Source of the DNA: Spirochaetia bacterium UBA2205
Lineage (GTDB): Bacteria > Spirochaetota > UBA4802 > UB4802
Direction of reading: 5' to 3'
Length of the DNA stretch: 64,000 nt
Assembly (NCBI GenBank): GCA_002328585.1
Contig: DCUV01000014.1
Span: forward strand, 31,893 to 95,892
The notes under the pieces are model-generated. The model saw only the letters and a program-made list of their open reading frames with translations, made no database searches and had not been told where the DNA came from. A program made the translations under genes and the position numbers. How positions within the stretch are numbered: the stretch's first letter is position 1; every line of letters begins with the position of its first letter. Of the stretch, positions 1 through 64,000 are shown in pieces.

Positions 1-32
1 TTTCCCAAATTAATTGATGGAGGAGGTCCAAA

Positions 33-665
33 TTGCTGAGATTAATTGTTTATCAAGAAACAGCACATTTCCGTATCGCTACTATTGGTAATCCTTATTT
101 GACTTATTTACTTCCCCCACCGTCTACTATCTATGGCTTCTTGAGAAAAGTAACTAACTATAAAAGCATAAATTATCAAAACACAAAACTGTCAATTCAA
201 GGAATATATGAAAGTACTTCCTTAGAAAAGGAAAGATTAACTCTTGAAAATGAAAGAGGATTAAAAACAAACATTATACCAATCCAAAAATTGCATAGTT
301 CAACATGGATAATTCATATTGATTCAGTATATGATAAGGAAATAAAAGAAGGATTAGATAACTATGCAGGAATTTTACGATTAGGACGGGTTGAGGATTT
401 AATTATAGATTTTTCTTTAGAAGAAGTAACAGTTTCAAATAATGATTGCAACAATATTGACACAAAATATTTCATATATAAAAAATGGGAGCAGGGTAAA
501 GATTTTAAAGGTCAACTTTTTAGTATGTTTATAGATAGTGAAGTAGATGAGAAGTTAAAAATAACTAGATATAAGACAACCCAATTAATATATTCTTCTG
601 TTTATAGTTCTCTTGATGAAATAAAATGTTCAGATGGGAGATATTTAGTATCATGGATACCTTAA
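33..665 (+). CDS. cas5: CRISPR-associated Cas5 (type I-B-like)
   Basis: N-terminal RAMP motif 'AHFR...TYLLPPPSTIYGFL'; TTG start after a GGAGGAGG RBS; directly upstream of cas3. Confidence 0.9.
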   Translation: MLRLIVYQETAHFRIATIGNPYLTYLLPPPSTIYGFLRKVTNYKSINYQNTKLSIQGIYESTSLEKERLTLENERGLKTNIIPIQKLHSSTWIIHIDSVYDKEIKEGLDNYAGILRLGRVEDLIIDFSLEEVTVSNNDCNNIDTKYFIYKKWEQGKDFKGQLFSMFIDSEVDEKLKITRYKTTQLIYSSVYSSLDEIKCSDGRYLVSWIP

Positions 666-2968
666 ATTTTGAAATCATAAAAGATCAAATATTTAAAAAT
701 CTTCGGTTCGATAAATATTTGGCTAAGTATGATAAGACATATAAAACAAGTACCAGTATAGAAGACCATGTTGAAGACTTGCTTCATGAGCTATATAACT
801 TTGTATCAAAATATCCAGACGTTATAAAAACTACTGATGAGATGTTGTTATTAAAATTAGCCATTTTGTTTCATGACGCTGGAAAGATAAACACATTGTT
901 TCAAAAGAAATTAACTGAGAATAGAAAAGATGATGTAATACCCCATAATTGTTTATCACCTTTGTTTCTAAAGTCAGTCGACAAATTGGGTGAAGATAAA
1001 CTTTCTTTGTTAACTTATGTAATAATCAACCATCATAAAAGAGGTTCAAATTATTTTTCAAATGAAAGCTATGGTGTAAATCTTTTGATTAAACAAATAA
1101 AAGAAAGTCAAAAAGATTTTTTCTACAAATCTGAATTTGCTGAAGAAATATTAGAAAAGTACAGAGTTCGGCTTTTAAATTCCATGAAAAATAGAAAGTC
1201 AAAAGAATATATAACGTCCGCTGGTCTTCTTATTCGCCTTGACCATGCTGCTTCTGGTGGATTAGAGGTTGAAGAAGAACCAATTAAAGATGATAGAAAA
1301 GATCTTCTTTTTTCGTTTTTTAAAAGAAAAAATAAGACAACAAAACTTAGACCATTTCAAGAAAGATATGGAATAAATGAGAAGAAAAATTATCAATGTG
1401 TAGTAGCAGACACAGGTCTTGGAAAAACAGGGCTCTCTATATTATGGAGCAATAGAAAAAAATTTTATATTTTACCAAATAGAGCATCCGTTAATGCTAT
1501 GTTTAATACTTTAAAAGAAATATATGGTGAAGATAAAGTTGGATTATTACATTCTACGGCATTGTTTAATTTAATTCAAGATAGTGAAGATGATACTTTT
1601 ATACTAAAAGAATATGATCAGACTCGTGTTCTATCAAAACCAGTAACAGTATGTACAGCGGACCAATTATTTACTGCTGCTTTTAATATGCCGGGATATG
1701 AAAAGATATATGCAACCTTATCTTATTCTGATGTAATAATAGATGAGATTCAGGCTTTTCAACCACAACAGATTATTCCAATATTAAAGCAAATTAAGGA
1801 AACTAAAGAGATTGGTGCTAATTACCTTATTATTACCGCTACTTTGCCATCTATTGTAACAAATAGATTAAAGGAATATGGATTTGATATAATAGAAAAT
1901 GATGATTGCACTATAGATAATATAAAACGACATAAAATTAAAATAGAAAAAGGTAAAACTATAGAAGACTTAAATAAAGAAATTGTTGGAAATGCTACAT
2001 CAGGTAAAAAAGTTTTAATTATTGTTAACACAGTTAAAAAAGCTCAGGAAATGTATATCAATATAAACAACACAATCAAAGAATATGGAGTCAATTTTAT
2101 CGAAATAAATATTCTCCATAGTAGATATATATGGAAAGATAGACAGTTAAAAGAGAAAGCAATCATTGATGAATGTGAACAGGATAATAACTTCAACTAT
2201 AAAAAACAAAATGGTTCAATATGGATAACTACACAATTAGTTGAAGCTTCTCTGGATATTGATTTTGATTACTTATTTACAGAAGCATCAACAGCAGATT
2301 CTATTATTCAAAGGATGGGCAGAGTCTGGAGACATAGAAATATTGATTATAATGGGGATGAAAATATAATTATAGCTACTGCTATAAAAGATACTATTTA
2401 TGAGAAAATATTAGTAGAAAAGACAATCGATATGATTGAAAATAGCATAAAGAATAATGATACTATTTTAACTTCATCAGAAAAAAGGAGAATAGTAAAC
2501 GAGTTATATTCAGAAGAAAATCTTAAACAATGGAACTCAGAGTATATAGAAGAGTGGAATAAATTTGAAAAACAAATATACAGTGGTTGGGATTTTATTT
2601 TAGAAGAGAATTCACAAAGAGCATTTAGAGATGTAATGAGTATTGATCTGATACCCGCAATTTATAAAGAGGATGTTGAAAAAAGTTATAAAAAGCTTTT
2701 AAATTTAAGAAATGAAAAGAATTTAGACGGAAAAGTCAAAAGATTGCAAAGATTACAAATTTTAAAAGAAATTCAGAACTATAAGGTTCCCGTTCCACTA
2801 TATTTACTAAATCCTAATGTTAGTAGAAAACTTATTAATACTTCCCAGCCAATTGAATGGATTGATAAAGGATATGGAATAGGTATTTTGCATGATTATT
2901 ATAAGTATGATCAAATTTTAGGTTTAACATGTAAAGGCATAAAGGTTGAGGATGAAATCATTATTTAG
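653..2968 (+). CDS. cas3: CRISPR-associated helicase/nuclease Cas3 (HD + SF2 helicase)
   Basis: HD motif FHDAGK; helicase motifs DTGLGKT, DEIQ, TAT, LHSR, TQLVEASLDIDFD, QRMGRVWR. The ORF track starts at 626; ATG 653, overlapping the end of cas5, is more likely. Confidence 0.95.
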   Translation: MDTLNFEIIKDQIFKNLRFDKYLAKYDKTYKTSTSIEDHVEDLLHELYNFVSKYPDVIKTTDEMLLLKLAILFHDAGKINTLFQKKLTENRKDDVIPHNCLSPLFLKSVDKLGEDKLSLLTYVIINHHKRGSNYFSNESYGVNLLIKQIKESQKDFFYKSEFAEEILEKYRVRLLNSMKNRKSKEYITSAGLLIRLDHAASGGLEVEEEPIKDDRKDLLFSFFKRKNKTTKLRPFQERYGINEKKNYQCVVADTGLGKTGLSILWSNRKKFYILPNRASVNAMFNTLKEIYGEDKVGLLHSTALFNLIQDSEDDTFILKEYDQTRVLSKPVTVCTADQLFTAAFNMPGYEKIYATLSYSDVIIDEIQAFQPQQIIPILKQIKETKEIGANYLIITATLPSIVTNRLKEYGFDIIENDDCTIDNIKRHKIKIEKGKTIEDLNKEIVGNATSGKKVLIIVNTVKKAQEMYININNTIKEYGVNFIEINILHSRYIWKDRQLKEKAIIDECEQDNNFNYKKQNGSIWITTQLVEASLDIDFDYLFTEASTADSIIQRMGRVWRHRNIDYNGDENIIIATAIKDTIYEKILVEKTIDMIENSIKNNDTILTSSEKRRIVNELYSEENLKQWNSEYIEEWNKFEKQIYSGWDFILEENSQRAFRDVMSIDLIPAIYKEDVEKSYKKLLNLRNEKNLDGKVKRLQRLQILKEIQNYKVPVPLYLLNPNVSRKLINTSQPIEWIDKGYGIGILHDYYKYDQILGLTCKGIKVEDEIII

Positions 2969-3094
2969 ATATTTTCAATTTTTAAAACACTATCTTAATA
3001 TTTTCATCCTAATTATCACAACTGTGCTATACATTAGGAGTAACTATCGCATGCCACGTAACTCAACATTGATATTGATTATCTTATCAATGTA

Positions 3095-3499
3095 ATGCAG
3101 ATGCATGATAGGTTGAATGAATACTATATTGACCTTGAAACAGGTAAAATAGTTTGTAATGAAGAATTACCTGATGATTATAATCTTAGTGAAGATGATT
3201 TGTTGTCTGAAGATGTATCTATTGATTATGAATCTGATCGTTATTTATGGATTCCCTTTTTTGAATCAAGCAAAGCATATAGGTTTATGGAAGATTTTAT
3301 ATATGAATTAGAGAATGAAGAGGCGCGTAAAAAAATAGTATATGCAATACAGGGTAAAAAACCCTTTAGGAGATTTAAAGATGCGCTACAGGCGTTTCCA
3401 GATATTGAAAAACAGTGGTATGGTTTTGAAGAAAAAAGGATGAAAGAGTATATCGTAGAGTGGTTACATGAATATGATATTGCAATTGAAAGCTCATAA
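3095..3499 (+). CDS. UPF0158-family protein, with an apparent 1-nt frameshift near the N-terminus
   Basis: Pattern YYIDLETGKI...YRFMEDFI...AIQGKKPFRRFKDAL...W matches my recollection of UPF0158. An AGGAG RBS and ATG at 3051 are out of frame with the body. Confidence 0.7.
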   Translation: MQMHDRLNEYYIDLETGKIVCNEELPDDYNLSEDDLLSEDVSIDYESDRYLWIPFFESSKAYRFMEDFIYELENEEARKKIVYAIQGKKPFRRFKDALQAFPDIEKQWYGFEEKRMKEYIVEWLHEYDIAIESS

Positions 3500-3607
3500 T
3501 TATTTTAATTGGTTGTGTATATATGAACATTTTTTTGTACATTATACTGTACCATATAAATTACGATATTTTGTTTACAGCTACATTAATCGATCAAGGG
3601 TAAATAT

Positions 3608-4501
3608 ATGATAAACAACGCACTTAAAGAAAGAATGGAAGCACTGCTAAACAGCAGAGAAGATTGGCCTGTTGATGAACTTCATCAAGAGCTGGAAAAA
3701 ATTGTCGATGAAATGAATAAAAAACCATTAGATAATTTTGAAGGATTTTCTCCTGCAGATATGCACTATATACTTTATACTCCGTTTCATGAAAAATGCC
3801 CTATTGGTATAAATACTGATATTTCCAAAGATTTTTTACTACAGCATTCACCCTTATTGAAGTTAGCAGTATATATTATGGAAAAAATTAGCGCAGAAGG
3901 TCCTATGCCATTAACATCTAAAGGTAATCTTAAGGTAAGCTTTATTAAAGAATTGTATAATCTTGGGATTTATTATGGTTATGATAGGGACAGTTTTGAA
4001 AAACGTCCTTACCAGAGTAACTGGAATTTTCTTGAGGCTGTTATGCTTACTTGTATTATCGCCGGTGTTTTGAAAAAAATAAAAGGAATACTTGATATTA
4101 CAAAAAAAGGTAACGCATTATTGAAGGACAATGGTTCGTCGCTCTTTAAGGTATTGTTTATAGCTTATACAATTAAATTAAACTGGGGGTATTTTGATTT
4201 TTTTGAGGATGATGATTGTGGCCAACTTGGATTTTTGTGGACATTATGGATTCTTAAAAAATATGGTTTTACGCCTAAACCAGCCAGTTTTTATGCGCAA
4301 AAATATTTAACAGCGTTTCCAATATTTATTAACCAGCAGAATAACATGCATTTTGCGGATGCCTGTTTTACAGTTCGTTTTATGGCTCGTTTTTGTAGTT
4401 ATTTTGGTTTTATTGCCAGTGATAATAATGACAATATGGCATTATTTTTAAAAGATCCTGAAATTGTTAGTACACCACTTTTGAATGCATTTATCAAATA
4501 G
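3608..4501 (+). CDS. Hypothetical protein between cas3 and cas4
   Basis: 297-aa ORF with coding-like composition; no motif I can name. Confidence 0.7.
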   Translation: MINNALKERMEALLNSREDWPVDELHQELEKIVDEMNKKPLDNFEGFSPADMHYILYTPFHEKCPIGINTDISKDFLLQHSPLLKLAVYIMEKISAEGPMPLTSKGNLKVSFIKELYNLGIYYGYDRDSFEKRPYQSNWNFLEAVMLTCIIAGVLKKIKGILDITKKGNALLKDNGSSLFKVLFIAYTIKLNWGYFDFFEDDDCGQLGFLWTLWILKKYGFTPKPASFYAQKYLTAFPIFINQQNNMHFADACFTVRFMARFCSYFGFIASDNNDNMALFLKDPEIVSTPLLNAFIK

Positions 4502-4553
4502 TTATGGTTAATTCTTTTATATAAAGTTTATGCTTAATAATCAAATATATTTA

Positions 4554-4583
4554 TTGCATTAATAGTGCCATGTATTTTATAAT
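4554..4583 (+). promoter_or_regulatory. Candidate sigma70 promoter for cas4-cas1-cas2
   Basis: TTGCAT-N18-TATAAT, 9 nt upstream of the cas4 ATG; the AT-rich context makes a chance match possible. Confidence 0.4.
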
Positions 4584-4592
4584 TTAAGGAAT

Positions 4593-5096
4593 ATGTATAG
4601 TAATATAACACCTGTAATTACTGGTACTCAAATAGCTTATTATATCATCTGCCATAGAAAACTATGGTTATTTAACAAGAATATTTCATTGGAACATACA
4701 AGTGAACTTGTTGAGATTGGTAAACTAATTCATGAAGCATCGTATACTAGAAAAAGAAAAGAAATTAATTTAGAAGGCATTAAAATTGATTTACTAGAAG
4801 CAAAAAGAGGAATTATCCATGAAGTAAAAAAGTCGAAAGCATTGGAAGAATCTCATGCATGGCAATTGAAGTATTACATTTATTATTGCAAGCAAATGGG
4901 TATTGAAGTGGAAGGGATCATTGATTATCCTAAATTGCGAAGAAGAGAAAAAATTAGCCTTAGTATGGAAGATGAAGAAAAAATAAAAAATATTCTTAAT
5001 GCAATTTATGTACTAATGGATAATGATACCATTCCATCAGTCATAAACAAACCGTACTGCAAAAAATGTAGCTACTATGAATTTTGCTATTGTTAG
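4593..5096 (+). CDS. cas4: CRISPR-associated Cas4
   Basis: YYIICHRKLW; RecB-like KIDLL...HEVKKS; C-terminal CKKCSYYEFC Fe-S cysteines. Confidence 0.95.
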   Translation: MYSNITPVITGTQIAYYIICHRKLWLFNKNISLEHTSELVEIGKLIHEASYTRKRKEINLEGIKIDLLEAKRGIIHEVKKSKALEESHAWQLKYYIYYCKQMGIEVEGIIDYPKLRRREKISLSMEDEEKIKNILNAIYVLMDNDTIPSVINKPYCKKCSYYEFCYC

Positions 5097-5104
5097 GTAT
5101 TACC

Positions 5105-6082
5105 ATGAAGGATTACTACATATTTAAAAGCGGGCGCATTAGCCGCAAGGATAATTCCATAGTGCTTGAAACCAATGATGGTAATATCTTTATACCCATT
5201 AATGATATTGATAGCCTTTGCTTTTTTGGCGAGATTGATATAAATACAAAAGCAATTAATTTTTTAGCACAGCAGCAGGTTGTTGTACACTTTTTTAATT
5301 ACTATGGATGGTATACCGGCAGTTTTTATCCCCGCGAATTTTTGCTATCGGGTGATGTACTGGTGGCTCAGGTAAAGGCGTATCTTGACATGCACAGCAG
5401 AACATATATTGCACGGCAGTTTGTGCAGGGTGCAATTCACGGTTTTATAACCAATATAAAGCGGTATCCTGATGTTGGCGATGCGGCAGTGGATACATTA
5501 CAACAGTACATCAATGCAACTGAAGAGCAATCCAATGTACTATCGCTCATGGGTATTGAAGGAAATGCGCATGAATTATATTATAGCACGTTCCCTGTCA
5601 TAATAAAGCAGCCAATAGAATTTGAAAAAAGGGTAAAACATCCGCCCAACAATATGATGAATGCATTGATATCGTTTTGCAATAGCCTTGTTTATACGCA
5701 TGTAATCAAAGAACTGTATAAAACACAGCTTAACCCAACTGTTAGCTATTTGCATGAGCCATCAAACAGGCGGTTTTCACTTTCACTTGACGTATCAGAA
5801 ATTTTTAAACCAATATACGCAGACCGTGTTATCTTTGACTTGTTAAATAATAACATGATAACCCAAAAACATTTTGACAAAGATTTAAATTACTGTTATT
5901 TAAAAGAGGATGGGCGCAAGATTGTGGTTAAAGCTTTTGACGATAAGATTAATACAACGGTTATGCATAAAAAGTTAAAACGCAATGTAAGCTATCAAAA
6001 GATGATACGCCTTGAATTGTATAAGCTTATTAAACATCTATTAAATGAAGAGCAGTATCAAAGTTTGCGGATATGGTGGTAA
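5105..6082 (+). CDS. cas1: CRISPR-associated Cas1 (type I-B-like)
   Basis: GRISRKDNSI, LMGIEG, NALISF, SYLHEP, SLDVSEIFKP motifs; ATG 5105 preferred over the track start at 5084. Confidence 0.95.
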   Translation: MKDYYIFKSGRISRKDNSIVLETNDGNIFIPINDIDSLCFFGEIDINTKAINFLAQQQVVVHFFNYYGWYTGSFYPREFLLSGDVLVAQVKAYLDMHSRTYIARQFVQGAIHGFITNIKRYPDVGDAAVDTLQQYINATEEQSNVLSLMGIEGNAHELYYSTFPVIIKQPIEFEKRVKHPPNNMMNALISFCNSLVYTHVIKELYKTQLNPTVSYLHEPSNRRFSLSLDVSEIFKPIYADRVIFDLLNNNMITQKHFDKDLNYCYLKEDGRKIVVKAFDDKINTTVMHKKLKRNVSYQKMIRLELYKLIKHLLNEEQYQSLRIWW

Positions 6083-6166
6083 GATAGTCATTATACAATA
6101 GTAGGTAACCAGGATGCATGGAATGGATAAAAGAGATTACAAAATGACCAGAACTGCAATAAAAGT

Positions 6167-6260
6167 TGTTCCCATTATTAAAAATGTATTTAAAGAAGGT
6201 ATACTATATGAATAATATATTTAAAAAAATTGTTGGGGCGATAGTTACTGGACATTAAAA
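6167..6260 (+). other. Candidate degenerate repeat/36-nt/degenerate repeat unit between cas1 and cas2
   Basis: 6167-6195 matches the array repeat at 15/29 and ends in the exact ATTTAAAG; 36 nt follow; 6232-6260 matches at 16/29 ungapped. Confidence 0.4.
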
Positions 6261-6285
6261 AATTGATGGATAACAGTGTAATGCC

Positions 6286-6567
6286 ATGTATGTAATCCTT
6301 GTATACGACATCTCAACAGTAACATCAAGTGGACGGAAGCGATTGCCAAAAGTAATGAAAAAATGCCGACAGTACCTTAGACATACGCAAAAGTCAGTAT
6401 TTGAAGGTGAGATAACCGAAGCAAAGCTGTATGCATTAAAACAGGAGATTGCAAAGCTTATAGATGACAAAGAGGACTATGTGGTTGTATACCAATTACC
6501 ACAAAAAACAGTACTCGACCGTGAAAATATAGGGATAGATTTTGACCCGACTGAACGAATCATATAA
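6286..6567 (+). CDS. cas2: CRISPR-associated Cas2
   Basis: MYVILVYDI...QKSVFEGEIT motif; 93 aa; follows cas1. Confidence 0.95.
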   Translation: MYVILVYDISTVTSSGRKRLPKVMKKCRQYLRHTQKSVFEGEITEAKLYALKQEIAKLIDDKEDYVVVYQLPQKTVLDRENIGIDFDPTERII

Positions 6568-6706
6568 AAAAAGCTTGATGTGATGAATACTTGCTGATAA
6601 AAAGTACCAAATAAGCAAAAAAGCACTACCGGAGGTTCGAGAAACAGCAAGTTTGGAAATGATACGTATTTTTTAATAATTGATTATAATAGGCTTTTTT
6701 CAACGG
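6568..6706 (+). promoter_or_regulatory. CRISPR leader
   Basis: AT-rich non-coding 139 bp between the cas2 stop and the first repeat. Confidence 0.7.
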
Positions 6707-6989
6707 GTTTGAGCTTCCAATAGTGGGATTTAAAGAAAATTTGTTTTTGAATATCCTTTTGGTAACTAAGGTGTTTGAGCTTCCAATAGTGGGATTTAAA
6801 GATGTATCAGCAAGGAATAAATAGGCAATGGATAAAGTTTGAGCTTCCAATAGTGGGATTTAAAGCAGTAAAAAGTATCAATGACAAGACTGGTGTTGCA
6901 GGTTTGAGCTTCCAATAGTGGGATTTAAAGATATATTCTATTTACATGCTGCCCGTTCTACCGCACGTTTGAGCTTCCAATAGTGGGAT

Positions 6990-7188
6990 GTAGCAGTTAT
7001 AAGGTTTATAAAGTTGAAAGTTTATAAAGTTAAAGGATGGTGAAGCGCCTGGGTGGTTACAATACATTGATTGCGATTACACAATAACAGTGTTTTACCG
7101 GGGATGTGACAATATAGTACGAAGAACTTATTATTTGTTTTCACAATAACTTTGAACATTATAACATTACGAACTTTGAACTGTTACC
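6990..7188 (+). mobile_element. 199-bp gene-less element, copy 1
   Basis: 43-bp left arm, 107-bp core, 49-bp right arm; preceded by repeat nt 1-23 and followed by a full repeat. Confidence 0.75.
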
Positions 7189-7671
7189 GTTTGAGCTTCC
7201 AATAGTGGGATTTAAAGAACTCACCAAGCTCATAAAGACTATAATCCTCAACAGTTTGAGCTTCCAATAGTGGGATTTAAAGAACTTTGTCTTTGTTGAT
7301 TTAAACCTACTTGAGATCGGTTTGAGCTTCCAATAGTGGGATTTAAAGATATATCTTGTTAAACATGGGAGTACATTAGAGCCAGTTTGAGCTTCCAATA
7401 GTGGGATTTAAAGTCAGATAGCCAGTCACGTAATTAATCGTGAATCTATTAAGTTTGAGCTTCCAATAGTGGGATTTAAAGTTGCTTGTAAATTTCCAAC
7501 GAATCCACTTTGCACACGTTTGAGCTTCCAATAGTGGGATTTAAAGTACTCATCGATAAAACTTTTTATATCTTCACCAGCTGTTTGAGCTTCCAATAGT
7601 GGGATTTAAAGATATAGCGGGATGACACCATTTTGGAGGTAGAAAAGCGTTTGAGCTTCCAATAGTGGGAT

Positions 7672-7870
7672 GTAGCAGTTATAACGTTTATAAAGTTGAA
7701 AGTTTATAAAGTTAAAGGATGGTGAAGCGCCTGGGTGGTTACAATACATTGATTGCGATTACACAATAACAGTGTTTTACCGGGGATGTGACAATATAGT
7801 ACGAAGAACTTATTATTTGTTTTCACAATAACTTTGAACATTATAACATTACGAACTTTGAACTGTTACC
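7672..7870 (+). mobile_element. 199-bp gene-less element, copy 2
   Basis: Identical to copy 1 except one G>C in the left arm. Confidence 0.75.
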
Positions 7871-7893
7871 GTTTGAGCTTCCAATAGTGGGAT

Positions 7894-8363
7894 GTAGCAG
7901 TTATAACGTTTATAAAGTTGAAAGTTTATAAAGTTATACAGTTTTATACGATAATTGTATTATGAAAATAAATAAATTTGAAGATATAAAATCATGGCAG
8001 TTAGCTGAAGTCTTAACGTTAGAGGTGTATAAGTTTGAATGTAAGACTCAATCTGGAATAGATTTTAGTTTTAAGGATCAAATTCAAAGGGCTTCTGTAT
8101 CTATTATGTCAAACATAGCAGAAGGTTTTGAAAGGGCTACCAATAAAGAATTTACCAGGTTTTTATATGTAGCAAAAGGGAGTTGTGCGGAGGTGAGGTC
8201 GCTCCTTCATGTTGGTAACAAGATTGGTTATATTACACAGTCTCAATATATAGAATTGCTAACACTTTGTGAAGATATTAGCAAAACCCTTTCTGGTTTG
8301 ATCAAGTACCTATCTTCACAATAACTTTGAACATTATAACATTACGAACTTTGAACTGTTACC
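7894..8363 (+). mobile_element. 470-bp element carrying the four-helix-bundle gene
   Basis: Same left arm (7894-7936) and right arm (8315-8363) as the 199-bp copies; the gene's last codons TCA CAA TAA lie inside the right arm. Confidence 0.75.
7962..8324 (+). CDS. Four-helix-bundle protein (TIGR02436 / 23S rRNA-IVP family, Avd-like fold)
   Basis: Family signature FEDIKSWQLA...DQIQRASVSIMSNIAEGFER...EFTRFLYVAKGSCAEVRS. Confidence 0.92.
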   Translation: MKINKFEDIKSWQLAEVLTLEVYKFECKTQSGIDFSFKDQIQRASVSIMSNIAEGFERATNKEFTRFLYVAKGSCAEVRSLLHVGNKIGYITQSQYIELLTLCEDISKTLSGLIKYLSSQ

Positions 8364-8386
8364 GTTTGAGCTTCCAATAGTGGGAT

Positions 8387-8585
8387 GTAGCAGTTATAAG
8401 GTTTATAAAGTTGAAAGTTTATAAAGTTAAAGGATGGTGAAGCGCCTGGGTGGTTACAATACATTGATTGCGTTTACACAATAACAGTGTTTTACCGGGG
8501 ATGTGACTATATAGTACGATGAACTTATTATTTGTTTTCACAATAACTTTGAACATTATAACATTACGAACTTTGAACTGTTACC
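8387..8585 (+). mobile_element. 199-bp gene-less element, copy 3
   Basis: Differs from copy 1 by three A>T changes (8473, 8508, 8520). Confidence 0.75.
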
Positions 8586-8608
8586 GTTTGAGCTTCCAAT
8601 AGTGGGAT

Positions 8609-8639
8609 GTAGCAGTTATAAGGTTTATAAAGTTGAAAG
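8609..8639 (+). mobile_element. Truncated element (first 31 bp of the left arm)
   Basis: GTAGCAGTTATAAGGTTTATAAAGTTGAAAG after repeat nt 1-23, then unrelated sequence. Confidence 0.65.
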
Positions 8640-8822
8640 CGAGGCTGTGAAAATATAGTTTGTAAATTAAAATTCAGTAATGGATGCGTGGACTTGCTTA
8701 TTTTAGAATATTAATGCCCTTGACTTTAGACCTTAAGTAAGATTTACACAATGAATAACAAAAATGAATTGACAAAATATTAGAAAACATACGATTTATA
8801 TAATATATTATATATCTATATT

Positions 8823-9398
8823 ATGAGTCAGGGTAATATCATAATGGTGCCATTTCAAAAGGAAGTATTAATAAATGGGATACTATTTTTTGCAAAAGCG
8901 TATTATAAAAAAACAAAAAAATATCCTGCGCAAATGTATCTCTATAAATTTTTAGCATTTGTTGATTTTGAAAGTGTGCAACAAACGGGAGAACCTGTTT
9001 TTGGGTTACAATATATAGCTATGGAGAAGGGTCCTGTCCCAAAAGAATTATATGATAATCGTGAAAATATAAAAAATGATTTATTTAGATTTGTAAAAAA
9101 GGATAATGCTATATTAATTATTCCTGATAATAGCAAGCAAGTTAACTTTGAATATTTTTCCGAATATGAAATTGATTTATTTAATAAATGGATTGAAATA
9201 ATTGCTGATAGGAAAGTTTTAACTAAAGATATTAGTTTAAGCAGCCATGAAATAAATGCATGGGAAAAAACATATAATAAAAAGCCAAATAGTATCATCA
9301 GTTATAAGGATGTATTTGATATTATACCTGCACAAAAAGAATTATCCCCTGTAGAAGAGCATTTTTTGATTTATTCTTCTATACATAATATTAAATAA
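8823..9398 (+). CDS. Panacea (DUF4065/SocA-like) domain antitoxin
   Basis: LYKFLAFVDF...QYIAMEKGPVPKELY resembles the DUF4065 core. Confidence 0.75.
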   Translation: MSQGNIIMVPFQKEVLINGILFFAKAYYKKTKKYPAQMYLYKFLAFVDFESVQQTGEPVFGLQYIAMEKGPVPKELYDNRENIKNDLFRFVKKDNAILIIPDNSKQVNFEYFSEYEIDLFNKWIEIIADRKVLTKDISLSSHEINAWEKTYNKKPNSIISYKDVFDIIPAQKELSPVEEHFLIYSSIHNIK

Positions 9399-9823
9399 TG
9401 AATATTGAACCGGGAACTGTTCTATATTGGGAAAAATTTGCAAACCCCAATATCGGGAAAGAAATAAAAAATGTTTATATGATATATCTTGGTTGCGATG
9501 ATTTAGCAAATTATACCATATTTACGTATTGCCACCGGTTTACTACGCAAGTACATCACTCTAACTTGATCATTGAATTTAAACAAGCAGAATACCATGA
9601 AATTTTTTCTGAAGACTGTTATCTTAATTTTTCTGAAAGAGTATATGAAATCCCATTAGAATATATACATAATCATAAGGAACAGATAAAATTATTGGGC
9701 AAATTGAAAAAGGATGATTTATATAAAATTCTTAAATGTGTCAATAAATCAAAATATTATAAACCAAAAACTAAAATAGCTGTACGGGATAGTTTTTCAA
9801 AAATAAACATTACTCTTAAATAA
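9398..9823 (+). CDS. Putative toxin with a PemK/MazF-like pattern
   Basis: Translationally coupled to the antitoxin (TAATG overlap); G-x-V-x-W..F...K..YMIYLG...FTT...LGKL..DDLYKI pattern resembles the PemK fold. Confidence 0.5.
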   Translation: MNIEPGTVLYWEKFANPNIGKEIKNVYMIYLGCDDLANYTIFTYCHRFTTQVHHSNLIIEFKQAEYHEIFSEDCYLNFSERVYEIPLEYIHNHKEQIKLLGKLKKDDLYKILKCVNKSKYYKPKTKIAVRDSFSKINITLK

Positions 9824-9953
9824 TAATTTTACTTTTTTAGTTCTATGACAAATGACAGTTATATCAAGTATTAAAAATTATAGCCACCCGTTATGAAAAA
9901 ACAACGATTAAAAGATATATAAAAACACACCTTGCATATTTTCCATTGAAACT

Positions 9954-10400
9954 TTATGGTACCTTTATAGCTAACTCTTCTGAATCAACATCAATTGAAA
10001 TGCCGCTCATAGCCTTTACAGGGCAGGCTAATTTACACAGTCCGCATGCAACACAGCGTTCAGGATAAAATTCCACCATCATTGTTTCACGGTTTATCAC
10101 CAGCGCATCGGTTCGGCATACTGCTGTACAGGCGCCGCAGTGTACGCATCTGTTCTCATCACGCTGAATCTTATCAGCTAAAATATCAACAACCACTTCT
10201 TCATCTATCAGATAATTGATACAGGTATCTATATCTTCTCTTTCGCCGGAAAGTTGCAGTATAAGCCTGCCTTCCTGTTTGGGCAGTATTTTTGCCTCAA
10301 GCACATTAAATATTACATTAAAATCTTTAGCAATGCGATAGATAATGGGTTTATACATTATATTCTGGTTAAATATTAAAAGCACATTTCGTGATTCCAT
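9954..10400 (-). CDS. NIL-domain 2x[4Fe-4S] ferredoxin
   Basis: N-terminal NIL-like domain plus CVHCGACTAVC and CVACGLCKLAC; ATG 10400 preferred over the track start at 10526. Confidence 0.88.
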   Translation of the reverse strand: MESRNVLLIFNQNIMYKPIIYRIAKDFNVIFNVLEAKILPKQEGRLILQLSGEREDIDTCINYLIDEEVVVDILADKIQRDENRCVHCGACTAVCRTDALVINRETMMVEFYPERCVACGLCKLACPVKAMSGISIDVDSEELAIKVP

Positions 10401-10411
10401 GATAACCTCGT

Positions 10412-11137
10412 TTATGACGTTTGAGTAAGTTCTATACACCCCTTTATAGCCATTGTATCCCAGTATATCACCATGGCTCCCGTAACGCCAGATATTGTAC
10501 AGGCATACTCCAGCGCATGAACACAATCCTCTTCTTTTTGTACCCTGTTACAGGTTGCTGTTGCAACCGCATCAGCCAGTGACGCCGACGATGCAAGTAT
10601 GGTTACACAATCGGCTTTGCCAAAACTAAATGAGTGTCCAAAACGCCCTGATGATGAACAAATTCCTGATGGCGTGTCATGCGGTTGAATAACAATACCA
10701 CAATCACCCAAAAATGCCTTCCTTCCCGCAAAAACCTTGATAACAGCAGGCTCCTGTACCTTTGCCCAGATATCGCCACCGTTTTCAATAATTATCTCCG
10801 GGCTATAGGTAGTCAGCTCTTCGCCAATCATCTGGGCGATAGTTCCGGCAACTGCTGCCATTGGACCAACGGAAGCCTTTGCTGTAGCACTATACATCCT
10901 CCGTACCACCTCCGGAGCAGATGGATCAAATTCAAGAGGTGATAGCGCATGCAGAAAGTTATCATGTTTTGCAATGTAGTCTTTAATATCGTTGCGCAGC
11001 TGATGAACTAATTGCAGGGTTCTATCGCCAAGATTGTTATGAGCACATATAAACAGGCTGGTGGTTTCAACACAAACTTCAAATGTTGTAAAGCGTGTAT
11101 TTTGAATCAGTGCTCTGTATGCCAATGTGCTGTTCAT
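10412..11137 (-). CDS. UPF0280 / ApbE-like protein (COG2122)
   Basis: VGPMAAVAG, IIIENGGDI, GICSSSG..GHSFSFGKAD, LADAVATA motifs. Confidence 0.85.
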   Translation of the reverse strand: MNSTLAYRALIQNTRFTTFEVCVETTSLFICAHNNLGDRTLQLVHQLRNDIKDYIAKHDNFLHALSPLEFDPSAPEVVRRMYSATAKASVGPMAAVAGTIAQMIGEELTTYSPEIIIENGGDIWAKVQEPAVIKVFAGRKAFLGDCGIVIQPHDTPSGICSSSGRFGHSFSFGKADCVTILASSASLADAVATATCNRVQKEEDCVHALEYACTISGVTGAMVIYWDTMAIKGCIELTQTS

Positions 11138-11170
11138 ACGTGTATGCTTATGGTGCATTAACAGTTTAGT

Positions 11171-12361
11171 TTATTCATGATGTTTTTGGTACGGAACGGA
11201 TGGCAGCACTATCTGCGGCTCACCAACCGTAAATTGCCTCTGCACAATCCAGTCTTTTAAAGTGTCTGCAATTTTTTTTGCCATCGGGTAGCTTGAAAGC
11301 GGAGCAGTTGGAATACGCTTGCCGGCAATTTCAACAAATCCTGATTTTAGCTGGGCATAGCTTACCTGGGCAATGGATCTGCTGATGGCATTTGGATAGT
11401 CATAACCGTAATCAACCACCTGGCAGTAAATAGCATCATCTGAAACACCGGTAAAAAAAGCTAAATCTTCATTTAAAATTGGTATAGGTATGCCAATGCC
11501 AACCATGAGACTGCATCCGTAACCGGTAATGGATGCGCCCTTTATAAACTGTGTTGTCATGTGCTTCATATCCCCTGTGACAGCTATTGTACCGGCGCCT
11601 GATGTAACCACGCCGTTTTCGCTTCGCGGTTCATTGGGGCTATGCTGGGTGCCACGCCAGGTTACTGCACCCATACTGCCAGCCAAAAATATCTTTGTGC
11701 CCACACCAATGGTCCAGTAGTAGGGATCATTTAAAAGCGGGCTAAGCTGCCCGGCACTTGAATAGGTTGCATTCCCCATATTGGGGCGCAGTATGCCCAT
11801 ATAGGTGTAGATAGTCTTTTTGGATTGATTAACTGCGCAGTTATAGTTTTGATAGGCATTGCGCGGGTTGTATAAAAAAGCATCGCGCAAATCATTGATG
11901 GTTACCGTTGCTTCATATTCACGGAGTGGATAGCAGTCGGTTCCGTAACTTTTTGCTTTTAATTTTACCGGTTTGCCCGCTATTAAATCTTCAATGACAT
12001 GCCCGCCGCCATATTTAAATCTGCCGGGATGAACCCTGTTTAAAGGGTCATCCTCCTGCACCTGCGTTGCTCCTATGTAGATATCAACGGCAGCAAGCCC
12101 TGCGTATGCTTCCACATCGTTAAGCCACACCTTTGATGCCTTTATCTTGGGACGGGTATGTCCAAAGTTAATAAATGCACCGCTGGAACACATTGTGCCA
12201 AACGTTCCGGTGGTAACAACATCAACCTTTTTAAATGCTGATTTATACCCCTGAGATTTTACAATGCTGGTCATTTCATCGGCGGTTACAACAACAGCCT
12301 CACCTTTTTTTATCTTATTGTTTATTTCCTCATAACTTTTTTTAATGACAATATCGCTCAT
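11171..12361 (-). CDS. DUF39 homocysteine biosynthesis protein (aspartate semialdehyde sulfurtransferase-like)
   Basis: VDVVTTGTFGTMCSSGAFINFG, YGGGHVIEDL, YNPRNAYQNY motifs; adjacent to a NIL ferredoxin. Confidence 0.85.
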   Translation of the reverse strand: MSDIVIKKSYEEINNKIKKGEAVVVTADEMTSIVKSQGYKSAFKKVDVVTTGTFGTMCSSGAFINFGHTRPKIKASKVWLNDVEAYAGLAAVDIYIGATQVQEDDPLNRVHPGRFKYGGGHVIEDLIAGKPVKLKAKSYGTDCYPLREYEATVTINDLRDAFLYNPRNAYQNYNCAVNQSKKTIYTYMGILRPNMGNATYSSAGQLSPLLNDPYYWTIGVGTKIFLAGSMGAVTWRGTQHSPNEPRSENGVVTSGAGTIAVTGDMKHMTTQFIKGASITGYGCSLMVGIGIPIPILNEDLAFFTGVSDDAIYCQVVDYGYDYPNAISRSIAQVSYAQLKSGFVEIAGKRIPTAPLSSYPMAKKIADTLKDWIVQRQFTVGEPQIVLPSVPYQKHHE

Positions 12362-12657
12362 TGCATGGTTATCCTTTTTGTAATAGTAAGGTGAATGAAC
12401 ATTATGCTTTCAATACTGTAAGCATGCAAGTAAAAATTATTTTTAAATTTTTAAAGCAAAAATCCCATGGGGATGGCAAATGGCAATGAAGTCCCGAGTT
12501 GGTTACAAATATTTTTGGAATTTTTATAAATTTTGTTAAAAAAACTTTACAAATAAGTTTAAAATAGCCATAATTGTATAAACAATATATTTGTTACATT
12601 GTACAGATTATTATGTACCATGAAAATATATGGAATAAAAACAAAAAGGAAAATTCA

Positions 12658-13278
12658 ATGCCACGATTAAAACCCGAAGCTCGTGCTGAAAAAGAACAGT
12701 TACGCAAAACACAGATTACCCAGGCTGCTTATGAGGTTATATCTGCTAAGGGGTATAATAATTTTACCCTGGATGATATTGCAAAAAATGCAGGACTTTC
12801 AAAGGGAGGGGTGCTGCACTATTTTAAATCTAAAGAAGATATACTGCTGTATCTTCTGGAGCAGATTTACATCATTATCAAGAAAAATATTAATAAACGC
12901 TCTTCAAAATACCGCACCCCGGAACGCAGGCTAAGAGCAATTGTTATTGCTTTTATTGTAACTGCTAAACGTCATCCTGCATTTTATACAGTGCTGGTTG
13001 ACTTCTGGGCGCAGATACCCATACATGAGCGGGTAAAATATATCAATACCCAGATATATAAGCAGCTTTGTGATGAGGTAATCAAGGTCATTGAGGATGG
13101 TATCGCATCGGGTGTATTTAAACAGGTACATGCTGATAATACGGCTCATGCAATTGTGGCGATGGTTATGAATGTTGCCATACAGTGGACGTTTAATCAT
13201 GAACTTTACAATATCGATCATATGGCAAAGACATGTATAAAAATGATTATGGCTTATCTTGAAGAAAAAACTAAATAA
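12658..13278 (+). CDS. TetR/AcrR family regulator
   Basis: HTH TLDDIAKNAGLSKGGVLHYFKSKEDIL; ATG 12658 preferred. Confidence 0.9.
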   Translation: MPRLKPEARAEKEQLRKTQITQAAYEVISAKGYNNFTLDDIAKNAGLSKGGVLHYFKSKEDILLYLLEQIYIIIKKNINKRSSKYRTPERRLRAIVIAFIVTAKRHPAFYTVLVDFWAQIPIHERVKYINTQIYKQLCDEVIKVIEDGIASGVFKQVHADNTAHAIVAMVMNVAIQWTFNHELYNIDHMAKTCIKMIMAYLEEKTK

Positions 13279-13924
13279 GGGGTATTATTATCCGGGCAAC
13301 TGTCTTTGATTTAAAATCGGTGTATAACGTAAAATTGGTGTATGGTATCCCAACGCTTTTTAATAGTACTACAACCATGGATAGCCCAAGCCCCATGCCT
13401 TCTGCTGCAGGGTCAGGATTTTCAAGATAAAAATCGGCTATGCTGTCATAGTTAGATGAGCGTTCAATTCTTTCACGCATGCGTTCCAGCTCTTTTTGAG
13501 GTACCGGTAAGTTGTTTATAACATCAATGATCAATCGTGTTGTTTGTGGCTTTAGATAAATTCGTGTTGATAACCTGTATTGTTTTGCCTTAATTCCATA
13601 GAGAAGCAACGATTCTTCATTAAGTATATTTCTAACTTTGTCAACCACTTCCATAATATCATCGGGATCTTTTATCTCGCCTTCTTCTATAAGTATATAT
13701 TTTGCATTGGCTTTAATTGCATTGGCAACTAACTCTTTTAAGGATGAGTAAACAGGAGTGTACAGGTCAGATTTATTGTGGCGTTCAAGTATCTTACTTA
13801 GGGCGTACTGTATATTTTTTTCAGTTTCATCAAGAACAGAATAGCTGACAAAAACTATCTCCTGATTTCTGTTGATTGCTGATAATATTTCGTGTATTAT
13901 GTCCTGTGATGTTGCCTGTGCCAT
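13271..13924 (-). CDS. Stand-alone HATPase_c-like (GHKL) protein
   Basis: N-box-like ELVANAIKAN and G-box-like EGMGLGL. Confidence 0.55.
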   Translation of the reverse strand: MAQATSQDIIHEILSAINRNQEIVFVSYSVLDETEKNIQYALSKILERHNKSDLYTPVYSSLKELVANAIKANAKYILIEEGEIKDPDDIMEVVDKVRNILNEESLLLYGIKAKQYRLSTRIYLKPQTTRLIIDVINNLPVPQKELERMRERIERSSNYDSIADFYLENPDPAAEGMGLGLSMVVVLLKSVGIPYTNFTLYTDFKSKTVARIIIPLI

Positions 13925-14067
13925 GATCGTGGTATAATTAACTTAGAATTTAGTTATACTATCGGTATAATGCTAATAATGCAACAATTTTTTAATTGCA
14001 ACAAGATTGACATTTTTATATACTGTAATACACAATGCCACCTTATGACATACTGAAGAGGTACACT

Positions 14068-14931
14068 ATGTTTGATATACTTTTTCCATCCGCATCATCT
14101 ATTGCTGTTATAACGCTATTGAGTTTGGCATGCGGCATATTGCTTTCACTGGCAAAAGTACTGCTCAAGGTTGAAAAAGACCCGCGTATTGATAAAATTG
14201 TTGAATCACTTCCCGGTGCTAACTGCGGCGCATGTGGTTTTCCTGGATGCGTTGGTTATGCCACTCATATAGTTGAAAAGGGCGCAGCCATTAATCTTTG
14301 TCCTGTTGGTAGTTCCGATAGTGCACAAAAGATATCGCAGATTATGGGAATAGAAGCCGACGTAATGGCAAAACGAATCGCGCGTGTACACTGTCAGGGC
14401 GGTATTAATGAAACAAAGATACGTTTTATGTATGATGGTCCTCATAGCTGTACGGCTGCTCAACTGGTTATGGGCGGTTTCAAGGTTTGTGAATTTGGAT
14501 GTTTGGGATTGGGTGATTGTGTCCGTGCATGCCCCTTTAATGCTATCCATTTAGACAAACGAGGGTTGCCATTGGTTGATGCAGAAAAATGTACTGGTTG
14601 CGGTAACTGCGTTGAAGCATGTCCGCGTAATATTATAAGCCTTTTAGATGAAAACATTGATGTTTATATGATGTGCCGCAACAAACAAAAAGCGCCGGTT
14701 ATGAAGTTAGGATGCAGCGTTGGTTGCACAGCGTGCCGGCGTTGCGAAAAGGTCTGTCGTGAGGAAGTTTTTAAGGATAATCCCAATGTGGATACAGCAA
14801 TTAAAGTAGTTGATTTTTTAGCTGTTATTGATTATGAATTGTGTATTAATTGCGGCAGGTGTGCCGAAGTTTGTCCGCAGAATGTTATAGATTTTAAAAA
14901 AGTTATGGTAATCAAGCGTGAAACCAATTGA
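14068..14931 (+). CDS. rnfB: RnfB-type electron transport subunit
   Basis: N-terminal TM, LPGANCGACGFPGC, CPVG, CEFGCLGLGDCVRACPF and further ferredoxin motifs. Confidence 0.9.
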   Translation: MFDILFPSASSIAVITLLSLACGILLSLAKVLLKVEKDPRIDKIVESLPGANCGACGFPGCVGYATHIVEKGAAINLCPVGSSDSAQKISQIMGIEADVMAKRIARVHCQGGINETKIRFMYDGPHSCTAAQLVMGGFKVCEFGCLGLGDCVRACPFNAIHLDKRGLPLVDAEKCTGCGNCVEACPRNIISLLDENIDVYMMCRNKQKAPVMKLGCSVGCTACRRCEKVCREEVFKDNPNVDTAIKVVDFLAVIDYELCINCGRCAEVCPQNVIDFKKVMVIKRETN

Positions 14932-15934
14932 CCAGATGTCTGGTGCAGAAAGGGCGGCGGCACTTCTGGTAGCGTTAGGACCAGAAGTTGCTTCTGAGAT
15001 AATGAAGTTTCTTGATGAAGAAAGTATTCAACAATTAGCTTCGGAGATTGCTAAAATTGATGTTCTGTCACCGCAGGAAAAAGAAGATCTGATAGGACAG
15101 TTTTTGCTTGAGCTTAAAAAAACTCGTGGCATAACGTTTGGTGGCCAAAACGTAGCAAAAGAAATATTATATGCAGCGTTTGGACAGGATAAAGCTCAGG
15201 ACATCTTAAAACGATTAACCCATAAGGATCTGGAAAAGGGCTTTGGATTTTTAAGTGATATTGACCCGGAGTTAATTGTAACATTTTTGCATAATGAACA
15301 TCCGCAGACGATTGCTGTTACGTTGGCATACCTACCGGCTGTAAAAGCTGCCGAGGTGATAAAACTTTTATCAACCGATATTGCCAAAGAGGTAACATTG
15401 CGCATGGCAAAGATGGAACGCACCTCACCTGATGCGGTGCTTGAGATATCGCGTGTGCTGCGCAAAAAATACGATGAGTATCGATATCAGGGGCAATCCA
15501 GTTCAAAGGCAGGTGGTCTTAATGCGCTCATTGATATAATGTCTCATTTAAGTGGCGATCAGGAAAAACAGCTTATTGATTATTTTGAAACCGCCATGCC
15601 GCAAATTGCTGATGAGATACGAGCACGCATCTTTACATTTGAAAATGCAATTACCCTTACCAATACTGAGATGCGCATCCTTATTGATGAAATCAACAAT
15701 GACTATATGATTGCCAGAGCATTGAAGGGCGCTGGTGATGAAATCAGATTTAAGTTTTTCCGCAACATGAGTAAAAACCGTGCAACTGATATCATGAATG
15801 AGATGGAAGCCATGGGACCTGTGCGCTTATCCGAGATTCAGGATGCTCGCGACAATATTATAAGAATAATGCGCATACTGCATGACAATGGTGTTATAAG
15901 CCTCAGAAAAGAAAAAGAGAAGTATATTGAATAA
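14918..15934 (+). CDS. fliG: Flagellar motor switch protein FliG
   Basis: SGAERAAALLVALG, EHPQTIA, GG...L..I, MSKNRA...E.MGPVRLSEI motifs. Confidence 0.92.
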   Translation: MKPIDQMSGAERAAALLVALGPEVASEIMKFLDEESIQQLASEIAKIDVLSPQEKEDLIGQFLLELKKTRGITFGGQNVAKEILYAAFGQDKAQDILKRLTHKDLEKGFGFLSDIDPELIVTFLHNEHPQTIAVTLAYLPAVKAAEVIKLLSTDIAKEVTLRMAKMERTSPDAVLEISRVLRKKYDEYRYQGQSSSKAGGLNALIDIMSHLSGDQEKQLIDYFETAMPQIADEIRARIFTFENAITLTNTEMRILIDEINNDYMIARALKGAGDEIRFKFFRNMSKNRATDIMNEMEAMGPVRLSEIQDARDNIIRIMRILHDNGVISLRKEKEKYIE

Positions 15935-16760
15935 AAAAGAAATCCTTTCATGGCTGCAGCAGTATGGGCTTGCTCCTAACAAGATGTATGGGCAGCATTT
16001 TTTGTTTCATGAAAAATATATTGAGGCGATAGTTACTGCAATCAGTCCTTGCAGTGCTGATGTGGTACTTGAAATTGGTCCAGGGCTGGGAGTGCTTACG
16101 CAACGATTGAGTGAACATGCAAAGAAGGTCATTGCAGTGGAGATTGATGCTGGATTTGTTGAGGTTTTACAATCAAGGTTTGCTAACAATTCCAGAGTAA
16201 CTATCGTACATAATGATTTTTTAAAAACAAATCCTTGCCATGAATGTACTGTGCTCACCGGTAACCTTCCTTATAATATTTCTTCACAGATTATTTTTGC
16301 AGCAGCACATAACTATACAGCAACCCATTGTTTTTTTTTGTTGCAAAAAGAGATGGCGCAGCGTCTTATAGCAAAACCAAAAAGTGCCATGTATTCAGCA
16401 TTTACCGTGGGAATTGGATTATATTTTACTGTTCAAACATTATTTGATATACCGCCACAAGCCTTTTACCCAGCGCCTAAAGTGTATTCAACATTTGTAA
16501 AGCTTACCCGAAAAAATACTGTAATGCTTCATACTGATGAAAAAGCGGTGTTTGAGCAGCTTGTAGCAACTGCGTTCTGGGCACGCCGAAAGATGCTGAA
16601 AACAGCGTTGAAACGTTCGCCCTATACAACCTACAGTACGGCTTTTATTGCACAGGCTTTTGGCCAATTGGGTTTTGATGAAAAGGTGCGGGGCGAAGAG
16701 CTTACCCTTGATGAGTTTGTTGCGCTGGCAAAGTACTGTACGCATTATAGCAATAAATAA
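15927..16760 (+). CDS. rsmA: 16S rRNA dimethyltransferase RsmA/KsgA
   Basis: YGQHFL, VLEIGPGLG, GNLPYNIS, FYPAPKV motifs. Confidence 0.93.
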   Translation: MNKKEILSWLQQYGLAPNKMYGQHFLFHEKYIEAIVTAISPCSADVVLEIGPGLGVLTQRLSEHAKKVIAVEIDAGFVEVLQSRFANNSRVTIVHNDFLKTNPCHECTVLTGNLPYNISSQIIFAAAHNYTATHCFFLLQKEMAQRLIAKPKSAMYSAFTVGIGLYFTVQTLFDIPPQAFYPAPKVYSTFVKLTRKNTVMLHTDEKAVFEQLVATAFWARRKMLKTALKRSPYTTYSTAFIAQAFGQLGFDEKVRGEELTLDEFVALAKYCTHYSNK

Positions 16761-16781
16761 CAAGCAATAAGAAAATGAGAT

Positions 16782-19214
16782 ATGATACCAAAAGAAACAA
16801 TATATAATCTGCTTACCACTGTGTCAAAACCGGCGCGATATGCTGGTGGTGAATGGAATGAAATTGTAAAGCCTCATGCTCGGGTAAAAGTGGGATTGTG
16901 TTTTCCCGACCTCTATGAGGTTGGCATGTCCAACAATGGCATTCAGATTTTGTACCATGCCATCAACGCAATGCAACACGCCGCAGCGGAACGTGTCTTT
17001 GCCGTTGAACATGATTTTGAAAACCAGTTGAGGCAGTCACATATTCCTCTTTACACGCTGGAAACCTATACGCCGCTGTGTGCGCTTGACATGCTTGGTT
17101 TTAATGCGGCATGTGAACTTTTGTACACCAATATTTTACAGGTCATTGATTTAGGCACTATCCCTTTGTATGCAAGGGATAGGGGCGATAGTTATCCTTT
17201 AATCATTATTGGCGGCGAGGCAATGAGCAACCCTGCACCGGTTCTGCCTTTTGCTGATGCAATATTTGTTGGTGATGGTGAAGAGGCAATTACCCGGATT
17301 GCGCAGGTGCTTATTGAAAAAAAAGATAAACAGTTATTGAAGGATGAGGTGTTGACAAAGATTGCTGCGATTGAAGGCGTACTGGTAAGCCGCGATGTTG
17401 AGTATGGATATACAGGCAATGCCCTTACTGCAATAAAAGCGCCAGCGGTATATAAGTGTGTGGAACGGCGTTTCCAGGATTATGAGGTAACACGCCCTGT
17501 AGTGCCTTCAATTCGCAGCGTGCAGGATAGGGTATCCGTTCAGCTTGACAGGGGATGTAAAAATTTGTGCAAATTTTGTCATGCTGGTTACTGGGAATTG
17601 CCCTATCGTAAGGTTGAGGTAAGCAGGGTTGCGCAGGCTATTGTTACAACACTACAGTCAACCGGTTTTAATGATGTATCGCTGTTTTCGCTGAGTGTGG
17701 GTGATTATACCGATATTGTTAGCCTGCTCAATATCATTGTGCCAGAACTCATTGAGCAGGGTGTTAGTATATCGTTACCGTCACTGCGTGTTGATATGCA
17801 ATCCATTGCTATCATTGAATCAATTTCAGATTTAAAAAAGACAGCGCTCACCTTTGCTGTTGAATCAGCATCGGATGTTTTGCGCTATCGTGCTTACAAA
17901 CGGCTTACCATAGAAGAGATAATGAACATCATTACAGAGCTGTCACGGCGCGGATGGCAGCGTATAAAACTTTATTTTATGATAGGGCTGCCGGGATGTG
18001 ACAATACCGACGAAGCGGCAGCTATCATTGCATTTATGAAACAAGCCTGTTCCATTGACAAAAGAATGCGCTATAATGTAACTATCTCCCCATTTGTGCC
18101 AAAAGCTCATACTCCATTTCAGTATGAAAAACAGTATGATGAGCACTACTGCCTTGAGGTTGTTAATACCCTTAAACGTAATGTGCCAAAAAATGTCACG
18201 ATTAAAAATCACGATGTGTATGCATCGCTCATTGAAGGTGTTTTAGCACGGGGCGACAGTATGCTTGCCGATGCCATTGTTGGCGCATACAATGCTGGTG
18301 CTCGTCTTGATTTGTGGGGGGAGCACTTTGATTTTACTCTGTGGGATAATGCTTTACAAACAAGCTGTGGCAATTGGCGGCGCTATTTAAATAAGCGGTC
18401 AGATCATGAGCTTTTACCCTGGAGTATGATACACACGCGCTATGAAAGGTTAATAGAAAAAAAGAAAGACTGTACGTGGGATGGCAGGGGACTGCCCCAT
18501 GGGTTTAAAGATGAGATTATTAACAGGGAAGCGTTTGCAAACGCTGCACAGCAATTTACTAAGCGTTATGCAATGGCAGACACATTACGTATTCATTATG
18601 CAAAAAAAGGAAGAGCCCGTTTTATTGGACATATTGATACCATGGAAATTGTAAAGCGAGCGTTGCGTATGGCACATATTCCTGTTGCGTATACACGGGG
18701 GTACAACAAGCACGAACGGTTAATAACAGGACCGGCGCTCCCGTTAGGGTATGAAAGTTATTCTGAGTTTGTTGATATACACTTATATGAAAATTGTAGT
18801 GCAATGAGCTTGCAGAAGTTACAGGTATCCTTTCCTGAAGGATTTGAAGTTGTCAATCTATATCACCACGATGCATCAACGCTGCCGCTTAAACACATTG
18901 TCTTTGCTGAATACCTGCTACAGTTTACCGATAACTATCGGTTTACCTTGTTTATCAACCGTTTGGAAAGCAAAAACGACATTGTAAAAACAACAAAAAA
19001 AGGATTGATGAATTTGCGCTTTGATGATGCAATAGCCAGTGTTATTGTTGCTGATAGCAGTATAAAGCTTATCATGGCGCTGGGTGAGCATGCAATACGT
19101 CCTGATACGCTTGTTGCTGATTGGTGTGGTGTACACAATCCGTTAACTATTGCTGCAATTACAAAGGTTGCATCGTATTATTTGCACAATGATGAATTAA
19201 AAAAATTTCATTAA
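16782..19214 (+). CDS. Radical SAM protein (TIGR03960-like) fused to a DUF2344-like C-terminal domain
   Basis: KPARYAGGE, FPDLYEVGMSN, RGCKNLCKFC; C-terminal GHIDT...RALR...YTRGYN. Confidence 0.82.
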   Translation: MIPKETIYNLLTTVSKPARYAGGEWNEIVKPHARVKVGLCFPDLYEVGMSNNGIQILYHAINAMQHAAAERVFAVEHDFENQLRQSHIPLYTLETYTPLCALDMLGFNAACELLYTNILQVIDLGTIPLYARDRGDSYPLIIIGGEAMSNPAPVLPFADAIFVGDGEEAITRIAQVLIEKKDKQLLKDEVLTKIAAIEGVLVSRDVEYGYTGNALTAIKAPAVYKCVERRFQDYEVTRPVVPSIRSVQDRVSVQLDRGCKNLCKFCHAGYWELPYRKVEVSRVAQAIVTTLQSTGFNDVSLFSLSVGDYTDIVSLLNIIVPELIEQGVSISLPSLRVDMQSIAIIESISDLKKTALTFAVESASDVLRYRAYKRLTIEEIMNIITELSRRGWQRIKLYFMIGLPGCDNTDEAAAIIAFMKQACSIDKRMRYNVTISPFVPKAHTPFQYEKQYDEHYCLEVVNTLKRNVPKNVTIKNHDVYASLIEGVLARGDSMLADAIVGAYNAGARLDLWGEHFDFTLWDNALQTSCGNWRRYLNKRSDHELLPWSMIHTRYERLIEKKKDCTWDGRGLPHGFKDEIINREAFANAAQQFTKRYAMADTLRIHYAKKGRARFIGHIDTMEIVKRALRMAHIPVAYTRGYNKHERLITGPALPLGYESYSEFVDIHLYENCSAMSLQKLQVSFPEGFEVVNLYHHDASTLPLKHIVFAEYLLQFTDNYRFTLFINRLESKNDIVKTTKKGLMNLRFDDAIASVIVADSSIKLIMALGEHAIRPDTLVADWCGVHNPLTIAAITKVASYYLHNDELKKFH

Positions 19215-19229
19215 TATACGAGGTATGCT

Positions 19230-19994
19230 ATGGGTTCGCTTTCATACAACTTAGACGGGAAGGTAGCTATTGTTACCGGTGGTACACGAGGCATTGGATT
19301 GGCTATTGCGCAGGAGTTGCTTAACCAACATGCAAAGGTAGTCATCTGTGCACGTAAACAGGAAGGACTTGACAGGGTAAAGGAGATGCTTAAAGCAGGC
19401 GACAACCTTTTAACCTGTGTTGCACATATCGCAAAAGAAGACGATGTTAACGCACTGGTTGATGCCGCAGTACAAAAATATTCCGCTGTTGATATTTTAA
19501 TTAATAACGTAGGGATGAACCTTATGACTGGTAGCCTTGTTGATGTTGAGCTTTCTGCATGGCAGAAGATTATTGATTCAAACCTTACCGGTACATTTCT
19601 TGTTTCAAAAAAGGTTGGGGCAATTATGAGGCAACAGAAACGCGGAAAAATAGTCAGTATCTCTTCAGTTGCCGGCAGGCTTGCGTCACCGGGAATGAAT
19701 GTGTACGGCATTGCAAAAGCCGGTGTTGAGATGATGACAAAAAATTTAGCAGTGGAACTTGCTCCCTTTAATGTTCAGGTAAATGCGGTTGCTCCTGGTA
19801 TGGTGCGTACCGATTTTAGCAAGCCATTCTGGTCAAATGAAGCAATTCACGATATGGTGGTTAAAAATATTCCCATGGGAAGGATTGCCGAAATTGATGA
19901 GGTGGTACATCCGGTTTTGTTTTTAGCATCTGATGGTGCACGCTATATCACCGGTCAAACTATTGTGATTGATGGCGGAGCTTCAATACTATAG
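19230..19994 (+). CDS. SDR family oxidoreductase
   Basis: TGGTRGIG, YGIAK, NAVAPG motifs. Confidence 0.92.
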   Translation: MGSLSYNLDGKVAIVTGGTRGIGLAIAQELLNQHAKVVICARKQEGLDRVKEMLKAGDNLLTCVAHIAKEDDVNALVDAAVQKYSAVDILINNVGMNLMTGSLVDVELSAWQKIIDSNLTGTFLVSKKVGAIMRQQKRGKIVSISSVAGRLASPGMNVYGIAKAGVEMMTKNLAVELAPFNVQVNAVAPGMVRTDFSKPFWSNEAIHDMVVKNIPMGRIAEIDEVVHPVLFLASDGARYITGQTIVIDGGASIL

Positions 19995-21659
19995 TCATGC
20001 AATATAGAGTATGGTATCCTGATGTAACTTGATTGCATAATGATGATCTGTCATGTGCCATTGCCGGAAGGTTTTGCTTTCAGCAATAAAAATCTGTGCA
20101 TGTTTTACCGTGCTTAATGGTATACGCTTCCCATCAAGCAACAGCTCATTCTTTGCTATTTTATGATTATTAATGATTATTTCCCTGATAATGTTGGGAT
20201 TGGTTTTGCTGCGTATACATGCCGGCACCCATTTGCTATTTGCTTGTATAAACCAATCCCATCGCAAGCAGTCTATTGCAAGTTCCTCTACATGGGGATA
20301 ATCCTCCTTAATAAAGCTAATAACCATAATTGCTATTGACTCCCAATCTTTTGCAAACAACACAAACTTTTTTTTATAAAAAAATTGCGCAATCATCTCA
20401 AAGCTTTTAAAACTATCGCCGTCAGTTATAAAATTATTGAGCATCATCCATGTAGTTTTGAAATGATGGTTATAAAAACTGTCAACCACACGTTCAATGC
20501 AATGGAGAGCTTGCATCTTATGGCTTGAAATCCACTTATTCTTAATAACGGTATAGGGCGCTTCAGCATCATGCTCAATACCAAATTCATTTTTTTGTGA
20601 TGCAATCTTTGTTCCGGGTAAAATTTTTAAAAATCCCATCTGAAAATAATGGGGCTTTAATCCAATTATTTCATTAAAGCTTTCTTTTATTGCCTCAATG
20701 TCTTCATATGGCAACCCACATATCATATCCACATGCATGTGTATAGTGTTTAGTTCAATAAGTTTTGCTATATTTTTTTTTGCTCTTTCCCAGTTCATCT
20801 TTCGGTTTATGCTGCTCAGCGTTTTTGGGTGAATGGACTGGATGCCAATCTCAAATTGAAAATAGTTTTTTGGTACCTGCTGTAACAATGTAAAATCTTC
20901 ATCAAACAGCAAATCAGGGTGTATTTCAAAATGGAAATGGGTTTGGTTATTGTTGTGCGATAGTAAATAGTAAAAAATTGATCGAGCATGGGTGGGATTG
21001 CAATTAAATGTTCTATCAACAAACTTCACCATCCTGACTTTTTGCTGTAGAAAAATGTCAAGCTCATGATACACCTTTTGTAATTCTCTGAACTGTATTG
21101 GTTGATCCTCCCTTGAAGAGAGGCAATAGCTGCACGCATAAGGGCAACCCCTGCTTGATTCATAGTATATAAAACGGGAGGCTAAATTGTTAATATCACT
21201 TTCAGAATAGGGGAAGGGAATTTCATTAAGATGGTAGTTTGGTAATGATAGAGTTTTTTTGTCTAAAAGGAATTGCTTTTGTGCAGCATACTCAAATGAT
21301 CGTTCACCTGCTCCCTGTATGATAGTTGTTATAAATGGGAATTGCTTCAGCCATTCATCGGCGGCGTAGCTTACTTCAGGTCCACCCAATATTATTGTGC
21401 AGTTGGGCAATGCTGTATGTATCAATGGAAGCAATTTTTTTATGTAAGATGTATTCCATATATACACTGATAGGCACAATACATCCGGATTAATAGTAAC
21501 TATCGCATCGCGTGTGTCATCAACAGGTTGATTGATGGTTGCTTCATGAAGGCGTACCGTATAATTGAGGGGTTGTAGAATTTGTTTCAGATAGTAGAGA
21601 GAGAGCGATGAATGGATATACCGAGCGTTAACACCAAGGAGTAAAATGGTTAAATTCAT
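19995..21659 (-). CDS. B12-binding radical SAM protein (DUF4080-like)
   Basis: B12-binding N-terminus (LSVYIWN, LGGPEVS); SRGCPYACSYC. Confidence 0.85.
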   Translation of the reverse strand: MNLTILLLGVNARYIHSSLSLYYLKQILQPLNYTVRLHEATINQPVDDTRDAIVTINPDVLCLSVYIWNTSYIKKLLPLIHTALPNCTIILGGPEVSYAADEWLKQFPFITTIIQGAGERSFEYAAQKQFLLDKKTLSLPNYHLNEIPFPYSESDINNLASRFIYYESSRGCPYACSYCLSSREDQPIQFRELQKVYHELDIFLQQKVRMVKFVDRTFNCNPTHARSIFYYLLSHNNNQTHFHFEIHPDLLFDEDFTLLQQVPKNYFQFEIGIQSIHPKTLSSINRKMNWERAKKNIAKLIELNTIHMHVDMICGLPYEDIEAIKESFNEIIGLKPHYFQMGFLKILPGTKIASQKNEFGIEHDAEAPYTVIKNKWISSHKMQALHCIERVVDSFYNHHFKTTWMMLNNFITDGDSFKSFEMIAQFFYKKKFVLFAKDWESIAIMVISFIKEDYPHVEELAIDCLRWDWFIQANSKWVPACIRSKTNPNIIREIIINNHKIAKNELLLDGKRIPLSTVKHAQIFIAESKTFRQWHMTDHHYAIKLHQDTILYIA

Positions 21660-21679
21660 ACAATACAGTATAATTTAGT

Positions 21680-21716
21680 AAAGAAAATCCCGGTGTTGTC
21701 ACCAGGATTTTCTTTT
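21680..21716 (-). terminator. Intrinsic terminator-like hairpin downstream of ino1
   Basis: AAAGAAAATCC-C-GGTG / CACC-A-GGATTTTCTTT inverted repeat. Confidence 0.65.
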
Positions 21717-21727
21717 GTATTATTATA

Positions 21728-23047
21728 TCAGTCATACGATTCTGAACCCAGATAGGTAACCGGCGGAACATCCATAAGCCATCGCAGGGTATTCTTTAAT
21801 TTCATAAGCTGTACAAACAGGTCATGGATTGGTTCTTCGCCAGGCTCAAACATGGGGCTTTTCCAGTAAAATGATAGCCACTCCTGGATGCCATACATGG
21901 ATGCACGCTGCGCCAGGTCAAAGAATAGCACAAGGTCAAGTACAACCGGTGCAGCCAGAATAGAATCGCGGCATAAAAAGTTAACCTTGATCTGCATGGG
22001 GTAATCCAACCATCCGCGGATATCAATATTGTCCCAGCTTTCTTTATTGTCACGACGTGGAGGATAGTAATTAATGCGAACAACATGATAGTAGCCGTCG
22101 TACAATGCCGGATATTCATCAGGCTGGAATATATTATCAAGAACCGAAAGCTTGCTAACCTCTTTAGTTTTGAATGATTCAGGATCGTCCAGTACCTCGC
22201 CATCACGGTTTCCTAAAATATTTGTTGAATACCAGCCGTCAACGCCAATCATCCTTGCCTTTAAACCAGGGGCAATAATTGTTTTCATTAAAGTCTGCCC
22301 TGTTTTGAAATCCCTTCCGCCCATAGGCACCTTGTTTTTCTCGGCAAGCTGCCGTAAGGCAGGAATTTCATTGCAGAGGTTTGGAGCACCGTTTGCAAAA
22401 GGAATACCTAAATCCAGCGCTGCATACGCGTATATCATGCTTGGGGCAATAGACTTATTATTTTCTTTCAGCGCTTTTTCAAAATTTTCGATGGTATCAT
22501 GAACGCCTGGTTTCATTTCCTGATAAATCTCGGTACTGGCACACCATACCATAACAACCCGAGATAAGTTTTTTTCTTTTTTAAAGTTAAGGATATCTTC
22601 TTTAACCATCTGTGCTAATTCCCAATGGGAAGGAGCCTTTTTAGTCCACGTGCCATGGAGTTTTTTAACATATTCATTAAAGAAAACGGCTTTCCACGGC
22701 TTTACTTTCGATAGTTCATCTTTAATGGGTTCAAGGTCTTCCTTTTGCACTACACCAGCATTGATAGCTGCTTCATATGCATTATCTTCAAAAATGTCCC
22801 ATCCAGCAAATTCAATATCCTGTAAATTGGCAAGTGGAACAAAATCTTTAATGGGAACATAGTGGGCATCATCACCTTTGCCTATCTTTAATTTTCCCAT
22901 CATTGAAACAGAACCCTTGGGTAATTTTAATCCTTTGCGGATAAGCATTACGCCTGCAATAAAAGTGGTGCTGACAGCACCAAGCCCGGGTATAACAACC
23001 CCTAATTTACCTTCAGCTTTTTGAATCTCGGTATTTTTAAGTGTCAA
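21728..23047 (-). CDS. ino1: myo-inositol-1-phosphate synthase
   Basis: GLGAVSTT, DFKTGQT, NILGNRDG, NFLCRDSILAAP motifs; TTG 23047 with a GAGG RBS preferred. Confidence 0.9.
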   Translation of the reverse strand: MTLKNTEIQKAEGKLGVVIPGLGAVSTTFIAGVMLIRKGLKLPKGSVSMMGKLKIGKGDDAHYVPIKDFVPLANLQDIEFAGWDIFEDNAYEAAINAGVVQKEDLEPIKDELSKVKPWKAVFFNEYVKKLHGTWTKKAPSHWELAQMVKEDILNFKKEKNLSRVVMVWCASTEIYQEMKPGVHDTIENFEKALKENNKSIAPSMIYAYAALDLGIPFANGAPNLCNEIPALRQLAEKNKVPMGGRDFKTGQTLMKTIIAPGLKARMIGVDGWYSTNILGNRDGEVLDDPESFKTKEVSKLSVLDNIFQPDEYPALYDGYYHVVRINYYPPRRDNKESWDNIDIRGWLDYPMQIKVNFLCRDSILAAPVVLDLVLFFDLAQRASMYGIQEWLSFYWKSPMFEPGEEPIHDLFVQLMKLKNTLRWLMDVPPVTYLGSESYD

Positions 23048-23335
23048 GGTACGCCTCGCTTTTAATTTAAAAAATTTATGTAAAAAAAATAGCACCCTGC
23101 AATAGAATAAAAAAAACGTGCTATTCATTACAAATTACTAAACATAACTATCATATCCATAGTCAAGAAATTTATCGAAAAAAAGGCAGATTATTAATAA
23201 CAATAAAACAATAATCCCAGATGGTTGGTAATATATTTTTTTGCCATTAAACAAACATTATTGTAAATGTCAATAGAAAAAATGACAAGATGTTTGAAAA
23301 GTAATGCAAATTCACGATAAATAAAACAGTAGTAA

Positions 23336-24784
23336 CTATCGTTTACCTCCTAATAGTGAACCTAATATCCCCCTTACTATCTGCCGTCCAACAGAGCTTC
23401 CTATTGAACGAGCTGCACTTTTCATCATAGCTTCAACTACGGTATCACTTTTTCTACCAGCTTTTTGTTCAGGGATATCTTCCTTCTCATGAGTAGCTTC
23501 AACAACTTTTTGTGCACGAGTTTTTAACATTTCATAAGCTGATTCTCTGTCTATTGTTTTATCATAAATGCCCTTAACCGGTGATGAATCAATAATTTCA
23601 TTTCGTTCTTGCGGCGTAATGGGCCCAATCTGTCCTTTTGGCGGTACAATGAATGCACGTTCTACAATCTCTGGTTTACCATCTTCGTCCAGAAATGACA
23701 CTAATGCTTCGCCAACCTCTAATTCAACAATTACTTTTTCAACATCTAATTTTGAATTTTCCCTGAATGTTTGGGCTATTGCTTTCACTGCTTTCTGATC
23801 GTTGGGAGTAAAAGCACGTAAAGCATGCTGCACCCTGTTGCCTAATTGACCTAATACAGTTTGGGGTATGTCTGCAGGATTTTGAGTAATGAAATATACA
23901 CCAACACCCTTTGAACGTATTAAACGAACTACCTGCTCAATTTTTTCCAGTAAAGCTTTGGGTGCATCGTTAAAAAGCAGATGTGCTTCATCAAAGAAAA
24001 AGGCAATCTTTGGTTTATCCAGATCACCAACTTCAGGTAAAATTTCAAAAAGTTCTGATAAAAGCCATAGTAAAAACGTAGCATAGAGCTTTGGAGAGTT
24101 TATAAGCGATTCAGCAGCAAGAATATTTACATAGCCCCGTCCTTTTTCATCAGTCTGAATAAAATCTTCAATGTTTAATGCAGGTTCACCAAAAAAAATT
24201 TCAGCTCCCTGATTTTGCAGTTCTAAGATACTACGCTGTATAGCTCCAATGCTTGCAGTGGATACTCGTCCATACTCTGTATTAAATTCTGAAGCATTAT
24301 CGCCAACAAATTGTATCATGGATCGTAAATCTTTGATATCCAGAATAGGCAATCCATTATCATCAGCAATTTTAAATATTACATTGAGCGTTCCGGTTTG
24401 CGTCTCGTTAAGATTCAAGATACGGCTTAAAAGGAGCGGTCCCATATCAGTAACAGTGGTACGAATAGGATGTCCTGATTTCCCAAACAAATCCCAGAAA
24501 ACAACAGGGAATCCTTGAAAAGTATGATTATCAATCTTAAGCTTTTTAAGGCGTTGTGCAAGTTTATCATTTTGCTTCCCTGGCTTACTTATTCCCGACA
24601 GATCACCTTTTACATCTGCCATAAACACCGGGATGCCAGCTAAACTAAAATTTTCGGCTATAACCTGTAAAGTAACCGTTTTACCGGTACCGGTTGCACC
24701 AGCAATTAATCCGTGTCGGTTTGCCATATGTGGAATGATAAAAAGGTCTTTTTCACCTTTAGCAATGAGTAGTGGTGCATTCAT
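23336..24784 (-). CDS. DUF853 (YjgR-like) HerA/FtsK-family ATPase
   Basis: [39 protein letters not shown]. Confidence 0.88.
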
Positions 24785-24995
24785 TTCTTTCCTCCAATAT
24801 GTCTGTATCATTGTTTGTAGTATTACCTGTTTGATAGTTACTGTCAATTCTATTTTGCTGTTTTACATATCATAGGCTGTATTAATTAAATTTTGAGTGT
24901 GCCCCTGCTGGCACAAATATTGGAAAGGTAATATAAGCCTTCATTTTTATATTCATACTTTCTTTTGTATGGCGTCAAAAGTTTAATCATTTCGT

Positions 24996-25026
24996 AAGGG
25001 GATATTTATGCGCTAAATATCCCCTT
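24996..25026. repeat. Perfect 13-bp-stem palindrome in the carB-DUF853 intergenic region
   Basis: AAGGGGATATTTA-TGCGC-TAAATATCCCCTT. Confidence 0.7.
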
Positions 25027-25152
25027 GCCAACCCCTAAAGCGCACCTCAAACGGCGGTGTGCCTTATTTCTGAGGGGTCAGAGCCTTGTTACTTCCACCC
25101 TTCGTTTAAGAGGGGAGTACATCTTCACCTCAATACCCTTTTTTATACAGAT

Positions 25153-28100
25153 TTACGACATCTCTGAATGATACTCTTGTAATGATTTTGGTGTTTCTTC
25201 ACCATATTGTTTGATCATTTCAATACCTCGGACTGCTGCTCTTGCTGCTGCAATGGTGGTGATATATGGAATTTTATATTTTATTGCAGCTTTACGGATG
25301 TATGAATCATCCACTTCGCTTATCCGGCCAAATGGTGTGTTGATGATGAGGTTAATTTCTTTGTTCTTAATCCTGTCAACAACATCCGGTCTTCCCTCGT
25401 TGAGTTTAAAAACCATCTGTGCTGGTATTCCGTGTTCATCAAGATACTTTGATGTGCCTTCAGTTGCAATTATTGTAAATCCCAATGAATGAAATTTTTT
25501 TGCAACTTCAAGAGCACCTTCACGATCTTTGCGATTTACTGTAATGAGTATATTGCCCTCTAAAGGCAATCGCCATCCTGCAGCATCCTGTGCTTTAAAA
25601 TATGCAACGCCAAAGCTATTGGCTATGCCAAGCACCTCCCCGGTAGAACGCATCTCGGGTCCTAAAACAGGGTCAACTTCAGGGAACATATTAAATGGAA
25701 AAACTGCTTCTTTAACGCCAAAGTGTTTAATCTTCTTTTTAACTGCTAAATCGGGAGATAGCTTGCTGCCAAGCATTAACTTTGTAGCAATTTTTGCCAT
25801 TGGTATGCCACATACTTTTGAAACAAGTGGCACCGTACGTGATGCCCTTGGATTTGCTTCAAGGATATATACGGTATCATTTACAATAGCATACTGTATA
25901 TTTAAAAGCCCTATAACGTTAAGTTCAAGTGCAAGCATTTTTGTATATTTTTCAATAGTTTCAATATGTTCTTTTTTAATGTTATCGGGAGGGATAGCAC
26001 ATGCTGAATCTCCGGAATGAACACCTGCAAGCTCAATATGTTCCATCACCGAAGGGACAAAAACATTTTCACCATCACAGATGGCATCAGCTTCACACTC
26101 TATAGCATCAACAAGAAAACGGTCGATCAAAATTGGCCTCTCAGGGGTTACTTCCACCGCAGCTTTTACGTATTGTTTAAGCATCTCTTCATCATATATT
26201 ATTTCCATTGCCCTGCCACCCAGTACGTATGAAGGGCGTACCATAAGAGGGTATCCTATTCGGTTGGCAATCATTAAAGCTTCTTCAAGCGATGATGCCA
26301 TCCCCGATTCAGGCTGCGGGATGTTTAATTTTGTAATGACTTTTCTAAAGCGATCACGGTCTTCGGCTAAATCAATAGAATCAACAGAAGTTCCTAAAAT
26401 TTTTACCCCTGATTTGACCAGTTCACCTGCAATATTAAGCGGGGTCTGACCGCCAAACTGTACAATGACACCTTCAGGTTTTTCTTTTTCATAGATGCTC
26501 AGTACGTCTTCTACTGTCAGTGGTTCAAAATACAGCTTGTCAGCTGTATCATAATCGGTGGATACCGTTTCGGGATTGCAGTTGATAATGATTGCTTCAT
26601 ATCCAGCTTCTTTTATAGCAAAAGCTGCATGAACGCAACAGTAATCAAATTCAATGCCCTGACCAATTCTGTTAGGGCCTCCTCCCAGAACTATTATTTT
26701 TTTGCGATGTGATACAGATACTCTATCAGGTGCATTGTATGTGGAATAATAGTAAGCAGCATCTTCTACACCACTTACCGGCACAGGTTCCCATCGCTCA
26801 ACAACTCCCAGTGATATTCTTTGTTTGCGGATTGCATCTTCAGGAAGTCCAAGAATCTTTGAAAGATATTTATCTGAAAATCCCCACTCCTTTGCAGTTT
26901 TTAAAAGAGAGTCAGGAAGTGATTTTTTTGCAAATGTGAGCATTTCATTTTCTAAATCAACAAGCTCTTTCATTTGTTGTATAAAATATTCTTTTATATG
27001 GGTGCGTTCTTTTAAAAGTGTAATATCGGCACCTTTTCGCAAGGCTTCATACATGATGAAGTGCCGTTCGCTTGACGGTGTACTTAGCAGGCGCATAAGT
27101 TCTTCCAGCGGAAGATTATGGAAATCTTTAGCAAAGCCTAATCCATGCCGGCCAATCTCTAAGGAACGTATTGCCTTCTGAAAAGCCTCCTTATAATTTT
27201 TTCCTATACTCATGACCTCGCCAACCGAACGCATCTGTGTGCCAAGCTTATCCTCAACACCCTTAAATTTTTCAAAACCCCAGCGGGCAAATTTTACTAC
27301 TATATAATCACCTGATGGTGTATACGTATCAAGAGTACCATCCCGCCAGTAAGGGATTTCATCCAGAGTTAATCCAGCAGCAAGTAGTGATGATACAAAT
27401 GCAATGGGAAATCCCGTTGCTTTTGATGCCAATGCAGACGAGCGTGAGGTTCTGGGATTAATCTCAATAACAACTATCCTGCCAGTTTTGGGATCATGAG
27501 CAAACTGGATATTGGTACCCCCAATTACTTTGATTGCTTCAACAATCCGGTATGCATAGTGTTGCAAACGCTTTTGCGTTTCGGGGCTTATGGTAAGCAT
27601 GGGCGCTGTACAAAATGAATCACCGGTGTGGATACCCATTGCATCAACGTTTTCTATAAAGCAAACTGTTATCATTTGATTTTTGGCATCCCGTACAACC
27701 TCTAATTCAAGTTCCTCCCAGCCCATGACCGATTCCTCAACCAGCACCTGACCAATCATGCTTGCCGATAGTCCTCGTGAAACAATAACTTCAAGGTCTT
27801 CCATGTTATAAACATGACCGCCGCCAGTTCCTCCAAGAGTATAGGCAGGGCGTATGACAAGGGGGAAGCCTAATTTTTCAGCTATTTTTTTTGCCTCTTC
27901 AACACTGTATGCAGGTTCGCTTGCAGGCATTGCAATCTCAAGCTGATGCATGGTATTTTTAAAAGAAATGCGGTCTTCACCGCGTTCTATTGCATCAATG
28001 TCAACACCAATAATTCTGACCCCATGTTTTTCTAAAACACCTGCTTTATATAACGAAGAGGACAGATTCAATCCCGTCTGTCCTCCTAAATTTGGCAATA

Positions 28101-28356
28101 ATGCATCAGGCTTTTCTTTTTCAATAATTTTAGAAAGTGAATCTACGGTCAGTGGTTCAATATAGGTAATGTCTGCCATCTCAGGGTCGGTCATAATTGT
28201 TGCTGGATTGGAATTGACAAGAACTATCGAATACCCTAATTTTTTTAATGCTTTACAGGCTTGTGTTCCTGAATAATCAAATTCGCATGCCTGTCCAATA
28301 ATAATAGGGCCGGAACCAATAATCATTATCTTATGTATATCGCTTCGTTTTGGCAC
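25153..28356 (-). CDS. carB: Carbamoyl-phosphate synthase large subunit
   Basis: MPKRSDI..IIGSGPIIIGQACEFDYSG; duplicated ATP-grasp domains; C-terminal MGS domain. Confidence 0.97.
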   Translation of the reverse strand: MPKRSDIHKIMIIGSGPIIIGQACEFDYSGTQACKALKKLGYSIVLVNSNPATIMTDPEMADITYIEPLTVDSLSKIIEKEKPDALLPNLGGQTGLNLSSSLYKAGVLEKHGVRIIGVDIDAIERGEDRISFKNTMHQLEIAMPASEPAYSVEEAKKIAEKLGFPLVIRPAYTLGGTGGGHVYNMEDLEVIVSRGLSASMIGQVLVEESVMGWEELELEVVRDAKNQMITVCFIENVDAMGIHTGDSFCTAPMLTISPETQKRLQHYAYRIVEAIKVIGGTNIQFAHDPKTGRIVVIEINPRTSRSSALASKATGFPIAFVSSLLAAGLTLDEIPYWRDGTLDTYTPSGDYIVVKFARWGFEKFKGVEDKLGTQMRSVGEVMSIGKNYKEAFQKAIRSLEIGRHGLGFAKDFHNLPLEELMRLLSTPSSERHFIMYEALRKGADITLLKERTHIKEYFIQQMKELVDLENEMLTFAKKSLPDSLLKTAKEWGFSDKYLSKILGLPEDAIRKQRISLGVVERWEPVPVSGVEDAAYYYSTYNAPDRVSVSHRKKIIVLGGGPNRIGQGIEFDYCCVHAAFAIKEAGYEAIIINCNPETVSTDYDTADKLYFEPLTVEDVLSIYEKEKPEGVIVQFGGQTPLNIAGELVKSGVKILGTSVDSIDLAEDRDRFRKVITKLNIPQPESGMASSLEEALMIANRIGYPLMVRPSYVLGGRAMEIIYDEEMLKQYVKAAVEVTPERPILIDRFLVDAIECEADAICDGENVFVPSVMEHIELAGVHSGDSACAIPPDNIKKEHIETIEKYTKMLALELNVIGLLNIQYAIVNDTVYILEANPRASRTVPLVSKVCGIPMAKIATKLMLGSKLSPDLAVKKKIKHFGVKEAVFPFNMFPEVDPVLGPEMRSTGEVLGIANSFGVAYFKAQDAAGWRLPLEGNILITVNRKDREGALEVAKKFHSLGFTIIATEGTSKYLDEHGIPAQMVFKLNEGRPDVVDRIKNKEINLIINTPFGRISEVDDSYIRKAAIKYKIPYITTIAAARAAVRGIEMIKQYGEETPKSLQEYHSEMS

Positions 28357-28599
28357 GGTACTCCTCCGCTCATTTTTAAATAAAAAGCGTCATGAAGCAT
28401 AATAATGTCAATAATTTTATTAATAAAGAATAAAAGGAATAATACTATGAGCGATAGTAATTTTTAATTTTTTTCTTGCTATTTTACAGGAGCTATCGCA
28501 TATATTAATTATTACACTATGATAGTGAACATGTCCTGGTAAAGGTGCATAGAGTGTTGAGAAGGTTCATTATTATATCTTCAGGGAGGGGTAAAAAAT

Positions 28600-28746
28600 A
28601 TGGAAATTATGCGAATTTCAGGTGCTGATGTAGTGCCAGCAGGACCGGCTGTCAATAACCAGGGACAGCAGGAAAATACTGTAGAAAAGGAAAAACCAGA
28701 ACAGCCAGAGAAGGTAAAAGAATCAACCATCGATACATACGCTTAA
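28600..28746 (+). CDS. Small 48-aa protein missed by the ORF track
   Basis: GGAGG RBS 10 nt upstream of the ATG; MEIMRISGADVVPAGPAVNNQGQQENTVEKEKPEQPEKVKESTIDTYA; stop 11 nt before the next gene. Confidence 0.65.
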   Translation: MEIMRISGADVVPAGPAVNNQGQQENTVEKEKPEQPEKVKESTIDTYA

Positions 28747-28757
28747 GGGAAACTATC

Positions 28758-29567
28758 ATGCCAGTTACGAAAGCCGAAAAGGTTGCCTATAATGATTTTG
28801 TTAAAGGCTATAAAGCAAAGTTAGAAGAGTTAACCAAACAGATAAAAGAAGCTGAGCAAAAAAAGAAAAAGATGCCCGGTATCAAAGGGTATATAAATCT
28901 TGAGTTAATTTTGCTTTATATCAAGTATATCTATACGCTGCTGAACATGAACACAGTATCGGTGAATATGCTCAAGATAAAAAATGAGCGTTTTTTAAAT
29001 GATGCGCGTAAAGAGTTCTACAGGGTTTTACAGCTTTTTGAGGAGATAGTTGGTAAGGATATTGATCGCTTGTTAAAAGAAAATGAAGAATACCTTGCCG
29101 CTATTAATAAACTCAATCCTCAACAAACATTAGCCCTTGTTAAAGAACTTCATGTATTGTTGCAAAAAATAATGGATGCATTGGGCGAAAGTTCTAAATG
29201 GAAGTGGTCGTTTGTTGAGTTGCAGGGCAGGGTTGCTGTAATTACAAAAAACATGATAAACTTCAGTGAATTGCAAAAATATAGAGACCCACGAAAAGCG
29301 TTTTACTATGAACGACAGGATATGTTGAAATTATGCAAGCAAAGCCTTTCCGAAGCTGCCAAGCAATACAGAAATAAATATGAGATTTCCACAAAATCAA
29401 CAGAAGATATCCTGAAGTCAATAGAACTTTTAACAGCGCTGCGCAGGATTCACATATTATTTGGCGAATCTGATGAAGCTGAAAAATTAAAAAATACTAT
29501 CGAAGCGTTACGCTTGCGATTGGAAGCTGACGAGAAAGAGGAAGAAGAGAAAAAAAAGAAAAAATAA
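28758..29567 (+). CDS. Hypothetical alpha-helical protein
   Basis: 269-aa Lys/Glu-rich ORF; no motif I can name. Confidence 0.75.
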   Translation: MPVTKAEKVAYNDFVKGYKAKLEELTKQIKEAEQKKKKMPGIKGYINLELILLYIKYIYTLLNMNTVSVNMLKIKNERFLNDARKEFYRVLQLFEEIVGKDIDRLLKENEEYLAAINKLNPQQTLALVKELHVLLQKIMDALGESSKWKWSFVELQGRVAVITKNMINFSELQKYRDPRKAFYYERQDMLKLCKQSLSEAAKQYRNKYEISTKSTEDILKSIELLTALRRIHILFGESDEAEKLKNTIEALRLRLEADEKEEEEKKKKK

Positions 29568-29738
29568 GGGTACACTGAAAACGTTAATTTGTTAAATCCC
29601 TGTGTATACAAAATATTGACAACAACACTTCTTTTGATTGTTTATATGATGATCATATAAATAAGCGATTTTATATATGTCTATACACTAAAGAGATGAA
29701 AATATCATCTTTATTTCAATATTTTTAAGGAAAATGAC

Positions 29739-29767
29739 TTGACGAGAGCTATTTTTTTTAGTACATT
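29739..29767 (+). promoter_or_regulatory. sigma70 promoter of the hrcA-dnaK operon
   Basis: TTGACG-N17-TACATT directly upstream of CIRCE. Confidence 0.7.
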
Positions 29768-29768
29768 A

Positions 29769-29795
29769 TTAGCACTCGTATAGATTGAGTGCTAA
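29769..29795. promoter_or_regulatory. CIRCE operator (HrcA site)
   Basis: Perfect TTAGCACTC-N9-GAGTGCTAA upstream of hrcA. Confidence 0.97.
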
Positions 29796-29815
29796 TACTA
29801 TACGAAGAGGTTGTT

Positions 29816-30862
29816 ATGATGCATACAAAACAGTTAAATGATCGCGAAGCACAGGTTCTTAAGGCAATTGTATATGAGTATATAGCAACAGGAAAACCTG
29901 TGGGGTCTCGTTCTTTTGTTCAAAAGTATTCATTTTCATTGTCACCGGCAACCATGCGCAATGTTATGTTTGACCTGGAGCAGATGGGATATCTTTCCCA
30001 TCCGCATACCTCAGCAGGCAGAATACCAACTGATAAAGGTTATCGCTTTTATGTAGATTCATTGCTGGATACCTATGAAACAGTGGCAAAAACTGATATC
30101 GAAGTACGCGAAGAGATGTTGGCTCGTGAGATTGAACTGGATAAAATATTTATGTCTATTGTTAAGATGCTATCGCTTATTTCAAAATACACGGGTATTG
30201 CCCTGATGCCAAAACCTGATTTTACCGTAGTAAAGCATATTGAAATAATCTCGCTAACGTCTAATGATGTGTTGTTCATTATAGTAACCCGTACTGGAAT
30301 TGTTATTCATAAAAAGGTTAAACTGTCATCATCTATAAATCAGGATGATCTGTATAAATATTCACGTTTTTTGACGGCTGAGCTTTCCGGATACTCGTTG
30401 GTTGAAATACGACAGAGCCTTATTAATCAGTTGCGCACCATAACCGATGTTGAAACATCAGTCCGTGATGCAGCACTTGATATAACCGAATTAGCACTGA
30501 AGGATGAACAGGAGCCTGATATTTACATTGATGGGATTGAGAATCTGCTGCATATACCCGATATAGTTGAAGCTGAAAAGTTACATGAAATAGTACGTTT
30601 CATTGAGCAGAAAGACACCCTGCGTAAGATTATGGAAGATCTAAGACAGAAGGAAGGTGTCTTTACGCTTATTGGAGAAGAGATAAAAGATATTGCGATC
30701 CCATGTTGCAGCATTATTGCTTCATCATATAAAATTGGTAATAGTCCGGTAGGTGTTGTTGGTATTATTGGTCCAACGCGCATGGATTATGAAAAAGTAG
30801 TTCCGCTTGTGGATTATACCGGCAAAGTAGTTTCAAACTTTTTAACACAAATGACAAAATAA
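29816..30862 (+). CDS. hrcA: Heat-inducible repressor HrcA
   Basis: PVGSR, SPATMRN.M.DLE..GYL.HPHTSAGRIPTDKGYR, GIIGPTRMDY. Confidence 0.95.
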   Translation: MMHTKQLNDREAQVLKAIVYEYIATGKPVGSRSFVQKYSFSLSPATMRNVMFDLEQMGYLSHPHTSAGRIPTDKGYRFYVDSLLDTYETVAKTDIEVREEMLAREIELDKIFMSIVKMLSLISKYTGIALMPKPDFTVVKHIEIISLTSNDVLFIIVTRTGIVIHKKVKLSSSINQDDLYKYSRFLTAELSGYSLVEIRQSLINQLRTITDVETSVRDAALDITELALKDEQEPDIYIDGIENLLHIPDIVEAEKLHEIVRFIEQKDTLRKIMEDLRQKEGVFTLIGEEIKDIAIPCCSIIASSYKIGNSPVGVVGIIGPTRMDYEKVVPLVDYTGKVVSNFLTQMTK

Positions 30863-30907
30863 TATAGTTATGAATTGTTACATTACCATTGTATGGCAGA
30901 GGGTGTT

Positions 30908-31657
30908 ATGAGTAACAAACATGATAAAAGGTATAAAAGAGAAGAGCATAACAATCATGATGCAATAAATCAAGAGGATATACAGACAATGGATGAGGAA
31001 GAAATAAAAGTTCAGGGCGATGGCGATAGCTCATTGAATCCACCTGCTGGTGATGAGCAGGTGGAATCGAGCAGTGAGCTAATACAGCAAAAGGAGGACC
31101 AGTTGCGTAAGTTACAGGAAGAACTTAATAAGAAAAGTGAAGAGCTGGATGCTCTGAAAGATCTGCTGGTACGCAGACAGGCTGATTTTGAGAATTATAA
31201 AAAACGTATTATACGTTTGCAGGAGGAAGATAGAAAATTAGCTATCAAGGATATAGCGCGAGATATCATCAATATCAATGATGATTTACTGCGTGCTATT
31301 GATGCAGCATGTAATATTCAGGATGCCAGAAATCTGGCTGATGCGCATAACTCATTTGTTGAGGGAATTAGAATGATATCCCGACAAATAGAGGATATGC
31401 TAAAACGGTATGGTGTAGAAGAGATTAATAGTTTAGGACAAGCGTTTGATCCTGAGTATAATGAAGCGGTTGAAATTGATGAAAGTCCTGATGTTGAAAA
31501 GGATACTATTACCAAAGTATATCAGAAAGGTTTTAAATTGGATAAATATGTTGTGCGTGCTGCACGGGTGAAGGTGACGCGCCCGGCAAAGCAGAAGGTT
31601 AAAGATGACAATGCAAACAATACAACTGAGGAAAATACTGCTGCGTCACAAAATTAA
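30908..31657 (+). CDS. grpE: Nucleotide exchange factor GrpE
   Basis: RRQADFENYKKR, FDPEYNEAV, YQKGF.L...VVRAARVKV. Confidence 0.95.
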   Translation: MSNKHDKRYKREEHNNHDAINQEDIQTMDEEEIKVQGDGDSSLNPPAGDEQVESSSELIQQKEDQLRKLQEELNKKSEELDALKDLLVRRQADFENYKKRIIRLQEEDRKLAIKDIARDIININDDLLRAIDAACNIQDARNLADAHNSFVEGIRMISRQIEDMLKRYGVEEINSLGQAFDPEYNEAVEIDESPDVEKDTITKVYQKGFKLDKYVVRAARVKVTRPAKQKVKDDNANNTTEENTAASQN

Positions 31658-31732
31658 CAGGGATGGAAATGAACAATGATACATACTATCATTAAACTAT
31701 ATTCAATACTTTAAAAGAAAAGGAGAATTACT

Positions 31733-33664
31733 ATGAGTAAAATAATAGGGATTGACCTTGGAACCACAAATTCATGTGTTGCAGCTATGGTTGGTGGTGA
31801 ACCAGTTGTTATACCCAATTCCGAAGGACAAAGGACAACTCCATCGGTTGTTGCATTTACGGACAAAGGCGAACGTTTAGTTGGGCAGGTTGCTAAAAAT
31901 CAAATGATTACGAATCCTGAAAATACAATACGTTCCATTAAACGGTTTATGGGGCGGTCCTATGGAGAAGTGCAAAATGAAATGAAGATGGTTCCTTTTA
32001 CCGTTGCTGATGATGGTAAAGGTGGTGTGAAGATTAAAACAAATGCAGGGGAATTTACACCTCAGGAAATTTCAGCAAGAATTTTACAGAAGATGAAACA
32101 GAGTGCTGAGGATTACCTGGGTGAAAAAGTAACTCGTGCAGTCATTACAGTACCTGCATATTTTAATGATTCACAACGGCAGGCAACAAAGGATGCAGGC
32201 AGGATTGCTGGTTTAACCGTTGAACGAATAATTAACGAACCAACTGCTGCAGCATTGGCGTATGGGCTTGATAAGAAAGAGCGCAATCACAAGATTGCAG
32301 TGTATGATTTAGGTGGTGGAACATTTGATGTATCAATACTTGAGCTGGGCGATGGGGTTTTTGAGGTAAAATCTACCAATGGAAACACACATCTGGGTGG
32401 CGATGATTTTGATCAGCGTATAATGGAGTGGCTGATAACAGAATTTAAAAAACAAACGGGAATTGATCTGCATACAGACAAGATGGCGTTGCAAAGACTA
32501 AAAGAAGCTGCAGAAAAAGCCAAGATAGAGCTGTCCAATAAATTGCAGACCGAGATTAATATACCGTTCATTACTGCTGATCAGAATGGTCCTAAACATC
32601 TTATTATGACTCTGACACGTTCAAAATTTGAAGGATTGGTAGAAGATCTCATTGAATCTACCAAAGAACCGTGTATAAAAGCACTGGAAGACGCAGGACT
32701 TACCCCTGGCGATATCGATGAGGTAATCTTAGTTGGCGGATCAATACGAATCCCTGCTGTTCAGGAACTGGTGCGACGCGTGTTTGGGAAAGAGCCTCAT
32801 AAAGGTGTAAATCCGGATGAGGTTGTTGCTGTGGGCGCTGCAATTCAGGGCGGAGTTTTAGCAGGTGAAGTTCATGATGTGTTGCTGCTGGATGTTACAC
32901 CACTGTCGCTTGGTATAGAGACATTGGGTGGTGTAATGACCAAGCTCATTGAACGTAACACAACTATACCAACCAGAAAGAGTCAGATCTTTTCAACTGC
33001 CGCCGACAATCAGACGGCTGTGTCAATCCATGTGTTGCAGGGTGAACGCGAGTTAGCTTCGCAGAACAGAACCATAGGCCGATTTGACCTCATTGGTATT
33101 CCACCTGCACCCCGTGGCGTGCCACAAATTGAAGTAACGTTTGACATAGATGCCAATGGAATATTACATGTATCAGCAAAAGATCTTGGTACAGGGAAAG
33201 AGCAGAAAATAAGGATTGAAGCCTCAAGTGGTTTGAATGAAGATGAAATAAAGAAGATGGTTAAAGATGCTGAACAACATGCTGAAGAAGACAAAAAGGA
33301 GCGTCAACTTGTAGAAGCTCGTAATGAAGCGGATGCTTTAATCTATTCACTTGAAAAACTGATAAAGGAAAATGAAGGTAAGATAGATGCTGCGGAAAAA
33401 TCTTCAATAGAATCTGAAATTGAAAATCTCAGGAAAGCAATGGAATCAAGTGATATTAATGTGATACGTGATGCAAAAGGTAAACTGGAAAGAGCATCCC
33501 ATTCATTTGCAGAAAAGCTTTATAAGCAGGGTGCCGAACAATATGCTCAATCACAATCACAGCAACAAGCGGATACTTCCAGCACAACTGAGGAAAGCAC
33601 TCAGGGCGGTGAAAAGGTATATGATGCAGATTATGAAGTGGTAGATGAAGATAAGAAAAAATAA
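31733..33664 (+). CDS. dnaK: Chaperone DnaK
   Basis: [21 protein letters not shown] and the other Hsp70 signatures. Confidence 0.98.
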
Positions 33665-33676
33665 ATTATAGCAGTA

Positions 33677-33717
33677 AATAATTGTGCGGCAATGCTTGTC
33701 ATTGCTGCACAATTATT
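33677..33717 (+). other. 18-bp stem-loop between dnaK and dnaJ (mRNA stabiliser or attenuator)
   Basis: AATAATTGTGCGGCAATG-CTTGT-CATTGCTGCACAATTATT with one G-U pair. Confidence 0.7.
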
Positions 33718-33737
33718 GTAATTTTTTTAAATAAGGG

Positions 33738-34871
33738 GTGATGACCTTGGCTACGACGAAGCGAGATTATTATGAAGTTCTGGGTGTTCCTAAAAATGCA
33801 ACAGAAGATGAGATAAAGCAAGCTTACAGAAAGCTTGCTTTAAAATTTCACCCTGACCGCAATAAAGGAAGTAAAGAGGCAGAAGAGAAATTTAAAGAAG
33901 CTACTGAAGCATATGAAGTTTTACGTGATCCAAAGCGCCGGGCACAGTATGATAAGTTTGGCCATGAAGGTGTTGCAGGATTTGAAGGCTTCGGCAGAGG
34001 AGCATATACCGATTTTTCGGATATCTTTGGTGATTTTGATTTAGGTGATATATTTGAAAGCTTTTTTGGTGCTGGTGCTGGCTCTGGTTTTGGCACACGA
34101 ACACGATCATCCCGTACGCGTCGGGGAAGAGATATTCAGTATGATTTGTCAATAACACTGGAAGATGCAGCCAATGGAAAAGAGGTCCAGATTGAAATTC
34201 CGCGCCACGAGGTATGCAGTAGTTGTGGTGGTACAGGTTCGGCATCAGGTTCAAAACCAACAGTATGTCCTGTTTGTAATGGGACAGGGCAAATACGTCA
34301 GACGCAGGGATTTTTTTCAGTAACCCAGACATGTTATAAATGCAGAGGTGAAGGAAAAATTATAACCTCACCATGCAGGGTATGTAGAGGGACAGGATTA
34401 GAAGAAAAACATCGCAAAATTACCGTAAAGATTCCTGCGGGTGTTGAGTCTGGATCTCGTTTAAAAATTTCCGGAGAAGGTGAACAAGGGCCCGGTGGTG
34501 GTTCGGCAGGCGATTTATATGTTGTTGTACATATTCAGAAACATCCGCTGTTTGAACGACACGGAAATGATCTGATTTGTGTTGTTGATATACCGTTTAC
34601 CATAGCCTGTCTTGGAGGTGAGATAGAGGTGCCAACAATATATGATAAAAAAGCAAAAATGAAAATACCGCCAGGGACTGAAAATGGTCAAATATTCAGA
34701 CTTAAAGGCAATGGAATGCCATATCTGGGTTCGTACGGCAAGGGTGATCAATTGGTAAAAATTAATATTAAGGTACCAAAAAAATTAACACCTCGTCAGA
34801 AAGAATTGTTAAAGGAATTTGCTCGCATTGAAGGGGAAACGGTAGATACTGATAGAGAATTTTACTCATAA
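33738..34871 (+). CDS. dnaJ: Chaperone DnaJ
   Basis: J-domain HPD, G/F region, four CxxCxGxG repeats. Confidence 0.97.
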
Positions 34872-34898
34872 AAGAGCGGTATTTACAACCGCTCTTTT
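34870..34898. terminator. Bidirectional terminator between convergent genes
   Basis: AAAAGAGCGGT-ATTTACA-ACCGCTCTTTT. Confidence 0.8.
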
Positions 34899-35938
34899 AC
34901 ATATTTAGAGATTACATTTTTTGCCGCTTCTGACATCTGAACAAGCTTGAAGGTATAGTAGATAATTTTTTCTTTGGTTATTGTTCGCGAGGCAATAATG
35001 GTACTGAGTATCTCAATTTTAAAATTTTCAAGTGTAAAGAATAATATATATTCTTTTTGATACTCCAGCCGTTCCTCAACCCTGATTACAGCTTCATACT
35101 CATTTAAGCGCTCTATAGTTCCATTTATTGAAACGGTTTCATCATGTTGTATTATTACTTCTTCACTATTTTTGCTTTCATCGTTTTTGAGCTGAATGGT
35201 ACAGGGAATAAGTGTTTGAATATATGGATGATGTACCTCTTTGCCTCTTTTAAATGCTTGTGGCTTTTGTAATACTATGGCATTTTCCTGAATGGCAATG
35301 ATTTTTGAATCAAAAGAATATTCAGCATCTCCGTTTCTAAAAAAGAAAATTGTTACTTGCTCTGCAATGATGTCAGCAGGGATATCCTCAGGTTTACGAA
35401 AATATTTACAATGGATGGCATCTTCAGTAATCTGTGTTATCTTAGCTATAAATGCCCTTCCTGTTGCACTATAGCCGCATAACATGGTATCCGCAGTCAA
35501 TTCATCCGGCGAATTTAAAGGCTCTTGATATTCCACCGGGTTATATATCCTTTCATAGGTTATAACTATATCTTTAAAAATATCTTTTAAATCTTCATTG
35601 AATATATCTCTGGATTTTTTTATATACTGTAAAAATTTTAACAGACCGGTTTCAAAAATGGTTATATTATTAAAAATAACTTCAGGAGAGCTTAATTTAG
35701 ACAGTGCGACAATATGTTGTAAAATACGAATCTGATACCCGGTTAAACCCCTCTGGCGCGCTTTATAGATAAAAAGCTGTTCAATACTTGATTTCTTTAA
35801 TTTAAGATATTGATTATATCGCAACAGTGCAAAAAAACCTATAATGACAAGAATAACAAACAGCGTTACCAACACCTCCCACAGGGGAGCAACCCGCCAC
35901 CGTACTCCAAATACTGTAATTATTTCCATACTTGCCAC
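34883..35938 (-). CDS. Hypothetical single-pass membrane protein
   Basis: N-terminal hydrophobic helix; beta-rich C-terminal part (possibly PilZ-like, unconfirmed). Confidence 0.65.
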   Translation of the reverse strand: MASMEIITVFGVRWRVAPLWEVLVTLFVILVIIGFFALLRYNQYLKLKKSSIEQLFIYKARQRGLTGYQIRILQHIVALSKLSSPEVIFNNITIFETGLLKFLQYIKKSRDIFNEDLKDIFKDIVITYERIYNPVEYQEPLNSPDELTADTMLCGYSATGRAFIAKITQITEDAIHCKYFRKPEDIPADIIAEQVTIFFFRNGDAEYSFDSKIIAIQENAIVLQKPQAFKRGKEVHHPYIQTLIPCTIQLKNDESKNSEEVIIQHDETVSINGTIERLNEYEAVIRVEERLEYQKEYILFFTLENFKIEILSTIIASRTITKEKIIYYTFKLVQMSEAAKNVISKYVKERL

Positions 35939-36284
35939 ATACCATTAAATTAACCCGCGTGTGCCGCAGTGGTATGAATATTTGAGCTCCCTTTGTAAAG
36001 GTGGATTCTCGCATACGGACATCTATCTACTTCATAATGAAGCGTGATATAAATCCGCAGATTAGAGATTCCCTGCTCAGTAGTATTGGAACTACAATAT
36101 GACATACCATACACGAACACCGCAGGCTTACTGTCTAATATACTGAAATAATATTTATTGGCAACAAAAATTTTACTTGCTAATGTGGGTGAAAACACTG
36201 ATACAGTGTGGAGCATGGTTTCATAACAATAACTGATATACAGTAACTATCGAACACAAAAAAGCTTTAAAGGCTACATCCGCA

Positions 36285-39161
36285 GTGTTGAAAAAAATTT
36301 TCAAACATAAAATTTGTTATAGTGCAATACTATGTGTCAGCATAACCGTTCCTTTGTTTATATACCCATTTGGCAAAAACAAGGTTACGGTTGAGGTATT
36401 TACGTGGCATATTTTAAAGACAATACATTTCAATGTATATTATCCCTACGGCATGGAGAGGCTGGCTGCAACGACGGCTTCAATTGCTGAAAGGGCATAC
36501 GGATATCTTGCCGATACACTGCAACACCAGCTCAATGAACCGGTGCCAATCATTGTATTCCCTTCGCACATAGATTTTCAGGAAAATAATATCCTGATGC
36601 AGATCATTGGCGAGGGTACCGGCGGATTTACTGAAGCATTTAAAAACAGGGTGGTGATACCGTTTAGTGGTTCATACGATGAATATCAGCATGTTCTGGT
36701 TCACGAGCTTGTTCATGCATTTCAGTTCAATATTCTTATGCACGATAGTTCCGGTAAACTACAGTCAATGATGAGTATGGGAGCTGTGCCATTGTGGTTT
36801 ACCGAAGGTATGTCAGAGTATCTATCAATTGGATTTGATGAAACTGCCGATATGACCATGCGCGATTTCTTTTTTAATGATCAGTATGTAAGCCTGATGG
36901 ACTTTACTACCTATCGTACCGGCAATCTGTACTACTACTATAAGGTTGGGCAGGCATTTTTTTACTTTTTTGAAACGGTGTATGGTAAGGGAAAAATTGG
37001 CGAATTTTTACGTGACATACGCGATTGTAATAATTTTGAAAAGGCATTGAAGGTACATACAAAAAAGGATCTCGAGGCTATTGATAAAGAATTCAGACAC
37101 TTTTATAAAAAACGATATTACCCTTTGATGGTTGGCAGAAATTTTGATGAAGAGGAAGGTGAAAGGATAACCGATCATAAAAAAACGCTCTCAGTGTTCA
37201 ATACATGCCCTGCCATATCGCCTGATGGTAAAAAAATTGCCTATATCGATAACAGAGATATCTATGCTTCAATTTCGGTTATTACCATTGGCGAAAAAGA
37301 GGCTGAGGAAAAAGCCCGTGTGCTATTGAAAGGGAATGAAACCTCTCAGTTTGAAGGAATGCATTTGCTGGATAACTATCTGTCATGGACACCGGATGGC
37401 AAAGGCATTGTGTTTGTTTCACAATCTAACAACAGGGATGTTATCTTTATACTGGACAGCCAAAGCGGTATAATTATCAAAAAGATAGTACTGCCGTTGC
37501 GTTCAATTAAAGATCCAGCACTATCGCCCGATGGCAGCTATATAAGCTTTATAGGGCAGACCAATACCCGGAGTGATGTGTATATCTACAGGCTCAACGA
37601 TACAATGTTACAGCAGATAACCAATGATGTGTATACGGAACGGTATCCCAAGCTTGATAAAAAAAATGCTTTCATTTACTATTCATCAAACTATCCAACA
37701 AATGATTATACATGTGCAGACTATGCAATTATCAAACACAATGTATTAACAGGTGAGCGACAGGTTATAGTGGAGGCTCAGTCAAAAAATTTACAGGTTG
37801 ATGTTGCAGAGGATGACAATACTATTGTATACATCTCAAACAGGGATGGAATCTATAATGTTTATCGTTATACTATTGAAACAGGCGAGGAAACAAAAAT
37901 TACTACGGGAACAACCGGTATATTTTATCCGCGTCTTTTCCCGGAGGGTAATGCATTTGCGTTTGTTTCATATCAAAATGGTGGATACGATATCTTTATA
38001 AAAAATGGAATAAAACCTGTTACGGAAACCCCGCTGTTTAACAGTGAGCATATACCGGTAATGCTGCCCCCAAACTATTTTCCACTATCAAAAGCTGTGT
38101 GGGACAACTATGAAACAAGGATTTCATCTGACTGGGTTTTTGTTGGGCTTGGCGGAACGGTTGGCTATGGCTTTACTGGTTTTGCGCAGATGAGCTTCAG
38201 CGATTATCTGGGTGATAACCGGATTATCGTAACAACTGATTTTTTTCAGGATGATGAGAGCAACAACTTTATGAATTACGATGTGCAGTATCTGTATTTG
38301 CGCTATCGATGGGACTGGACCTTTGGTTGTTTCAGACAGAAAAACCCGTATGGCATATTTACTCTGGCAAACCTTAACGATATCATTCATAATGCATACT
38401 GGTCAACGCTTTCAATGGACCACTATGGTGCATATGTGATTGCAAGCTATCCTTTTACTAAATTTTCGCGTTTCAGCACCCGTGTTTCCTCAAGCCGCTA
38501 TGAACAGGATTACAGCTATAGTGATGAGCGTCCGGATGTTTATGGCAATTTAAATTCAATTTCTGTATCATACAATTACGATAATGTTTTGTGGGGTTTT
38601 TTAGCGCCATTGCGGGGCACTCGTGGGCAGATAATGTTGACCCAGGTGTTTAACCTGACAGGGCAGGATTATTCATTTACCAGCGTAGATATTGATCTGC
38701 GGCATTATTTTTTCATTGATAAGCAGTATGTTATAGCGCTCCGTGGTGTGGGTGGCAAGATTATGGGTGGTGAGAAAGAGTATTTTAAATATTATATTGG
38801 TGGATTTAATACCCTTCGTGGACATCCGTTTGTAGAATATGGTGGTAGCAATGTTTTTTTGTTCAATGCTGAGTTCAGGTTTACATTCATTGAATCAATA
38901 AACATGGGCTGGCCACTCTTTTTAAAGATTGGAAATATTGGCGGAGTTTTATTTGTTGACGCAGGTTCAGCATGGGATAATTCGTATACTTTTTTTAATA
39001 ATGAAACAGATCGATTTGAAGATTTTAAAATGGACATGGGATTTGGATTCAGGCTTACTGTATACCCAATAGTTATTTTAAAACTTGATTATGCATGGCC
39101 ATATTATTATGGTGAGTTTGGTGAAAAAGAGATACTCTTTAGTTTAGGATATGAATTTTGA
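36285..39161 (+). CDS. Gluzincin-motif / PD40 beta-propeller / Omp85-like barrel protein
   Basis: HELVH + WFTEGMSEY; repeated SPDG/TPDG; C-terminal barrel ending in SLGYEF. Confidence 0.75.
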   Translation: MLKKIFKHKICYSAILCVSITVPLFIYPFGKNKVTVEVFTWHILKTIHFNVYYPYGMERLAATTASIAERAYGYLADTLQHQLNEPVPIIVFPSHIDFQENNILMQIIGEGTGGFTEAFKNRVVIPFSGSYDEYQHVLVHELVHAFQFNILMHDSSGKLQSMMSMGAVPLWFTEGMSEYLSIGFDETADMTMRDFFFNDQYVSLMDFTTYRTGNLYYYYKVGQAFFYFFETVYGKGKIGEFLRDIRDCNNFEKALKVHTKKDLEAIDKEFRHFYKKRYYPLMVGRNFDEEEGERITDHKKTLSVFNTCPAISPDGKKIAYIDNRDIYASISVITIGEKEAEEKARVLLKGNETSQFEGMHLLDNYLSWTPDGKGIVFVSQSNNRDVIFILDSQSGIIIKKIVLPLRSIKDPALSPDGSYISFIGQTNTRSDVYIYRLNDTMLQQITNDVYTERYPKLDKKNAFIYYSSNYPTNDYTCADYAIIKHNVLTGERQVIVEAQSKNLQVDVAEDDNTIVYISNRDGIYNVYRYTIETGEETKITTGTTGIFYPRLFPEGNAFAFVSYQNGGYDIFIKNGIKPVTETPLFNSEHIPVMLPPNYFPLSKAVWDNYETRISSDWVFVGLGGTVGYGFTGFAQMSFSDYLGDNRIIVTTDFFQDDESNNFMNYDVQYLYLRYRWDWTFGCFRQKNPYGIFTLANLNDIIHNAYWSTLSMDHYGAYVIASYPFTKFSRFSTRVSSSRYEQDYSYSDERPDVYGNLNSISVSYNYDNVLWGFLAPLRGTRGQIMLTQVFNLTGQDYSFTSVDIDLRHYFFIDKQYVIALRGVGGKIMGGEKEYFKYYIGGFNTLRGHPFVEYGGSNVFLFNAEFRFTFIESINMGWPLFLKIGNIGGVLFVDAGSAWDNSYTFFNNETDRFEDFKMDMGFGFRLTVYPIVILKLDYAWPYYYGEFGEKEILFSLGYEF

Positions 39162-39197
39162 TGGGGGAAAGATTCTATTTTTAAGGGGTTTAATTCA

Positions 39198-39782
39198 ATG
39201 GAACGAAGTGCACATATAGAACGTAAAACAAATGAAACTGACATAACATTAAAATGTATACTTGATAGTGGTGATGCAAGCACCATCACTACAGGAATTG
39301 GTTTTTTTAATCATATGCTCACATTGTTTGTTATGCATGGAAGGATGAATATACAGCTCAATGCAAAAGGCGATCTGGAGGTTGATGATCATCATACTGT
39401 AGAGGATATTGGGATATGCATGGGAAAAGCGTTCAATAAAGCATTGGGCGATAAAAGCGGGATTAGCAGGTTTGGGCAGGCAACCATCCCTATGGATGAG
39501 GCTTGCACTGCTGCTGTTGTTGATATATCAGGAAGGGGGTGCTTTGTATATAAAGGCGATAAACTTACCGGGGCAATAGGGCAATACCAGGAGGAGCTTA
39601 CCCTGGAATTTTTTCAATCGTTTGCACATAATGCCCTGATTACACTGCATATACAACAGATGTATGGCGACAACCGTCATCATATACATGAATCAATCTT
39701 TAAAGCAGCAGGATTGGCATTATACCGGGCTTACAGCTTGAGTGAGCATACCGGTATACCATCAACAAAAGGAGTGTTATGA
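39198..39782 (+). CDS. hisB: Imidazoleglycerol-phosphate dehydratase
   Basis: RKTNETDI, DDHHTVED, HHIHESIFKA, IPSTKGVL. Confidence 0.96.
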   Translation: MERSAHIERKTNETDITLKCILDSGDASTITTGIGFFNHMLTLFVMHGRMNIQLNAKGDLEVDDHHTVEDIGICMGKAFNKALGDKSGISRFGQATIPMDEACTAAVVDISGRGCFVYKGDKLTGAIGQYQEELTLEFFQSFAHNALITLHIQQMYGDNRHHIHESIFKAAGLALYRAYSLSEHTGIPSTKGVL

Positions 39783-40387
39783 TTACCGTCATTGATTATG
39801 GCATGGGCAACATGCGCTCGGTTGTAAAAGCTGTAGAAAAATATACCAGTGAGGTACAGGTTAGCTCTGAACCCCAGAGCATAGCCTCATCAAAAGCGTT
39901 GATAATGCCAGGAGATGGTGCTTTTGGTCAGGCAATGGAAAATCTGACACAATCAGGCTGGATTGAACCATTGGTACAGTTTATAGGTAATGGCGGTTAC
40001 TTTTTTGGCATATGTCTTGGCTATCAGCTTTTGTTTACCAGCAGCGAAGAGTTTGGCAATCATAAGGGACTTGACATTATACCCGGTACTGTGATACGAT
40101 TCCCGGATGATCTAAAGGTGCCCCATATGGGCTGGAATCAGGTTGAACTAATAAAAGAACATCCAGTGGTTAATGGTATACCGCAAAATAGTTATTTTTA
40201 TTTTATTCATACCTACTATCCGGTTATTGGCGATAGTTCCTGGATAATGGGCCAAACTGCCTATGGAGTGACATTCCCCAGCATTGTAGGGAGGGGCAAT
40301 TGTATTGCCACGCAATTTCATCCGGAAAAAAGCCACCGGTATGGACTCACCATGATTGAGAACTTTGTGAGGATGGTATGCTCGTAA
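39779..40387 (+). CDS. hisH: IGP synthase glutaminase subunit
   Basis: DYGMGN, PGDG, GICLG, PHMGWN, QFHPEKS. Confidence 0.96.
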   Translation: MITVIDYGMGNMRSVVKAVEKYTSEVQVSSEPQSIASSKALIMPGDGAFGQAMENLTQSGWIEPLVQFIGNGGYFFGICLGYQLLFTSSEEFGNHKGLDIIPGTVIRFPDDLKVPHMGWNQVELIKEHPVVNGIPQNSYFYFIHTYYPVIGDSSWIMGQTAYGVTFPSIVGRGNCIATQFHPEKSHRYGLTMIENFVRMVCS

Positions 40388-41097
40388 TCCCGGCAATCGA
40401 TTTAAAAGAAGGCAGATGTGTACGCCTGGTGCAGGGCGACCCATTGCAGGAAAAGGTGTATTCGTATGACCCGGTAACTATCGCCCGGCAATTTGAAGAT
40501 GCTGGTGCACAGCTTATTCATGTTGTTGATCTTGATGGAGCATTTGAAGGGCAGCCTGTCAACATGCATATTGTAAAGGAGATTGCAAAATCGGTTTCTA
40601 TTCCTATTGAAATTGGTGGTGGTATCCGTACCGAGGCTGCTATTAAAATGTATCTTGATGAGGGAATAGAGCGTATAATAATGGGTACCATCCTTATTGA
40701 GGAATCGTTTAGAGAAATAATTCAAAGGTTTAAAGAGTATATTATAGCAGGTGTTGATGCAAGGGATTTACATGTTGCTACACATGGGTGGAAAAAAATT
40801 ATTGACATAAATGCCATTGAATTTATAAAGGATATCCAAAGTATTGGTATTGCAGAGATTGTTTATACAGATATAGCTACTGATGGTATGCTGCAGGGAC
40901 CAAATTTTCTATCGATAGAAAGAATATTATCTAATGTTTCAGGAGTTTCGTTAATTGCCTCTGGTGGTGTCTCTACGATGCAGGACATACAAAAATTGTT
41001 GCACTATTCGGGTAGCGGATTAAAGGGTTGCATAATTGGTAAAGCTATATATGATGGGATGGTAGATTTACGCAGTGCAATAAAGCTGTGTAGTTAG
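40378..41097 (+). CDS. hisA: ProFAR isomerase
   Basis: IPAIDL..G.CVRL.QG, HVVDLDGA, GGGIR, TDIATDG. Confidence 0.95.
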   Translation: MLVIPAIDLKEGRCVRLVQGDPLQEKVYSYDPVTIARQFEDAGAQLIHVVDLDGAFEGQPVNMHIVKEIAKSVSIPIEIGGGIRTEAAIKMYLDEGIERIIMGTILIEESFREIIQRFKEYIIAGVDARDLHVATHGWKKIIDINAIEFIKDIQSIGIAEIVYTDIATDGMLQGPNFLSIERILSNVSGVSLIASGGVSTMQDIQKLLHYSGSGLKGCIIGKAIYDGMVDLRSAIKLCS

Positions 41098-41108
41098 ATG
41101 GTGGCAAT

Positions 41109-42182
41109 ATGAATGATGATTTATCATTGTATGATGAGGAAATAAAATTCCCTGTTGAGATCGAGCAATATGAGCGCAAAATTTATGATTTAAAACAGCT
41201 TATTGAAATAAGCAAGGGATTAAATTCCACTCTGGACTATAACATACTTATTGATTCCATACTTTTAACATGCATGGGACAGATGCAGCTTTTAAAAGCT
41301 GGTATTTTTACTCATCGCAGTATTGACCGTCAGGAATTTGTATTGCATAGAAATTATAAAGGTTTTGAAATTGATCATAAAATTGAATATGTAATACCTG
41401 CTAATTCAAAATTAATTCAGTTTCTTGATATGAATTTCAAGTGTTACACGCTGGATGAACTGAAAGATATATTACAGGATGAACCTTCGCTGGAAAGCCT
41501 TATTTTCCTTGATCCTTCACTGATAGTTCCGTTAAAAGGAAAAGGTACCCTTAATGGAATTATTATATTAGCTGACAGAATAAATCAAAAAGGCTTTAGC
41601 GAATCTGACAAAGAATATATGCTCAACATTGCTTCGCTGGCTGGGATAGCTATTCAGAACGCGTATTTATATGAATTAGCCACAACTGACATGATGACAA
41701 GGCTTAAAATTCATCATTATTTTCAAACTGCATTGATGGAGGAACGTGAAAAATCAATAAAAAGCAGCCTTCCTCTTTCACTGATAATGATTGATATTGA
41801 TAATTTTAAAGATTTTAACGATACCTATGGGCATACGTGTGGTGATTTAGTGCTAAAAAATGTTGCAATGGTGATATCTGGTTCAGTACGACAGAGTGAT
41901 ATTGCATCACGGTATGGCGGTGAAGAATTTGCTGTAATATTGCCACATACTGAAATCAATGAAGCCTTTAAGGTTGCAGAGCGTGTACGAACCTCAGTGC
42001 AGAAGTCATATATTCTCTATAAAAGAAAAAAATTAGGTGTTACTATATCAGTAGGTGTTACCCAGTTTAATCCGTCTCTGGATTCAACCTCAAAAAATAT
42101 TATTGAGCGCGCTGATAAAGCGCTCTATATATCAAAGCAACAGGGTAGAAACAAAACAACTGTCCTTCTTACGGATAAATAA
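41109..42182 (+). CDS. GAF-domain diguanylate cyclase
   Basis: GGEEF active site, RQSD (RxxD) I-site, DIDNFK..NDTYGH. Confidence 0.92.
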   Translation: MNDDLSLYDEEIKFPVEIEQYERKIYDLKQLIEISKGLNSTLDYNILIDSILLTCMGQMQLLKAGIFTHRSIDRQEFVLHRNYKGFEIDHKIEYVIPANSKLIQFLDMNFKCYTLDELKDILQDEPSLESLIFLDPSLIVPLKGKGTLNGIIILADRINQKGFSESDKEYMLNIASLAGIAIQNAYLYELATTDMMTRLKIHHYFQTALMEEREKSIKSSLPLSLIMIDIDNFKDFNDTYGHTCGDLVLKNVAMVISGSVRQSDIASRYGGEEFAVILPHTEINEAFKVAERVRTSVQKSYILYKRKKLGVTISVGVTQFNPSLDSTSKNIIERADKALYISKQQGRNKTTVLLTDK

Positions 42183-42348
42183 AAATAAAATAAAATGCTT
42201 GATTTTGTCTTGTATCACTATATAATTTCCTGCCATAATACGAAAATAGTAATAAGTGCAATAGTGCAATGTTATGATGAGTGGTTTCATGCATTGAAGG
42301 TTAAGAAATGAGATTTTGAGACAAGCTTAGAATGACGATAATGTTCAA

Positions 42349-42549
42349 TGTCATTATGAGCGATAGCAAATAATTTTTTTTGGAAGAAGAGGTTTTCAGT
42401 TGTGTTACCCCTTAAGAATGACAAAAGGGACCGCGTCCATTAGAATGGCAATGTTGGATGTCATCCTGAGCCATGTCCATAACGGGTTTCAGGATCATTT
42501 CAGGATATAAAGTTACATATGTTGATTCGGGGTCAAACCCGGAATGACA
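42349..42549. repeat. Two degenerate REP-like palindromic elements
   Basis: TGTCATT...AATGACA (42349-42423) and TGTCATCC...GGAATGACA (42459-42549), plus a half copy ending AGAATGAC near 42336. Confidence 0.6.
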
Positions 42550-42585
42550 TTGATGGGATAATTCTATTTTTGGAGGAATTTTAGC

Positions 42586-43134
42586 ATGGTAAACAAAAAT
42601 AAAGGAAACAAAACTATCAGCGATTATATTAAGTTTATATCGGGTATGTTAATACTAACGCTATCTATTAATTTTATTATTTATCCAGTAATGGCGCAAA
42701 CTATTGAAGAAGATGCCGGGAAGAAATATAAGGGGACTCCCTATCAGGATGAATTTGATAAAAAGGCAAAAGAACGCAGGGAAGAACCTGCGATGATGGA
42801 GCGAGATCCACGATTGGCGTGTTTATTATCATTGATTATTCCCGGTGGCGGGCATATCTATTTACGGAATGATTTGAAGGCTGTAGGAATTTTTTTGCTT
42901 ACAGTAACCGCTTATTCATTTTCTGCATACTATTTGTATGTAGCTCTTAGTAAAACCGATTCATCAACAGAAAAAAAGTCAAAACTCATATTATCAGGAC
43001 TTTTATTTGTAGTGGGAGCTATTATTCATGTGGTGGGCATAGTTGAGGCATATAATGATGCTATTGAAATAAATGAACAGCAATACTATTTTGGGGCTGA
43101 AAGATCTCCTTGTCCTTATATTGCTCAAAAGTAG
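42586..43134 (+). CDS. Hypothetical membrane protein (TM2-like motif)
   Basis: LLSLIIPGGGHIY followed by hydrophobic helices. Confidence 0.65.
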   Translation: MVNKNKGNKTISDYIKFISGMLILTLSINFIIYPVMAQTIEEDAGKKYKGTPYQDEFDKKAKERREEPAMMERDPRLACLLSLIIPGGGHIYLRNDLKAVGIFLLTVTAYSFSAYYLYVALSKTDSSTEKKSKLILSGLLFVVGAIIHVVGIVEAYNDAIEINEQQYYFGAERSPCPYIAQK

Positions 43135-43640
43135 CTACTTTATGAGAATCAATATCTTTATTAATACCTTAAAGTAATACTTTCGCATCACCATGCAGAC
43201 CATCAATCTATAAGATTTCTAAGAATTTTTTGTATGTATAGTTATCGCGACTCTCGTTATCTGATGGGTTTATTATTTTGTGGTATGAATTTGTTTGTGA
43301 TTAGTTCCCCAAATAATGATTTGCCTACTTAATTAAGATATAGTCAATTATTTACCATGAATAATGTTTGTTTTTCTTTATCTATATATTTAAATAATTA
43401 ACAGTGATAATAAGTGTCAATGCTGATTTACCTTCATAAAATGTTAAAATAGAGTAAATGGATAATGATTTTAAAATAAATTTTAAAAATAATACCATTA
43501 TAAACAATTTGTCATTGAAAATGTACTATAAAAAAGCTATAGTATAGTACAATGATATACCCATTAAACACTTTTTAAATAATTGAAATTTATTTTCTTG
43601 ACATGTAGTATAGTATATTATTATTTTGTCTTTTCACAAG

Positions 43641-43714
43641 GGGCCCATAGCTCAGCAGGTTAGAGCGGCTGACTCATAATCAGTAGGTCCGGGGTTCGAG
43701 TCCCTGTGGGCCCA
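43641..43714 (+). tRNA. tRNA with CAT anticodon, most likely tRNA-Ile2 (lysidine type); CCA not encoded
   Basis: Acceptor stem GGGCCCA/TGGGCCC, D-arm AGCTCAG..GGTTAGAGC, anticodon stem-loop CTGA-CTCATAA-TCAG, T-loop GTTCGAG; resembles Ile2 more than Met tRNAs. Confidence 0.9.
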
Positions 43715-43809
43715 AGAGTAGAGCTAAATCCTCTATTATTATTATTTTTTTTGTATTTAAAATGTAAAATTGCAATAAAATGGTAAATTGAAAAATCTTG
43801 GAGAGGTGT

Positions 43810-44124
43810 ATGTACGCAATAGTTGAAATAGCCGGGAAACAATATAAGGTTGAAAAGGATAAAACTGTAGCTGTTGACAAATTGGATGCAAAGGATAATA
43901 ATGAAATTGCTATCGATAAAGTTATAATGTTTGTTGATGGTGAGAAAGTACTTATTGGGCAACCGTATTTATCCAACGTTGTGGTAAAGGCAAAAGTTGA
44001 TGGAATGGTTCGGGGCAAAAAGGTGCGCGGAATAAAATTCAAGAGGCGCAAAAATTATACTAGAACATTTGGGCATAAGCAGCACTATACAAGCATAACT
44101 ATTGTAGATATGTCTGTGCAGTAG
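43810..44124 (+). CDS. rplU: 50S ribosomal protein L21
   Basis: MYAIVEIAGKQYKV...GHKQ.YT. Confidence 0.96.
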   Translation: MYAIVEIAGKQYKVEKDKTVAVDKLDAKDNNEIAIDKVIMFVDGEKVLIGQPYLSNVVVKAKVDGMVRGKKVRGIKFKRRKNYTRTFGHKQHYTSITIVDMSVQ

Positions 44125-44477
44125 TGATTAATGTCACTTTACAGGGGATTATTCTACGTGACGGAAACATTGCATTATCCGGCAACGATATTATTATAAC
44201 TGTTACAGGACATTCTACAAAAGCAGCAAAGGGTAATGATATTGTTTGTGCTGGTGTTTCAGCATTAGCGCAATCCGTAGTAGTTGCTCTGGAGTATTGG
44301 GGAATAGTTCATAGTATTGTTCAGGATGATGGATTGTTACGGTTTTCTATACATGTCCCATTATTAAATGACAGGGAGATAACCCGCTGCGAAAGTATAA
44401 TAAGCGTTTTAGTTATTGGTTTAAATGAAATACGAAAACAATATGCAAATTTTTTAACTATTAATGTTAACGAGTAA
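44124..44477 (+). CDS. prp: Ribosomal-processing cysteine protease Prp
   Basis: GH...G.DIVCAGVS motif; located between rplU and rpmA. Confidence 0.85.
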   Translation: MINVTLQGIILRDGNIALSGNDIIITVTGHSTKAAKGNDIVCAGVSALAQSVVVALEYWGIVHSIVQDDGLLRFSIHVPLLNDREITRCESIISVLVIGLNEIRKQYANFLTINVNE

Positions 44478-44522
44478 ATTTTGATACTATTTTGATAATA
44501 ATTGTAAATAAGAGGTGAATGT

Positions 44523-44783
44523 ATGGCACATAAAAAAGGTGGTGGTTCATCACGAAATGGTCGTGATTCTCATGCTAAACGGTTGGGGGTAAAAGTATCT
44601 GGTGGTCAGTTGGTAAAGAGTGGCTCAATAATTATACGACAAAGAGGAACAAAACTTCATCCCGGTTTAAATGTAAAGCGCGGTAGCGATGATACACTCT
44701 TTGCGGTAGCTGATGGTGTAATAAAATTTGAACGGCTTGGTAAAGAACGGAAGAAGGTTTCGGTATATCCTGTACAATCATAA
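44523..44783 (+). CDS. rpmA: 50S ribosomal protein L27 (short form)
   Basis: [16 protein letters not shown]...RLGVK. Confidence 0.97.
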
Positions 44784-44850
44784 TGATGTTGACAGTGTAA
44801 TTGTAATTGTACATTAAAAAGCTATTGAATAAAGTTATTGAATGAATAAT

Positions 44851-44892
44851 AAAAGGGGTAAGTTTTTAAGCTGTGGCCCCTTTTTCTTTTTT
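44851..44892 (+). terminator. Terminator-like hairpin after rpmA
   Basis: AAAAGGGG...CCCCTTTT followed by a T-rich run. Confidence 0.5.
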
Positions 44893-45192
44893 GTACCTAC
44901 TGCTCAATGGAATAGTTTTTGCAGTAAACTTCTTTGCATTGCATAAATCTCCTTACTCTATCGTTGAAACTGCTCCCTCAAGGGTAAAAATTATCATATT
45001 GTGACGAAGAAAAAGTGAAAATGGGGTCAGAGCCTATAACTATAAACTCAATTTTAGAAAAATACATCAATTGCGATACTATCAGTAATATAACAAATAA
45101 TACTATAGTAACATAGTGATTAATAAATACATGTGCAGTATTAAGTGTTGTCCTTTTATGCTATTATCTATCAAAAACGTAAGGAATGATTT

Positions 45193-46176
45193 GTGGCTAA
45201 ATTTACCGATACTATAACAATAAAAATTAAGGCTGGCAATGGTGGTGCAGGTGCTGTTTCGTTCAGGCGTGAGAAATATATTCCAAAAGGTGGTCCTGAT
45301 GGAGGCGATGGCGGGAAAGGCGGTGATGTCATTATACAGGCACAGCAGGGATACTATAATTTAGGGCACCTGTTTAAGGATAGAATATATAAAGCAAAAA
45401 ATGGCGGATATGGCATGGGACAAAACCGACATGGAAAAGATGGGCAGGATTTAATTATTAAAGTGCCTGCGGGTACTGAAGTTTTTGATACACAAACAGG
45501 TGAGCCTTTAGCTGACCTTGTCAATGAAGGTGATAGTGTATGCGTTGCACAGGGTGGCATTGGTGGGAAAGGTAATGCATTTTTTAAAACATCTACCCAT
45601 CAAACCCCGCGATTTGCTCAACCTGGTATGCAGGGTGATGAGCGTACGGTAACGTTAAACCTTAAATTAATAGCCGATGTTGGGTTGGTTGGGCTTCCCA
45701 ATGTTGGGAAATCTACGTTGCTTGCAAAAATAACTAATGCTCAGCCAAAAATTGCCAATTATCCTTTTACCACGCTTATACCCAATTTAGGGGTTATTGA
45801 GCAGGGAGAGAAGGTTATTACCATAGCTGATATCCCTGGCATTATTGAAGGTGCTCATAAAGGGTTGGGATTGGGTCTTTCATTTTTGCAGCATATTGAG
45901 CGGGTTAAGGTAATTTTGTTTTGTGTTGAAGCTGTTGATGCAGACCCATTATATACACTTTCACTGTTAAAAGCAGAGTTATCAACGTATAATGATAATT
46001 TGTCAAAACGGCATTCAATACTACTGCTGACAAAAAGTGATATGGTAAGCGAATCTATTTTGCAAACAAGGATACAACTATTGCAAAAAGAAAAATATGA
46101 TTGTGTACCCATATCATCATTGACAGGATATAATATTGATATATTAATTGAGAAACTTTTTTTGATAATGGAATAA
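45193..46176 (+). CDS. obgE: GTPase ObgE
   Basis: GGPDGGDGGKGG, GLPNVGKST, YPFTT, DIPG. Confidence 0.96.
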   Translation: MAKFTDTITIKIKAGNGGAGAVSFRREKYIPKGGPDGGDGGKGGDVIIQAQQGYYNLGHLFKDRIYKAKNGGYGMGQNRHGKDGQDLIIKVPAGTEVFDTQTGEPLADLVNEGDSVCVAQGGIGGKGNAFFKTSTHQTPRFAQPGMQGDERTVTLNLKLIADVGLVGLPNVGKSTLLAKITNAQPKIANYPFTTLIPNLGVIEQGEKVITIADIPGIIEGAHKGLGLGLSFLQHIERVKVILFCVEAVDADPLYTLSLLKAELSTYNDNLSKRHSILLLTKSDMVSESILQTRIQLLQKEKYDCVPISSLTGYNIDILIEKLFLIME

Positions 46177-46180
46177 ACAC

Positions 46181-47287
46181 ATGCCACGTTCTCAGTATTT
46201 AAAACGGGTAAAGACTATTGTTGTTAAGGTTGGCTCATCGCTCATTACCAATTCAGATGGTATATCTGCTGAATGCGTTGATAAGCTTGTTGACGATGTT
46301 GTTTTTCTTATTAAAAAAAAGTATAAAGTAGTGATTGTAAGTTCAGGTGCTATCAGTGCTGGTTCTGCTGTTATGAAAAAAAAACGCATGCTGTGCACAA
46401 TCCCGGAAAAACAAGCGTTAGCTGCTATTGGACAATCAATACTTATGGATGTTTACCGGGGATGTTTTAATAAACGTGGATATGAGGTTGGACAGATTTT
46501 GCTCACCGAAGATGATGTAAAACATCGCAGGAGATTTTTAAATGCTCGACATACCTTGAATGCTCTTCTGGATATGGGAGTTGTACCGATAGTTAATGAA
46601 AATGATTCGGTTGTCATTAAAGAGATTAAATTTGGTGATAACGATACACTCTCAGCACATGTTGCAAATATTGTACAGGCTGATCTATTGATATTGTTGT
46701 CGGATGTTGATGGATTTTACTGGGATGATCATGATGAAGAACCGGTGAGTGAGATTTTTGAAATAAATGATGAAGTAAAAAAACGATGCCGTGGTGCAGG
46801 TAGTGAGCATGGGATAGGTGGCATGGTTACAAAGATTAAAGCAGGCGAAATAGTTATAAAATCAGGCGAGATGATGATAATTGCCAATGGCAAAACTGAA
46901 AATATATTAAAGCGGATAGTGCAAGGGGAGAAGATAGGCACACTCTTTTCAGGAAAAACACAGTTGAAAAGCAAAAAACGCTGGCTTGCATTTAATGTTA
47001 AATCAAAAGGTAAGCTTACCATAGATGATGGCGCGGTGAAGGCATTGAAAGAAAATAAAAAATCACTGCTTGCCATAGGGATAACCAATGTTGAAGGGAG
47101 TTTTGATCTGGGCGATGCAGTTGAGATAGTTGATACTAATGGAACGATCATTGGTAAAGGTATTGTTAATTATACCAGTGATGAATTACATAAAATAAAA
47201 GGCAAGAATACTCAGGAAATAAAAAAGATATTTGGTTCAAAATATTATGAAGAGGTCATAAACAGGGACGATTTAATTGTGTTTTAA
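46181..47287 (+). CDS. proB: Glutamate 5-kinase with PUA domain
   Basis: VVKVGSS, VSSGAI, NENDSV, FGDNDTLS, GGMVTK. Confidence 0.95.
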   Translation: MPRSQYLKRVKTIVVKVGSSLITNSDGISAECVDKLVDDVVFLIKKKYKVVIVSSGAISAGSAVMKKKRMLCTIPEKQALAAIGQSILMDVYRGCFNKRGYEVGQILLTEDDVKHRRRFLNARHTLNALLDMGVVPIVNENDSVVIKEIKFGDNDTLSAHVANIVQADLLILLSDVDGFYWDDHDEEPVSEIFEINDEVKKRCRGAGSEHGIGGMVTKIKAGEIVIKSGEMMIIANGKTENILKRIVQGEKIGTLFSGKTQLKSKKRWLAFNVKSKGKLTIDDGAVKALKENKKSLLAIGITNVEGSFDLGDAVEIVDTNGTIIGKGIVNYTSDELHKIKGKNTQEIKKIFGSKYYEEVINRDDLIVF

Positions 47288-47471
47288 CAATAGGTTCTTT
47301 ATTGTGTAACCTTAAAATAAAATTTGTTTCAAATAGCACATGGTAATTGTATATACATTGACATATATCAGGTTTGCACAATAATGATGAAAATGGTGAA
47401 ATTGATTGATAAAAAGTTAAATCATTGAGATATCCCCTCCTCAATGGAAAATATTATAACAGGATAATGGT

Positions 47472-50219
47472 ATGATAAATACAATATTAAGCCTTTTCTT
47501 TGGAACAAAGCATGAGCGTGATATTAAAAAACTGAAACCAATAGTACAGCAAATAAATGCTCTTGAAGATGAAGTGAAAAAGCTTACTCAGGATCAGATG
47601 CTTGCAAAAACTGCTGAATTCAGAGGCCGCATTGAAAATGGACAGCCGGTAGATGATTTATTACCGTATGCCTTTGCCATGGTCAGGGAAGCTGCATGGC
47701 GCACCATTGGGATGCGGCATTTTGATGTACAGCTTATGGGAGCTATAGTACTGCATCAGGGTAAGATTTCTGAGATGAAGACCGGTGAAGGAAAAACGCT
47801 GGTTGCAACCATGCCGGTGTACCTGAATGCATTGGCTGGCAATGGTGTGCATGTTGTAACAGTTAATGATTATTTAGCACGTCGAGACTCTGAGTGGATG
47901 GGTCCAATCTATAAGTATTTAGGGCTTACAGTTGGAGTGATTCAGCATAACATGGATTACTATCAGCGCCAACAGTCATATCGTTGTGATGTTACTTACG
48001 GGACCAATAATGAATTTGGTTTTGATTATTTGCGCGATAATATGGTCGAGCATCGTTCACTGCGAGTTCAGCGTGCACTGTATTATGCAATTGTTGATGA
48101 GGTGGATTCAATTCTCATTGACGAAGCGCGTACTCCGCTTATTATATCAGGCTCTACTGATGAATCTACAAAAAAATATTATTTGATTAATAAAATAATT
48201 CCAGGACTCAGGGAGGGCGTTGATTATGAAGTAAATGAAAAGGATCGCAATTCCCTTTTAACCGAAGAGGGTGTTCGCCATGTTGAGCGGCTTTTAAAGA
48301 TAGATAATCTATACGATAGTCGCAATATAGAATTAGTTCACCATGTTGACCAGGCATTGAAGGCGCATACGCTGTTTAAACGTGATACCGATTATATTGT
48401 AAAAGATGGGCAGGTTATCATTGTTGATGAGTTTACCGGGCGCCTTATGCCAGGCAGGCGGTATTCTGACGGTTTGCATCAGGCACTGGAAGCAAAGGAA
48501 AATGTAACCATAGCCCGTGAAAGCCAGACATTTGCACAGATTACCTTTCAGAATTACTTCAGGATGTATAAAAAATTAGCAGGTATGACAGGTACTGCCG
48601 ATACTGAAGCCATAGAATTTAAAAAGATATATAACCTTGAAGTTGTCGTTATCCCAACAAATGAACCGGTACACAGAACCGATTATCCGGACAGGATCTA
48701 TCGCACTGAAAAAGAAAAGTTTAACGCTATTGTAAAGGAGATTCAACAATTGCGTGAAGATGGCAGACCTGTGCTGGTTGGTACAATATCGATAGAAAAA
48801 TCCGAGAAGCTTTCGGAGATGCTGCGGCGGCTTGGCGTAGGGCATAATGTTTTAAATGCAAAATATCATGAAAAAGAGGCACAGATTATTGCTGAGGCAG
48901 GTCGTCCTTCAACAGTAACTATCGCCACAAATATGGCTGGTCGTGGTACTGATATTGTATTGGGAGGCAGGAAAACCTACATTGACGAATTAGAAAGCTG
49001 GCAGCCGGTTCATGATGCGAAGCTCTGGGAGCAGTACCGGGAAGCTGTTTTAAAAAATGATCTGGATATTGCCACAAGCCATGCAAATACCATGACAGGA
49101 CAGGACCAGCATAAAGCTCTTGAGATTATCCGTAAAGCCAGGGAGTGGCTGGATAATCATAATACAGTAGTTGCTGCGGGTGGTTTACATATACTGGGTA
49201 CCGAGCGTCATGAAGCACGCAGGATTGACAACCAGTTGCGTGGAAGGTCAGGACGGCAGGGCGACCCGGGTTCATCGCGGTTTTACCTTTCACTTGAAGA
49301 TGATCTTATGCGGATTTTTGGTTCAGAGCGCATTGCTGGCGTCATGCAGCGCCTTGGCATGGAAGAAGGGCAGGAGATAGAAAGCAGGATGGTATCACGA
49401 GCCATTGAAAATGCTCAGAAACGCGTTGAAAGCAGAAACTTTGAGATTCGTAAGCATCTGCTTGAATATGATGATGTTATGAATAGTCAGCGTGAATATG
49501 TTTATAAAGAACGAAATGCAATACTTGATGGTGAAGATGTATCCGTTAAGATTAAGCAATATATTGGTGAGGTTGTTGAGAGCTGGGTGCCGTATTTTAC
49601 ACAGGGAAAACGAAATGCTGAAGATTGGGATATAGAGGGATTAAACGGCTGGTTGTATTCAAAATTTGGTTTTGATTTGCAGTCAATAGCAAAAGATGGG
49701 GCGCGTCTTTCACATGATGAGATTATAGATGGTATTACCAATACATTGATGCAATTATACAGTGCTAAAGAGGTGGAGATAGGCAGTGAGCATATGCGTA
49801 CGCTGGAGCGTTTGGTATCCCTGCAGGTAATAGACGCTAAATGGCGTGATCACCTGCTGGTAATGGATGATTTGCGCGATGGCATATGGACTGCAGGATA
49901 TAGCGAGCGTAATCCTCTGGTTGAATATAAATTGCGCGGTTTTGAACTTTTTAATGAGATGCTGGATAATCTCAAACTAGATATTATTGAGATGCTTTTG
50001 AAGGTACGTTTACAAAAAGTTGAGGAAATTGCAATACAACCGGAGCAGATTGCAATCCCAATGGGTCAGGAATATCATCCCGAAGTTGAGCAGTTTGGTG
50101 CTGGTGGCATACCGGTTGCTCCGCTACCAATAGCAATAGCCTCACAGGGTGAGGATAAAACAAGAGAGGTGACTGGTGGGGTAAGGCGTAAAAAGACACG
50201 AAGAAGCAGGCGGGGATAA
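47472..50219 (+). CDS. secA: Preprotein translocase SecA
   Basis: [50 protein letters not shown]. Confidence 0.97.
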
Positions 50220-50221
50220 CA

Positions 50222-51586
50222 ATGAGCCTTATGAAAAGCATCTCCGGTATCAGAGGTATTGTTGGTCAGTCTCTGACGCCTGATTTGATTACAAAGATAG
50301 CAATGGCTTTTTCCAGACATATAGGTGGCGGTACAGTAGTTGTTGGCAGGGATTCGCGCGGTAGCGGCGGTGCCATTGCCGGATGTTTTGATGCTGTTTT
50401 GTCGCTGTGTGGATGTAATGTTATTGATATTGGCATTGTTCCCACCCCAACCGTGCAGATTATGGTTGAGCATATGAAGGCAAAAGGTGGAGTGGTAATT
50501 TCAGCGTCACATAACCCCATACAGTGGAATGCCTTTAAATTGATCAACAAATCGGGAAACTTTTTTGGTCCTGACGAGATGAATGGCTTTTTGCAGCTTG
50601 TTGATGAGATATCGCCGTTTGGTGTAGCATGGAATAAGATAAAACCAATACAGTGTGATGATACTGCAAGGGATATACACATCCAGAAGGTTTTAAAAGC
50701 TATTGATGCTGATGCTATCCGAAAAAAACATTTCACGGTTGTGCTTGATTCGGTTAATGGTGCTGGTTCAATAATTACACCAGAACTGTTGAAACATTTA
50801 GGATGCAGGGTTATACCAATATATTGTGATATGCAGTCTGGAGTTTTTCCACGCGGTGCGGAACCTCTTGCTAAAAATTTAATGCAACTGGCTGATGCGG
50901 TAAAACAGCATAAAGCTGATATTGGGTTTGCTCAGGACCCGGATGCTGACAGGCTGGCGATAGTTGATGAAGATGGAAAACCCATTGGCGAGGAGCTTAC
51001 GGTGACACTGGCAGTCATGCGATGCCTTTTGAAGAAAAAAGGCTCTGTTGTGGTTAATATGTCCACCACCGGAGCGGTTGAGGATGTTGCTCATAGATTT
51101 GGTGCTACCGTATATCGTTCAAAGGTTGGTGAGATTCATGTTGTTGAGGCAATGAAAAAGCACAGGGCAGTTGTAGGCGGCGAGGGCAACGGTGGTGTTA
51201 TTGCACCAGAGGTTCACTATGGGCGCGATAGCCTTGTGGGGATTGGTTATTGCCTTGAGCTCATGGCTTTGCACAATACATCGATTTCAGAGCTTGTATC
51301 GTCCCTGCCGGCGTATTACATGATAAAGGATACAATTACTGTTGAGCAGGGAATTGATACAGGAGCTATCGAACATGAAATTACCAGCCAGTACCATGAT
51401 GAAATAATCAATACGCTTGATGGAATACGCGTCGATTTTATTCATCATAACCTCTTTAAAGGCGGGTGGGTGCACTTACGAGCTTCCAACACTGAGCCAA
51501 TTTTCAGGATTATTGCCGAAGGTAAAACAAAAGAGCAATGCAGGGCAATAATTGATACTTTCAAAACCATGACGATAACGTCATAA
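50222..51586 (+). CDS. Phosphohexomutase (PMM/PGM or GlmM-like)
   Basis: SASHNP and DPDADR motifs, GGEGNG. Confidence 0.88.
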   Translation: MSLMKSISGIRGIVGQSLTPDLITKIAMAFSRHIGGGTVVVGRDSRGSGGAIAGCFDAVLSLCGCNVIDIGIVPTPTVQIMVEHMKAKGGVVISASHNPIQWNAFKLINKSGNFFGPDEMNGFLQLVDEISPFGVAWNKIKPIQCDDTARDIHIQKVLKAIDADAIRKKHFTVVLDSVNGAGSIITPELLKHLGCRVIPIYCDMQSGVFPRGAEPLAKNLMQLADAVKQHKADIGFAQDPDADRLAIVDEDGKPIGEELTVTLAVMRCLLKKKGSVVVNMSTTGAVEDVAHRFGATVYRSKVGEIHVVEAMKKHRAVVGGEGNGGVIAPEVHYGRDSLVGIGYCLELMALHNTSISELVSSLPAYYMIKDTITVEQGIDTGAIEHEITSQYHDEIINTLDGIRVDFIHHNLFKGGWVHLRASNTEPIFRIIAEGKTKEQCRAIIDTFKTMTITS

Positions 51587-51721
51587 CTATAATTACTTGA
51601 CAAAAAATTGCCTTACTCCGTAATACTATCGCATTCAATTTTATTACCTATTATTTTGTTATTTTTGAATTTTATATTGATTGTGGTATTGTGCAATATT
51701 ATTTTATAGTGGGTTGGAAAA

Positions 51722-53494
51722 ATGTTCAAAGATAGGAGCTATTGTGGCGAATTAACGCTTGATGATGCAGGTAAACAGGTTACCCTGGCTGGTTGGGTTG
51801 ATACCAAGCGTGATTTAGGCGGCATAATTTTTATTGAGATGAGGGATGTTACGGGTATTATTCAGGTAGTTTTTGATGTGTCAAAAAATGGTGAAGCATA
51901 CCAGATAGCGGATAGAGCAAAAAGTGAGTACTGCATCTATGCGTGCGGGGTTGTTTCAAAGCGAACTGACGATACCATAAATCCCGATCTTAAAACAGGT
52001 ATGATTGAGGTTGTGGCTCATGAGGTTGTTATTTTATCCGAATCAGAGGTGCCTCCTTTCCCAATTGATGTGTATACCAACCTTAATGAAGAGGTCAGGT
52101 TGAAATATAGATTTTTAGATTTACGAAGGGCCGAAATGCAGCAGGCGATAGTTATTCGGCATAAGGTTATGCAGGCTACACGGAATTATCTTTCCAGCAA
52201 TAGATTTTTTGAAATAGAGACACCCATTTTAAATAAATCAACGCCGGAAGGTGCACGTGATTTCCTTGTACCAAGCCGCATAAATCGCGGTATGTTTTAT
52301 GCATTGCCACAATCCCCGCAGCTATTCAAGCAGATTTTGATGATATCTGGTTTTGACCGCTATTTTCAGATTGCCAGGTGTTTCCGTGATGAAGATTTAC
52401 GCAATGACCGTCAGCCTGAATTTACTCAAATTGACTGCGAGCTTTCGTTTATTACCCCACAGATCATTATGCAGGTTATTGAAGGGTTGATCAAAGAGAT
52501 GGTAAAGGTGCTGGGTAACGACATACATACACCATTCCCGGTAATGACCTATGACGAAGCGATGCAGCGGTATGGTAAAGATGCACCTGATACAAGGTTT
52601 GGGCTTGAGCTTGTTGATGTAAGCGATATCTTTGCCAGCTCTTTATTTAATGTGTTTAAGGCTTCGCTTGATAACGGCGGCATTATTAAAGCGATAGTTA
52701 TTAATGATGAAGGCAAAATTTCGCGTGCCATGATTGATGAGTACATTAACTATGTACGGACATTTAAGGCACATGGTTTGCCAAGTGTACGCTACACCGG
52801 CAGCAACTTTGAGACGGGAATAGCAAAATTTTTAAGTGATAGCGAAAAGCAAAAGCTTATTGACAGGCTTTCGTTAGATTCAAATTCGCTTATTATTTTT
52901 TCGTGCGATAAACCAAAAGTTGTCAATGATGCTCTGGGAAATTTAAGGCTTAAAATAGCACAGCAGCTCACTATGATTGACGACAATAAACTTAACTTTT
53001 TATGGGTTGTTGATTTTCCACTGCTTGAGTATAATGCTGAAGAGGGCAGATTTTATGCTATGCATCACCCTTTTACTGCTCCAAAGCCTGAGTGCGAAGC
53101 AATGCTGGACTCGTTAACACCGGATAATGTTGATATGATCAAAGCTCAGGCGTATGATGTTGTCCTTAATGGTGTTGAGATTGGTGGCGGTTCCATACGA
53201 ATTAACCGTACCATGTTGCAGAAGAAGATGTTTGGCATATTGGGGATATCAGAAGAGGACGCCAAAATTAAATTTTCATTTTTACTTGATGCATTGAAGT
53301 ATGGTGCCCCGCCCCATGGCGGTATAGCACTGGGATTGGATAGAATTTTAATGATTTTGTTAAAACGAAATTCCATACGTGATGTCATTGCATTTCCAAA
53401 GACTCAGAAAGGGCAGTGCCTGATGAGCGAAGCTCCGTCGCCAGTGAGCCACGAGCAGTTAAAGGAGCTATCCATTAAGGTGGTTGAAGTATAA
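51722..53494 (+). CDS. aspS: Aspartyl-tRNA synthetase
   Basis: ALPQSPQLFKQ, CFRDEDLR.DRQPEFTQ, PPHGGIALG.DR. Confidence 0.96.
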   Translation: MFKDRSYCGELTLDDAGKQVTLAGWVDTKRDLGGIIFIEMRDVTGIIQVVFDVSKNGEAYQIADRAKSEYCIYACGVVSKRTDDTINPDLKTGMIEVVAHEVVILSESEVPPFPIDVYTNLNEEVRLKYRFLDLRRAEMQQAIVIRHKVMQATRNYLSSNRFFEIETPILNKSTPEGARDFLVPSRINRGMFYALPQSPQLFKQILMISGFDRYFQIARCFRDEDLRNDRQPEFTQIDCELSFITPQIIMQVIEGLIKEMVKVLGNDIHTPFPVMTYDEAMQRYGKDAPDTRFGLELVDVSDIFASSLFNVFKASLDNGGIIKAIVINDEGKISRAMIDEYINYVRTFKAHGLPSVRYTGSNFETGIAKFLSDSEKQKLIDRLSLDSNSLIIFSCDKPKVVNDALGNLRLKIAQQLTMIDDNKLNFLWVVDFPLLEYNAEEGRFYAMHHPFTAPKPECEAMLDSLTPDNVDMIKAQAYDVVLNGVEIGGGSIRINRTMLQKKMFGILGISEEDAKIKFSFLLDALKYGAPPHGGIALGLDRILMILLKRNSIRDVIAFPKTQKGQCLMSEAPSPVSHEQLKELSIKVVEV

Positions 53495-54453
53495 TGGAAA
53501 ACACAAAGTTTGAAATTGATGATATATCAATCTATAAGCGTATATGCGGCTATAAGGATAAAAATATAAAAACAATTGAAAAGCTTCTGGATGTAAAGAT
53601 TATCCCGCGTGGCAATACATTGATTGTTGAAGCCTTAAATGACAATGCAGTAAAAGCGTTGCAGCTGCTTCATTGCATGGGTGATTATTTGTATATGCGC
53701 GATTCATTATATGAATTTGATGATTTTGACATTCGCTATCTGGCTCTTTCCATTAATCAGGGTATAAAAGTTGATGCTGATGAGATAAACAGGTTAAAAA
53801 TTTTTATACCTGAAACAGGCAAGACAATTGTACCCAAAACAATAAATCAAGCTCATTATATGTCGGCTATCCATAAAAGCCCAATAACCATTTCAATAGG
53901 CCCTGCCGGTACCGGTAAAACCTATTTAGCAGTAGCGGTTGGTGTTAAATTTTTATTAACAGGAAGGGTGGAACGCATCATATTAACACGTCCGGCAGTA
54001 GAAGCTGGTGAAAGCCTTGGATACTTGCCTGGTGATTTTATCCAGAAAATTAATCCGTATCTGCGTCCACTGTATGATGCTCTCTTTGATATCCTTCCTT
54101 ACGAGAGGATATCAAAATATATGGAAAAGGGGATTATTGAGATTGCACCACTGGCATATATGCGCGGAAGAACGTTGAATAAGGCATTTGTTATTCTTGA
54201 TGAGGCTCAGAATACCACCTCCTCACAGATGAAGATGTTTTTAACACGATTGGGAAACAATTCAAAGATGGTTATATCGGGTGATATTACTCAGATTGAT
54301 CTGGAAAAACCAAAACAATCAGGTTTATTAGCTGCGCAAAAAATACTGCATGGTATAGACGAGATAACCTTTATTGAATTTTTAAAAGAGGATATCTGCA
54401 GACATCCAATCGTTGAAAAGATAATTGCAGCGTATGAAAAACATACCGAATAG
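53494..54453 (+). CDS. PhoH family protein
   Basis: GPAGTGKT, RPAVEAGE.LG.LPG, APLAYMRGRTL, DEAQN. Confidence 0.93.
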   Translation: MENTKFEIDDISIYKRICGYKDKNIKTIEKLLDVKIIPRGNTLIVEALNDNAVKALQLLHCMGDYLYMRDSLYEFDDFDIRYLALSINQGIKVDADEINRLKIFIPETGKTIVPKTINQAHYMSAIHKSPITISIGPAGTGKTYLAVAVGVKFLLTGRVERIILTRPAVEAGESLGYLPGDFIQKINPYLRPLYDALFDILPYERISKYMEKGIIEIAPLAYMRGRTLNKAFVILDEAQNTTSSQMKMFLTRLGNNSKMVISGDITQIDLEKPKQSGLLAAQKILHGIDEITFIEFLKEDICRHPIVEKIIAAYEKHTE

Positions 54454-54471
54454 TATTATCTGGTTATTATT

Positions 54472-56718
54472 ATGCTAAATTCATTTATGTCATTTAAACG
54501 GGGCATAGAATTTGCTCTTAAAAAGAAAAGTATAAGACTTTCATTTATATATACTATTGTGGTCATTGTATCCGCTACCGCGCTTCTTACCATCAATAGA
54601 ACAGGTGCTACCTACAATTATGAGGCTGGTGATATAGCACGTGAGGATATCCGTGCACCAATGAATATTGAATACCCGGTTGCTTTAGAAACGGAAATAG
54701 AAAAAAGCCGTATTGCGGAATCCATGCCTGCGGTATTTGATCTCAACGAATCAATTGTAGAGGATAAGCTTAAGATATGCAATATATTGTGTGAAGCTGT
54801 CATTAAGGTTAAGCAGCAGATGCCGGATACCAATCCTTTTAAGCAGGTTTTATTGCTCAGAACCATGCTGCCCGATTATCTCCAGTATTCAGATAAGGTA
54901 TTAATTGGGCTATTGCAATATGATGAGCAGCTTTTACATAGAGACATGAATAAAGTTATTTTACAGGTTTACAATAATGGAATTCTTGAAAAGCAGTATA
55001 CAAATCCGCTTAAGCTCAAATCAAATTTTATAGTCATCCGTGTTATAGGCAATACTTCAGAATTAAAGGAAAAGCAGGTCAGTATTGATGCTCTGTATGA
55101 CATCAACAAAATTAAAACATTAGTACCGGTAATATGTAAAGAAGTATGTAATCAGCCGTCAAATGAGGTTGTATATGCTATCAGTTCCGTTGTTATAAGT
55201 TTGTTACAACCCAATCTTTTTTTTAATGAAGAAGAAACAAAGAAAAGGATAACTGATGCCATTCAATCGGTAAAACCGGTGATGCGTGTCATTAAGAAAG
55301 GACAATCAATTGCGCGTGAAGGGGATACAATCACTGAAGATGTTTTAAAAAAGATTAATATTATCAATAAAAATTCCAGGTTTTCAGGTTTCAGTTTTGT
55401 ACTGGGATTACTTCTTACCCAATTGGGTTTTCTGGTCATTTTTGGCTATTTTTTAATTACCTATTATACCAATCTGGTTGTTGACAATAAGATGCCATTG
55501 ATTGTGTTTACCCTTGTCATGGCATTTATCATTATTACTTTTTTTATGGCACGATGGCAGGGTAGAGTATTTGAAGGGCTTTTCTTTCCGCTTCTTTTGC
55601 CAATACCACTGATAACAATGATATTGGCTATAATGTACAATATCCATATTGCCATGTTAATTGGGATGTATGTTGTATTCTTTGTAGCAATTATTACAAA
55701 AGGCGATTTCACCTCATTACTGCTGGCTTTCAGTTCGGCACTTTCAGGAGTATTTGTTGTAGGTGATGTAGAGCGGCGATCAGACTTTTTACGGGGAGGA
55801 TTTACGTTAGGGCTTATTAACTCAGTGATTGTTATTTCAGTTGGTTTAATGCATGAATTATCATTTGCTATGATTCTGAATAATATAGGGCTTGCATTTG
55901 TTTCAGGAATTATCAATGCGATAGTTGTTTTTGGAGTATTTCCAATCTATGAAAATCTTTTTGGTGTTACAACAAAATTTAAGTTGCTGGAACTATCCGA
56001 TCTTAATGCACCTATTTTCAGGGAGATGCTTATAAAAGCTCCGGGAACATACAACCATTCAATCATGGTTGCAACGCTTGCTGAATCAGCATGCAAGGAG
56101 ATTGGAGCCAATGCATTGCTTGCCAGGGTCGGAGGATATTACCATGATATAGGTAAAATTCAGGATGCAAACTTTTATATTGAAAATAAGGTTACCGATC
56201 CGCGCGCTAAAAAGTTATCTGCCCTTGAGTATTGTAAATTGATAATATCGCATGTTGAGAAGGGAGTTGAATTAGCGCGCAAAAATAATCTACCCGAGAT
56301 GGTAATAGATTTTATCCGTGAACATCATGGACAAACGGTAATGACATATTTTTACCATCAGGCGCTGGAGGAGAGTGGTGCCAGTGGAGATATTATTCAG
56401 AAAAGCGATTTTCAGTATCCCGGTCCCAAACCCCATACCCGGGAAACTGCAGTTGTTATGCTTGCAGATGCAATTGAGGCTGCAACACGCTCTATTCAGG
56501 AGCCAACCATCGAAAAATTAGAATCTTTGATAAAACGAATAATCAATAACCGTTTGAACGAGGGCGATCTGGAGCGCGCTGATATTACCATGAGTGATCT
56601 TAACAGGATTCAGCATTCCATATTACAGGTATTGCAGGGAATATTCCACTCACGCATTGAATATCCAACAAACGATGAGATTAATCGATTGGAGCAACGG
56701 TCACAGTATGGGCATTAA
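54472..56718 (+). CDS. 7TM-HD (HDIG) phosphohydrolase, PgpH-like
   Basis: Large extracytoplasmic domain, TM cluster, KAPGTYNHS, YYHDIGK, EHHG, LADAIEAA. Confidence 0.88.
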   Translation: MLNSFMSFKRGIEFALKKKSIRLSFIYTIVVIVSATALLTINRTGATYNYEAGDIAREDIRAPMNIEYPVALETEIEKSRIAESMPAVFDLNESIVEDKLKICNILCEAVIKVKQQMPDTNPFKQVLLLRTMLPDYLQYSDKVLIGLLQYDEQLLHRDMNKVILQVYNNGILEKQYTNPLKLKSNFIVIRVIGNTSELKEKQVSIDALYDINKIKTLVPVICKEVCNQPSNEVVYAISSVVISLLQPNLFFNEEETKKRITDAIQSVKPVMRVIKKGQSIAREGDTITEDVLKKINIINKNSRFSGFSFVLGLLLTQLGFLVIFGYFLITYYTNLVVDNKMPLIVFTLVMAFIIITFFMARWQGRVFEGLFFPLLLPIPLITMILAIMYNIHIAMLIGMYVVFFVAIITKGDFTSLLLAFSSALSGVFVVGDVERRSDFLRGGFTLGLINSVIVISVGLMHELSFAMILNNIGLAFVSGIINAIVVFGVFPIYENLFGVTTKFKLLELSDLNAPIFREMLIKAPGTYNHSIMVATLAESACKEIGANALLARVGGYYHDIGKIQDANFYIENKVTDPRAKKLSALEYCKLIISHVEKGVELARKNNLPEMVIDFIREHHGQTVMTYFYHQALEESGASGDIIQKSDFQYPGPKPHTRETAVVMLADAIEAATRSIQEPTIEKLESLIKRIINNRLNEGDLERADITMSDLNRIQHSILQVLQGIFHSRIEYPTNDEINRLEQRSQYGH

Positions 56719-57154
56719 CGTTACTATTGAAAGTGAAGATATTTCAGTTTCCAAATATTTAAAAACATTCTGTAAAAAAAACATAACGGCTATACTACAG
56801 TATCTACATATTGATAATGTTGCTATAACACTGGTGCTTACCGGTGATGAGGCAATTGCCAGCATTAATAGTAACTATCGCAAAAAAAAAGGACCAACCG
56901 ATGTGCTTTCCTTTGCCTACCGTGAGGCACCAACACCCATGGCTGACGGTTTACCAGAATATCTTGGCGATGTAATCATATCACTTGAAACAGCACAAAA
57001 ACAGGCGCAAGAATATAATGTTCCCCTGCATGACGAAATACTCCGGCTTATAGTTCATGGCATGTTGCATCTATTGGGTTATGACCATGAGCAATATTAC
57101 AAAAAAAAACAGATGCAAAAAAAAGAAGAAGAACTGCTGCAGCATTTACGTTGA
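56708..57154 (+). CDS. ybeY: rRNA maturation RNase YbeY
   Basis: PTDVLSF, LGDVIIS, HGMLHLLGYDH; ATG 56708 preferred. Confidence 0.94.
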   Translation: MGINVTIESEDISVSKYLKTFCKKNITAILQYLHIDNVAITLVLTGDEAIASINSNYRKKKGPTDVLSFAYREAPTPMADGLPEYLGDVIISLETAQKQAQEYNVPLHDEILRLIVHGMLHLLGYDHEQYYKKKQMQKKEEELLQHLR

Positions 57155-57173
57155 TAAGCAGAAAAAAATATTT

Positions 57174-58919
57174 TTAGTCAATACTTGCGATAGTTTTTAT
57201 GGTATGCAGCAGCTCGTCGGCTAATTTGCTGTTGCAATGATTTACCTCCTGCGCTGCCTGCTTGATATCATCAACTTGCTTGCATGAGCTGAAATAAAAT
57301 TTAATCTTGGGCTCCGTGCCTGATGGACGCATGGTAACCTTTGATCCATTTTCAAGACTATATTGCAAAACATCCGATGGCGGGAGATTGGTTTTTTTAG
57401 TATCTCCCCTTGCAATGTCTACAATTCCTGCTTTGCCGTCAAGGATGGATACAACCTTTATATCAGCAAACTGCTGTGGAGGGTTGCTGCGAAAATGTTT
57501 CATGATGGTTTTTATTTTTTCTATTCCCTCCACCCCTTTTAAGGTTAGTGAAACCAATTTTTCATTATAGTAACCAAACGTAGTATAGATTTCATCCAGA
57601 AAGTCATTAAGCGTTTTGTTTTGTTTATGCAGCCAGTGTGTCATCTCGGCAAAAAAATAGCATGAGCTTACGGCATCTTTATCGCGCACAAAATCAAGCG
57701 GTAAATAACCATAGCTTTCTTCACCGCCAAAGATAAAGGTGTGTGTATGTTCATATTCCCGTATCTTCTTTGCAATCCACTTAAAACCGGTAAGGACATT
57801 TTCCATTGATACATTAAACTGATCAGCTATAGCCTGCTGCAGTTCAGTGGTAACAATGGTCTTTACCACAAAACTGTTTCGGGGTAACCTATTGTGATGC
57901 TGCCGCTGTAATAAAATATAATACAGCAGCATGCTCCCTATCTGATTGCCGTTTATTAACGTATACTCGCCATTGGTATCTTTGAATGCAACACCCATAC
58001 GGTCGGCATCGGGGTCGGTGGCAAGCACTATATCGGCATTGATGGTTTTAGCCAATGCAATTGCCATGGTAAGCGCTTCAGGTTCTTCGGGATTTGGTGA
58101 TGCAACCGTTGGGAAGTTGCCATCTGGATTTGCCTGCTTTTCCACAACATGGACATTGGTAAATCCAAACTTTTGTAAAATCATGGGTACAATTTTGTAG
58201 CCCGTGCCATGAAGCGGCGTAAAAACAATATTAATGGGCGATAGTTCCTGTGATTTGAATATAACCTTAGAAAGTTTATCTGCATAGCTATTGATTATTT
58301 CATTGCCAACCAGTTGTATCAATTTATTTCCAGCAGCCTGGTGAAAATCTATCTTTTTAATTTGCGTAATTGCATTAATTTTTTGTACCTCATCAATAAT
58401 TTCTTTATCCTGCGGAGGAACAACCTGGCCGCCATCGTTCCAGTAGACCTTATAGCCGTTGTATTCGGGAGGGTTGTGGCTTGCGGTTATAACAATACCG
58501 GAGGTTGCCTTGAAATAACGTATAGCATACGAGCAAATGGGTGTTGGCATAATATCGCTAAACAGATACACCGTAATGCCGTTAGCAGCTAAAATACTGG
58601 CTGCCTCTTTTGAAAAAACATCCGACATCCTCCGAGAGTCATAGGCTATGACAACACCCTGTGCAGCGCTCCCTTTTTGTAAAATGTAGTTGGCAAGCCC
58701 CTGTGTTGCCATACCAACGGTATAGATATTCATCCTGTTGGTACCGGCACCGATTATACCCCGCAATCCTCCTGTACCAAATTCTAAATTGGTATAGAAG
58801 CGTTCATACAGTTCTTTTTCATTGTTTTGTTGTACCAGTTGATTAATTTCATGAATGGTTTCACTATCAAACGGTGGCTGTTGCCATTGCTGTATGCGCG
58901 CTGCAATTTCGTTGTTCAT
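57174..58919 (-). CDS. pgm: Phosphoglucomutase / phospho-sugar mutase
   Basis: FGTGGLRG, TASHNP, DPDADR, GEESYG, RPSGTEPK. Confidence 0.88.
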   Translation of the reverse strand: MNNEIAARIQQWQQPPFDSETIHEINQLVQQNNEKELYERFYTNLEFGTGGLRGIIGAGTNRMNIYTVGMATQGLANYILQKGSAAQGVVIAYDSRRMSDVFSKEAASILAANGITVYLFSDIMPTPICSYAIRYFKATSGIVITASHNPPEYNGYKVYWNDGGQVVPPQDKEIIDEVQKINAITQIKKIDFHQAAGNKLIQLVGNEIINSYADKLSKVIFKSQELSPINIVFTPLHGTGYKIVPMILQKFGFTNVHVVEKQANPDGNFPTVASPNPEEPEALTMAIALAKTINADIVLATDPDADRMGVAFKDTNGEYTLINGNQIGSMLLYYILLQRQHHNRLPRNSFVVKTIVTTELQQAIADQFNVSMENVLTGFKWIAKKIREYEHTHTFIFGGEESYGYLPLDFVRDKDAVSSCYFFAEMTHWLHKQNKTLNDFLDEIYTTFGYYNEKLVSLTLKGVEGIEKIKTIMKHFRSNPPQQFADIKVVSILDGKAGIVDIARGDTKKTNLPPSDVLQYSLENGSKVTMRPSGTEPKIKFYFSSCKQVDDIKQAAQEVNHCNSKLADELLHTIKTIASID

Positions 58920-59293
58920 AAAGCTATCTCCCTGAAAATAAAAATAGTAACCTCACCCCCGGGCACTCTCCTTGACAAGACGAGGGGAGTATTGGTTATA
59001 GGTAACAAAAGCTAATAAGGGTAAACAGTGCATCATTGTAACATTGTGTTTGATGGCTGTTACGCAACCACGAACAATGACTGAGAAAAATATAAACAAC
59101 CCCATACTGCAACATAAACAGTATCATTACAATTGAAATAGCAAAATTATCAATGCTTTTTTTATAGTATTTTATAGTACAGACCAATTGATCTGTACTA
59201 TTGGTAAAAACTTTTACAACTATGAAAAAATATTTTCGTTGCAACAATGACGTGCAATAACCACAATAGAAGCACTATTATATTATTTATGAT

Positions 59294-60718
59294 ATGCAGG
59301 TTAATTTTAAATCAATGGAAACCATTGTCAATACAGTTTACAAATGCATAGTCAACAATAACCTTATCGTCCCTGGCGACAGGGTACTTGTTTCGGTGTC
59401 TGCCGGGAAGGATTCCATGGCATTGCTGCATATTCTTTTTGTATTGTGCGCAAGGCTTGATTGTACAATAGCTATCTACCATCTTGACCATGCAGTGCGA
59501 GGTGATGAATCATTTGACGACCTGCTGTTTGTGATACAGCAGGCAGCACGGTATGGTATTGGTGCATTTGTTGAACGGTATGATTTTAACCAGCATAAAG
59601 AAAAAGGCAAAAGCTTTGAGGAGCAGGCGCGTGAATACCGTTATGCCCGTTTAAAAACGGTAGCGCATGAATATGGATACACAAAGATTGCAACCGCCCA
59701 TACCTGTGACGATCAGGTTGAAACATTGATTATGCGTATATTTCAGGGAACAGGGCTGCAAGGGTTGCAGGCAATACCACTTATCAATAATACTATTATC
59801 AGGCCGCTTTTGCCGTTGCATGCTGACGATGTCTATGCATATTGTACCTATAATGAGCTGTCGTACCGCCATGATTCAACCAATGATGATACGCGTTATC
59901 TGCGAAACTTTATACGGCATGAAGTTATCCCTCTGGTTAAAAAACGGTTTACCACTTTTGATAAAGCATTGCTCAATTTGCAACAGCAGGCGCTGGGTGC
60001 CGTCAAAAGTATAGAGCAGCTTATGGCAAAGATTTATCCTGATTGTATCAAACAGGGAGACAATCATGTTGAGGTGCTTGAGGATGCTCTATCCCTCAAT
60101 GAATACTTATTTAAATTTTACTGTGCATCCATTATCAGTAACTATCTCCACAGGTATTGTGATACGGCTATGCTGGATGCGCTTTACAGGGCGCATGTAT
60201 CGGGTAAAAAAAATGTAACGCTGTTTGAGGGTAACGGTATATTTGTTTACCGGCGGGTAAAGCAATCTGGCGCAGTGTTGCTGTTTTGCTCTGACCCCAT
60301 TATGGGTGATAGTAACTATGAATATACAATTCCGCTGGGGAAAAATGTTTATATTGATGAATTGGGCTTAACCATACAGTGCTCTGTTACAGAGCCAACT
60401 GATGCTATACCATACACAGAAAGTAAAACGATAGTGTTGCGCTACACCGGATATAGTAATATCGTTGTCAGAAACAGACGCAGTGGTGATACGATTTTCC
60501 GAAAAGCAGGGAAACGCACGCTGAAGCGTTTATATATTGATTATAAGCTTACGCCTGAACAAAAGCAAAAGCTACCAATTATTGTCATTGATAACTGTGT
60601 GGCTGTGATATTGTTTGATACAATAATTTCCAAAAAACCAGAGATTTCACAAACTTTTTTGACATTGCCGCATGAAAAAATGCTTGTTATTCACTATTGG
60701 TATAATCATAATGATTAA
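59294..60718 (+). CDS. tilS: tRNA(Ile)-lysidine synthetase
   Basis: SAGKDS, TAHTCDDQVET, RPLL, DSTN...RNFIR; upstream of ftsH. Confidence 0.92.
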   Translation: MQVNFKSMETIVNTVYKCIVNNNLIVPGDRVLVSVSAGKDSMALLHILFVLCARLDCTIAIYHLDHAVRGDESFDDLLFVIQQAARYGIGAFVERYDFNQHKEKGKSFEEQAREYRYARLKTVAHEYGYTKIATAHTCDDQVETLIMRIFQGTGLQGLQAIPLINNTIIRPLLPLHADDVYAYCTYNELSYRHDSTNDDTRYLRNFIRHEVIPLVKKRFTTFDKALLNLQQQALGAVKSIEQLMAKIYPDCIKQGDNHVEVLEDALSLNEYLFKFYCASIISNYLHRYCDTAMLDALYRAHVSGKKNVTLFEGNGIFVYRRVKQSGAVLLFCSDPIMGDSNYEYTIPLGKNVYIDELGLTIQCSVTEPTDAIPYTESKTIVLRYTGYSNIVVRNRRSGDTIFRKAGKRTLKRLYIDYKLTPEQKQKLPIIVIDNCVAVILFDTIISKKPEISQTFLTLPHEKMLVIHYWYNHND

Positions 60719-60927
60719 ATAACACCTACTCGTTACGATGTCGTAACATCGTCTGATGCCATATATATATTTTTTCTGTAAACGATATAGCTAAATCATA
60801 CAGAAAAGTTATAGTGGGTGGAATAATTTATTTGAGTATTTCCATAATTGTAGTATCTTGTAAGTGAATACTACAATTGATACTATGACTTCTTAAACAG
60901 TAGTGATAATTACTACAGGAGATTATA

Positions 60928-62847
60928 ATGAACAAAGCTGCAAAACAGATTGCTCTTCTTCTCCTTATCGTTGTGTTAGCTATAGCGATATTCAGGATGA
61001 ATGAAATAAATTCTCAGAAGGTTGAGCAACTACAATATAGTGATTTCATCAAGAAAGTATACGAAAATAAGGTAAAATCGGTTACCATCGTTAACGGTAA
61101 AAAAATAGAAGGCGCGTATACCAAGGGTGATAAGGTTTATCTCTTTGAGACAGTTATTCCCTATGCAGACCCTGAATTGATTAAAACGCTTATCAATAAT
61201 AAGGTGGAGATTAAAGGCGAAGAGGTTGATGATAATTTCTTCTGGAAGGGTTTACTTAATTTCCTCCCATGGTTGCTATTTTTTGGATTTATCTGGTTTT
61301 TCATGATACGACAGATACAGTCAACCGGTAACAAAGCTATGAGTTTTGGCAAGGTAAGAGCAAAATTACAGCCGGAGACAAAGAACAAGGTGACCTTTAC
61401 TGATGTTGCAGGAGTGGATGAAGCAAAAATTGAACTGCAGGAGATTATTGAATTTTTAAAAGATCCTAAAAAATTCGTCACAATTGGAGCAAAAATTCCC
61501 AAGGGTGTTCTTCTGGTTGGCCCTCCGGGAACTGGTAAAACATTGCTGGCACGTGCAGTTGCCGGGGAAGCAGGCGTACCATTTTTTTCCATCAGCGGTT
61601 CTGATTTTGTAGAGATGTTTGTTGGTGTTGGCGCTTCGCGAGTTCGTGATCTTTTTGAACAGGGTAAACGTAATGCTCCCTGCATCATTTTTATTGATGA
61701 GATAGATGCTGTTGGCAGATTGCGTGGAGCAGGATTGGGTGGAGGCCATGATGAACGAGAGCAGACATTAAATCAATTACTGGTTGAAATGGATGGCTTT
61801 GAAACCAATGAAGGCGTGATTATTGTTGCAGCAACAAACCGTCCTGATGTTCTTGACCCGGCATTACTGCGTCCAGGGCGATTTGATCGTCAGGTTGTTG
61901 TGGATATACCTGATATCAAAGGCAGGGAAAAGATACTGGCTGTTCATACGCGCAAAATTCCACTGGCAAAGGATGTAGACCTCAAGGTTATTGCTCGTGG
62001 AACGCCTGGATTTACCGGCGCTGATTTAGCAAATCTTGTTAATGAAGCAGCACTGCTGACTGCGCGAAGAAATAAAAAGCGTGTAACAATGCTTGAAATG
62101 GAAGATGCTAAGGACAAGGTATTGATGGGACCAGAACGTAAATCAGTGCTTATTTCAGCAGAGGAGAAAAAAGTCATTGCATACCATGAAGCCGGACATA
62201 CTATTCTGGGTATCATGGCAGGAACTGACCCCGTTCATAAAGTTACCGTAATACCACGTGGCCGTGCACTGGGATTAACAATGCATTTGCCAAAAGAGGA
62301 ACGACATCTCCATAATAAAGAATACTGGCTTGATCAGATAACAATATTGTTTGGCGGCCATGTAGCTGAAAAGATAAAATTTGGACAGGTTACCACGGGT
62401 GCAAGCAATGATATAGAGCGTGCCACTGATATTGCACGAAGGATGGTTTGTGAGTGGGGGATGAGTGAAACGTTAGGTCCTCTTGCTTTTGGTAAAAAAA
62501 GCGAACAAATCTTTCTTGCACGAGAGATAGCTCAACACAGAGACTACAGTGAGCAAACAGCGCAGCTCATTGATAAAGAAGTACATGAAATAGTTACAAG
62601 CTGCCGTGATAGAGCTATTGCAATAATTGAAGAACATGCTGACAAATTTGAACTCATAGCAACAAACCTTATTGAACGCGAAACACTGAATGCACAGGAA
62701 ATTGAACTGTTAATGAAAGGAGAACCATTGCCGCCAATTCATAACGGTGATAGTGAACCTCCTGATGAAGATGAACCAAAGGTTGGAAAAGCAAAAAGAA
62801 AAACTGTAGCCAAACCATTGTTGGATAAAGAAATAATTCCGACATAG
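60928..62847 (+). CDS. ftsH: ATP-dependent zinc metalloprotease FtsH
   Basis: Two TMs, [19 protein letters not shown]. Confidence 0.97.
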
Positions 62848-62864
62848 ATATTTTTGAGGTTAGC

Positions 62865-64000
62865 ATGATTGATGATGAATTGGACAGGATATTGCAGGAC
62901 ATTGAACCCGAACAGGATTATCTAACAAAAAAAGTAAAACATAGTCATAAATACGAAGAATATATACTTGATGAAATAAGTGACGATAATAAAGAAATAG
63001 TCCATACCCCTGAAAGAAAAGAAGTATCATTGATTTCAAAGCATTTTGTAAATGGTTTTGTTAACGGTATCCATCGTCATATAGAATTATCCCGTTCAAT
63101 TCGTTCGCGTATGGATATAGCTGAAATTCCTGAACAAATTGTTCCAATTTTAAAAAAATCATCCTATGCTATTTTTAAACTTATTGAAGATATTGAGATT
63201 TCATCAGATAAATGTATTAACGAGATCAATGAAACCAATTTAAAGAGGAGGGCAACAAAGGATTTTCCGCTTTATTTCCCTGATGATTTTCCTGATGATA
63301 ACAGGGTGGATTTTATTGTGCTTAAAGATACTTATTTATTGCTACGAATATTTAATAGCCAGGTAAAGAAGGATTGGGTTGAATTAGAAAAACAAACATC
63401 AGTGTTTAATTTTTCTGAAGGCGGTAAGCAGTTATCATTTCAGTTGAATGATAGTATTGCTGAAGCTTTACAGTTGTGCAAGGCAACCGATATTTTAATT
63501 GAGTTAATTGCCAATCATTTAGGATTGCTTCCCCATTATTACAATGCACCAGATGCCGAAATTAAATCAAGAATTCAGTTTTCTGAATTTAAATCCTATA
63601 CGTTACAATCAATACTTGATGGTATTCACAAAGATGAAAATGATAACCAGTCAATTGAATCAGAACTGCAAACATTGCAGGCAGATTCATCTGATGATTC
63701 AATAAATGAAAAGTTTCAAGACGAAAAACTGAATCCCCATCCTCATGGGGTAGAATCAAAAAAAATATTTTATCACAATGATCAAAATAATGCATCAGCC
63801 AAACAAGCTAACGTTTTTTTTACCGTTAAAGGCAGCAAACCATGGAATACACGCGATCCCTATATTCTTCCAGTTGATGAAAATGTTTTGCTTGTTGAAG
63901 AGGAAGATCTTGAATATATGGTTTATTATTCCAAAACATCAATGAATGAAGAGCAAATTAAAGCCGAATTACGAAGGGCTTTGTTAAAATTAACTATCGA
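62865..64000 (+). CDS. Hypothetical protein, truncated by the window end
   Basis: GAGG RBS and ATG 62865; frame read open to 64000 with no stop, so absent from the ORF track. Confidence 0.75.
   Translation, partial: MIDDELDRILQDIEPEQDYLTKKVKHSHKYEEYILDEISDDNKEIVHTPERKEVSLISKHFVNGFVNGIHRHIELSRSIRSRMDIAEIPEQIVPILKKSSYAIFKLIEDIEISSDKCINEINETNLKRRATKDFPLYFPDDFPDDNRVDFIVLKDTYLLLRIFNSQVKKDWVELEKQTSVFNFSEGGKQLSFQLNDSIAEALQLCKATDILIELIANHLGLLPHYYNAPDAEIKSRIQFSEFKSYTLQSILDGIHKDENDNQSIESELQTLQADSSDDSINEKFQDEKLNPHPHGVESKKIFYHNDQNNASAKQANVFFTVKGSKPWNTRDPYILPVDENVLLVEEEDLEYMVYYSKTSMNEEQIKAELRRALLKLTI

Follow-up and report, generated by a model that had tools for sequence, protein, structure and literature searches.

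An asymmetric DNA word built around ACTATCGC is a genome-wide, clade-specific DNA-level signal in a genus-level clade of uncultured Spirochaetota. It occurs in excess, independently of coding, is spread through the genome without polarity, has arisen by substitution and is conserved above background. We give a probability of about one half to the reading of the word as a new uptake-signal-like sequence, of the kind that the USS and DUS exemplify, and we infer that biased DNA uptake is the force behind its excess.

Excess of the word in the window

The window, meaning the whole 64-kb stretch of DNA that was analysed, has a GC content of 37.6%, close to the ~37% assumed in the original prediction. 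It contains nine exact copies of the 11-mer AGTAACTATCG, as against 0.02 expected and a largest shuffle value of 1, and 26 copies of the core AACTATCG (12 on the + strand and 14 on the -), where 1.47 are expected and no shuffle gave more than 4. The original prediction had placed all nine 11-mers correctly by coordinate and strand, had counted "at least 26" cores, which is the exact number, and had understated the excess. Allowing up to one mismatch, the 11-mer has 18 matches in the window versus 0.50 expected; the one-mismatch copies named earlier (24832-, 40473+ and 60137+) are present, along with six further ones. Of the 25 cores whose flanks are complete, 17 are followed by C, as had been noticed. 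An unbiased k-mer scan of the window ranked words derived from GGCGATAGTTACT at the top after the CRISPR repeat was set aside.

Variant analysis revealed a strict core with tolerant edges; the central core shows hardly any enrichment of its one-mismatch variants. The word has ACTATCG(C) as its minimal invariant unit, ACTATCG having 37 copies in the window (Table 1), and the extended form approximates 5'-(T-rich) A C A G T A ACTATCGC C C A (A-rich, then T-rich)-3'. Flanking T at -9..-7 reaches 56% and A at +11..+15 reaches 47%, over a background of 31%, and genic copies share this pattern. The word carries ~20 bits of information, at ~0.4-0.7 copies per kb.

Table 1. Copies of the word in the window. 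L207 is a 95%-identical strain; L204 and L208 are sister-lineage loci.
Form	Position	Strand	Context
11-mer AGTAACTATCG(C)	3039..3049	+	intergenic within cas operon, after cas3
11-mer, full form CCAGTAACTATCGCCC	6239..6249	-	cas1-cas2 intergenic
11-mer	16027..16037	-	antisense in rsmA/ksgA (EAIVT)
11-mer	16196..16206	+	sense in rsmA/ksgA (RVTIVH); inverted copy at 16027, 173 bp away
11-mer	21495..21505	+	antisense in B12-binding radical SAM gene (DAIVT)
11-mer	23331..23341	+	overlaps stop codon of HerA-like ATPase gene
11-mer	36242..36252	+	intergenic, 6S RNA gene (35948-36131, -) to ORF starting at 36285
11-mer	48914..48924	+	sense in secA (TVTIAT); identical in L207, L204, L208
11-mer	56870..56880	+	sense in ybeY (NSNYRKK); sister species NKTYRQK/NKTYRKK, without motif
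core AACTATCG(CCC)	10837..10844	-	sense (AGTIAQ)
core AACTATCG(CCC)	17186..17193	-	antisense in radical SAM gene (RGDSYP)
core	18933..18940	+	sense (DNYRF)
core AACTATCG(CC)	20411..20418	+	antisense (DGDSFK)
core	22709..22716	-	sense in inositol-phosphate synthase-like gene (DELSK)
core	28222..28229	+	antisense in carB (YSIVL)
core	36743..36750	-	antisense (MHDSSG)
core CAGGAACTATCGCC	40231..40238	-	antisense in hisH (IGDSSW); no copy in L204
core CGGTAACTATCGCCC	40476..40483	+	sense in hisA (PVTIAR; PESIAK in L204)
core	46587..46594	-	antisense in proB (VPIVN); kept in 4/4 compared genomes
core AACTATCGCC	50958..50965	-	antisense in glmM (LAIVD); ACTATCGCC part kept in 4/4 compared genomes, preceding base T in L204
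core AACTATCGCC	52146..52153	-	antisense in aspS (QAIVI); this species only
core AACTATCGC	52692..52699	-	antisense in aspS (KAIVI)
core AACTATCGC	55919..55926	-	antisense in HD-domain membrane protein gene (NAIVV)
core AACTATCGC	57188..57195	-	sense (IKTIAS)
core CAGGAACTATCGCCC	58239..58246	-	sense (QELSP); kept in 4/4 compared genomes
core	63992..63999	+	at window edge
short TACTATCGC	5539..5545	+	in cas1
short TACTATCG	13958..13964	+	intergenic
short CACTATCG	14316..14322	-	in RnfB-like gene
short TACTATCGC	20958..20964	-	
short GACTATCG	27766..27772	-	in carB
short TACTATCGC	28452..28458	-	intergenic
short TACTATCG	29496..29502	+	
short CACTATCGCCC	37520..37526	+	
short GACTATCG	48314..48320	-	in secA; kept in L207 and L204
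short TACTATCGC	51625..51631	+	glmM-aspS intergenic; kept in L207 and L204
short CACTATCG	60429..60435	-	

The word might be regarded as an incidental product of base composition, or of coding in which certain peptides or codon pairs are frequent, since most copies are genic and a few peptides recur (AIV, TIA). Genic cores in the window, however, number 21, as compared to 2.57 +/- 1.5 (maximum 8) in 1000 synonymous shuffles that kept the proteins and per-gene codon usage, and to 1.38 with codon order shuffled. The 8-fold excess left by this codon- and peptide-aware null agrees with the earlier view that codon bias alone was unlikely to suffice, and the peptides cited in its favor (VTI, AIVT and, in ybeY, SNYR) are encoded as described. 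Across 200 kb of pooled sequence, copies occur in each of the five stop-free frames (NYR 10, ELS 11, xTIA 16, AIV 19, GDS 11), on both strands (sense:antisense 37:30), and the pooled copies are ~68% genic and 32% intergenic. Sister species encode identical peptides with or without the word, and genomes of similar GC lack it. The shuffles, the frame use and the sister-species peptides refute an origin in coding or composition, the chance of which we consider negligible.

Distribution and orientation of the copies

The enrichment reported for the window was found beyond it at equal density, so neither of the two results that the original prediction had named as refuting it was obtained. Fifteen non-overlapping metagenome contigs (136.6 kb) contain 56 non-seed cores, or 0.41/kb, which equals the window density, and 6 ACTATCG lie in 8.8 kb of unseeded flanking sequence from the genome of the window. 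The density of ACTATCG is 0.6-0.7/kb in the window, in the 15 independent contigs and in unseeded flanks; word totals per whole genome are extrapolations from this sampled DNA. The word-bearing contigs hold ordinary chromosomal genes (ftsK, dnaX, mutase), and the density falls to roughly half in a CRISPR-Cas/toxin-antitoxin island (4 copies versus 8.7 expected, P=0.06).

Every sampled member of the genus-level clade has the word, ACTATCG occurring at 0.57-0.74/kb in the 95%-identical strain L207 and in five sister-lineage loci (L204, L208 and L327-329). The 5' extension varies between species, and AGTA is specific to this one: L327-L329 lack the 11-mer and have only ACTATCGC in common with this species. 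The next relatives, L205 and L206 (SecA 70-74% identical), have 0-1 ACTATCG, and L209 has 5 (0.22/kb), in a weak variant only. Control DNA (1.49 Mb from 80 other genomes) yields 0.013 cores/kb, so the word is lineage-specific, as had been supposed. Related spirochaete lineages may have words of their own, for example GGGGAAGT in L206 and ACTATCTC in L209.

Orientation was scored against the majority gene direction, by which alone replication direction was approximated, and the pooled copies are unbiased at each of three motif lengths (63:69, 47:51 and 16:20, the second being 47 co-oriented and 51 contra-oriented copies). Copies follow each other at near-exponential spacing (CV 0.95). Pairs within 100 bp are inverted in 13 cases versus direct in 4, and several of the inverted ones form intergenic hairpins, which have long loops and are not obvious terminators. 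Half of the 11-mers are intergenic, as against ~15% of the DNA.

These data bear on a polar role, either as a Chi site for RecBCD/AddAB or as a KOPS-like word that orients FtsK. Over-representation, lack of palindromy and lineage specificity would also mark such a signal, the clade has a gene for an FtsK that includes a gamma domain, and in the window alone the 11-mer favors the + strand by 7:2. Known Chi sites (5-8 nt) and KOPS are, however, shorter and less specific than this word, and words of their type usually lie 75% or more on the leading strand. The absence of polarity in the pooled data argues against Chi or KOPS, as do the frequent inverted pairs and the 12:14 division of the core in the window, where + carries most of the genes, and we hold such a role to be very improbable. 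The original prediction, which had proposed orientation skew as a means to separate Chi/KOPS from DUS, left the choice among an uptake, a recombination and a chromosome-organisation signal; uptake is favored, fitting all that was tested, and the polar role fails for want of an orientation bias.

Origin by substitution and conservation

Comparison of lineage-specific copies to orthologous sequence uncovered substitutions only, with no indels. Many of the copy-creating changes are purely synonymous (in VKTIVVK, YYAIVDE, RHPIVEK and LSDSEK), and some alter residues (PVTETP>PVTIAP, VINVTL>VITIAL, NKTYRQK>NSNYRKK). Shared sites are retained above control 7-mers, in 6/13 versus 16% (p=0.01), 5/10 (p=0.013) and 7/12 versus 30% of cases. 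One 95%-identical strain pair showed no mosaic recombination pattern.

Spread by insertion, as a miniature mobile repeat of the REP or MITE kind, could be suspected from some intergenic regions, where two or three copies stand as inverted repeats with hairpin potential. Yet 30 intergenic copies have no similarity beyond ~+/-20 bp, and where a conserved gene has a copy, orthologues without the word can be aligned to it free of indels. The absence of indels and of shared flanks means that the word is not a mobile repeat; for genic copies the substitution origin refutes one outright, and overall we consider this origin exceedingly improbable.

The uptake reading and comparison with known systems

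If the word serves uptake, the transformation machinery would include a DNA receptor, at the surface or in the periplasm, that prefers double-stranded DNA with ACTATCGC in an A/T-rich, easily deformed context. Better-matching fragments would be taken up and recombined more frequently, so that point mutations giving rise to the word, or bringing a sequence closer to it, would spread ("molecular drive"), perhaps with the aid of selection for the uptake of conspecific DNA, through the population. Copies would build up where the protein tolerates them, and in full form between genes. A balance of mutation and drive might predict more decayed copies than the scarce one-mismatch core variants. Biased uptake fits the density, the strand symmetry, the use of all frames and the in situ origin, and also the clade restriction with variable extension, the A/T-rich flanks and the inverted intergenic pairs.

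All of the sequence properties found are also compatible with a chromosomal binding site that is non-polar and under selection. The word could have such an intracellular function with no DNA uptake, whether as a high-copy site bound by a nucleoid-associated, segregation or repair protein or as a HIP1-like word maintained by sequence-specific repair or gene-conversion bias. The excess, coding-independence, conservation, restriction to a clade and the bias of the long form toward intergenic DNA suit any selected DNA signal or biased repair, and HIP1 is a precedent for a hyper-abundant word with an unclear maintaining force. The ~330 kb of sampled clade DNA, too small a fraction of the genome to be telling, contained no comEC, comEA, dprA, type IV pilus or pilin genes and no prepilin motif, and no spirochaete is known to be naturally transformable. 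Against an intracellular role, no nucleoid or segregation protein is known to have specific asymmetric sites of this kind in numbers above 1000; HIP1 is palindromic and this word is not; and methyltransferase or very-short-patch repair effects involve words of 4-6 bp in modest excess. The C>T (deamination) variants of this word show no special depletion. Its A/T-rich flanks and its inverted intergenic pairs also match the reported anatomy of uptake sequences, and an intracellular function is on balance rather unlikely. On transformability in spirochaetes, the literature search yielded only that ComEC-type proteins are common in the phylum (PMC6299819).

The bias could instead be located in the donor, the word being a signal for packaging or export of host DNA by a gene transfer agent, vesicles or a secretion system, under the same molecular-drive logic. 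Because any sequence-preferring transfer route enriches its word by the same dynamics, the density, conservation, substitution and clade data fit a donor-side signal equally, and among spirochaetes Brachyspira carry the gene transfer agent VSH-1. Known gene transfer agents, however, show no sequence specificity in the DNA that they package; the sampled loci have no phage-like or terminase genes, and viral contigs with the 14-mer have a background density of 0.035 extra cores per kb. We regard a donor-side signal as improbable.

Returning to uptake, the word may, at somewhat less than even odds, belong to a DNA uptake sequence system that would be the first beyond the Proteobacteria. If true, an uncultured Spirochaetota genus associated with anaerobic digesters would undergo natural transformation, preferring conspecific DNA tagged with ACTATCGC and taking it in by way of a receptor unrelated to ComP.

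The USS of Pasteurellaceae are of a Haemophilus influenzae type, AAGTGCGGT, and an Actinobacillus type, ACAAGCGGT, and the DUS of Neisseriaceae, recognized by the minor pilin ComP, comprise GCCGTCTGAA and its dialects. ACTATCGC does not resemble these three sequences, and the word therefore belongs to neither described family; the earlier statement that none of the known DUS, USS, Chi and HIP1 sequences matches it is right, and a literature search for the word returned primers only. Like the USS, the word has a strict short core with weaker A/T-rich flanks (as in Haemophilus), a density near one copy in 1-3 kb with copies on either strand, mostly genic copies in several frames, accumulation by substitution and inverted intergenic pairs. 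It differs in its unrelated sequence, its spirochaete rather than gammaproteobacterial host, the rarity of one-mismatch central-core copies and an uptake bias and competence that are predicted. Within genes lie 65% of H. influenzae USS and 34.5% of DUS (PMC2817400), the latter being mostly intergenic or in terminators; the share noted here is ~68%. In common with the DUS are a clade-restricted 10-12 bp word whose outer positions vary by species as "dialects" (PMC3630211, PMC3868556) and inverted pairs between genes (10.1101/2025.10.24.684340); intergenic preference and inverted pairs have been reported as traits of known uptake sequences (10.1101/2025.10.24.684340; PMC2817400). The sequence is unrelated to DUS as well, and its long-looped hairpins are not obvious terminators.

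The cyanobacterial HIP1, GCGATCGC, is likewise hyper-abundant, present in all frames inside and outside genes, conserved beyond expectation and unclear in function, and it has GCGAT in common with the word. HIP1 is a perfect palindrome, whereas AGTAACTATCGCC differs from its own reverse complement, and the hosts are Cyanobacteria and Spirochaetota, respectively. The Chi (GCTGGTGG) and KOPS (GGGNAGGG) of E. coli are strongly co-oriented with replication, unlike this unoriented word of 12-14 nt, and REP/MITE elements differ from a word with no information beyond ~+/-20 bp. The polarity of Chi/KOPS, the palindromy of HIP1 and the extended element of REP/MITE are each absent from the word. What it has in common with uptake sequences is their copy density, both orientations, use of frames and inverted pairs, and restriction to a clade with variants.

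Enrichment of the word in the window and beyond

All nine exact copies of the 11-mer AGTAACTATCG that the original prediction had named were found, seven on the forward and two on the reverse strand, against 0.02 expected from dinucleotide-preserving shuffles. The 8-mer core AACTATCG, said to occur at least 26 times, was counted 26 times (12 on the forward and 14 on the reverse strand; 1.47 expected), and the three one-mismatch copies singled out by eye lie among 18 sites within one mismatch of the 11-mer (0.5 expected). The shortest invariant unit, ACTATCG, has 37 copies in the window. An unbiased k-mer scan of the window yielded two sets of outliers, words derived from GGCGATAGTTACT and the CRISPR repeat GTTTGAGCTTCCAATAGTGGGATTTAAAG; kinship between word and repeat was rejected, the one element that they have in common, ATAGT, being judged coincidental.

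The view that codon bias does not explain these copies was upheld. Gene calling gave 53 genes, which take up 89.5% of the window's length, and 1000 shuffles of synonymous codons within each gene, with proteins and per-gene codon usage kept, produced 2.57 ± 1.5 genic cores (maximum 8) as compared to 21 observed; shuffling codon order produced 1.38. In a pooled 200 kb the core occupied all five stop-free frames, both sense (NYR 10, ELS 11, xTIA 16) and antisense (AIV 19, GDS 11), and 32% of copies were intergenic or at gene edges, as against about 15% of the DNA. An artefact of coding is contradicted by this direct test. An Rfam search at the word copies returned no RNA family.

The window matches two separate contigs of the metagenome-assembled genome GCA_002402695.1, DHGI01000025.1 on the left and DHGI01000046.1 on the right, and recurs in near-identical form in the JGI metagenomes 3300001580 and 3300002703, the copies from three samples being 99.99-100% identical. 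Since the window bridges both contigs, it stems from an assembly of that population with longer contigs. Other public sequences of the clade are the contigs ERZ6864144:c_000000713149 and Ga0495054_000136 and, for a sister lineage, GCA_964509195.1; GCA_964627815.1 and GCA_942491575.1 are relatives that lack the motif. Metagenome contigs were scanned with the 14-mer CAGTAACTATCGCC, which gave 120 loci, mostly chance matches, and an enriched set of 15 loci was defined by a GC of 0.34-0.40, at least three cores and no overlap with the window. These 15 contigs hold 56 non-seed cores in 136.6 kb, or 0.41/kb, which is the density of the window itself; 34 other loci of equal GC hold 10 in 205 kb. Their gene content is ordinary chromosomal (methylmalonyl-CoA mutase, ftsK, dnaX, a chemoreceptor, a DinG-like helicase), and the unseeded right flank of the window contributes six ACTATCG in 8.8 kb. 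The enrichment expected elsewhere is thus present, and the word is genome-wide.

Viral contigs with the 14-mer were chance matches at background core density. The sole contig of the viral collection with copies clearly above chance (IMGVR_UViG_3300046002_004681, 13.8 kb, GC 0.42) carries five AACTATCG, three of them followed by C; it may derive from a provirus, or be a stretch of a related lineage's chromosome wrongly classed as viral.

Phylogenetic range and origin of the copies

SecA homologues fall into identity steps of 96-99%, 87% and 70-74%, and radical-SAM homologues into steps of 99%, then 66-69%, then at most 48%; together these steps mark out a genus-level clade, with many strains in the 96-99% step. 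In every clade member the top over-represented 8-mers are words derived from the motif, and more distant SecA relatives among the matches listed served as a negative control.

Occurrence of ACTATCG in loci of the clade and of its relatives
Locus	Relationship	ACTATCG copies	Remark
L207	SecA 96%, DNA 95%	13 (0.57/kb)	same species or near
L204, sister lineage	SecA 87%	15 (0.66/kb)	T or A precedes core
L208, sister lineage	SecA 87%	12 (0.74/kb)	
L327, L328, L329, sister lineages	radical-SAM 66-69%	15, 12, 12 (0.67-0.71/kb)	11-mer AGTAACTATCG absent; ACTATCGC common
L205, outside clade	SecA 74%, GC 0.58	1	
L206, outside clade	SecA 70%, GC 0.44	0	
L209, outside clade	SecA 73%, GC 0.54	5	weak excess of ACTATCTC
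80 other genomes (among matches listed)	SecA at most 58%, 1.49 Mb	79 (0.053/kb)	19 AACTATCG; 11-mer 0

Two of the outside relatives may have words of their own. The 22.7-kb locus L206, on a 3.7-Mb contig (GCA_942491575.1), holds 10 copies of the 8-mer GGGGAAGT (7 on the forward and 3 on the reverse strand; 0.63 expected) across unrelated genes, and this may be an over-represented word peculiar to that lineage. In L209 (JGI Ga0180433_10000772), ACTATCTC / GAGATAGT is in weak excess, with six copies (0.34 expected), and 22.7 kb contain 18 ACTATC; in this small sample it could represent a divergent form of the clade word, with T replacing G.

No rearrangement separates the window from L204, with which it aligns at 76% nucleotide identity. 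In three genome pairs, complete conservation was more frequent among orthologous 7-mers than among control 7-mers: 6 of 13 between the window and L204 (controls 16%, p=0.01), 5 of 10 between the window and L208 (controls 16%, p=0.013), and 7 of 12 between L204 and L208 (controls 30%, p=0.04). There is also turnover, in that more than half of the sites are lineage-specific, and at these the genomes differ by substitutions only. Many gains are synonymous and preserve the peptide (VKTIVVK, with AACAATAGT versus AACTATCGT; YYAIVDE, RHPIVEK, LSDSEK, VKTIVT), and others change the protein (PVTETP to PVTIAP, VINVTL to VITIAL, TGAIEH to TVTIAQ, NKTYRQK to NSNYRKK). The alignments indicate that point mutation writes the word into existing sequence, at times at the protein's cost, and that it is then retained. 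Such an origin and retention exclude an inserted mobile repeat, which the direct test contradicts, and point to a directional force acting on the DNA. A check for recombination mosaics in the sole diverged strain pair showed a uniform identity of about 95%.

Orientation, anatomy and genomic setting

Since GC skew tracks the coding strand here, gene orientation stood in for the direction of replication. Relative to the direction of most genes on a contig, 47 copies are co-oriented and 51 contra-oriented; copies inside genes lie on the sense strand in 37 cases and on the antisense strand in 30. No orientation bias was seen for any motif length tested. Roles of the Chi or KOPS type need co-orientation with replication, so a word without polarity argues against both, and a polar signal is contradicted by direct test. 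A likeness between GGCGATAGTTAC and GGCGGTAGnnTG, the 'ops' element of RfaH, was dropped: the word is equally frequent on both strands with respect to transcription and also lies inside genes.

A logo of 78 non-seed copies is T-rich at -9 to -7, with C at -4, A at -3, G at -2 and T or G at -1 ahead of AACTATCG, which is followed by C in 61 of the 78, then by C or A, then by C. Downstream it is A-rich at +11 to +15 and T-rich at +17 to +19, and the flank is poor in G. Genic copies alone keep these flanks (T 56% at -9 to -7, A 47% at +11 to +15; background 31%). The central part is strict, since ACTATCG variants with a single mismatch are at or near background; the outer positions are tolerant. 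Thirty intergenic copies read jointly as tttttACAGTAACTATCGCCCAAAA...ttttt and have nothing in common past about ±20 bp. The longer the form, the more often it is intergenic, as are half of the 11-mers. Spacing is near exponential (CV 0.95); pairs at most 100 bp apart are inverted in 13 cases and direct in four, and several close pairs form intergenic long-loop hairpins, for example at 221-256 of L200, a locus with word copies, and among the three copies that share a spacer in another such locus, L192.

Features of the window
Feature	Position	Strand	Remark
Exact 11-mers	3039, 16196, 21495, 23331, 36242, 48914, 56870	+	
Exact 11-mers	6239, 16027	-	
Named one-mismatch copies	24832, 40473, 60137		
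CRISPR-Cas island	about 1-9725		plus about 4.2 kb leftward (whole island: 5200-19100 of L332, which reaches left of the window)
CRISPR repeat GTTTGAGCTTCCAATAGTGGGATTTAAAG	6.7-8.6 kb		16 copies
CRISPR array, fragmented	6707-8620		5 repeats, 8 repeats, three solitary degenerate terminal repeats
Four-helix-bundle '23S rRNA intervening sequence protein' gene	7962-8324		between array pieces
SocA_Panacea pair	8823-9823		191-aa SocA_Panacea-domain protein and 141-aa ORF without family; one-base overlap
FliG, RnfB-like and rsmA/ksgA genes	14035-16760		
Stand-alone FliG-family gene	14918-15934		
HerA/DUF87-type ATPase gene	23336-24847	-	
6S RNA gene	35948-36131	-	Rfam, 57.9 bits
tRNA	43641-43714	+	Rfam

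As compared to the sister locus L327, a type I-B CRISPR-Cas system with a toxin-antitoxin pair makes up a 13.9-kb island of GC 0.31 between Bflower-family and NIL/ferredoxin genes, and is missing at this position in L327. Depletion in acquired DNA, which had been proposed as a check, was found as a trend only: ACTATCG occurs four times against 8.7 expected at the density of the remaining sequence (P=0.06), and the density, though lowered, is still clearly higher than background. Of these copies, three are long forms, two of them intergenic, and one is a short form within cas1.

The island's genes run cas6, an NTP_transf_2/HEPN pair, a 532-aa ORF, cas7 (DevR), a 210-aa ORF, cas3, two ORFs without an NCBIfam family match, cas4, cas1 and cas2, followed at the edge by the SocA_Panacea pair, which looks like a toxin-antitoxin pair. 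Each solitary repeat of the array stands in one duplicated context, TTACC-repeat-GTAGCAGTTAT. A search of IMG/VR with four of the 11 spacers gave no exact 24-nt match.

Elsewhere in the window, an 88-aa ORF coincides with the 6S RNA gene and would be mistaken for a gene by mechanical ORF calling; the RNA gene has an exact 11-mer some 110 bp upstream. Another overlaps the stop codon of the HerA/DUF87-type ATPase gene, which is conserved in the clade, flanked by carB and an inositol-phosphate-synthase-like gene, and whose product is weakly similar, far below threshold, to the archaeal DNA-import ATPases CedB/CedD and to VirB4. The FliG-family gene overlaps those for an RnfB-like Fe-S protein and rsmA/ksgA, an arrangement kept in all sister lineages.

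A candidate uptake signal and its relation to known systems

By its sequence properties and by analogy, the word would be a signal for biased DNA uptake, the reading that we rank first at a probability of roughly one half. Proteins of the ComEC type are widespread in Spirochaetes (PMC6299819). Among the 20 largest ORFs of the enriched contigs, a Pfam scan turned up no competence genes, and a regular-expression search for prepilin motifs over about 330 kb of clade DNA found none; these samples are too small for a conclusion. Natural transformation is not known to us from any spirochaete. The chief rival, a chromosomal word without polarity that acts inside the cell, either as a protein-binding site or in the manner of the cyanobacterial HIP1, fits all measured sequence properties equally well; we hold it to be rather unlikely. 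A signal for packaging or export that acts in the donor would be a lesser version of the transfer hypothesis.

Literature searches for the word itself returned primers and unrelated matches only, and gave no report of it, or of any uptake-type sequence, in Spirochaetota; a search for the assembly accession had no result. According to a 2025 survey (10.1101/2025.10.24.684340), the latest that we came across, sequence-specific DNA uptake is known from two proteobacterial families only. If the word is an uptake signal, it would be an independent third case, in a phylum without known natural transformation, and would show the repeated evolution of self-preferring uptake. It would also provide a genomic signature for predicting the competence of uncultured bacteria from metagenomes, and a fresh system for the discovery of DNA receptors and for tests of molecular-drive models; to our knowledge, a receptor for sequence-specific uptake is known in just one of the two proteobacterial families. 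Should it instead be a chromosomal binding site, its protein would have over a thousand asymmetric sites of high specificity, which would itself be unusual. Under either reading, the word offers a practical marker by which to assign digester metagenome contigs to the clade during binning.

In PMC2817400, the abstract of 10.1101/2025.10.24.684340 and PMC3458573, the uptake sequences of Pasteurellaceae and Neisseriaceae are described by very high copy number, strand symmetry, occupation of several genic frames, build-up through substitutions, confinement to a clade within which the outer positions vary, inverted intergenic pairs and lower density in recently acquired genes. The property set of the word is the one described there; it is not a member of either family, because its sequence is unrelated. 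The Haemophilus uptake sequence has a strict core with A/T-rich flanks, and in these two features the word is particularly similar to it.

Follow-up and report, generated by a model that had tools for sequence, protein, structure and literature searches.

We propose that the three 199-bp units described here are gene-less members of a family of hairpin elements of the intervening-sequence (IVS) type, which occupy spacer positions in a CRISPR array of type I-B, and we give this reading a probability of about 60%. Judged from the sequence, the units are on the same strand as the array transcript, and by analogy their anatomy is that of a bacterial rRNA IVS moved into a CRISPR transcript. Coordinates refer to the window, the whole stretch of 64,000 nucleotides that was analysed, and every feature located below is on its + strand.

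The cas operon (33–6567) was assigned to type I-B using Pfam and PADLOC. It consists of cas5b (33–665; PADLOC Cas5b I-B, E=8e-18) and, by Pfam, cas3 (626–2968), cas4 (4593–5096), cas1 (5084–6082) and cas2 (6286–6567); two inserted genes (3095–4501) are located between cas3 and cas4. In strain L012, cas7/DevR and a cas8-sized gene are found upstream. The host-locus features of a type I-B CRISPR-Cas system are all present, namely cas5b, cas3, cas4-cas1-cas2 and a repeat-spacer array. As strain L012 has one additional spacer at the end of the leader (6568–6706), we infer that the array grows at the leader end and is read on the + strand. The array itself (6707–8608), which lies downstream of cas5b-cas3-cas4-cas1-cas2, is built on a 29-nt repeat, GTTTGAGCTTCCAATAGTGGGATTTAAAG, of the GTGGGATTTAAAG type and contains 11 intact repeats, 5 repeat stubs (16 repeat copies), 11 spacers of 35–39 nt and 4 elements.

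Each of these four elements, the three 199-bp units and one of 470 bp, fills a spacer position. Copy 1 of the short element (6990–7188) comprises a left arm (6990–7032), a non-coding core (7033–7139) and a right arm (7140–7188). Copy 2 (7672–7870) has in its left arm the C variant of the long element, and copy 3 (8387–8585) shows 3 substitutions in the core. In the long element (7894–8363), the gene (7962–8324) is flanked by a left arm (7894–7936) and a right arm (8315–8363). The short copies are 98.5–100% identical to each other (99.5% for copies 1 and 2, 98.5% for copies 1 and 3). A previous sequence-only reading of this DNA had described a 43-nt left and a 49-nt right arm shared with the gene-carrying element, and this was confirmed by alignment: nt 1–43 of copy 1 are 97.7% identical to 7894–7936, where copy 2 matches the long element completely, and nt 151–199 of the short unit are 100% identical to 8315–8363. 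The two arm patterns occurred 5 and 4 times in the window, compared with 0 in 100 shuffles. Also as described, the right segment common to both forms holds the last codons and the stop of the gene, starting at TTCACAATAA.

That reading did not list a fifth, truncated left arm of 31 nt (8609–8639) that closes the array, nor did it bring out the CRISPR array and its 23-nt stubs. Termini of the same kind are present in L105 and L018, and a 21-nt version in lineage L110. The reading of the short units changes because all four elements occupy CRISPR spacer positions.

The junctions with the repeats are precise. Copy 1 is preceded by a stub made of repeat nt 1–23 (6967–6989), and identical stubs are located at 7649–7671, 7871–7893, 8364–8386 and 8586–8608. 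At the stubs, GTAGCA, the base of the element stem, stands in place of the final 6 nt of the repeat, TTAAAG, which make up the greater part of the crRNA 5′ handle, and the handle reads ATGTAGCA where a normal repeat has ATTTAAAG. The right end of every element falls exactly at nt 1 of the following repeat; behind copy 1 this repeat is intact (7189–7217), so that the spacer after it has a regular 5′ handle. The junction between copy 2 and spacer 11 is covered by an independent DNA contig (X24; 7592–7806, 0 mismatches). Every copy, both in the window and at 7 metagenome loci, lies next to a CRISPR repeat or is what remains of such a site. The recurrence of TTAAAG at 7030–7035, which had been pointed out as allowing an alternative parse, is indeed there. 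The parse did not hold up: variants read TTAAGC, TTAAGG or TTAAGA at this place and the long element TTATAC, so the recurrence is due to chance.

The sole ORF of the long element encodes a protein of 120 aa that matches PF05635, the '23S rRNA intervening-sequence protein' (S23p), over its full length (Pfam E=1.2e-33). It also matches PDB 2gsc (E=3.5e-9) and bAvd (Pfam E=0.0017). From this homology, the long element is taken to encode an S23p/IVP four-helix-bundle protein. The dN/dS of the IVP gene is 0.12, indicating purifying selection. Neither Pfam nor PADLOC detected a transposase or integrase domain in the element ORF of the window.

As the short units fill spacer slots and have a canonical right junction with the repeat, the core could be foreign DNA caught as an oversized spacer, a 'mega-spacer', as the sequence-only reading had suggested. 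However, the elements measure 199–470 nt and the spacers of this system 35–39 nt; the core alone is 107 nt. The upstream repeat is truncated, where a spacer would lie between two intact repeats, and mobile-element protospacers were not found: the search against phage and plasmid sequences that had been called for gave no match to the core in 50,697 phage records, 72,556 plasmids and IMG/VR contigs. Moreover, one core recurs at several array positions and in many strains, also in diverged versions, and is always framed by the arms common to the IVP element. We consider this explanation extremely improbable.

Next, we compared related loci. The element architecture (junction at repeat nt 23–25, right end at repeat nt 1, sense orientation) was found in at least six related lineages (L001, L005–L011, L110, L111–L113, L114/L115 and L103–L109), in loci with I-B or III-B effectors. 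Contig L002 was left out, as it appears chimeric or rearranged. Identity between lineages is 71–88% for Cas1, 70–89% for Cas2 and 64–74% for the IVP; judged by these comparisons, the arrangement is old and has been inherited together with cas1-cas2 and the array.

These relatives also bear on how the two forms are related. The sequence-only reading had suggested that the short form arose when the core of the long form was replaced. Such a replacement is not supported as a recent event at this locus, because the short/long breakpoints are identical in a second lineage, with dS=0.24 for its IVP gene, and because other lineages possess their own short forms with unrelated cores (L001 and L114). 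Apart from the shared arms, the short unit shows no similarity to the long element. The accompanying proposal, that the arms are a shared frame for different cargo, was borne out when other arm-bounded cargos were collected: besides the IVP gene and the 107-nt core, which exists in at least three diverged mosaic variants, and the unrelated cores, we found a core-deleted form of 166 nt in L105 and a form of 232 nt in L018. The latter arose through an internal 238-bp deletion of the gene and is a true deletion derivative.

Strains differ in the number and order of the elements, and the copy number does so between strains that co-exist. Copy 2, which sits between 66-nt direct repeats, is missing from strain L012; L111 has two IVP elements and L112 one; the order in L020 is long-short-long; the G/C variant of the left arm is shuffled; and L005 has duplicated spacer blocks. 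On sequence grounds, repeat-mediated recombination explains the variation in copy number between strains. Copies that are isolated among unrelated spacers (copy 1, L103/L104 and L114) require either recombination between different arrays or genuine insertion. In L104, an orphan unit is interrupted by an IS3-like element.

Genuine insertion is the core of a rival explanation, in which the two forms are an autonomous/non-autonomous mobile pair and either the IVP or Cas1-Cas2 inserts hairpin-armed DNA site-specifically, through a 23–25-nt staggered cut that duplicates repeat nt 1–23. The order R(1–23)-element-R(1–29) is the product expected from staggered insertion with a 23-nt target duplication, the right junction at repeat nt 1 is the canonical site of Cas1-Cas2 attack, and the junction is constant across six lineages; the isolated copies and the L018 derivative of the long element fit as well. 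However, proteins of the PF05635 family are not known to act as nucleases, integrases or transposases, domains of these kinds were not detected, and no copy was located away from CRISPR repeats. The elements of 199–470 bp far exceed spacers of 35–39 bp, the tandem elements of L001 lack an intervening repeat, and recombination at direct repeats of 23–66 nt can produce all the observed strain differences. The association also fits a single ancient insertion inherited with cas1-cas2. We therefore regard a mobile pair as quite unlikely, and the 'MITE-like' label of the sequence-only reading fails on two of these points: the gene of the longer unit does not encode a transposase, and copies occur only beside CRISPR repeats.

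We then examined the arms at the level of RNA. They pair as an imperfect stem of ∼36 bp (36 pairs in 7 variants, 5 of the pairs being G-U), and the arms of the long element pair too. The predicted minimum free energy (MFE) of the short element was −47.5 for the + strand (z=−3.2) and −25.1 for the − strand (z=+0.3), with z-scores derived from mononucleotide shuffles; the corresponding MFE values for the arms alone were −25.3 and −14.2. In 13 of 13 variants, in three L001 elements and in L005, the stability of the sense strand equalled or exceeded that of the antisense strand. According to these folding predictions, the arm stem is stable only in sense RNA. The arms are built of AAAGTTN/NAACTTT units, and heptamer-periodic arms were observed at 30 of 54 IVP loci. 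In 54 IVP loci of other phyla the arm mismatches had no sense-strand bias (67 G-U versus 64 A-C), so any RNA-level selection on the arms may be a feature of this clade alone, or base composition may account for the signal.

In metatranscriptome contigs, the depth of the short element relative to the IVP gene was 12.6× (X3) and 9.3× (X10), compared with 1.5–2.3× in DNA contigs, the RNA measure being an unstranded contig depth and as such a poor gauge of abundance. This enrichment was absent in two of the four RNA runs (X1 and X2). The RNA contigs suggest that the short form accumulates. Two RNA contig ends, 7003 and 7686, were considered as processing sites; both fall on the G/C polymorphism at position 14 of the arm, a point at which assembly graphs break. 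In X3 there is an adapter-joined end at 7003, which may therefore still be a processing site.

If the units are IVS-type hairpins, the element would be transcribed within the pre-crRNA and released by Cas6 at the flanking repeats, since the cut site 8 nt from the repeat end remains in the stub. RNase III would probably cleave the long stem as well, as it does in rRNA IVSs. The element RNA would not be loaded as a crRNA because only 2 of the 8 handle nucleotides are left, and the neighbouring crRNAs would have normal handles; the element may then be as harmless to the array as an IVS is to rRNA. The 23-nt stubs and the arms together make up 66-nt direct repeats, and homologous recombination between these would alter the number and order of copies. 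The short form would be an old gene-less lineage that still swaps arms with the long form, and not a recent derivative of it.

In the 107-nt core, the 38-codon frame and the 16-codon mini-ORF that had been claimed can be read as described; in copy 3 the frame is broken by an in-frame TGA. A coding role was nevertheless rejected: the mini-ORF starts with ATA or GTA in the variants, the 38-codon frame is broken in them by 1-nt indels, the substitutions are mainly non-synonymous, and the 38-aa frame had no match in a Pfam search. The core has diverged by 0.20, near the dS of 0.24 of the neighbouring gene, i.e. at about the neutral rate. From these comparisons and the searches above, the core is non-coding and not foreign; it may be a functional RNA, the other option named in the sequence-only reading. 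A conserved RNA structure within it was not supported, as the predicted inner helix is broken in variants, 1 covarying pair was found and the core alone folds at z=−0.3. Rfam returned nothing for 6000–9500 at E≤1, nothing relevant in the window and nothing in L001, L005, L104 or L015; rRNA was not detected by Rfam in the window or in related loci.

The core does contain a promoter-like site, GTGACA-17-TATTAT (7106–7134), a consensus match that faces the right arm. It persists in diverged variants as TTGAAA/ATGAAA-17/18-TACTAT, inside the best-conserved block of the core. The elements could be a working part of the array, in which the core promoter would restart transcription of downstream spacers or the IVP gene, and/or the hairpins protect or terminate the transcript as REP/BIME elements do on mRNAs. 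A short element immediately precedes the IVP element in the window, L015, L017, L021, L103/L104 and L001, elements are found at the trailer end of the array in several lineages, RNA contig X10 runs from the core via the stub to the next arm at 21×, and the elements have been retained for long. Set against this, 22 promoter-like sites were found in this AT-rich DNA where 10.5 were expected, the cores of L001 and L114 are unrelated, and the IVP elements of L012, L014, L016, L019 and L020 have no short element upstream. Also, neither a U-tract nor a terminator-like site was found, and the divergence of the whole core is nearly neutral. In our judgement this role is unlikely.

A further explanation holds that the short element is a regulatory or addiction RNA tied to CRISPR, for example a CreTA-like toxin-antitoxin pair that protects the locus, or a decoy in which the TTGAAAG-like arm units imitate the 5′ handle of crRNAs. 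CreTA RNA toxin-antitoxin modules occur in type I-B systems, to which the host system belongs, and as in CreTA a small non-coding unit adjoins degenerate repeats. The altered repeat precedes the element, the arm units resemble the 3′ end of the repeat, and the short RNA seems abundant in two metatranscriptomes. However, the 5′ handle that a CreA-like RNA would need for loading is destroyed, a conserved mini-ORF or rare-codon toxin was not found, the core lacks a conserved structure and varies between lineages, and the unit lies in the array, not among the cas genes. AAAGTT-type heptamers also border IVP genes at non-CRISPR loci. A crRNA-like antitoxin with a usable handle, paired with a toxin RNA, is hence not what we observed, and we consider this explanation very unlikely.

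For the IVS-type hairpins, long retention with cas1-cas2, purifying selection on the IVP and two conserved blocks in the core are hints of a functional role, as opposed to neutral carriage. A bolder and rather unlikely possibility is that the IVP and the hairpin elements are either conserved and selected as part of one cas1-cas2/array module family in Brevinematia-like spirochaetes or a new class of mobile element that specifically colonises CRISPR repeats. As a selected component, an Avd-like protein and a hairpin RNA could act in array expression, maintenance or adaptation. As a mobile class, the elements would possibly use the CRISPR integrase, and could be cut out of the pre-crRNA and kept from Cascade.

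Several known systems share some of these features. As with a MITE and its autonomous transposon, inverted arms at the ends are common to a long unit with a gene and to short units without one, and the 232-nt form of L018 has an interior derived from its partner by deletion. Unlike MITEs, the 107-nt core was not derived in this way, every copy sits in a CRISPR array and has the same orientation, where MITE copies are dispersed with short target duplications, and the sole flanking 'duplication' is the CRISPR repeat itself. CRISPR arrays are known to be interrupted by insertion sequences and to have degenerate terminal repeats. The present elements are likewise non-spacer DNA in an array with an altered 3′ end of the upstream repeat, but they differ in their precise repeat junctions, intact neighbours, presence in at least six lineages and lack of a transposase. 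The accessory Avd proteins of diversity-generating retroelements (DGRs) belong to the same protein superfamily, but the reverse transcriptase and the template and variable repeats of DGRs are absent here. IVP genes have been statistically linked to CRISPR adaptation modules, and the FLSHclust association UAS-8, located close to CRISPR adaptation genes, combines a 23S rRNA IVP with DUF2325 and in some cases an RT (PMC10910872). UAS-8 was considered as the present association and set aside; it is a cyanobacterial gene neighbourhood and is not embedded in an array between repeats.

A literature search found no description of array-embedded elements of the IVS type. Such elements would provide a second, far more tractable host RNA for the study of IVS insertion, excision and the role of the protein. 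They indicate that CRISPR arrays can stably hold non-spacer units seemingly built to spare neighbouring crRNAs, and they bear on how array transcripts are processed. Array annotation is affected as well, because array callers and metagenome assemblies fail at units of this kind.

The closest known system is the S23p-type IVS of 23S rRNA genes in Leptospira, Coxiella burnetii, Xanthomonas and Brucella. Gene-less IVSs occur in Salmonella and Campylobacter. As in IVSs, a PF05635/S23p ORF is present in the long form, oriented in the sense direction within a non-coding RNA gene that is highly transcribed, and the short form is a hairpin without a conserved ORF; the arms are long inverted repeats of tandem ∼7-nt units, predicted to form a long stem of 36 pairs in the transcript, with a repeat number that varies among strains; and some strain variants have internal deletions of the ORF. 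The host differs, being a CRISPR array and not a helix of 23S or 16S rRNA, and there are several copies per array. Excision by RNase III without re-ligation, a feature of IVSs, is a prediction here, and because CRISPR repeats bound the element, its release could involve Cas6 in addition to RNase III. In Coxiella, the S23p ORF is in sense orientation within the host RNA, RNase III cuts in the middle of an inverted-repeat stem, tandem heptamers (GACAGAT repeats) are present, and one strain has a 176-bp deletion in the ORF (PMC4990558). Decades after their discovery, the origin, mobility and function of rRNA IVSs and of the S23p/IVP family are still called unclear (PMC4990558). Unlike the decaying ORF of the Coxiella IVS, the IVP gene embedded in this CRISPR array is under purifying selection.

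The CRISPR array occupies 6707–8608 on the + strand and has a 29-nt repeat, GTTTGAGCTTCCAATAGTGGGATTTAAAG, with spacers of 35–39 nt; nt 1–23 of the repeat occur 16 times, against 0 expected. Pfam searches placed cas5b, cas3, cas4, cas1 and cas2 upstream of it, and PADLOC assigned Cas5b to subtype I-B. A close relative, strain L012 (GCA_002402695.1), has one additional spacer beside cas2, which places the leader next to cas2 and means that the array is read on the + strand. We also observed two non-cas genes inserted between cas3 and cas4 (3095–4501), one encoding a UPF0158 protein (134 aa), the other a 297-aa protein for which L012 gave a weak Y4jL_N match; both are kept in L012 and in the related locus L014. 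Immediately 3′ of the array (8823–9823), a gene for a 191-aa protein with a SocA/Panacea domain, an antitoxin-type domain, overlaps a family-less 141-aa ORF, making a possible toxin–antitoxin pair. The window further contains a 6S RNA gene (35948–36131, − strand, 57.9 bits) and a tRNA gene (43641–43714, + strand).

Four of the array's 'spacer' slots are occupied by elements, three of 199 bp (short copies 1–3 at 6990–7188, 7672–7870 and 8387–8585) and one of 470 bp (7894–8363), the long element carrying the IVP gene. The short copies are 98.5–100% identical to one another and share nt 1–43 and nt 151–199 with the long element. Re-checking bore out the sequence-only reading on the copies with their arms and core, on the frames and on the TTAAAG at 7030; the alternative parse that it drew from this TTAAAG is attributed to chance, the motif being absent from the variants and the long element. 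The arm sequences are absent from the rest of the 64-kb window and from shuffles. Upstream of each element the repeat halts at nt 23 (…GGGAT), forming a stub, and GTAGCA starts the left arm; the 3′ end of each element, …CTGTTACC, abuts nt 1 of the following repeat. Copy 1 is followed by an intact repeat and an ordinary spacer, elements and stubs alternate in the terminal cluster, and the array terminus consists of a stub and a 31-nt piece of a fifth left arm (8586–8639). An independent DNA contig spans, and so confirms, the join between spacer 11 and copy 2.

The order R(1–23)–element–R(1–29) is the expected product of a 23-nt staggered insertion, as would befit a site-specific mobile pair, possibly moved via Cas1–Cas2. 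However, this explanation has no enzyme candidate, and among the annotated loci no element copies were found apart from CRISPR repeats; we consider it quite unlikely. The MITE-like pairing first suggested is not supported. Assignments as a spacer or as CreTA were likewise rejected.

Two further features of the arms were noted. The left-arm units (TTGAAAG, TTTATAAAG, TTAAAG; 6990–7032) resemble the repeat 3′ end, ATTTAAAG (nt 22–29), the future crRNA 5′ handle; this likeness could be chance, AAAGTT-type heptamers flanking IVP genes elsewhere too, or could provide microhomology to the repeat. Every right arm has an antisense promoter-like GTAACA-18-TGTTATAAT with an extended −10 (7158–7187, 7840–7869, 8333–8362 and 8555–8584, − strand), which is not kept in L105 (a related locus) or other lineages and is therefore probably fortuitous.

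The IVP ORF (7962–8324, 120 aa) matches PF05635 over its full length (E = 1.2e-33), the family named '23S rRNA intervening-sequence protein', S23p or 'four helix bundle protein'. It also gave a weak match to bAvd and to 2gsc, the pentameric four-helix-bundle structure from Xanthomonas. Its dN/dS of 0.12 between the window and the L104 lineage indicates purifying selection. The arms form an imperfect stem of 36 pairs, kept in seven sequence variants, with five G-U pairs. The short-element RNA folds at −47.5 kcal/mol in the sense orientation (z = −3.2) versus −25.1 in antisense (z = +0.3), and the arms alone at −25.3 versus −14.2; sense was at least as stable as antisense in 13 of 13 short variants and in elements of two other lineages. 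The 107-nt core alone (7033–7139 in copy 1) did not fold more stably than shuffled sequence (z = −0.3).

This core is non-coding: variants have ATA or GTA in place of the mini-ORF's ATG, 1-nt indels and, in copy 3, a stop disrupt the long frame, most substitutions are non-synonymous, and Pfam gave no match. It evolves at about the neutral rate (divergence of 20% between the window and the L104 lineage; dS of the IVP gene, 0.24). The divergence is patchy and the variants have a mosaic look; two blocks, ATTGATTGCRATTAYACAATAA.AGTGTTTTA and TTACGAWGAACTTAYTATKTGTTTTCACA, are almost invariant. The second block includes a promoter-like GTGACA-17-TATTAT, retained in variants; that the element is a working promoter or stabiliser module nevertheless seems unlikely to us. 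Nor is the core left over from the local gene: beyond the shared TTCACAATAA its identity to the gene 3′ end, counted by hand on the sequences, is ∼30%, about chance level. Captured foreign DNA had been proposed, and nothing recognisable was found among phages, plasmids and IMG/VR; a mega-spacer is scarcely credible.

The identical IVP protein is encoded on 23 metagenome contigs of digester or sludge origin, and the conserved core block, used as a query, gave 7 further loci. The annotated loci hold 13 distinct short forms, with identical orientation and junctions in all, and the unit order varies by strain (short-long-short, long-short-short, long-short-long or long only). Loci L103/L104 have 76+ spacers and then stub-short-repeat-spacer-stub-short-stub-long-repeat, followed by non-array DNA. 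L012 has no copy 2; this copy is bracketed by two 66-nt direct repeats, each made of a stub and a left arm, the signature of a deletion by recombination. At arm position 14 a G/C variant occurs shuffled among short and long units. Locus L018 has a 232-nt unit, the long element less 238 bp of gene, whose deletion joint (8051 to 8290) is present in RNA contigs too, and L105 has a 166-nt form with the core partly deleted. In L104 (8340–10170), 2.2 kb past the array end, an IS3-like element that carries two transposase ORFs splits an orphan unit of degenerate repeat, short element and stub. In L106/L108, where the CRISPR-cas locus is absent, a relic of the short-core 3′ half (first 200 nt) adjoins a homologue of the window gene at 9954–10526, and marks a deletion endpoint within an element.

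The nearest IVP homologues (61–74% identity) occupy the same type of array position. In L001, with Cmr type III genes, cas1-cas2 and an array, a tandem short–IVP–short–short follows the terminal repeat, which stops at nt 25. In the Brevinematia MAGs (L005–L011) the IVP element has a repeat cut at nt 24 on one side and a repeat remnant of 11 nt on the other; the element is conserved and the spacers are strain-variable. L111–L113 have one or two IVP elements, each with a stub cut at nt 25 on one side and a repeat on the other, L110 has an IVP element leading into a stub and a 21-nt truncated arm, and L114/L115 read short–repeat–three spacers–stub–IVP–stub–short–stub–decayed third element. The short-form cores of L001 and L114 are unrelated to that of the window. 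Identities among these lineages are 71–88% for Cas1, 70–89% for Cas2 and 64–74% for IVP, with effector genes of type I-B or III-B; the element has therefore long travelled with the adaptation module and array. In L005 (2200–3780), blocks of 2–5 spacers are duplicated, e.g. the run from CTTTCATTAAAGAG at ∼2236 and ∼3336, reflecting either repeat-mediated rearrangement common in this array family or else a collapsed assembly.

We surveyed IVP loci from GTDB representative genomes of many phyla (79 of 80 loci; L025–L102). Strong inverted arms surround the gene in 54 of the 79, 30 of them heptamer-periodic, and tandem ∼7-nt inverted arms look like a general property of the PF05635 family, beyond rRNA IVSs (intervening sequences). 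Only this clade's two loci are array-resident, so that hairpin arms are a general feature of IVP elements and residence in CRISPR arrays is a variant particular to one clade. A Bipolaricaulia MAG (L028, 1340–2462) has an IVP hairpin element between three tRNA genes and an SRP RNA gene, all on one strand, a further stable-RNA transcription unit as host. Arm mismatches across the 54 loci had no G-U excess (67:64), and the 6:1 sense-strand bias seen here may thus be local.

RNA was assessed as the depth of unstranded metatranscriptome contigs, short element relative to IVP gene. The ratios were 45/3.6, 21/2.3 and 9.6/4.9 in RNA runs X3, X10 and X2 and about 1 in X1, against 1.5–2.3 in DNA runs. 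The short element thus exceeded its copy number several-fold in two of four RNA runs, which is weakly consistent with a stable hairpin RNA; a regulatory or addiction RNA is, in our estimate, very unlikely. RNA contigs from two runs terminate at arm position 14–15 (7003 / 7686), once joined to an Illumina adapter; these ends could be processing ends or assembly-graph breaks, the site being also G/C-polymorphic.

In type I-B systems Cas6 cleaves 8 nt from the repeat 3′ end, leaving an 8-nt 5′ handle, and IVSs are excised by RNase III cleavage within the stem. To the observed position, junctions, strand, stem, non-coding core, age and strain variation of the elements we fit the reading, at a probability of about 0.6, that an IVS-like element resides in the pre-crRNA, is excised and kept from Cascade, and changes copy number via recombination. 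The element would be transcribed as part of the pre-crRNA. The Cas6 site (…GTGGG|AT) would be retained in the stubs, so that the upstream crRNA should receive a normal 3′ end, and the intact repeat after an element would supply a normal handle to the next spacer. The element RNA would start AU-GUAGCA…, with 2 of 8 handle nt kept, and should therefore stay out of Cascade. With its long stem, this RNA would be a target of RNase III or else a stable by-product, and recombination at stubs and arms would alter copy number and order.

We found no report of IVS-type elements between CRISPR repeats in the searchable literature. A FLSHclust survey associated IVP genes with CRISPR adaptation modules (UAS-8; PMC10910872), but UAS-8 is a cyanobacterial gene neighbourhood, whereas here the elements are embedded between repeats. 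In Leptospira, Coxiella, Xanthomonas and Brucella, S23p ORFs lie in sense orientation within IVSs of 23S rRNA genes, flanked by inverted repeats whose stem RNase III cuts mid-way; these IVSs contain tandem heptamers in variable number, and strain variants with ORF deletions occur (PMC4990558). The window arms are likewise inverted repeats forming a stem. We read the element as working in the manner of an S23p-type IVS. At the sequence level the long form agrees with such an IVS in everything except the defining host, and because that host is a CRISPR array and not an rRNA helix, we do not class the element as an rRNA IVS.

Follow-up and report, generated by a model that had tools for sequence, protein, structure and literature searches.

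We found that a type I-B CRISPR array of the Spirochaetia bacterium UBA2205 harbors a selected protein-coding gene together with gene-less miniatures, which are stably embedded in the array, bounded by parts of the CRISPR repeat, and present in several array lineages. CRISPR arrays are usually treated as pure repeat-spacer memory. The insertions are probably guest cassettes, similar to the intervening sequences (IVSs) of rRNA genes, that reside in spacer slots of the array. As part of this same reading, the truncated repeats seen in the array would be the left borders (junctions) of small hairpin-armed cassettes rather than designed handles.

The window, that is, the whole 64-kb stretch of DNA that was analysed, opens within a cas operon and continues into the array as follows:

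33..6567, + strand: 3' part of the type I-B cas operon, identified by Pfam and NCBIfam matches and by the operon on the near-identical contig L128
33-665, + strand: cas5b
626-2968, + strand: cas3
3095-3499, + strand: UPF0158 guest gene in the cas operon
3608-4501, + strand: 297-aa ORF, the second guest gene in the cas operon
4593-5096, + strand: cas4
5084-6082, + strand: cas1
6286-6567, + strand: cas2
6568..6706, + strand: CRISPR leader, between cas2 and the first repeat
6707..8608, + strand: CRISPR array with 11 full repeats, 11 spacers and 5 truncated repeats
6707, 6773, 6837, 6902, 7189, 7254, 7320, 7385, 7453, 7518 and 7583, + strand: starts of the full repeats

The operon adjoining the array comprises cas6, cas8b, cas7 (Cst2/DevR), cas5b, cas3, cas4, cas1 and cas2, which identifies the system as type I-B. 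The initial annotation correctly noted that cas6 is absent from the window. Together with cas8b and cas7, it lies 5' of the window start in the same operon, whose gene order on contig L128 is cas6, an MNT/HEPN pair, a 532-aa gene at the cas8b position, cas7, cas5b and cas3. The cas6 gene is the first of the operon (3318-4085 on L128), ~4.7 kb upstream of the window start, and matches the NCBIfam Cas6 model (TIGR01877, E 1e-25); matches were also obtained for type I-B Cas7 (TIGR02585) and, below cut-off, for Cas5b (TIGR01895, E 3e-17). The 532-aa gene at the cas8b position had no NCBIfam family match. A consensus scan of the leader picked out TTGGAA-16-AATAAT at 6653-6680 as promoter-like. The 29-nt repeat (GTTTGAGCTTCCAATAGTGGGATTTAAAG) occurs in 11 full copies on the + strand from 6707 to 7611, and the 11 spacers are unique and 35-39 nt in length. 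No further repeat copies were found elsewhere in the 64-kb window.

Interspersed with the ordinary units are the truncated repeats (r23) and the cassettes that they adjoin:

6967..6989, + strand: truncated repeat, left junction of gene-less cassette 1
6990..7188, + strand: gene-less cassette 1, 199 bp, in the interior of the array, where it separates spacer 4 from spacer 5, covered by RNA contigs at depth 45 and 21
7649..7671, + strand: truncated repeat preceding gene-less cassette 2
7672..7870, + strand: gene-less cassette 2, 199 bp, one base different from cassette 1
7871..7893, + strand: truncated repeat preceding the gene-bearing cassette, at which the initially reported finding starts
7894..8363, + strand: gene-bearing cassette, 470 bp, with left arm 7894-7936 and right arm 8315-8363
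7962..8324, + strand: gene for a 120-aa four-helix-bundle protein (23S rRNA intervening-sequence protein family), with its stop codon inside the common right arm
8364..8386, + strand: truncated repeat preceding gene-less cassette 3; the predicted Cas6 cut after 8384 would close a 493-nt unit
8387..8585, + strand: gene-less cassette 3, 199 bp, three bases different from cassette 1
8586..8639, + strand: last truncated repeat (8586-8608) and a 31-bp left-arm stub (8609-8639), followed by the trailer

All five truncated repeats retain nt 1-23 exactly and then read GTAGCA(G) in place of TTAAAG, by which the 8-nt repeat tail changes from ATTTAAAG in the full copies to ATGTAGCA(G). The initial annotation had placed the repeat hairpin within the retained 23 nt, and indeed the stem TTCCA (nt 9-13), the loop ATAG and the stem TGGGA (nt 18-22) are all kept. 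The lengths that it gave for the units between presumed Cas6 sites were also reproduced, being 222 nt from 6988, 7670 and 8385, and 493 nt for 7892-8384. The full repeat can form an extra lower stem pairing nt 2-7 with nt 23-28 (fold -5.5 kcal/mol); this stem is lost from the truncated repeat (-4.3 kcal/mol). When folded in context, a proxy for Cas6 cutting (method of PMC5741207) that is erratic at full repeats and hence weak evidence, the 5-bp hairpin had a predicted probability of 0 to 0.94 at full repeats and of no more than 0.10 at five out of five truncated ones. Given the latter value, the hairpin is retained literally in the letters but is thermodynamically weak.

The cassette family in this array consists of one 470-bp gene copy, three 199-bp gene-less copies and one 31-bp stub. 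The cassettes terminate in an inverted repeat, GTAGCAGTT ... AACTGTTAC(C), and the 199-bp and 470-bp units have in common a 43-nt left arm and a 49-nt right arm, only their middles being different. The arms are built of words, with four AARGTT on the left and four AACYTT on the right, allowing ~37 bp of pairing; the chance expectation for the arm sequences is 0. Between the arms, the gene-less cassettes carry 107 nt of cargo. Each cassette stands in for a spacer together with the final 6 nt of the repeat upstream of it, and ends at nt 1 of the next repeat or one base before. With cassette borders at nt 23 and nt 1 of repeats, the handles on both the 5' and the 3' side stay canonical for all 11 real spacers. 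The earlier suggestion that the elements sit in the array without harming their neighbors thus agrees with the layout, in which r23 precedes each cassette and a repeat follows it from nt 1.

Searches for a structured RNA gave little. No Rfam family matched in 6400-9000 even at E up to 1, and the gene-less cassette yielded a fold z-score of only -0.9, with two covarying pairs in 10 copies. A strand signal from G-U pairs in the arms was considered and rejected, as folding favors the sense strand in the window copies but the antisense strand in the L119 copies. Similarly, the gene-less cargo does not qualify as a relic of the gene, since the similarity between them did not exceed that of shuffles.

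The gene itself is intact and belongs to a known family. Its product matches PF05635 over the full model (positions 1-106 of 106; E 1.2e-33, 115.9 bits versus a cut-off of 33.8) and TIGR02436 (E 1.4e-32, 112.1 bits versus a cut-off of 24). Comparison with array-embedded relatives gave dN/dS values of 0.07-0.22, indicating purifying selection. In seven out of seven array lineages, the gene is sense-oriented, that is, co-directional with cas1-cas2 and the repeats. The reported lack of a clear Shine-Dalgarno sequence is real, but it does not set the gene apart, as only 13 of the 36 long ORFs in the window have one.

We then looked for the arrangement in other assemblies. Identical copies of the protein are encoded on 23 public contigs; ten of these, drawn from NCBI, ENA and JGI, were read. 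The same junctions between repeat half and cassette were present in all ten. These contigs represent four array lineages without any common spacer, and their cassettes invariably lie towards the trailer end, in varying number and order. Eight metagenome DNA runs, sampled from hydrocarbon, wastewater, digester and marine settings, also yielded the junctions in their unitig-level contigs, and both junctions were confirmed by DNA contigs of the source population. The near-identical contig L001 has one extra spacer on the cas2 side, the rest being common, which shows spacer gain at the leader end; it also has one fewer gene-less unit than the window. This copy-number difference fits ongoing change, with assembly collapse as an alternative. 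A relative with the same repeat carries variant cassettes, whose left end is GCAACAG and whose right end meets the repeat without the extra C.

Six further array lineages, whose repeats are related, display the same layout, with left junctions ranging from nt 23 to nt 25. The first 23 nt of the repeat and the junction are given for the following loci:

L129: GTTTTAGCTTCCAATTATGGGAT, left junction at nt 25
L132-135: GTTTTAGCCGCCAATTGTGGGAT, left junction at nt 24
L140: GTTTTAGCCGCCAATTGTGGGAT, left junction at nt 24
L136-138: GTTTTAGCTCCCAATTGTGGGAT, left junction at nt 25
L141: GTTTAAGCTACCAATAGTGGGAT, left junction at nt 25

In these relatives, the right end of the cassette coincides with nt 1 of a further repeat or repeat piece, except in L129. 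L140, a distant lineage, mirrors the end of the array in the window, with a truncated repeat, a 22-nt left-arm stub and the trailer. In L141, which resembles the interior of the array in the window, a gene-less copy is followed by three spacers, after which comes a gene copy. The arm words vary by lineage (AAAGTT; GAAAGTC, with GACTTTN; GGAAAGTGG). Among the closest protein relatives, which have 61-74% identity, genomic contexts were checked for P0002, P0003, P0005, P0006 and P0009, and all five sit at the trailer end of arrays with related but different repeats. The association of cassette and array is therefore old, as the five closest relatives with checked context are placed alike. Every copy of this cassette lineage in three collections adjoins a repeat or a decayed repeat.

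Two candidates for copies outside arrays were rejected. The gene copy on L130 matches L129 from inside the arm words onward, and because of this identity we take L130 to be a chimeric contig; the left flank on L007, a supposed outside-array site, reads as a decayed repeat, GTTTAG...AATACAGGGAT. Beyond this lineage, a relative of 62% identity occupies, in sense orientation, the spacer that separates murT from gatD in an ordinary operon, and it has word-built arms of this kind too. One arm 25-mer occurs exactly in 108 genome stretches from Bacteroidota, Patescibacteria and other phyla, mostly gene-less; in one of these cases, it flanks a PF05635 gene.

An assembly artefact of this repetitive region is extremely unlikely to account for the structure. 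Short-read assemblies do collapse or mis-join repeats, as illustrated by the join inside the arm words of L130, and the window and L001 differ by one gene-less unit. However, the junctions are identical in at least ten assemblies from the three sources and in the unitig-level contigs of the eight DNA runs, and the six further lineages display the same layout.

Evidence for transcription came from metatranscriptomes, in the form of assembled contigs without strand. Words of the ORF unit were found in 16 metatranscriptome runs. The RNA contigs cover both the ORF and the gene-less units, with the cassettes covered in seven metatranscriptomes. In one run, depth was 45 over the gene-less unit, 4.3 over the leader and 3.6 over the ORF; in another, it was 21 over the gene-less unit and 2.3 over the ORF. 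The excess of gene-less units over the gene was 9-12 fold in RNA versus 1.5-6.6 fold in DNA runs, suggesting that gene-less RNA may accumulate. No intrinsic terminator was found from cas2 to the trailer; this, together with the RNA contigs covering the cassettes, supports transcription through them. Inside the gene's own cassette, neither an intrinsic terminator nor a promoter placed to serve the ORF was found. With the sense orientation in all seven lineages and the metatranscriptome coverage, these results support the initial proposal that the gene is expressed via the array transcript: most likely, the gene relies on array read-through.

We also searched the RNA data for processed ends. Cas6 cleavage of the first truncated repeat was expected to leave an RNA 5' end near 6988; the only defined end in the assembled RNA contigs was instead at 7003. 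In one run, an Illumina adapter was joined to position 7003 and 6932-7001 had no coverage, marking 7003 as a frequent RNA fragment end. This position is inside the left arm, 15 nt 3' of the predicted Cas6 cut at 6987/6988. In another run, a single RNA contig extended through the right arm, the truncated repeat and the left arm, at the depth of the cassette body. Release of cassette RNA by Cas6 at the truncated repeats is a plausible prediction.

The initial annotation had gone further, proposing that Cas6 cuts the truncated repeats at nt 21/22 and frees RNAs of 222 nt as well as an mRNA of 493 nt, which would carry a non-canonical handle, and that these RNAs titrate Cas6/Cas7 or act as regulators in the manner of Racr or CreA. 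Several observations agree with such a model: the cleavage site and the two bases following it are kept, conservation of nt 1-23 is perfect throughout the copies and lineages, cas6 is present in the operon, and the cassettes are transcribed, the gene-less form being the most abundant part in RNA. Four of the 15 array units would be such RNAs. The swapped tail, however, differs between lineages, where the retained AU is followed by AUGUAGCA, AUGCAACA, AUGAAGCA, AUUUGUAA, AUUUGCAU, AUUGAAAC, AUUGAGGC or AUUUGCGA (in RNA form, GUAGCA, GCAACA, GAAGCA, UUGUAA, UUGCAU, UGAAAC, UGAGGC and UUGCGA). The tail is thus not conserved as an alternative handle, and looks like a cassette end, not a selected handle. 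Further arguing against the model, the sole defined RNA end is at 7003 and not 6988, an RNA contig spans the truncated repeat uncut at a depth equal to that of the cassette body, and the predicted hairpin probability is low at the truncated repeats.

Nor did the decoy or regulator role find support. Complementarity of the cassette RNA to the cas operon did not exceed chance (two common 11-mers versus four expected from shuffles), so that the RNA is not CreA/CreR-like. The arm pattern had 0 matches in 2.9 million viral contigs, indicating that the elements are not phage-borne but host-encoded. One 19-nt match to the repeat in a viral contig lies inside a coding gene and is at chance level. Finally, purifying selection on the gene points to protein function rather than an RNA decoy. 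Collectively, we consider the handle-swap and decoy model unlikely.

Returning to the guest-cassette reading, we propose the following course of events. The cassette would be transcribed from the leader as part of the pre-crRNA, and its RNA would be freed by host RNases, either by Cas6 acting at nt 21/22, a site that is retained, or by RNase III acting on the long arm stem in the way of rRNA IVSs, or by both; the small protein would be translated after this release. The cassette RNAs would be too long and too folded to serve as guides, and, because their 5' tails are variable, it can be argued that they are not selected as Cascade decoys. The association would mostly be inherited with the array. 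Within it, copies may multiply via recombination between repeat halves, by unequal crossing-over or gene conversion, with no dedicated transposase needed. A unit flanked by 23 and 29 nt of repeat could give rise to tandem copies through unequal crossing-over, and break repair in another repeat could generate a mid-array copy with the same junctions. For multiplication, we infer and favor such repeat-homology copying over both active insertion and Cas1-Cas2 capture.

Active insertion would require a mobile element that targets the repeat, with an insertion point around nt 23-25 and a long target-site duplication made up of the first 23-25 bp of the repeat. The observed order, [nt 1-23][cassette][nt 1-29], is expected under this scenario. 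The terminal inverted repeats and the existence of gene-less and gene-bearing partners with the same ends are also in line with it; copy positions relative to spacers differ between strains, and TTAC is separated from the repeat by C, by A or by no base at all, as separate events might leave it. On the other hand, there is no transposase or integrase in or beside the cassettes, all copies of the lineage in the three collections adjoin a repeat or decayed repeat, and no empty site was seen in the contigs from the metagenome DNA runs. In addition, plain repeat homology can copy both the junction and the duplication, and a single event could be the ancestor of all lineages. An active mobile element is therefore a rather unlikely source of the copies. 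Mid-array copies with spacers on both sides (6967-7188 in the window, and on L119, L004 and L141) fit active insertion as well as gene conversion.

Alternatively, a cassette could have been captured by Cas1-Cas2 as a giant spacer at the leader-proximal repeat, with a misplaced second cut by which only 23-25 bp were duplicated. Consistent with this, the duplicated part starts exactly at repeat nt 1, as in normal spacer integration, and the cassettes fill spacer slots, in older slots. In the type I-B system of Haloarcula hispanica, however, the repeat duplication stops at a constant distance from GTGGG, and aberrant duplications are 29-33 bp (PMC4872114), not 23. The present repeat has GTGGG at nt 17-21, and duplication was exact in all 11 ordinary units; mis-integration is unlikely given such a ruler. 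Moreover, relatives of the cassette spread in operon spacers by some route independent of CRISPR arrays. We thus regard Cas1-Cas2 capture as highly improbable, and retain repeat-homology copying as the favored route.

A more specific version of the guest-cassette reading can be put forward tentatively. It holds that this is an IVS-type cassette lineage specialized on CRISPR arrays, which would use the pre-crRNA as messenger and the Cas6 cut at the repeat half as mRNA release, and would spread in a homing-like, homology-driven manner while neighboring crRNAs stay intact. If true, a "spacer" that codes for a protein would be co-evolving with type I-B systems among Brevinematia-like spirochaetes. 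Irrespective of this version, the locus offers a natural setting in which to ask whether pre-crRNA can be converted into mRNA by Cas6 or RNase III, and it is of real interest because it is testable by simple RNA-end mapping. The neighboring spacers constitute a dated record of the multiplication of the four-helix-bundle cassette. The locus also links 23S_rRNA_IVP genes reported in cas loci with rRNA intervening sequences. In practical terms, such arrays will be split wrongly by array finders and in strain typing based on spacers.

How do the cassettes compare with known systems? One point of comparison is with RNA anti-CRISPRs (Racr) and the solitary repeat units of phages and plasmids. Like these, the cassettes yield RNA with part of a CRISPR repeat, which could bind Cas6 or backbone subunits without a working guide. 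Unlike Racr, which come from invaders, they belong to the host's own array, next to the cas genes, and they are 199-470 nt long, strongly folded, carry a selected protein gene and are not known to be inhibitory. CreTA and CreR are crRNA-like regulators of type I systems. Cre RNAs have the size of a crRNA, and their spacer-like portion shows partial complementarity to a promoter. A degenerate repeat near a type I-B locus and a crRNA-like transcript with unusual ends are features in common with the cassettes; in contrast, the insert here is 5-13 times the length of a spacer, and its complementarity is at chance, which separates it from CreA/CreR.

MITEs and IS elements have been described as insertions in CRISPR arrays or cas genes (for example PMC10359306). 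The cassettes resemble them in their terminal inverted repeats, in the short non-autonomous copies beside a longer one and in their position at a CRISPR locus. They differ in that no transposase is present, no crRNA unit is disrupted, the same repeat position is used across lineages, and the long form encodes only the four-helix-bundle protein. A transposase-driven MITE or IS element does not describe the locus, where no transposase partner was found and the flanking duplication is 23-25 nt of the repeat.

Closer to the present case, 18 23S_rRNA_IVP genes have been reported inside cas loci, including type I-B, along with co-occurrence of the family with Cas4 and Cas6 genes (Zhang, Doak and Ye 2014, PMC3936711). 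These genes belong to the same family and are near CRISPR-Cas, but are located between cas genes, whereas the gene described here is inside the repeat-spacer array, has repeat halves at its flanks and is accompanied by miniature derivatives. Our literature search found no description of such genes inside an array with repeat-bounded junctions or truncated repeats and miniatures.

The closest parallel is provided by the IVSs of 23S rRNA genes. ORF-bearing IVSs are known from Leptospira and Coxiella (Ralph and McClelland 1993, as cited in PMC3936711), and 23S_rRNA_IVP-coding insertions occur in rRNA genes of CPR bacteria (bioRxiv 10.1101/2024.02.27.582315). Their proteins are of the same family as ours (PF05635/TIGR02436). 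The array cassettes have the word-built complementary arms of an IVS-type hairpin cassette and lie in sense inside a host transcription unit. The host gene is rRNA in one case and a CRISPR array in the other; the array cassettes differ further by their left and right borders, which coincide with CRISPR repeat nt 23-25 and nt 1, respectively, by the amplification of several copies within one array, and in that RNase III excision is, for them, an inference. In both systems, a gene is enclosed by complementary arms, gene-less forms exist, and the insert is sense-oriented inside a highly transcribed gene, where it does little harm because the host RNA is cut into pieces anyway.

The cargo enclosed by the arms of the hairpin-armed cassettes is of more than two types, since a third (TCATTAATAAACAAGTTTTCCACAGGAGCA...) was found behind the same left arm, at window 7938, in RNA and DNA runs X33 and X10 from digester samples. 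This cargo was seen on an 898-nt RNA contig. The cassettes also contain promoter-like sites on both strands, each identified by consensus match only:

Window 7106-7134, 7788-7816 and 8503-8531, + strand: promoter-like site GTGACA-17-TATTAT
Window 7187-7158, 7869-7840, 8362-8333 and 8584-8555, - strand: antisense promoter-like site GTAACA-18-TATAAT, with TG upstream

The plus-strand site occurs once per gene-less cassette and is oriented into the following repeat; variant cassette copies have TTGAAA-17-TACTAT, likewise a consensus match only, at the equivalent position. The antisense site was found in the right arm of every cassette.

Arm sequence is widespread in other genomes. Several phyla have exact matches to the cassette-arm 25-mer ATAAAGTTGAAAGTTTATAAAGTTA, in 108 genome stretches altogether (L012-L118, e.g. 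L016 1080-1330). In two Bacteroidota genomes this 25-mer belongs to a dispersed element that is ~200 bp long, has the ends TGAGTTCAGTTTAAAAAGT...ACTTTTTAGACCGGACTCA and occurs in dozens of copies. In the public Logan contig L130 (2900-2960), CPR-typical genes are joined to the cassette cluster of L129 within the AACTTT word array. Such chimeric contigs are caused by arm words common to different organisms.

A CRISPR array with another repeat, GTTTATATCCTAACTATGAGAGATTGAAAC, continues directly into GA, ATTTGAGCTTCCAATAGTGGGAT and a gene-less cassette in L006 (1-480); this junction may stem from a mis-join or from a locus that is fused in some strain. Two cassette clusters lacking a working array upstream (L007 380-450 and L121 8345-8600) each start with a decayed repeat, whose cassette-proximal part (AATAGTGGGAT and AATACAGGGAT, respectively) is far better preserved than its 5' half. 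The L121 cluster is interrupted by an IS3-family element.

Two guest gene pairs were observed within the cas operon, one of them on L128, a contig near-identical to the window locus, and a further pair of genes follows the array:

L128 4082-4764: toxin-antitoxin-like MNT/HEPN pair, with cas6 on one side and the cas8b-position gene on the other
Window 3095-4501: UPF0158 gene and a 297-aa gene (weak Y4jL_N match), between cas3 and cas4
Window 8823-9823: 191-aa SocA/Panacea antitoxin-domain gene and a 141-aa ORF, immediately after the array

The stop of the SocA/Panacea gene overlaps the start of the 141-aa ORF, and the two may constitute a toxin-antitoxin pair; a family search with the 141-aa ORF returned no family match.

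In L132 (2813-2845), of the Brevinematia lineage, the tail that follows the cut repeat yields AUUGAAAC, whereas the array's own handle is AUUUAAAG. Many other repeats, of types I and III, have AUUGAAAC as their canonical 8-nt handle.
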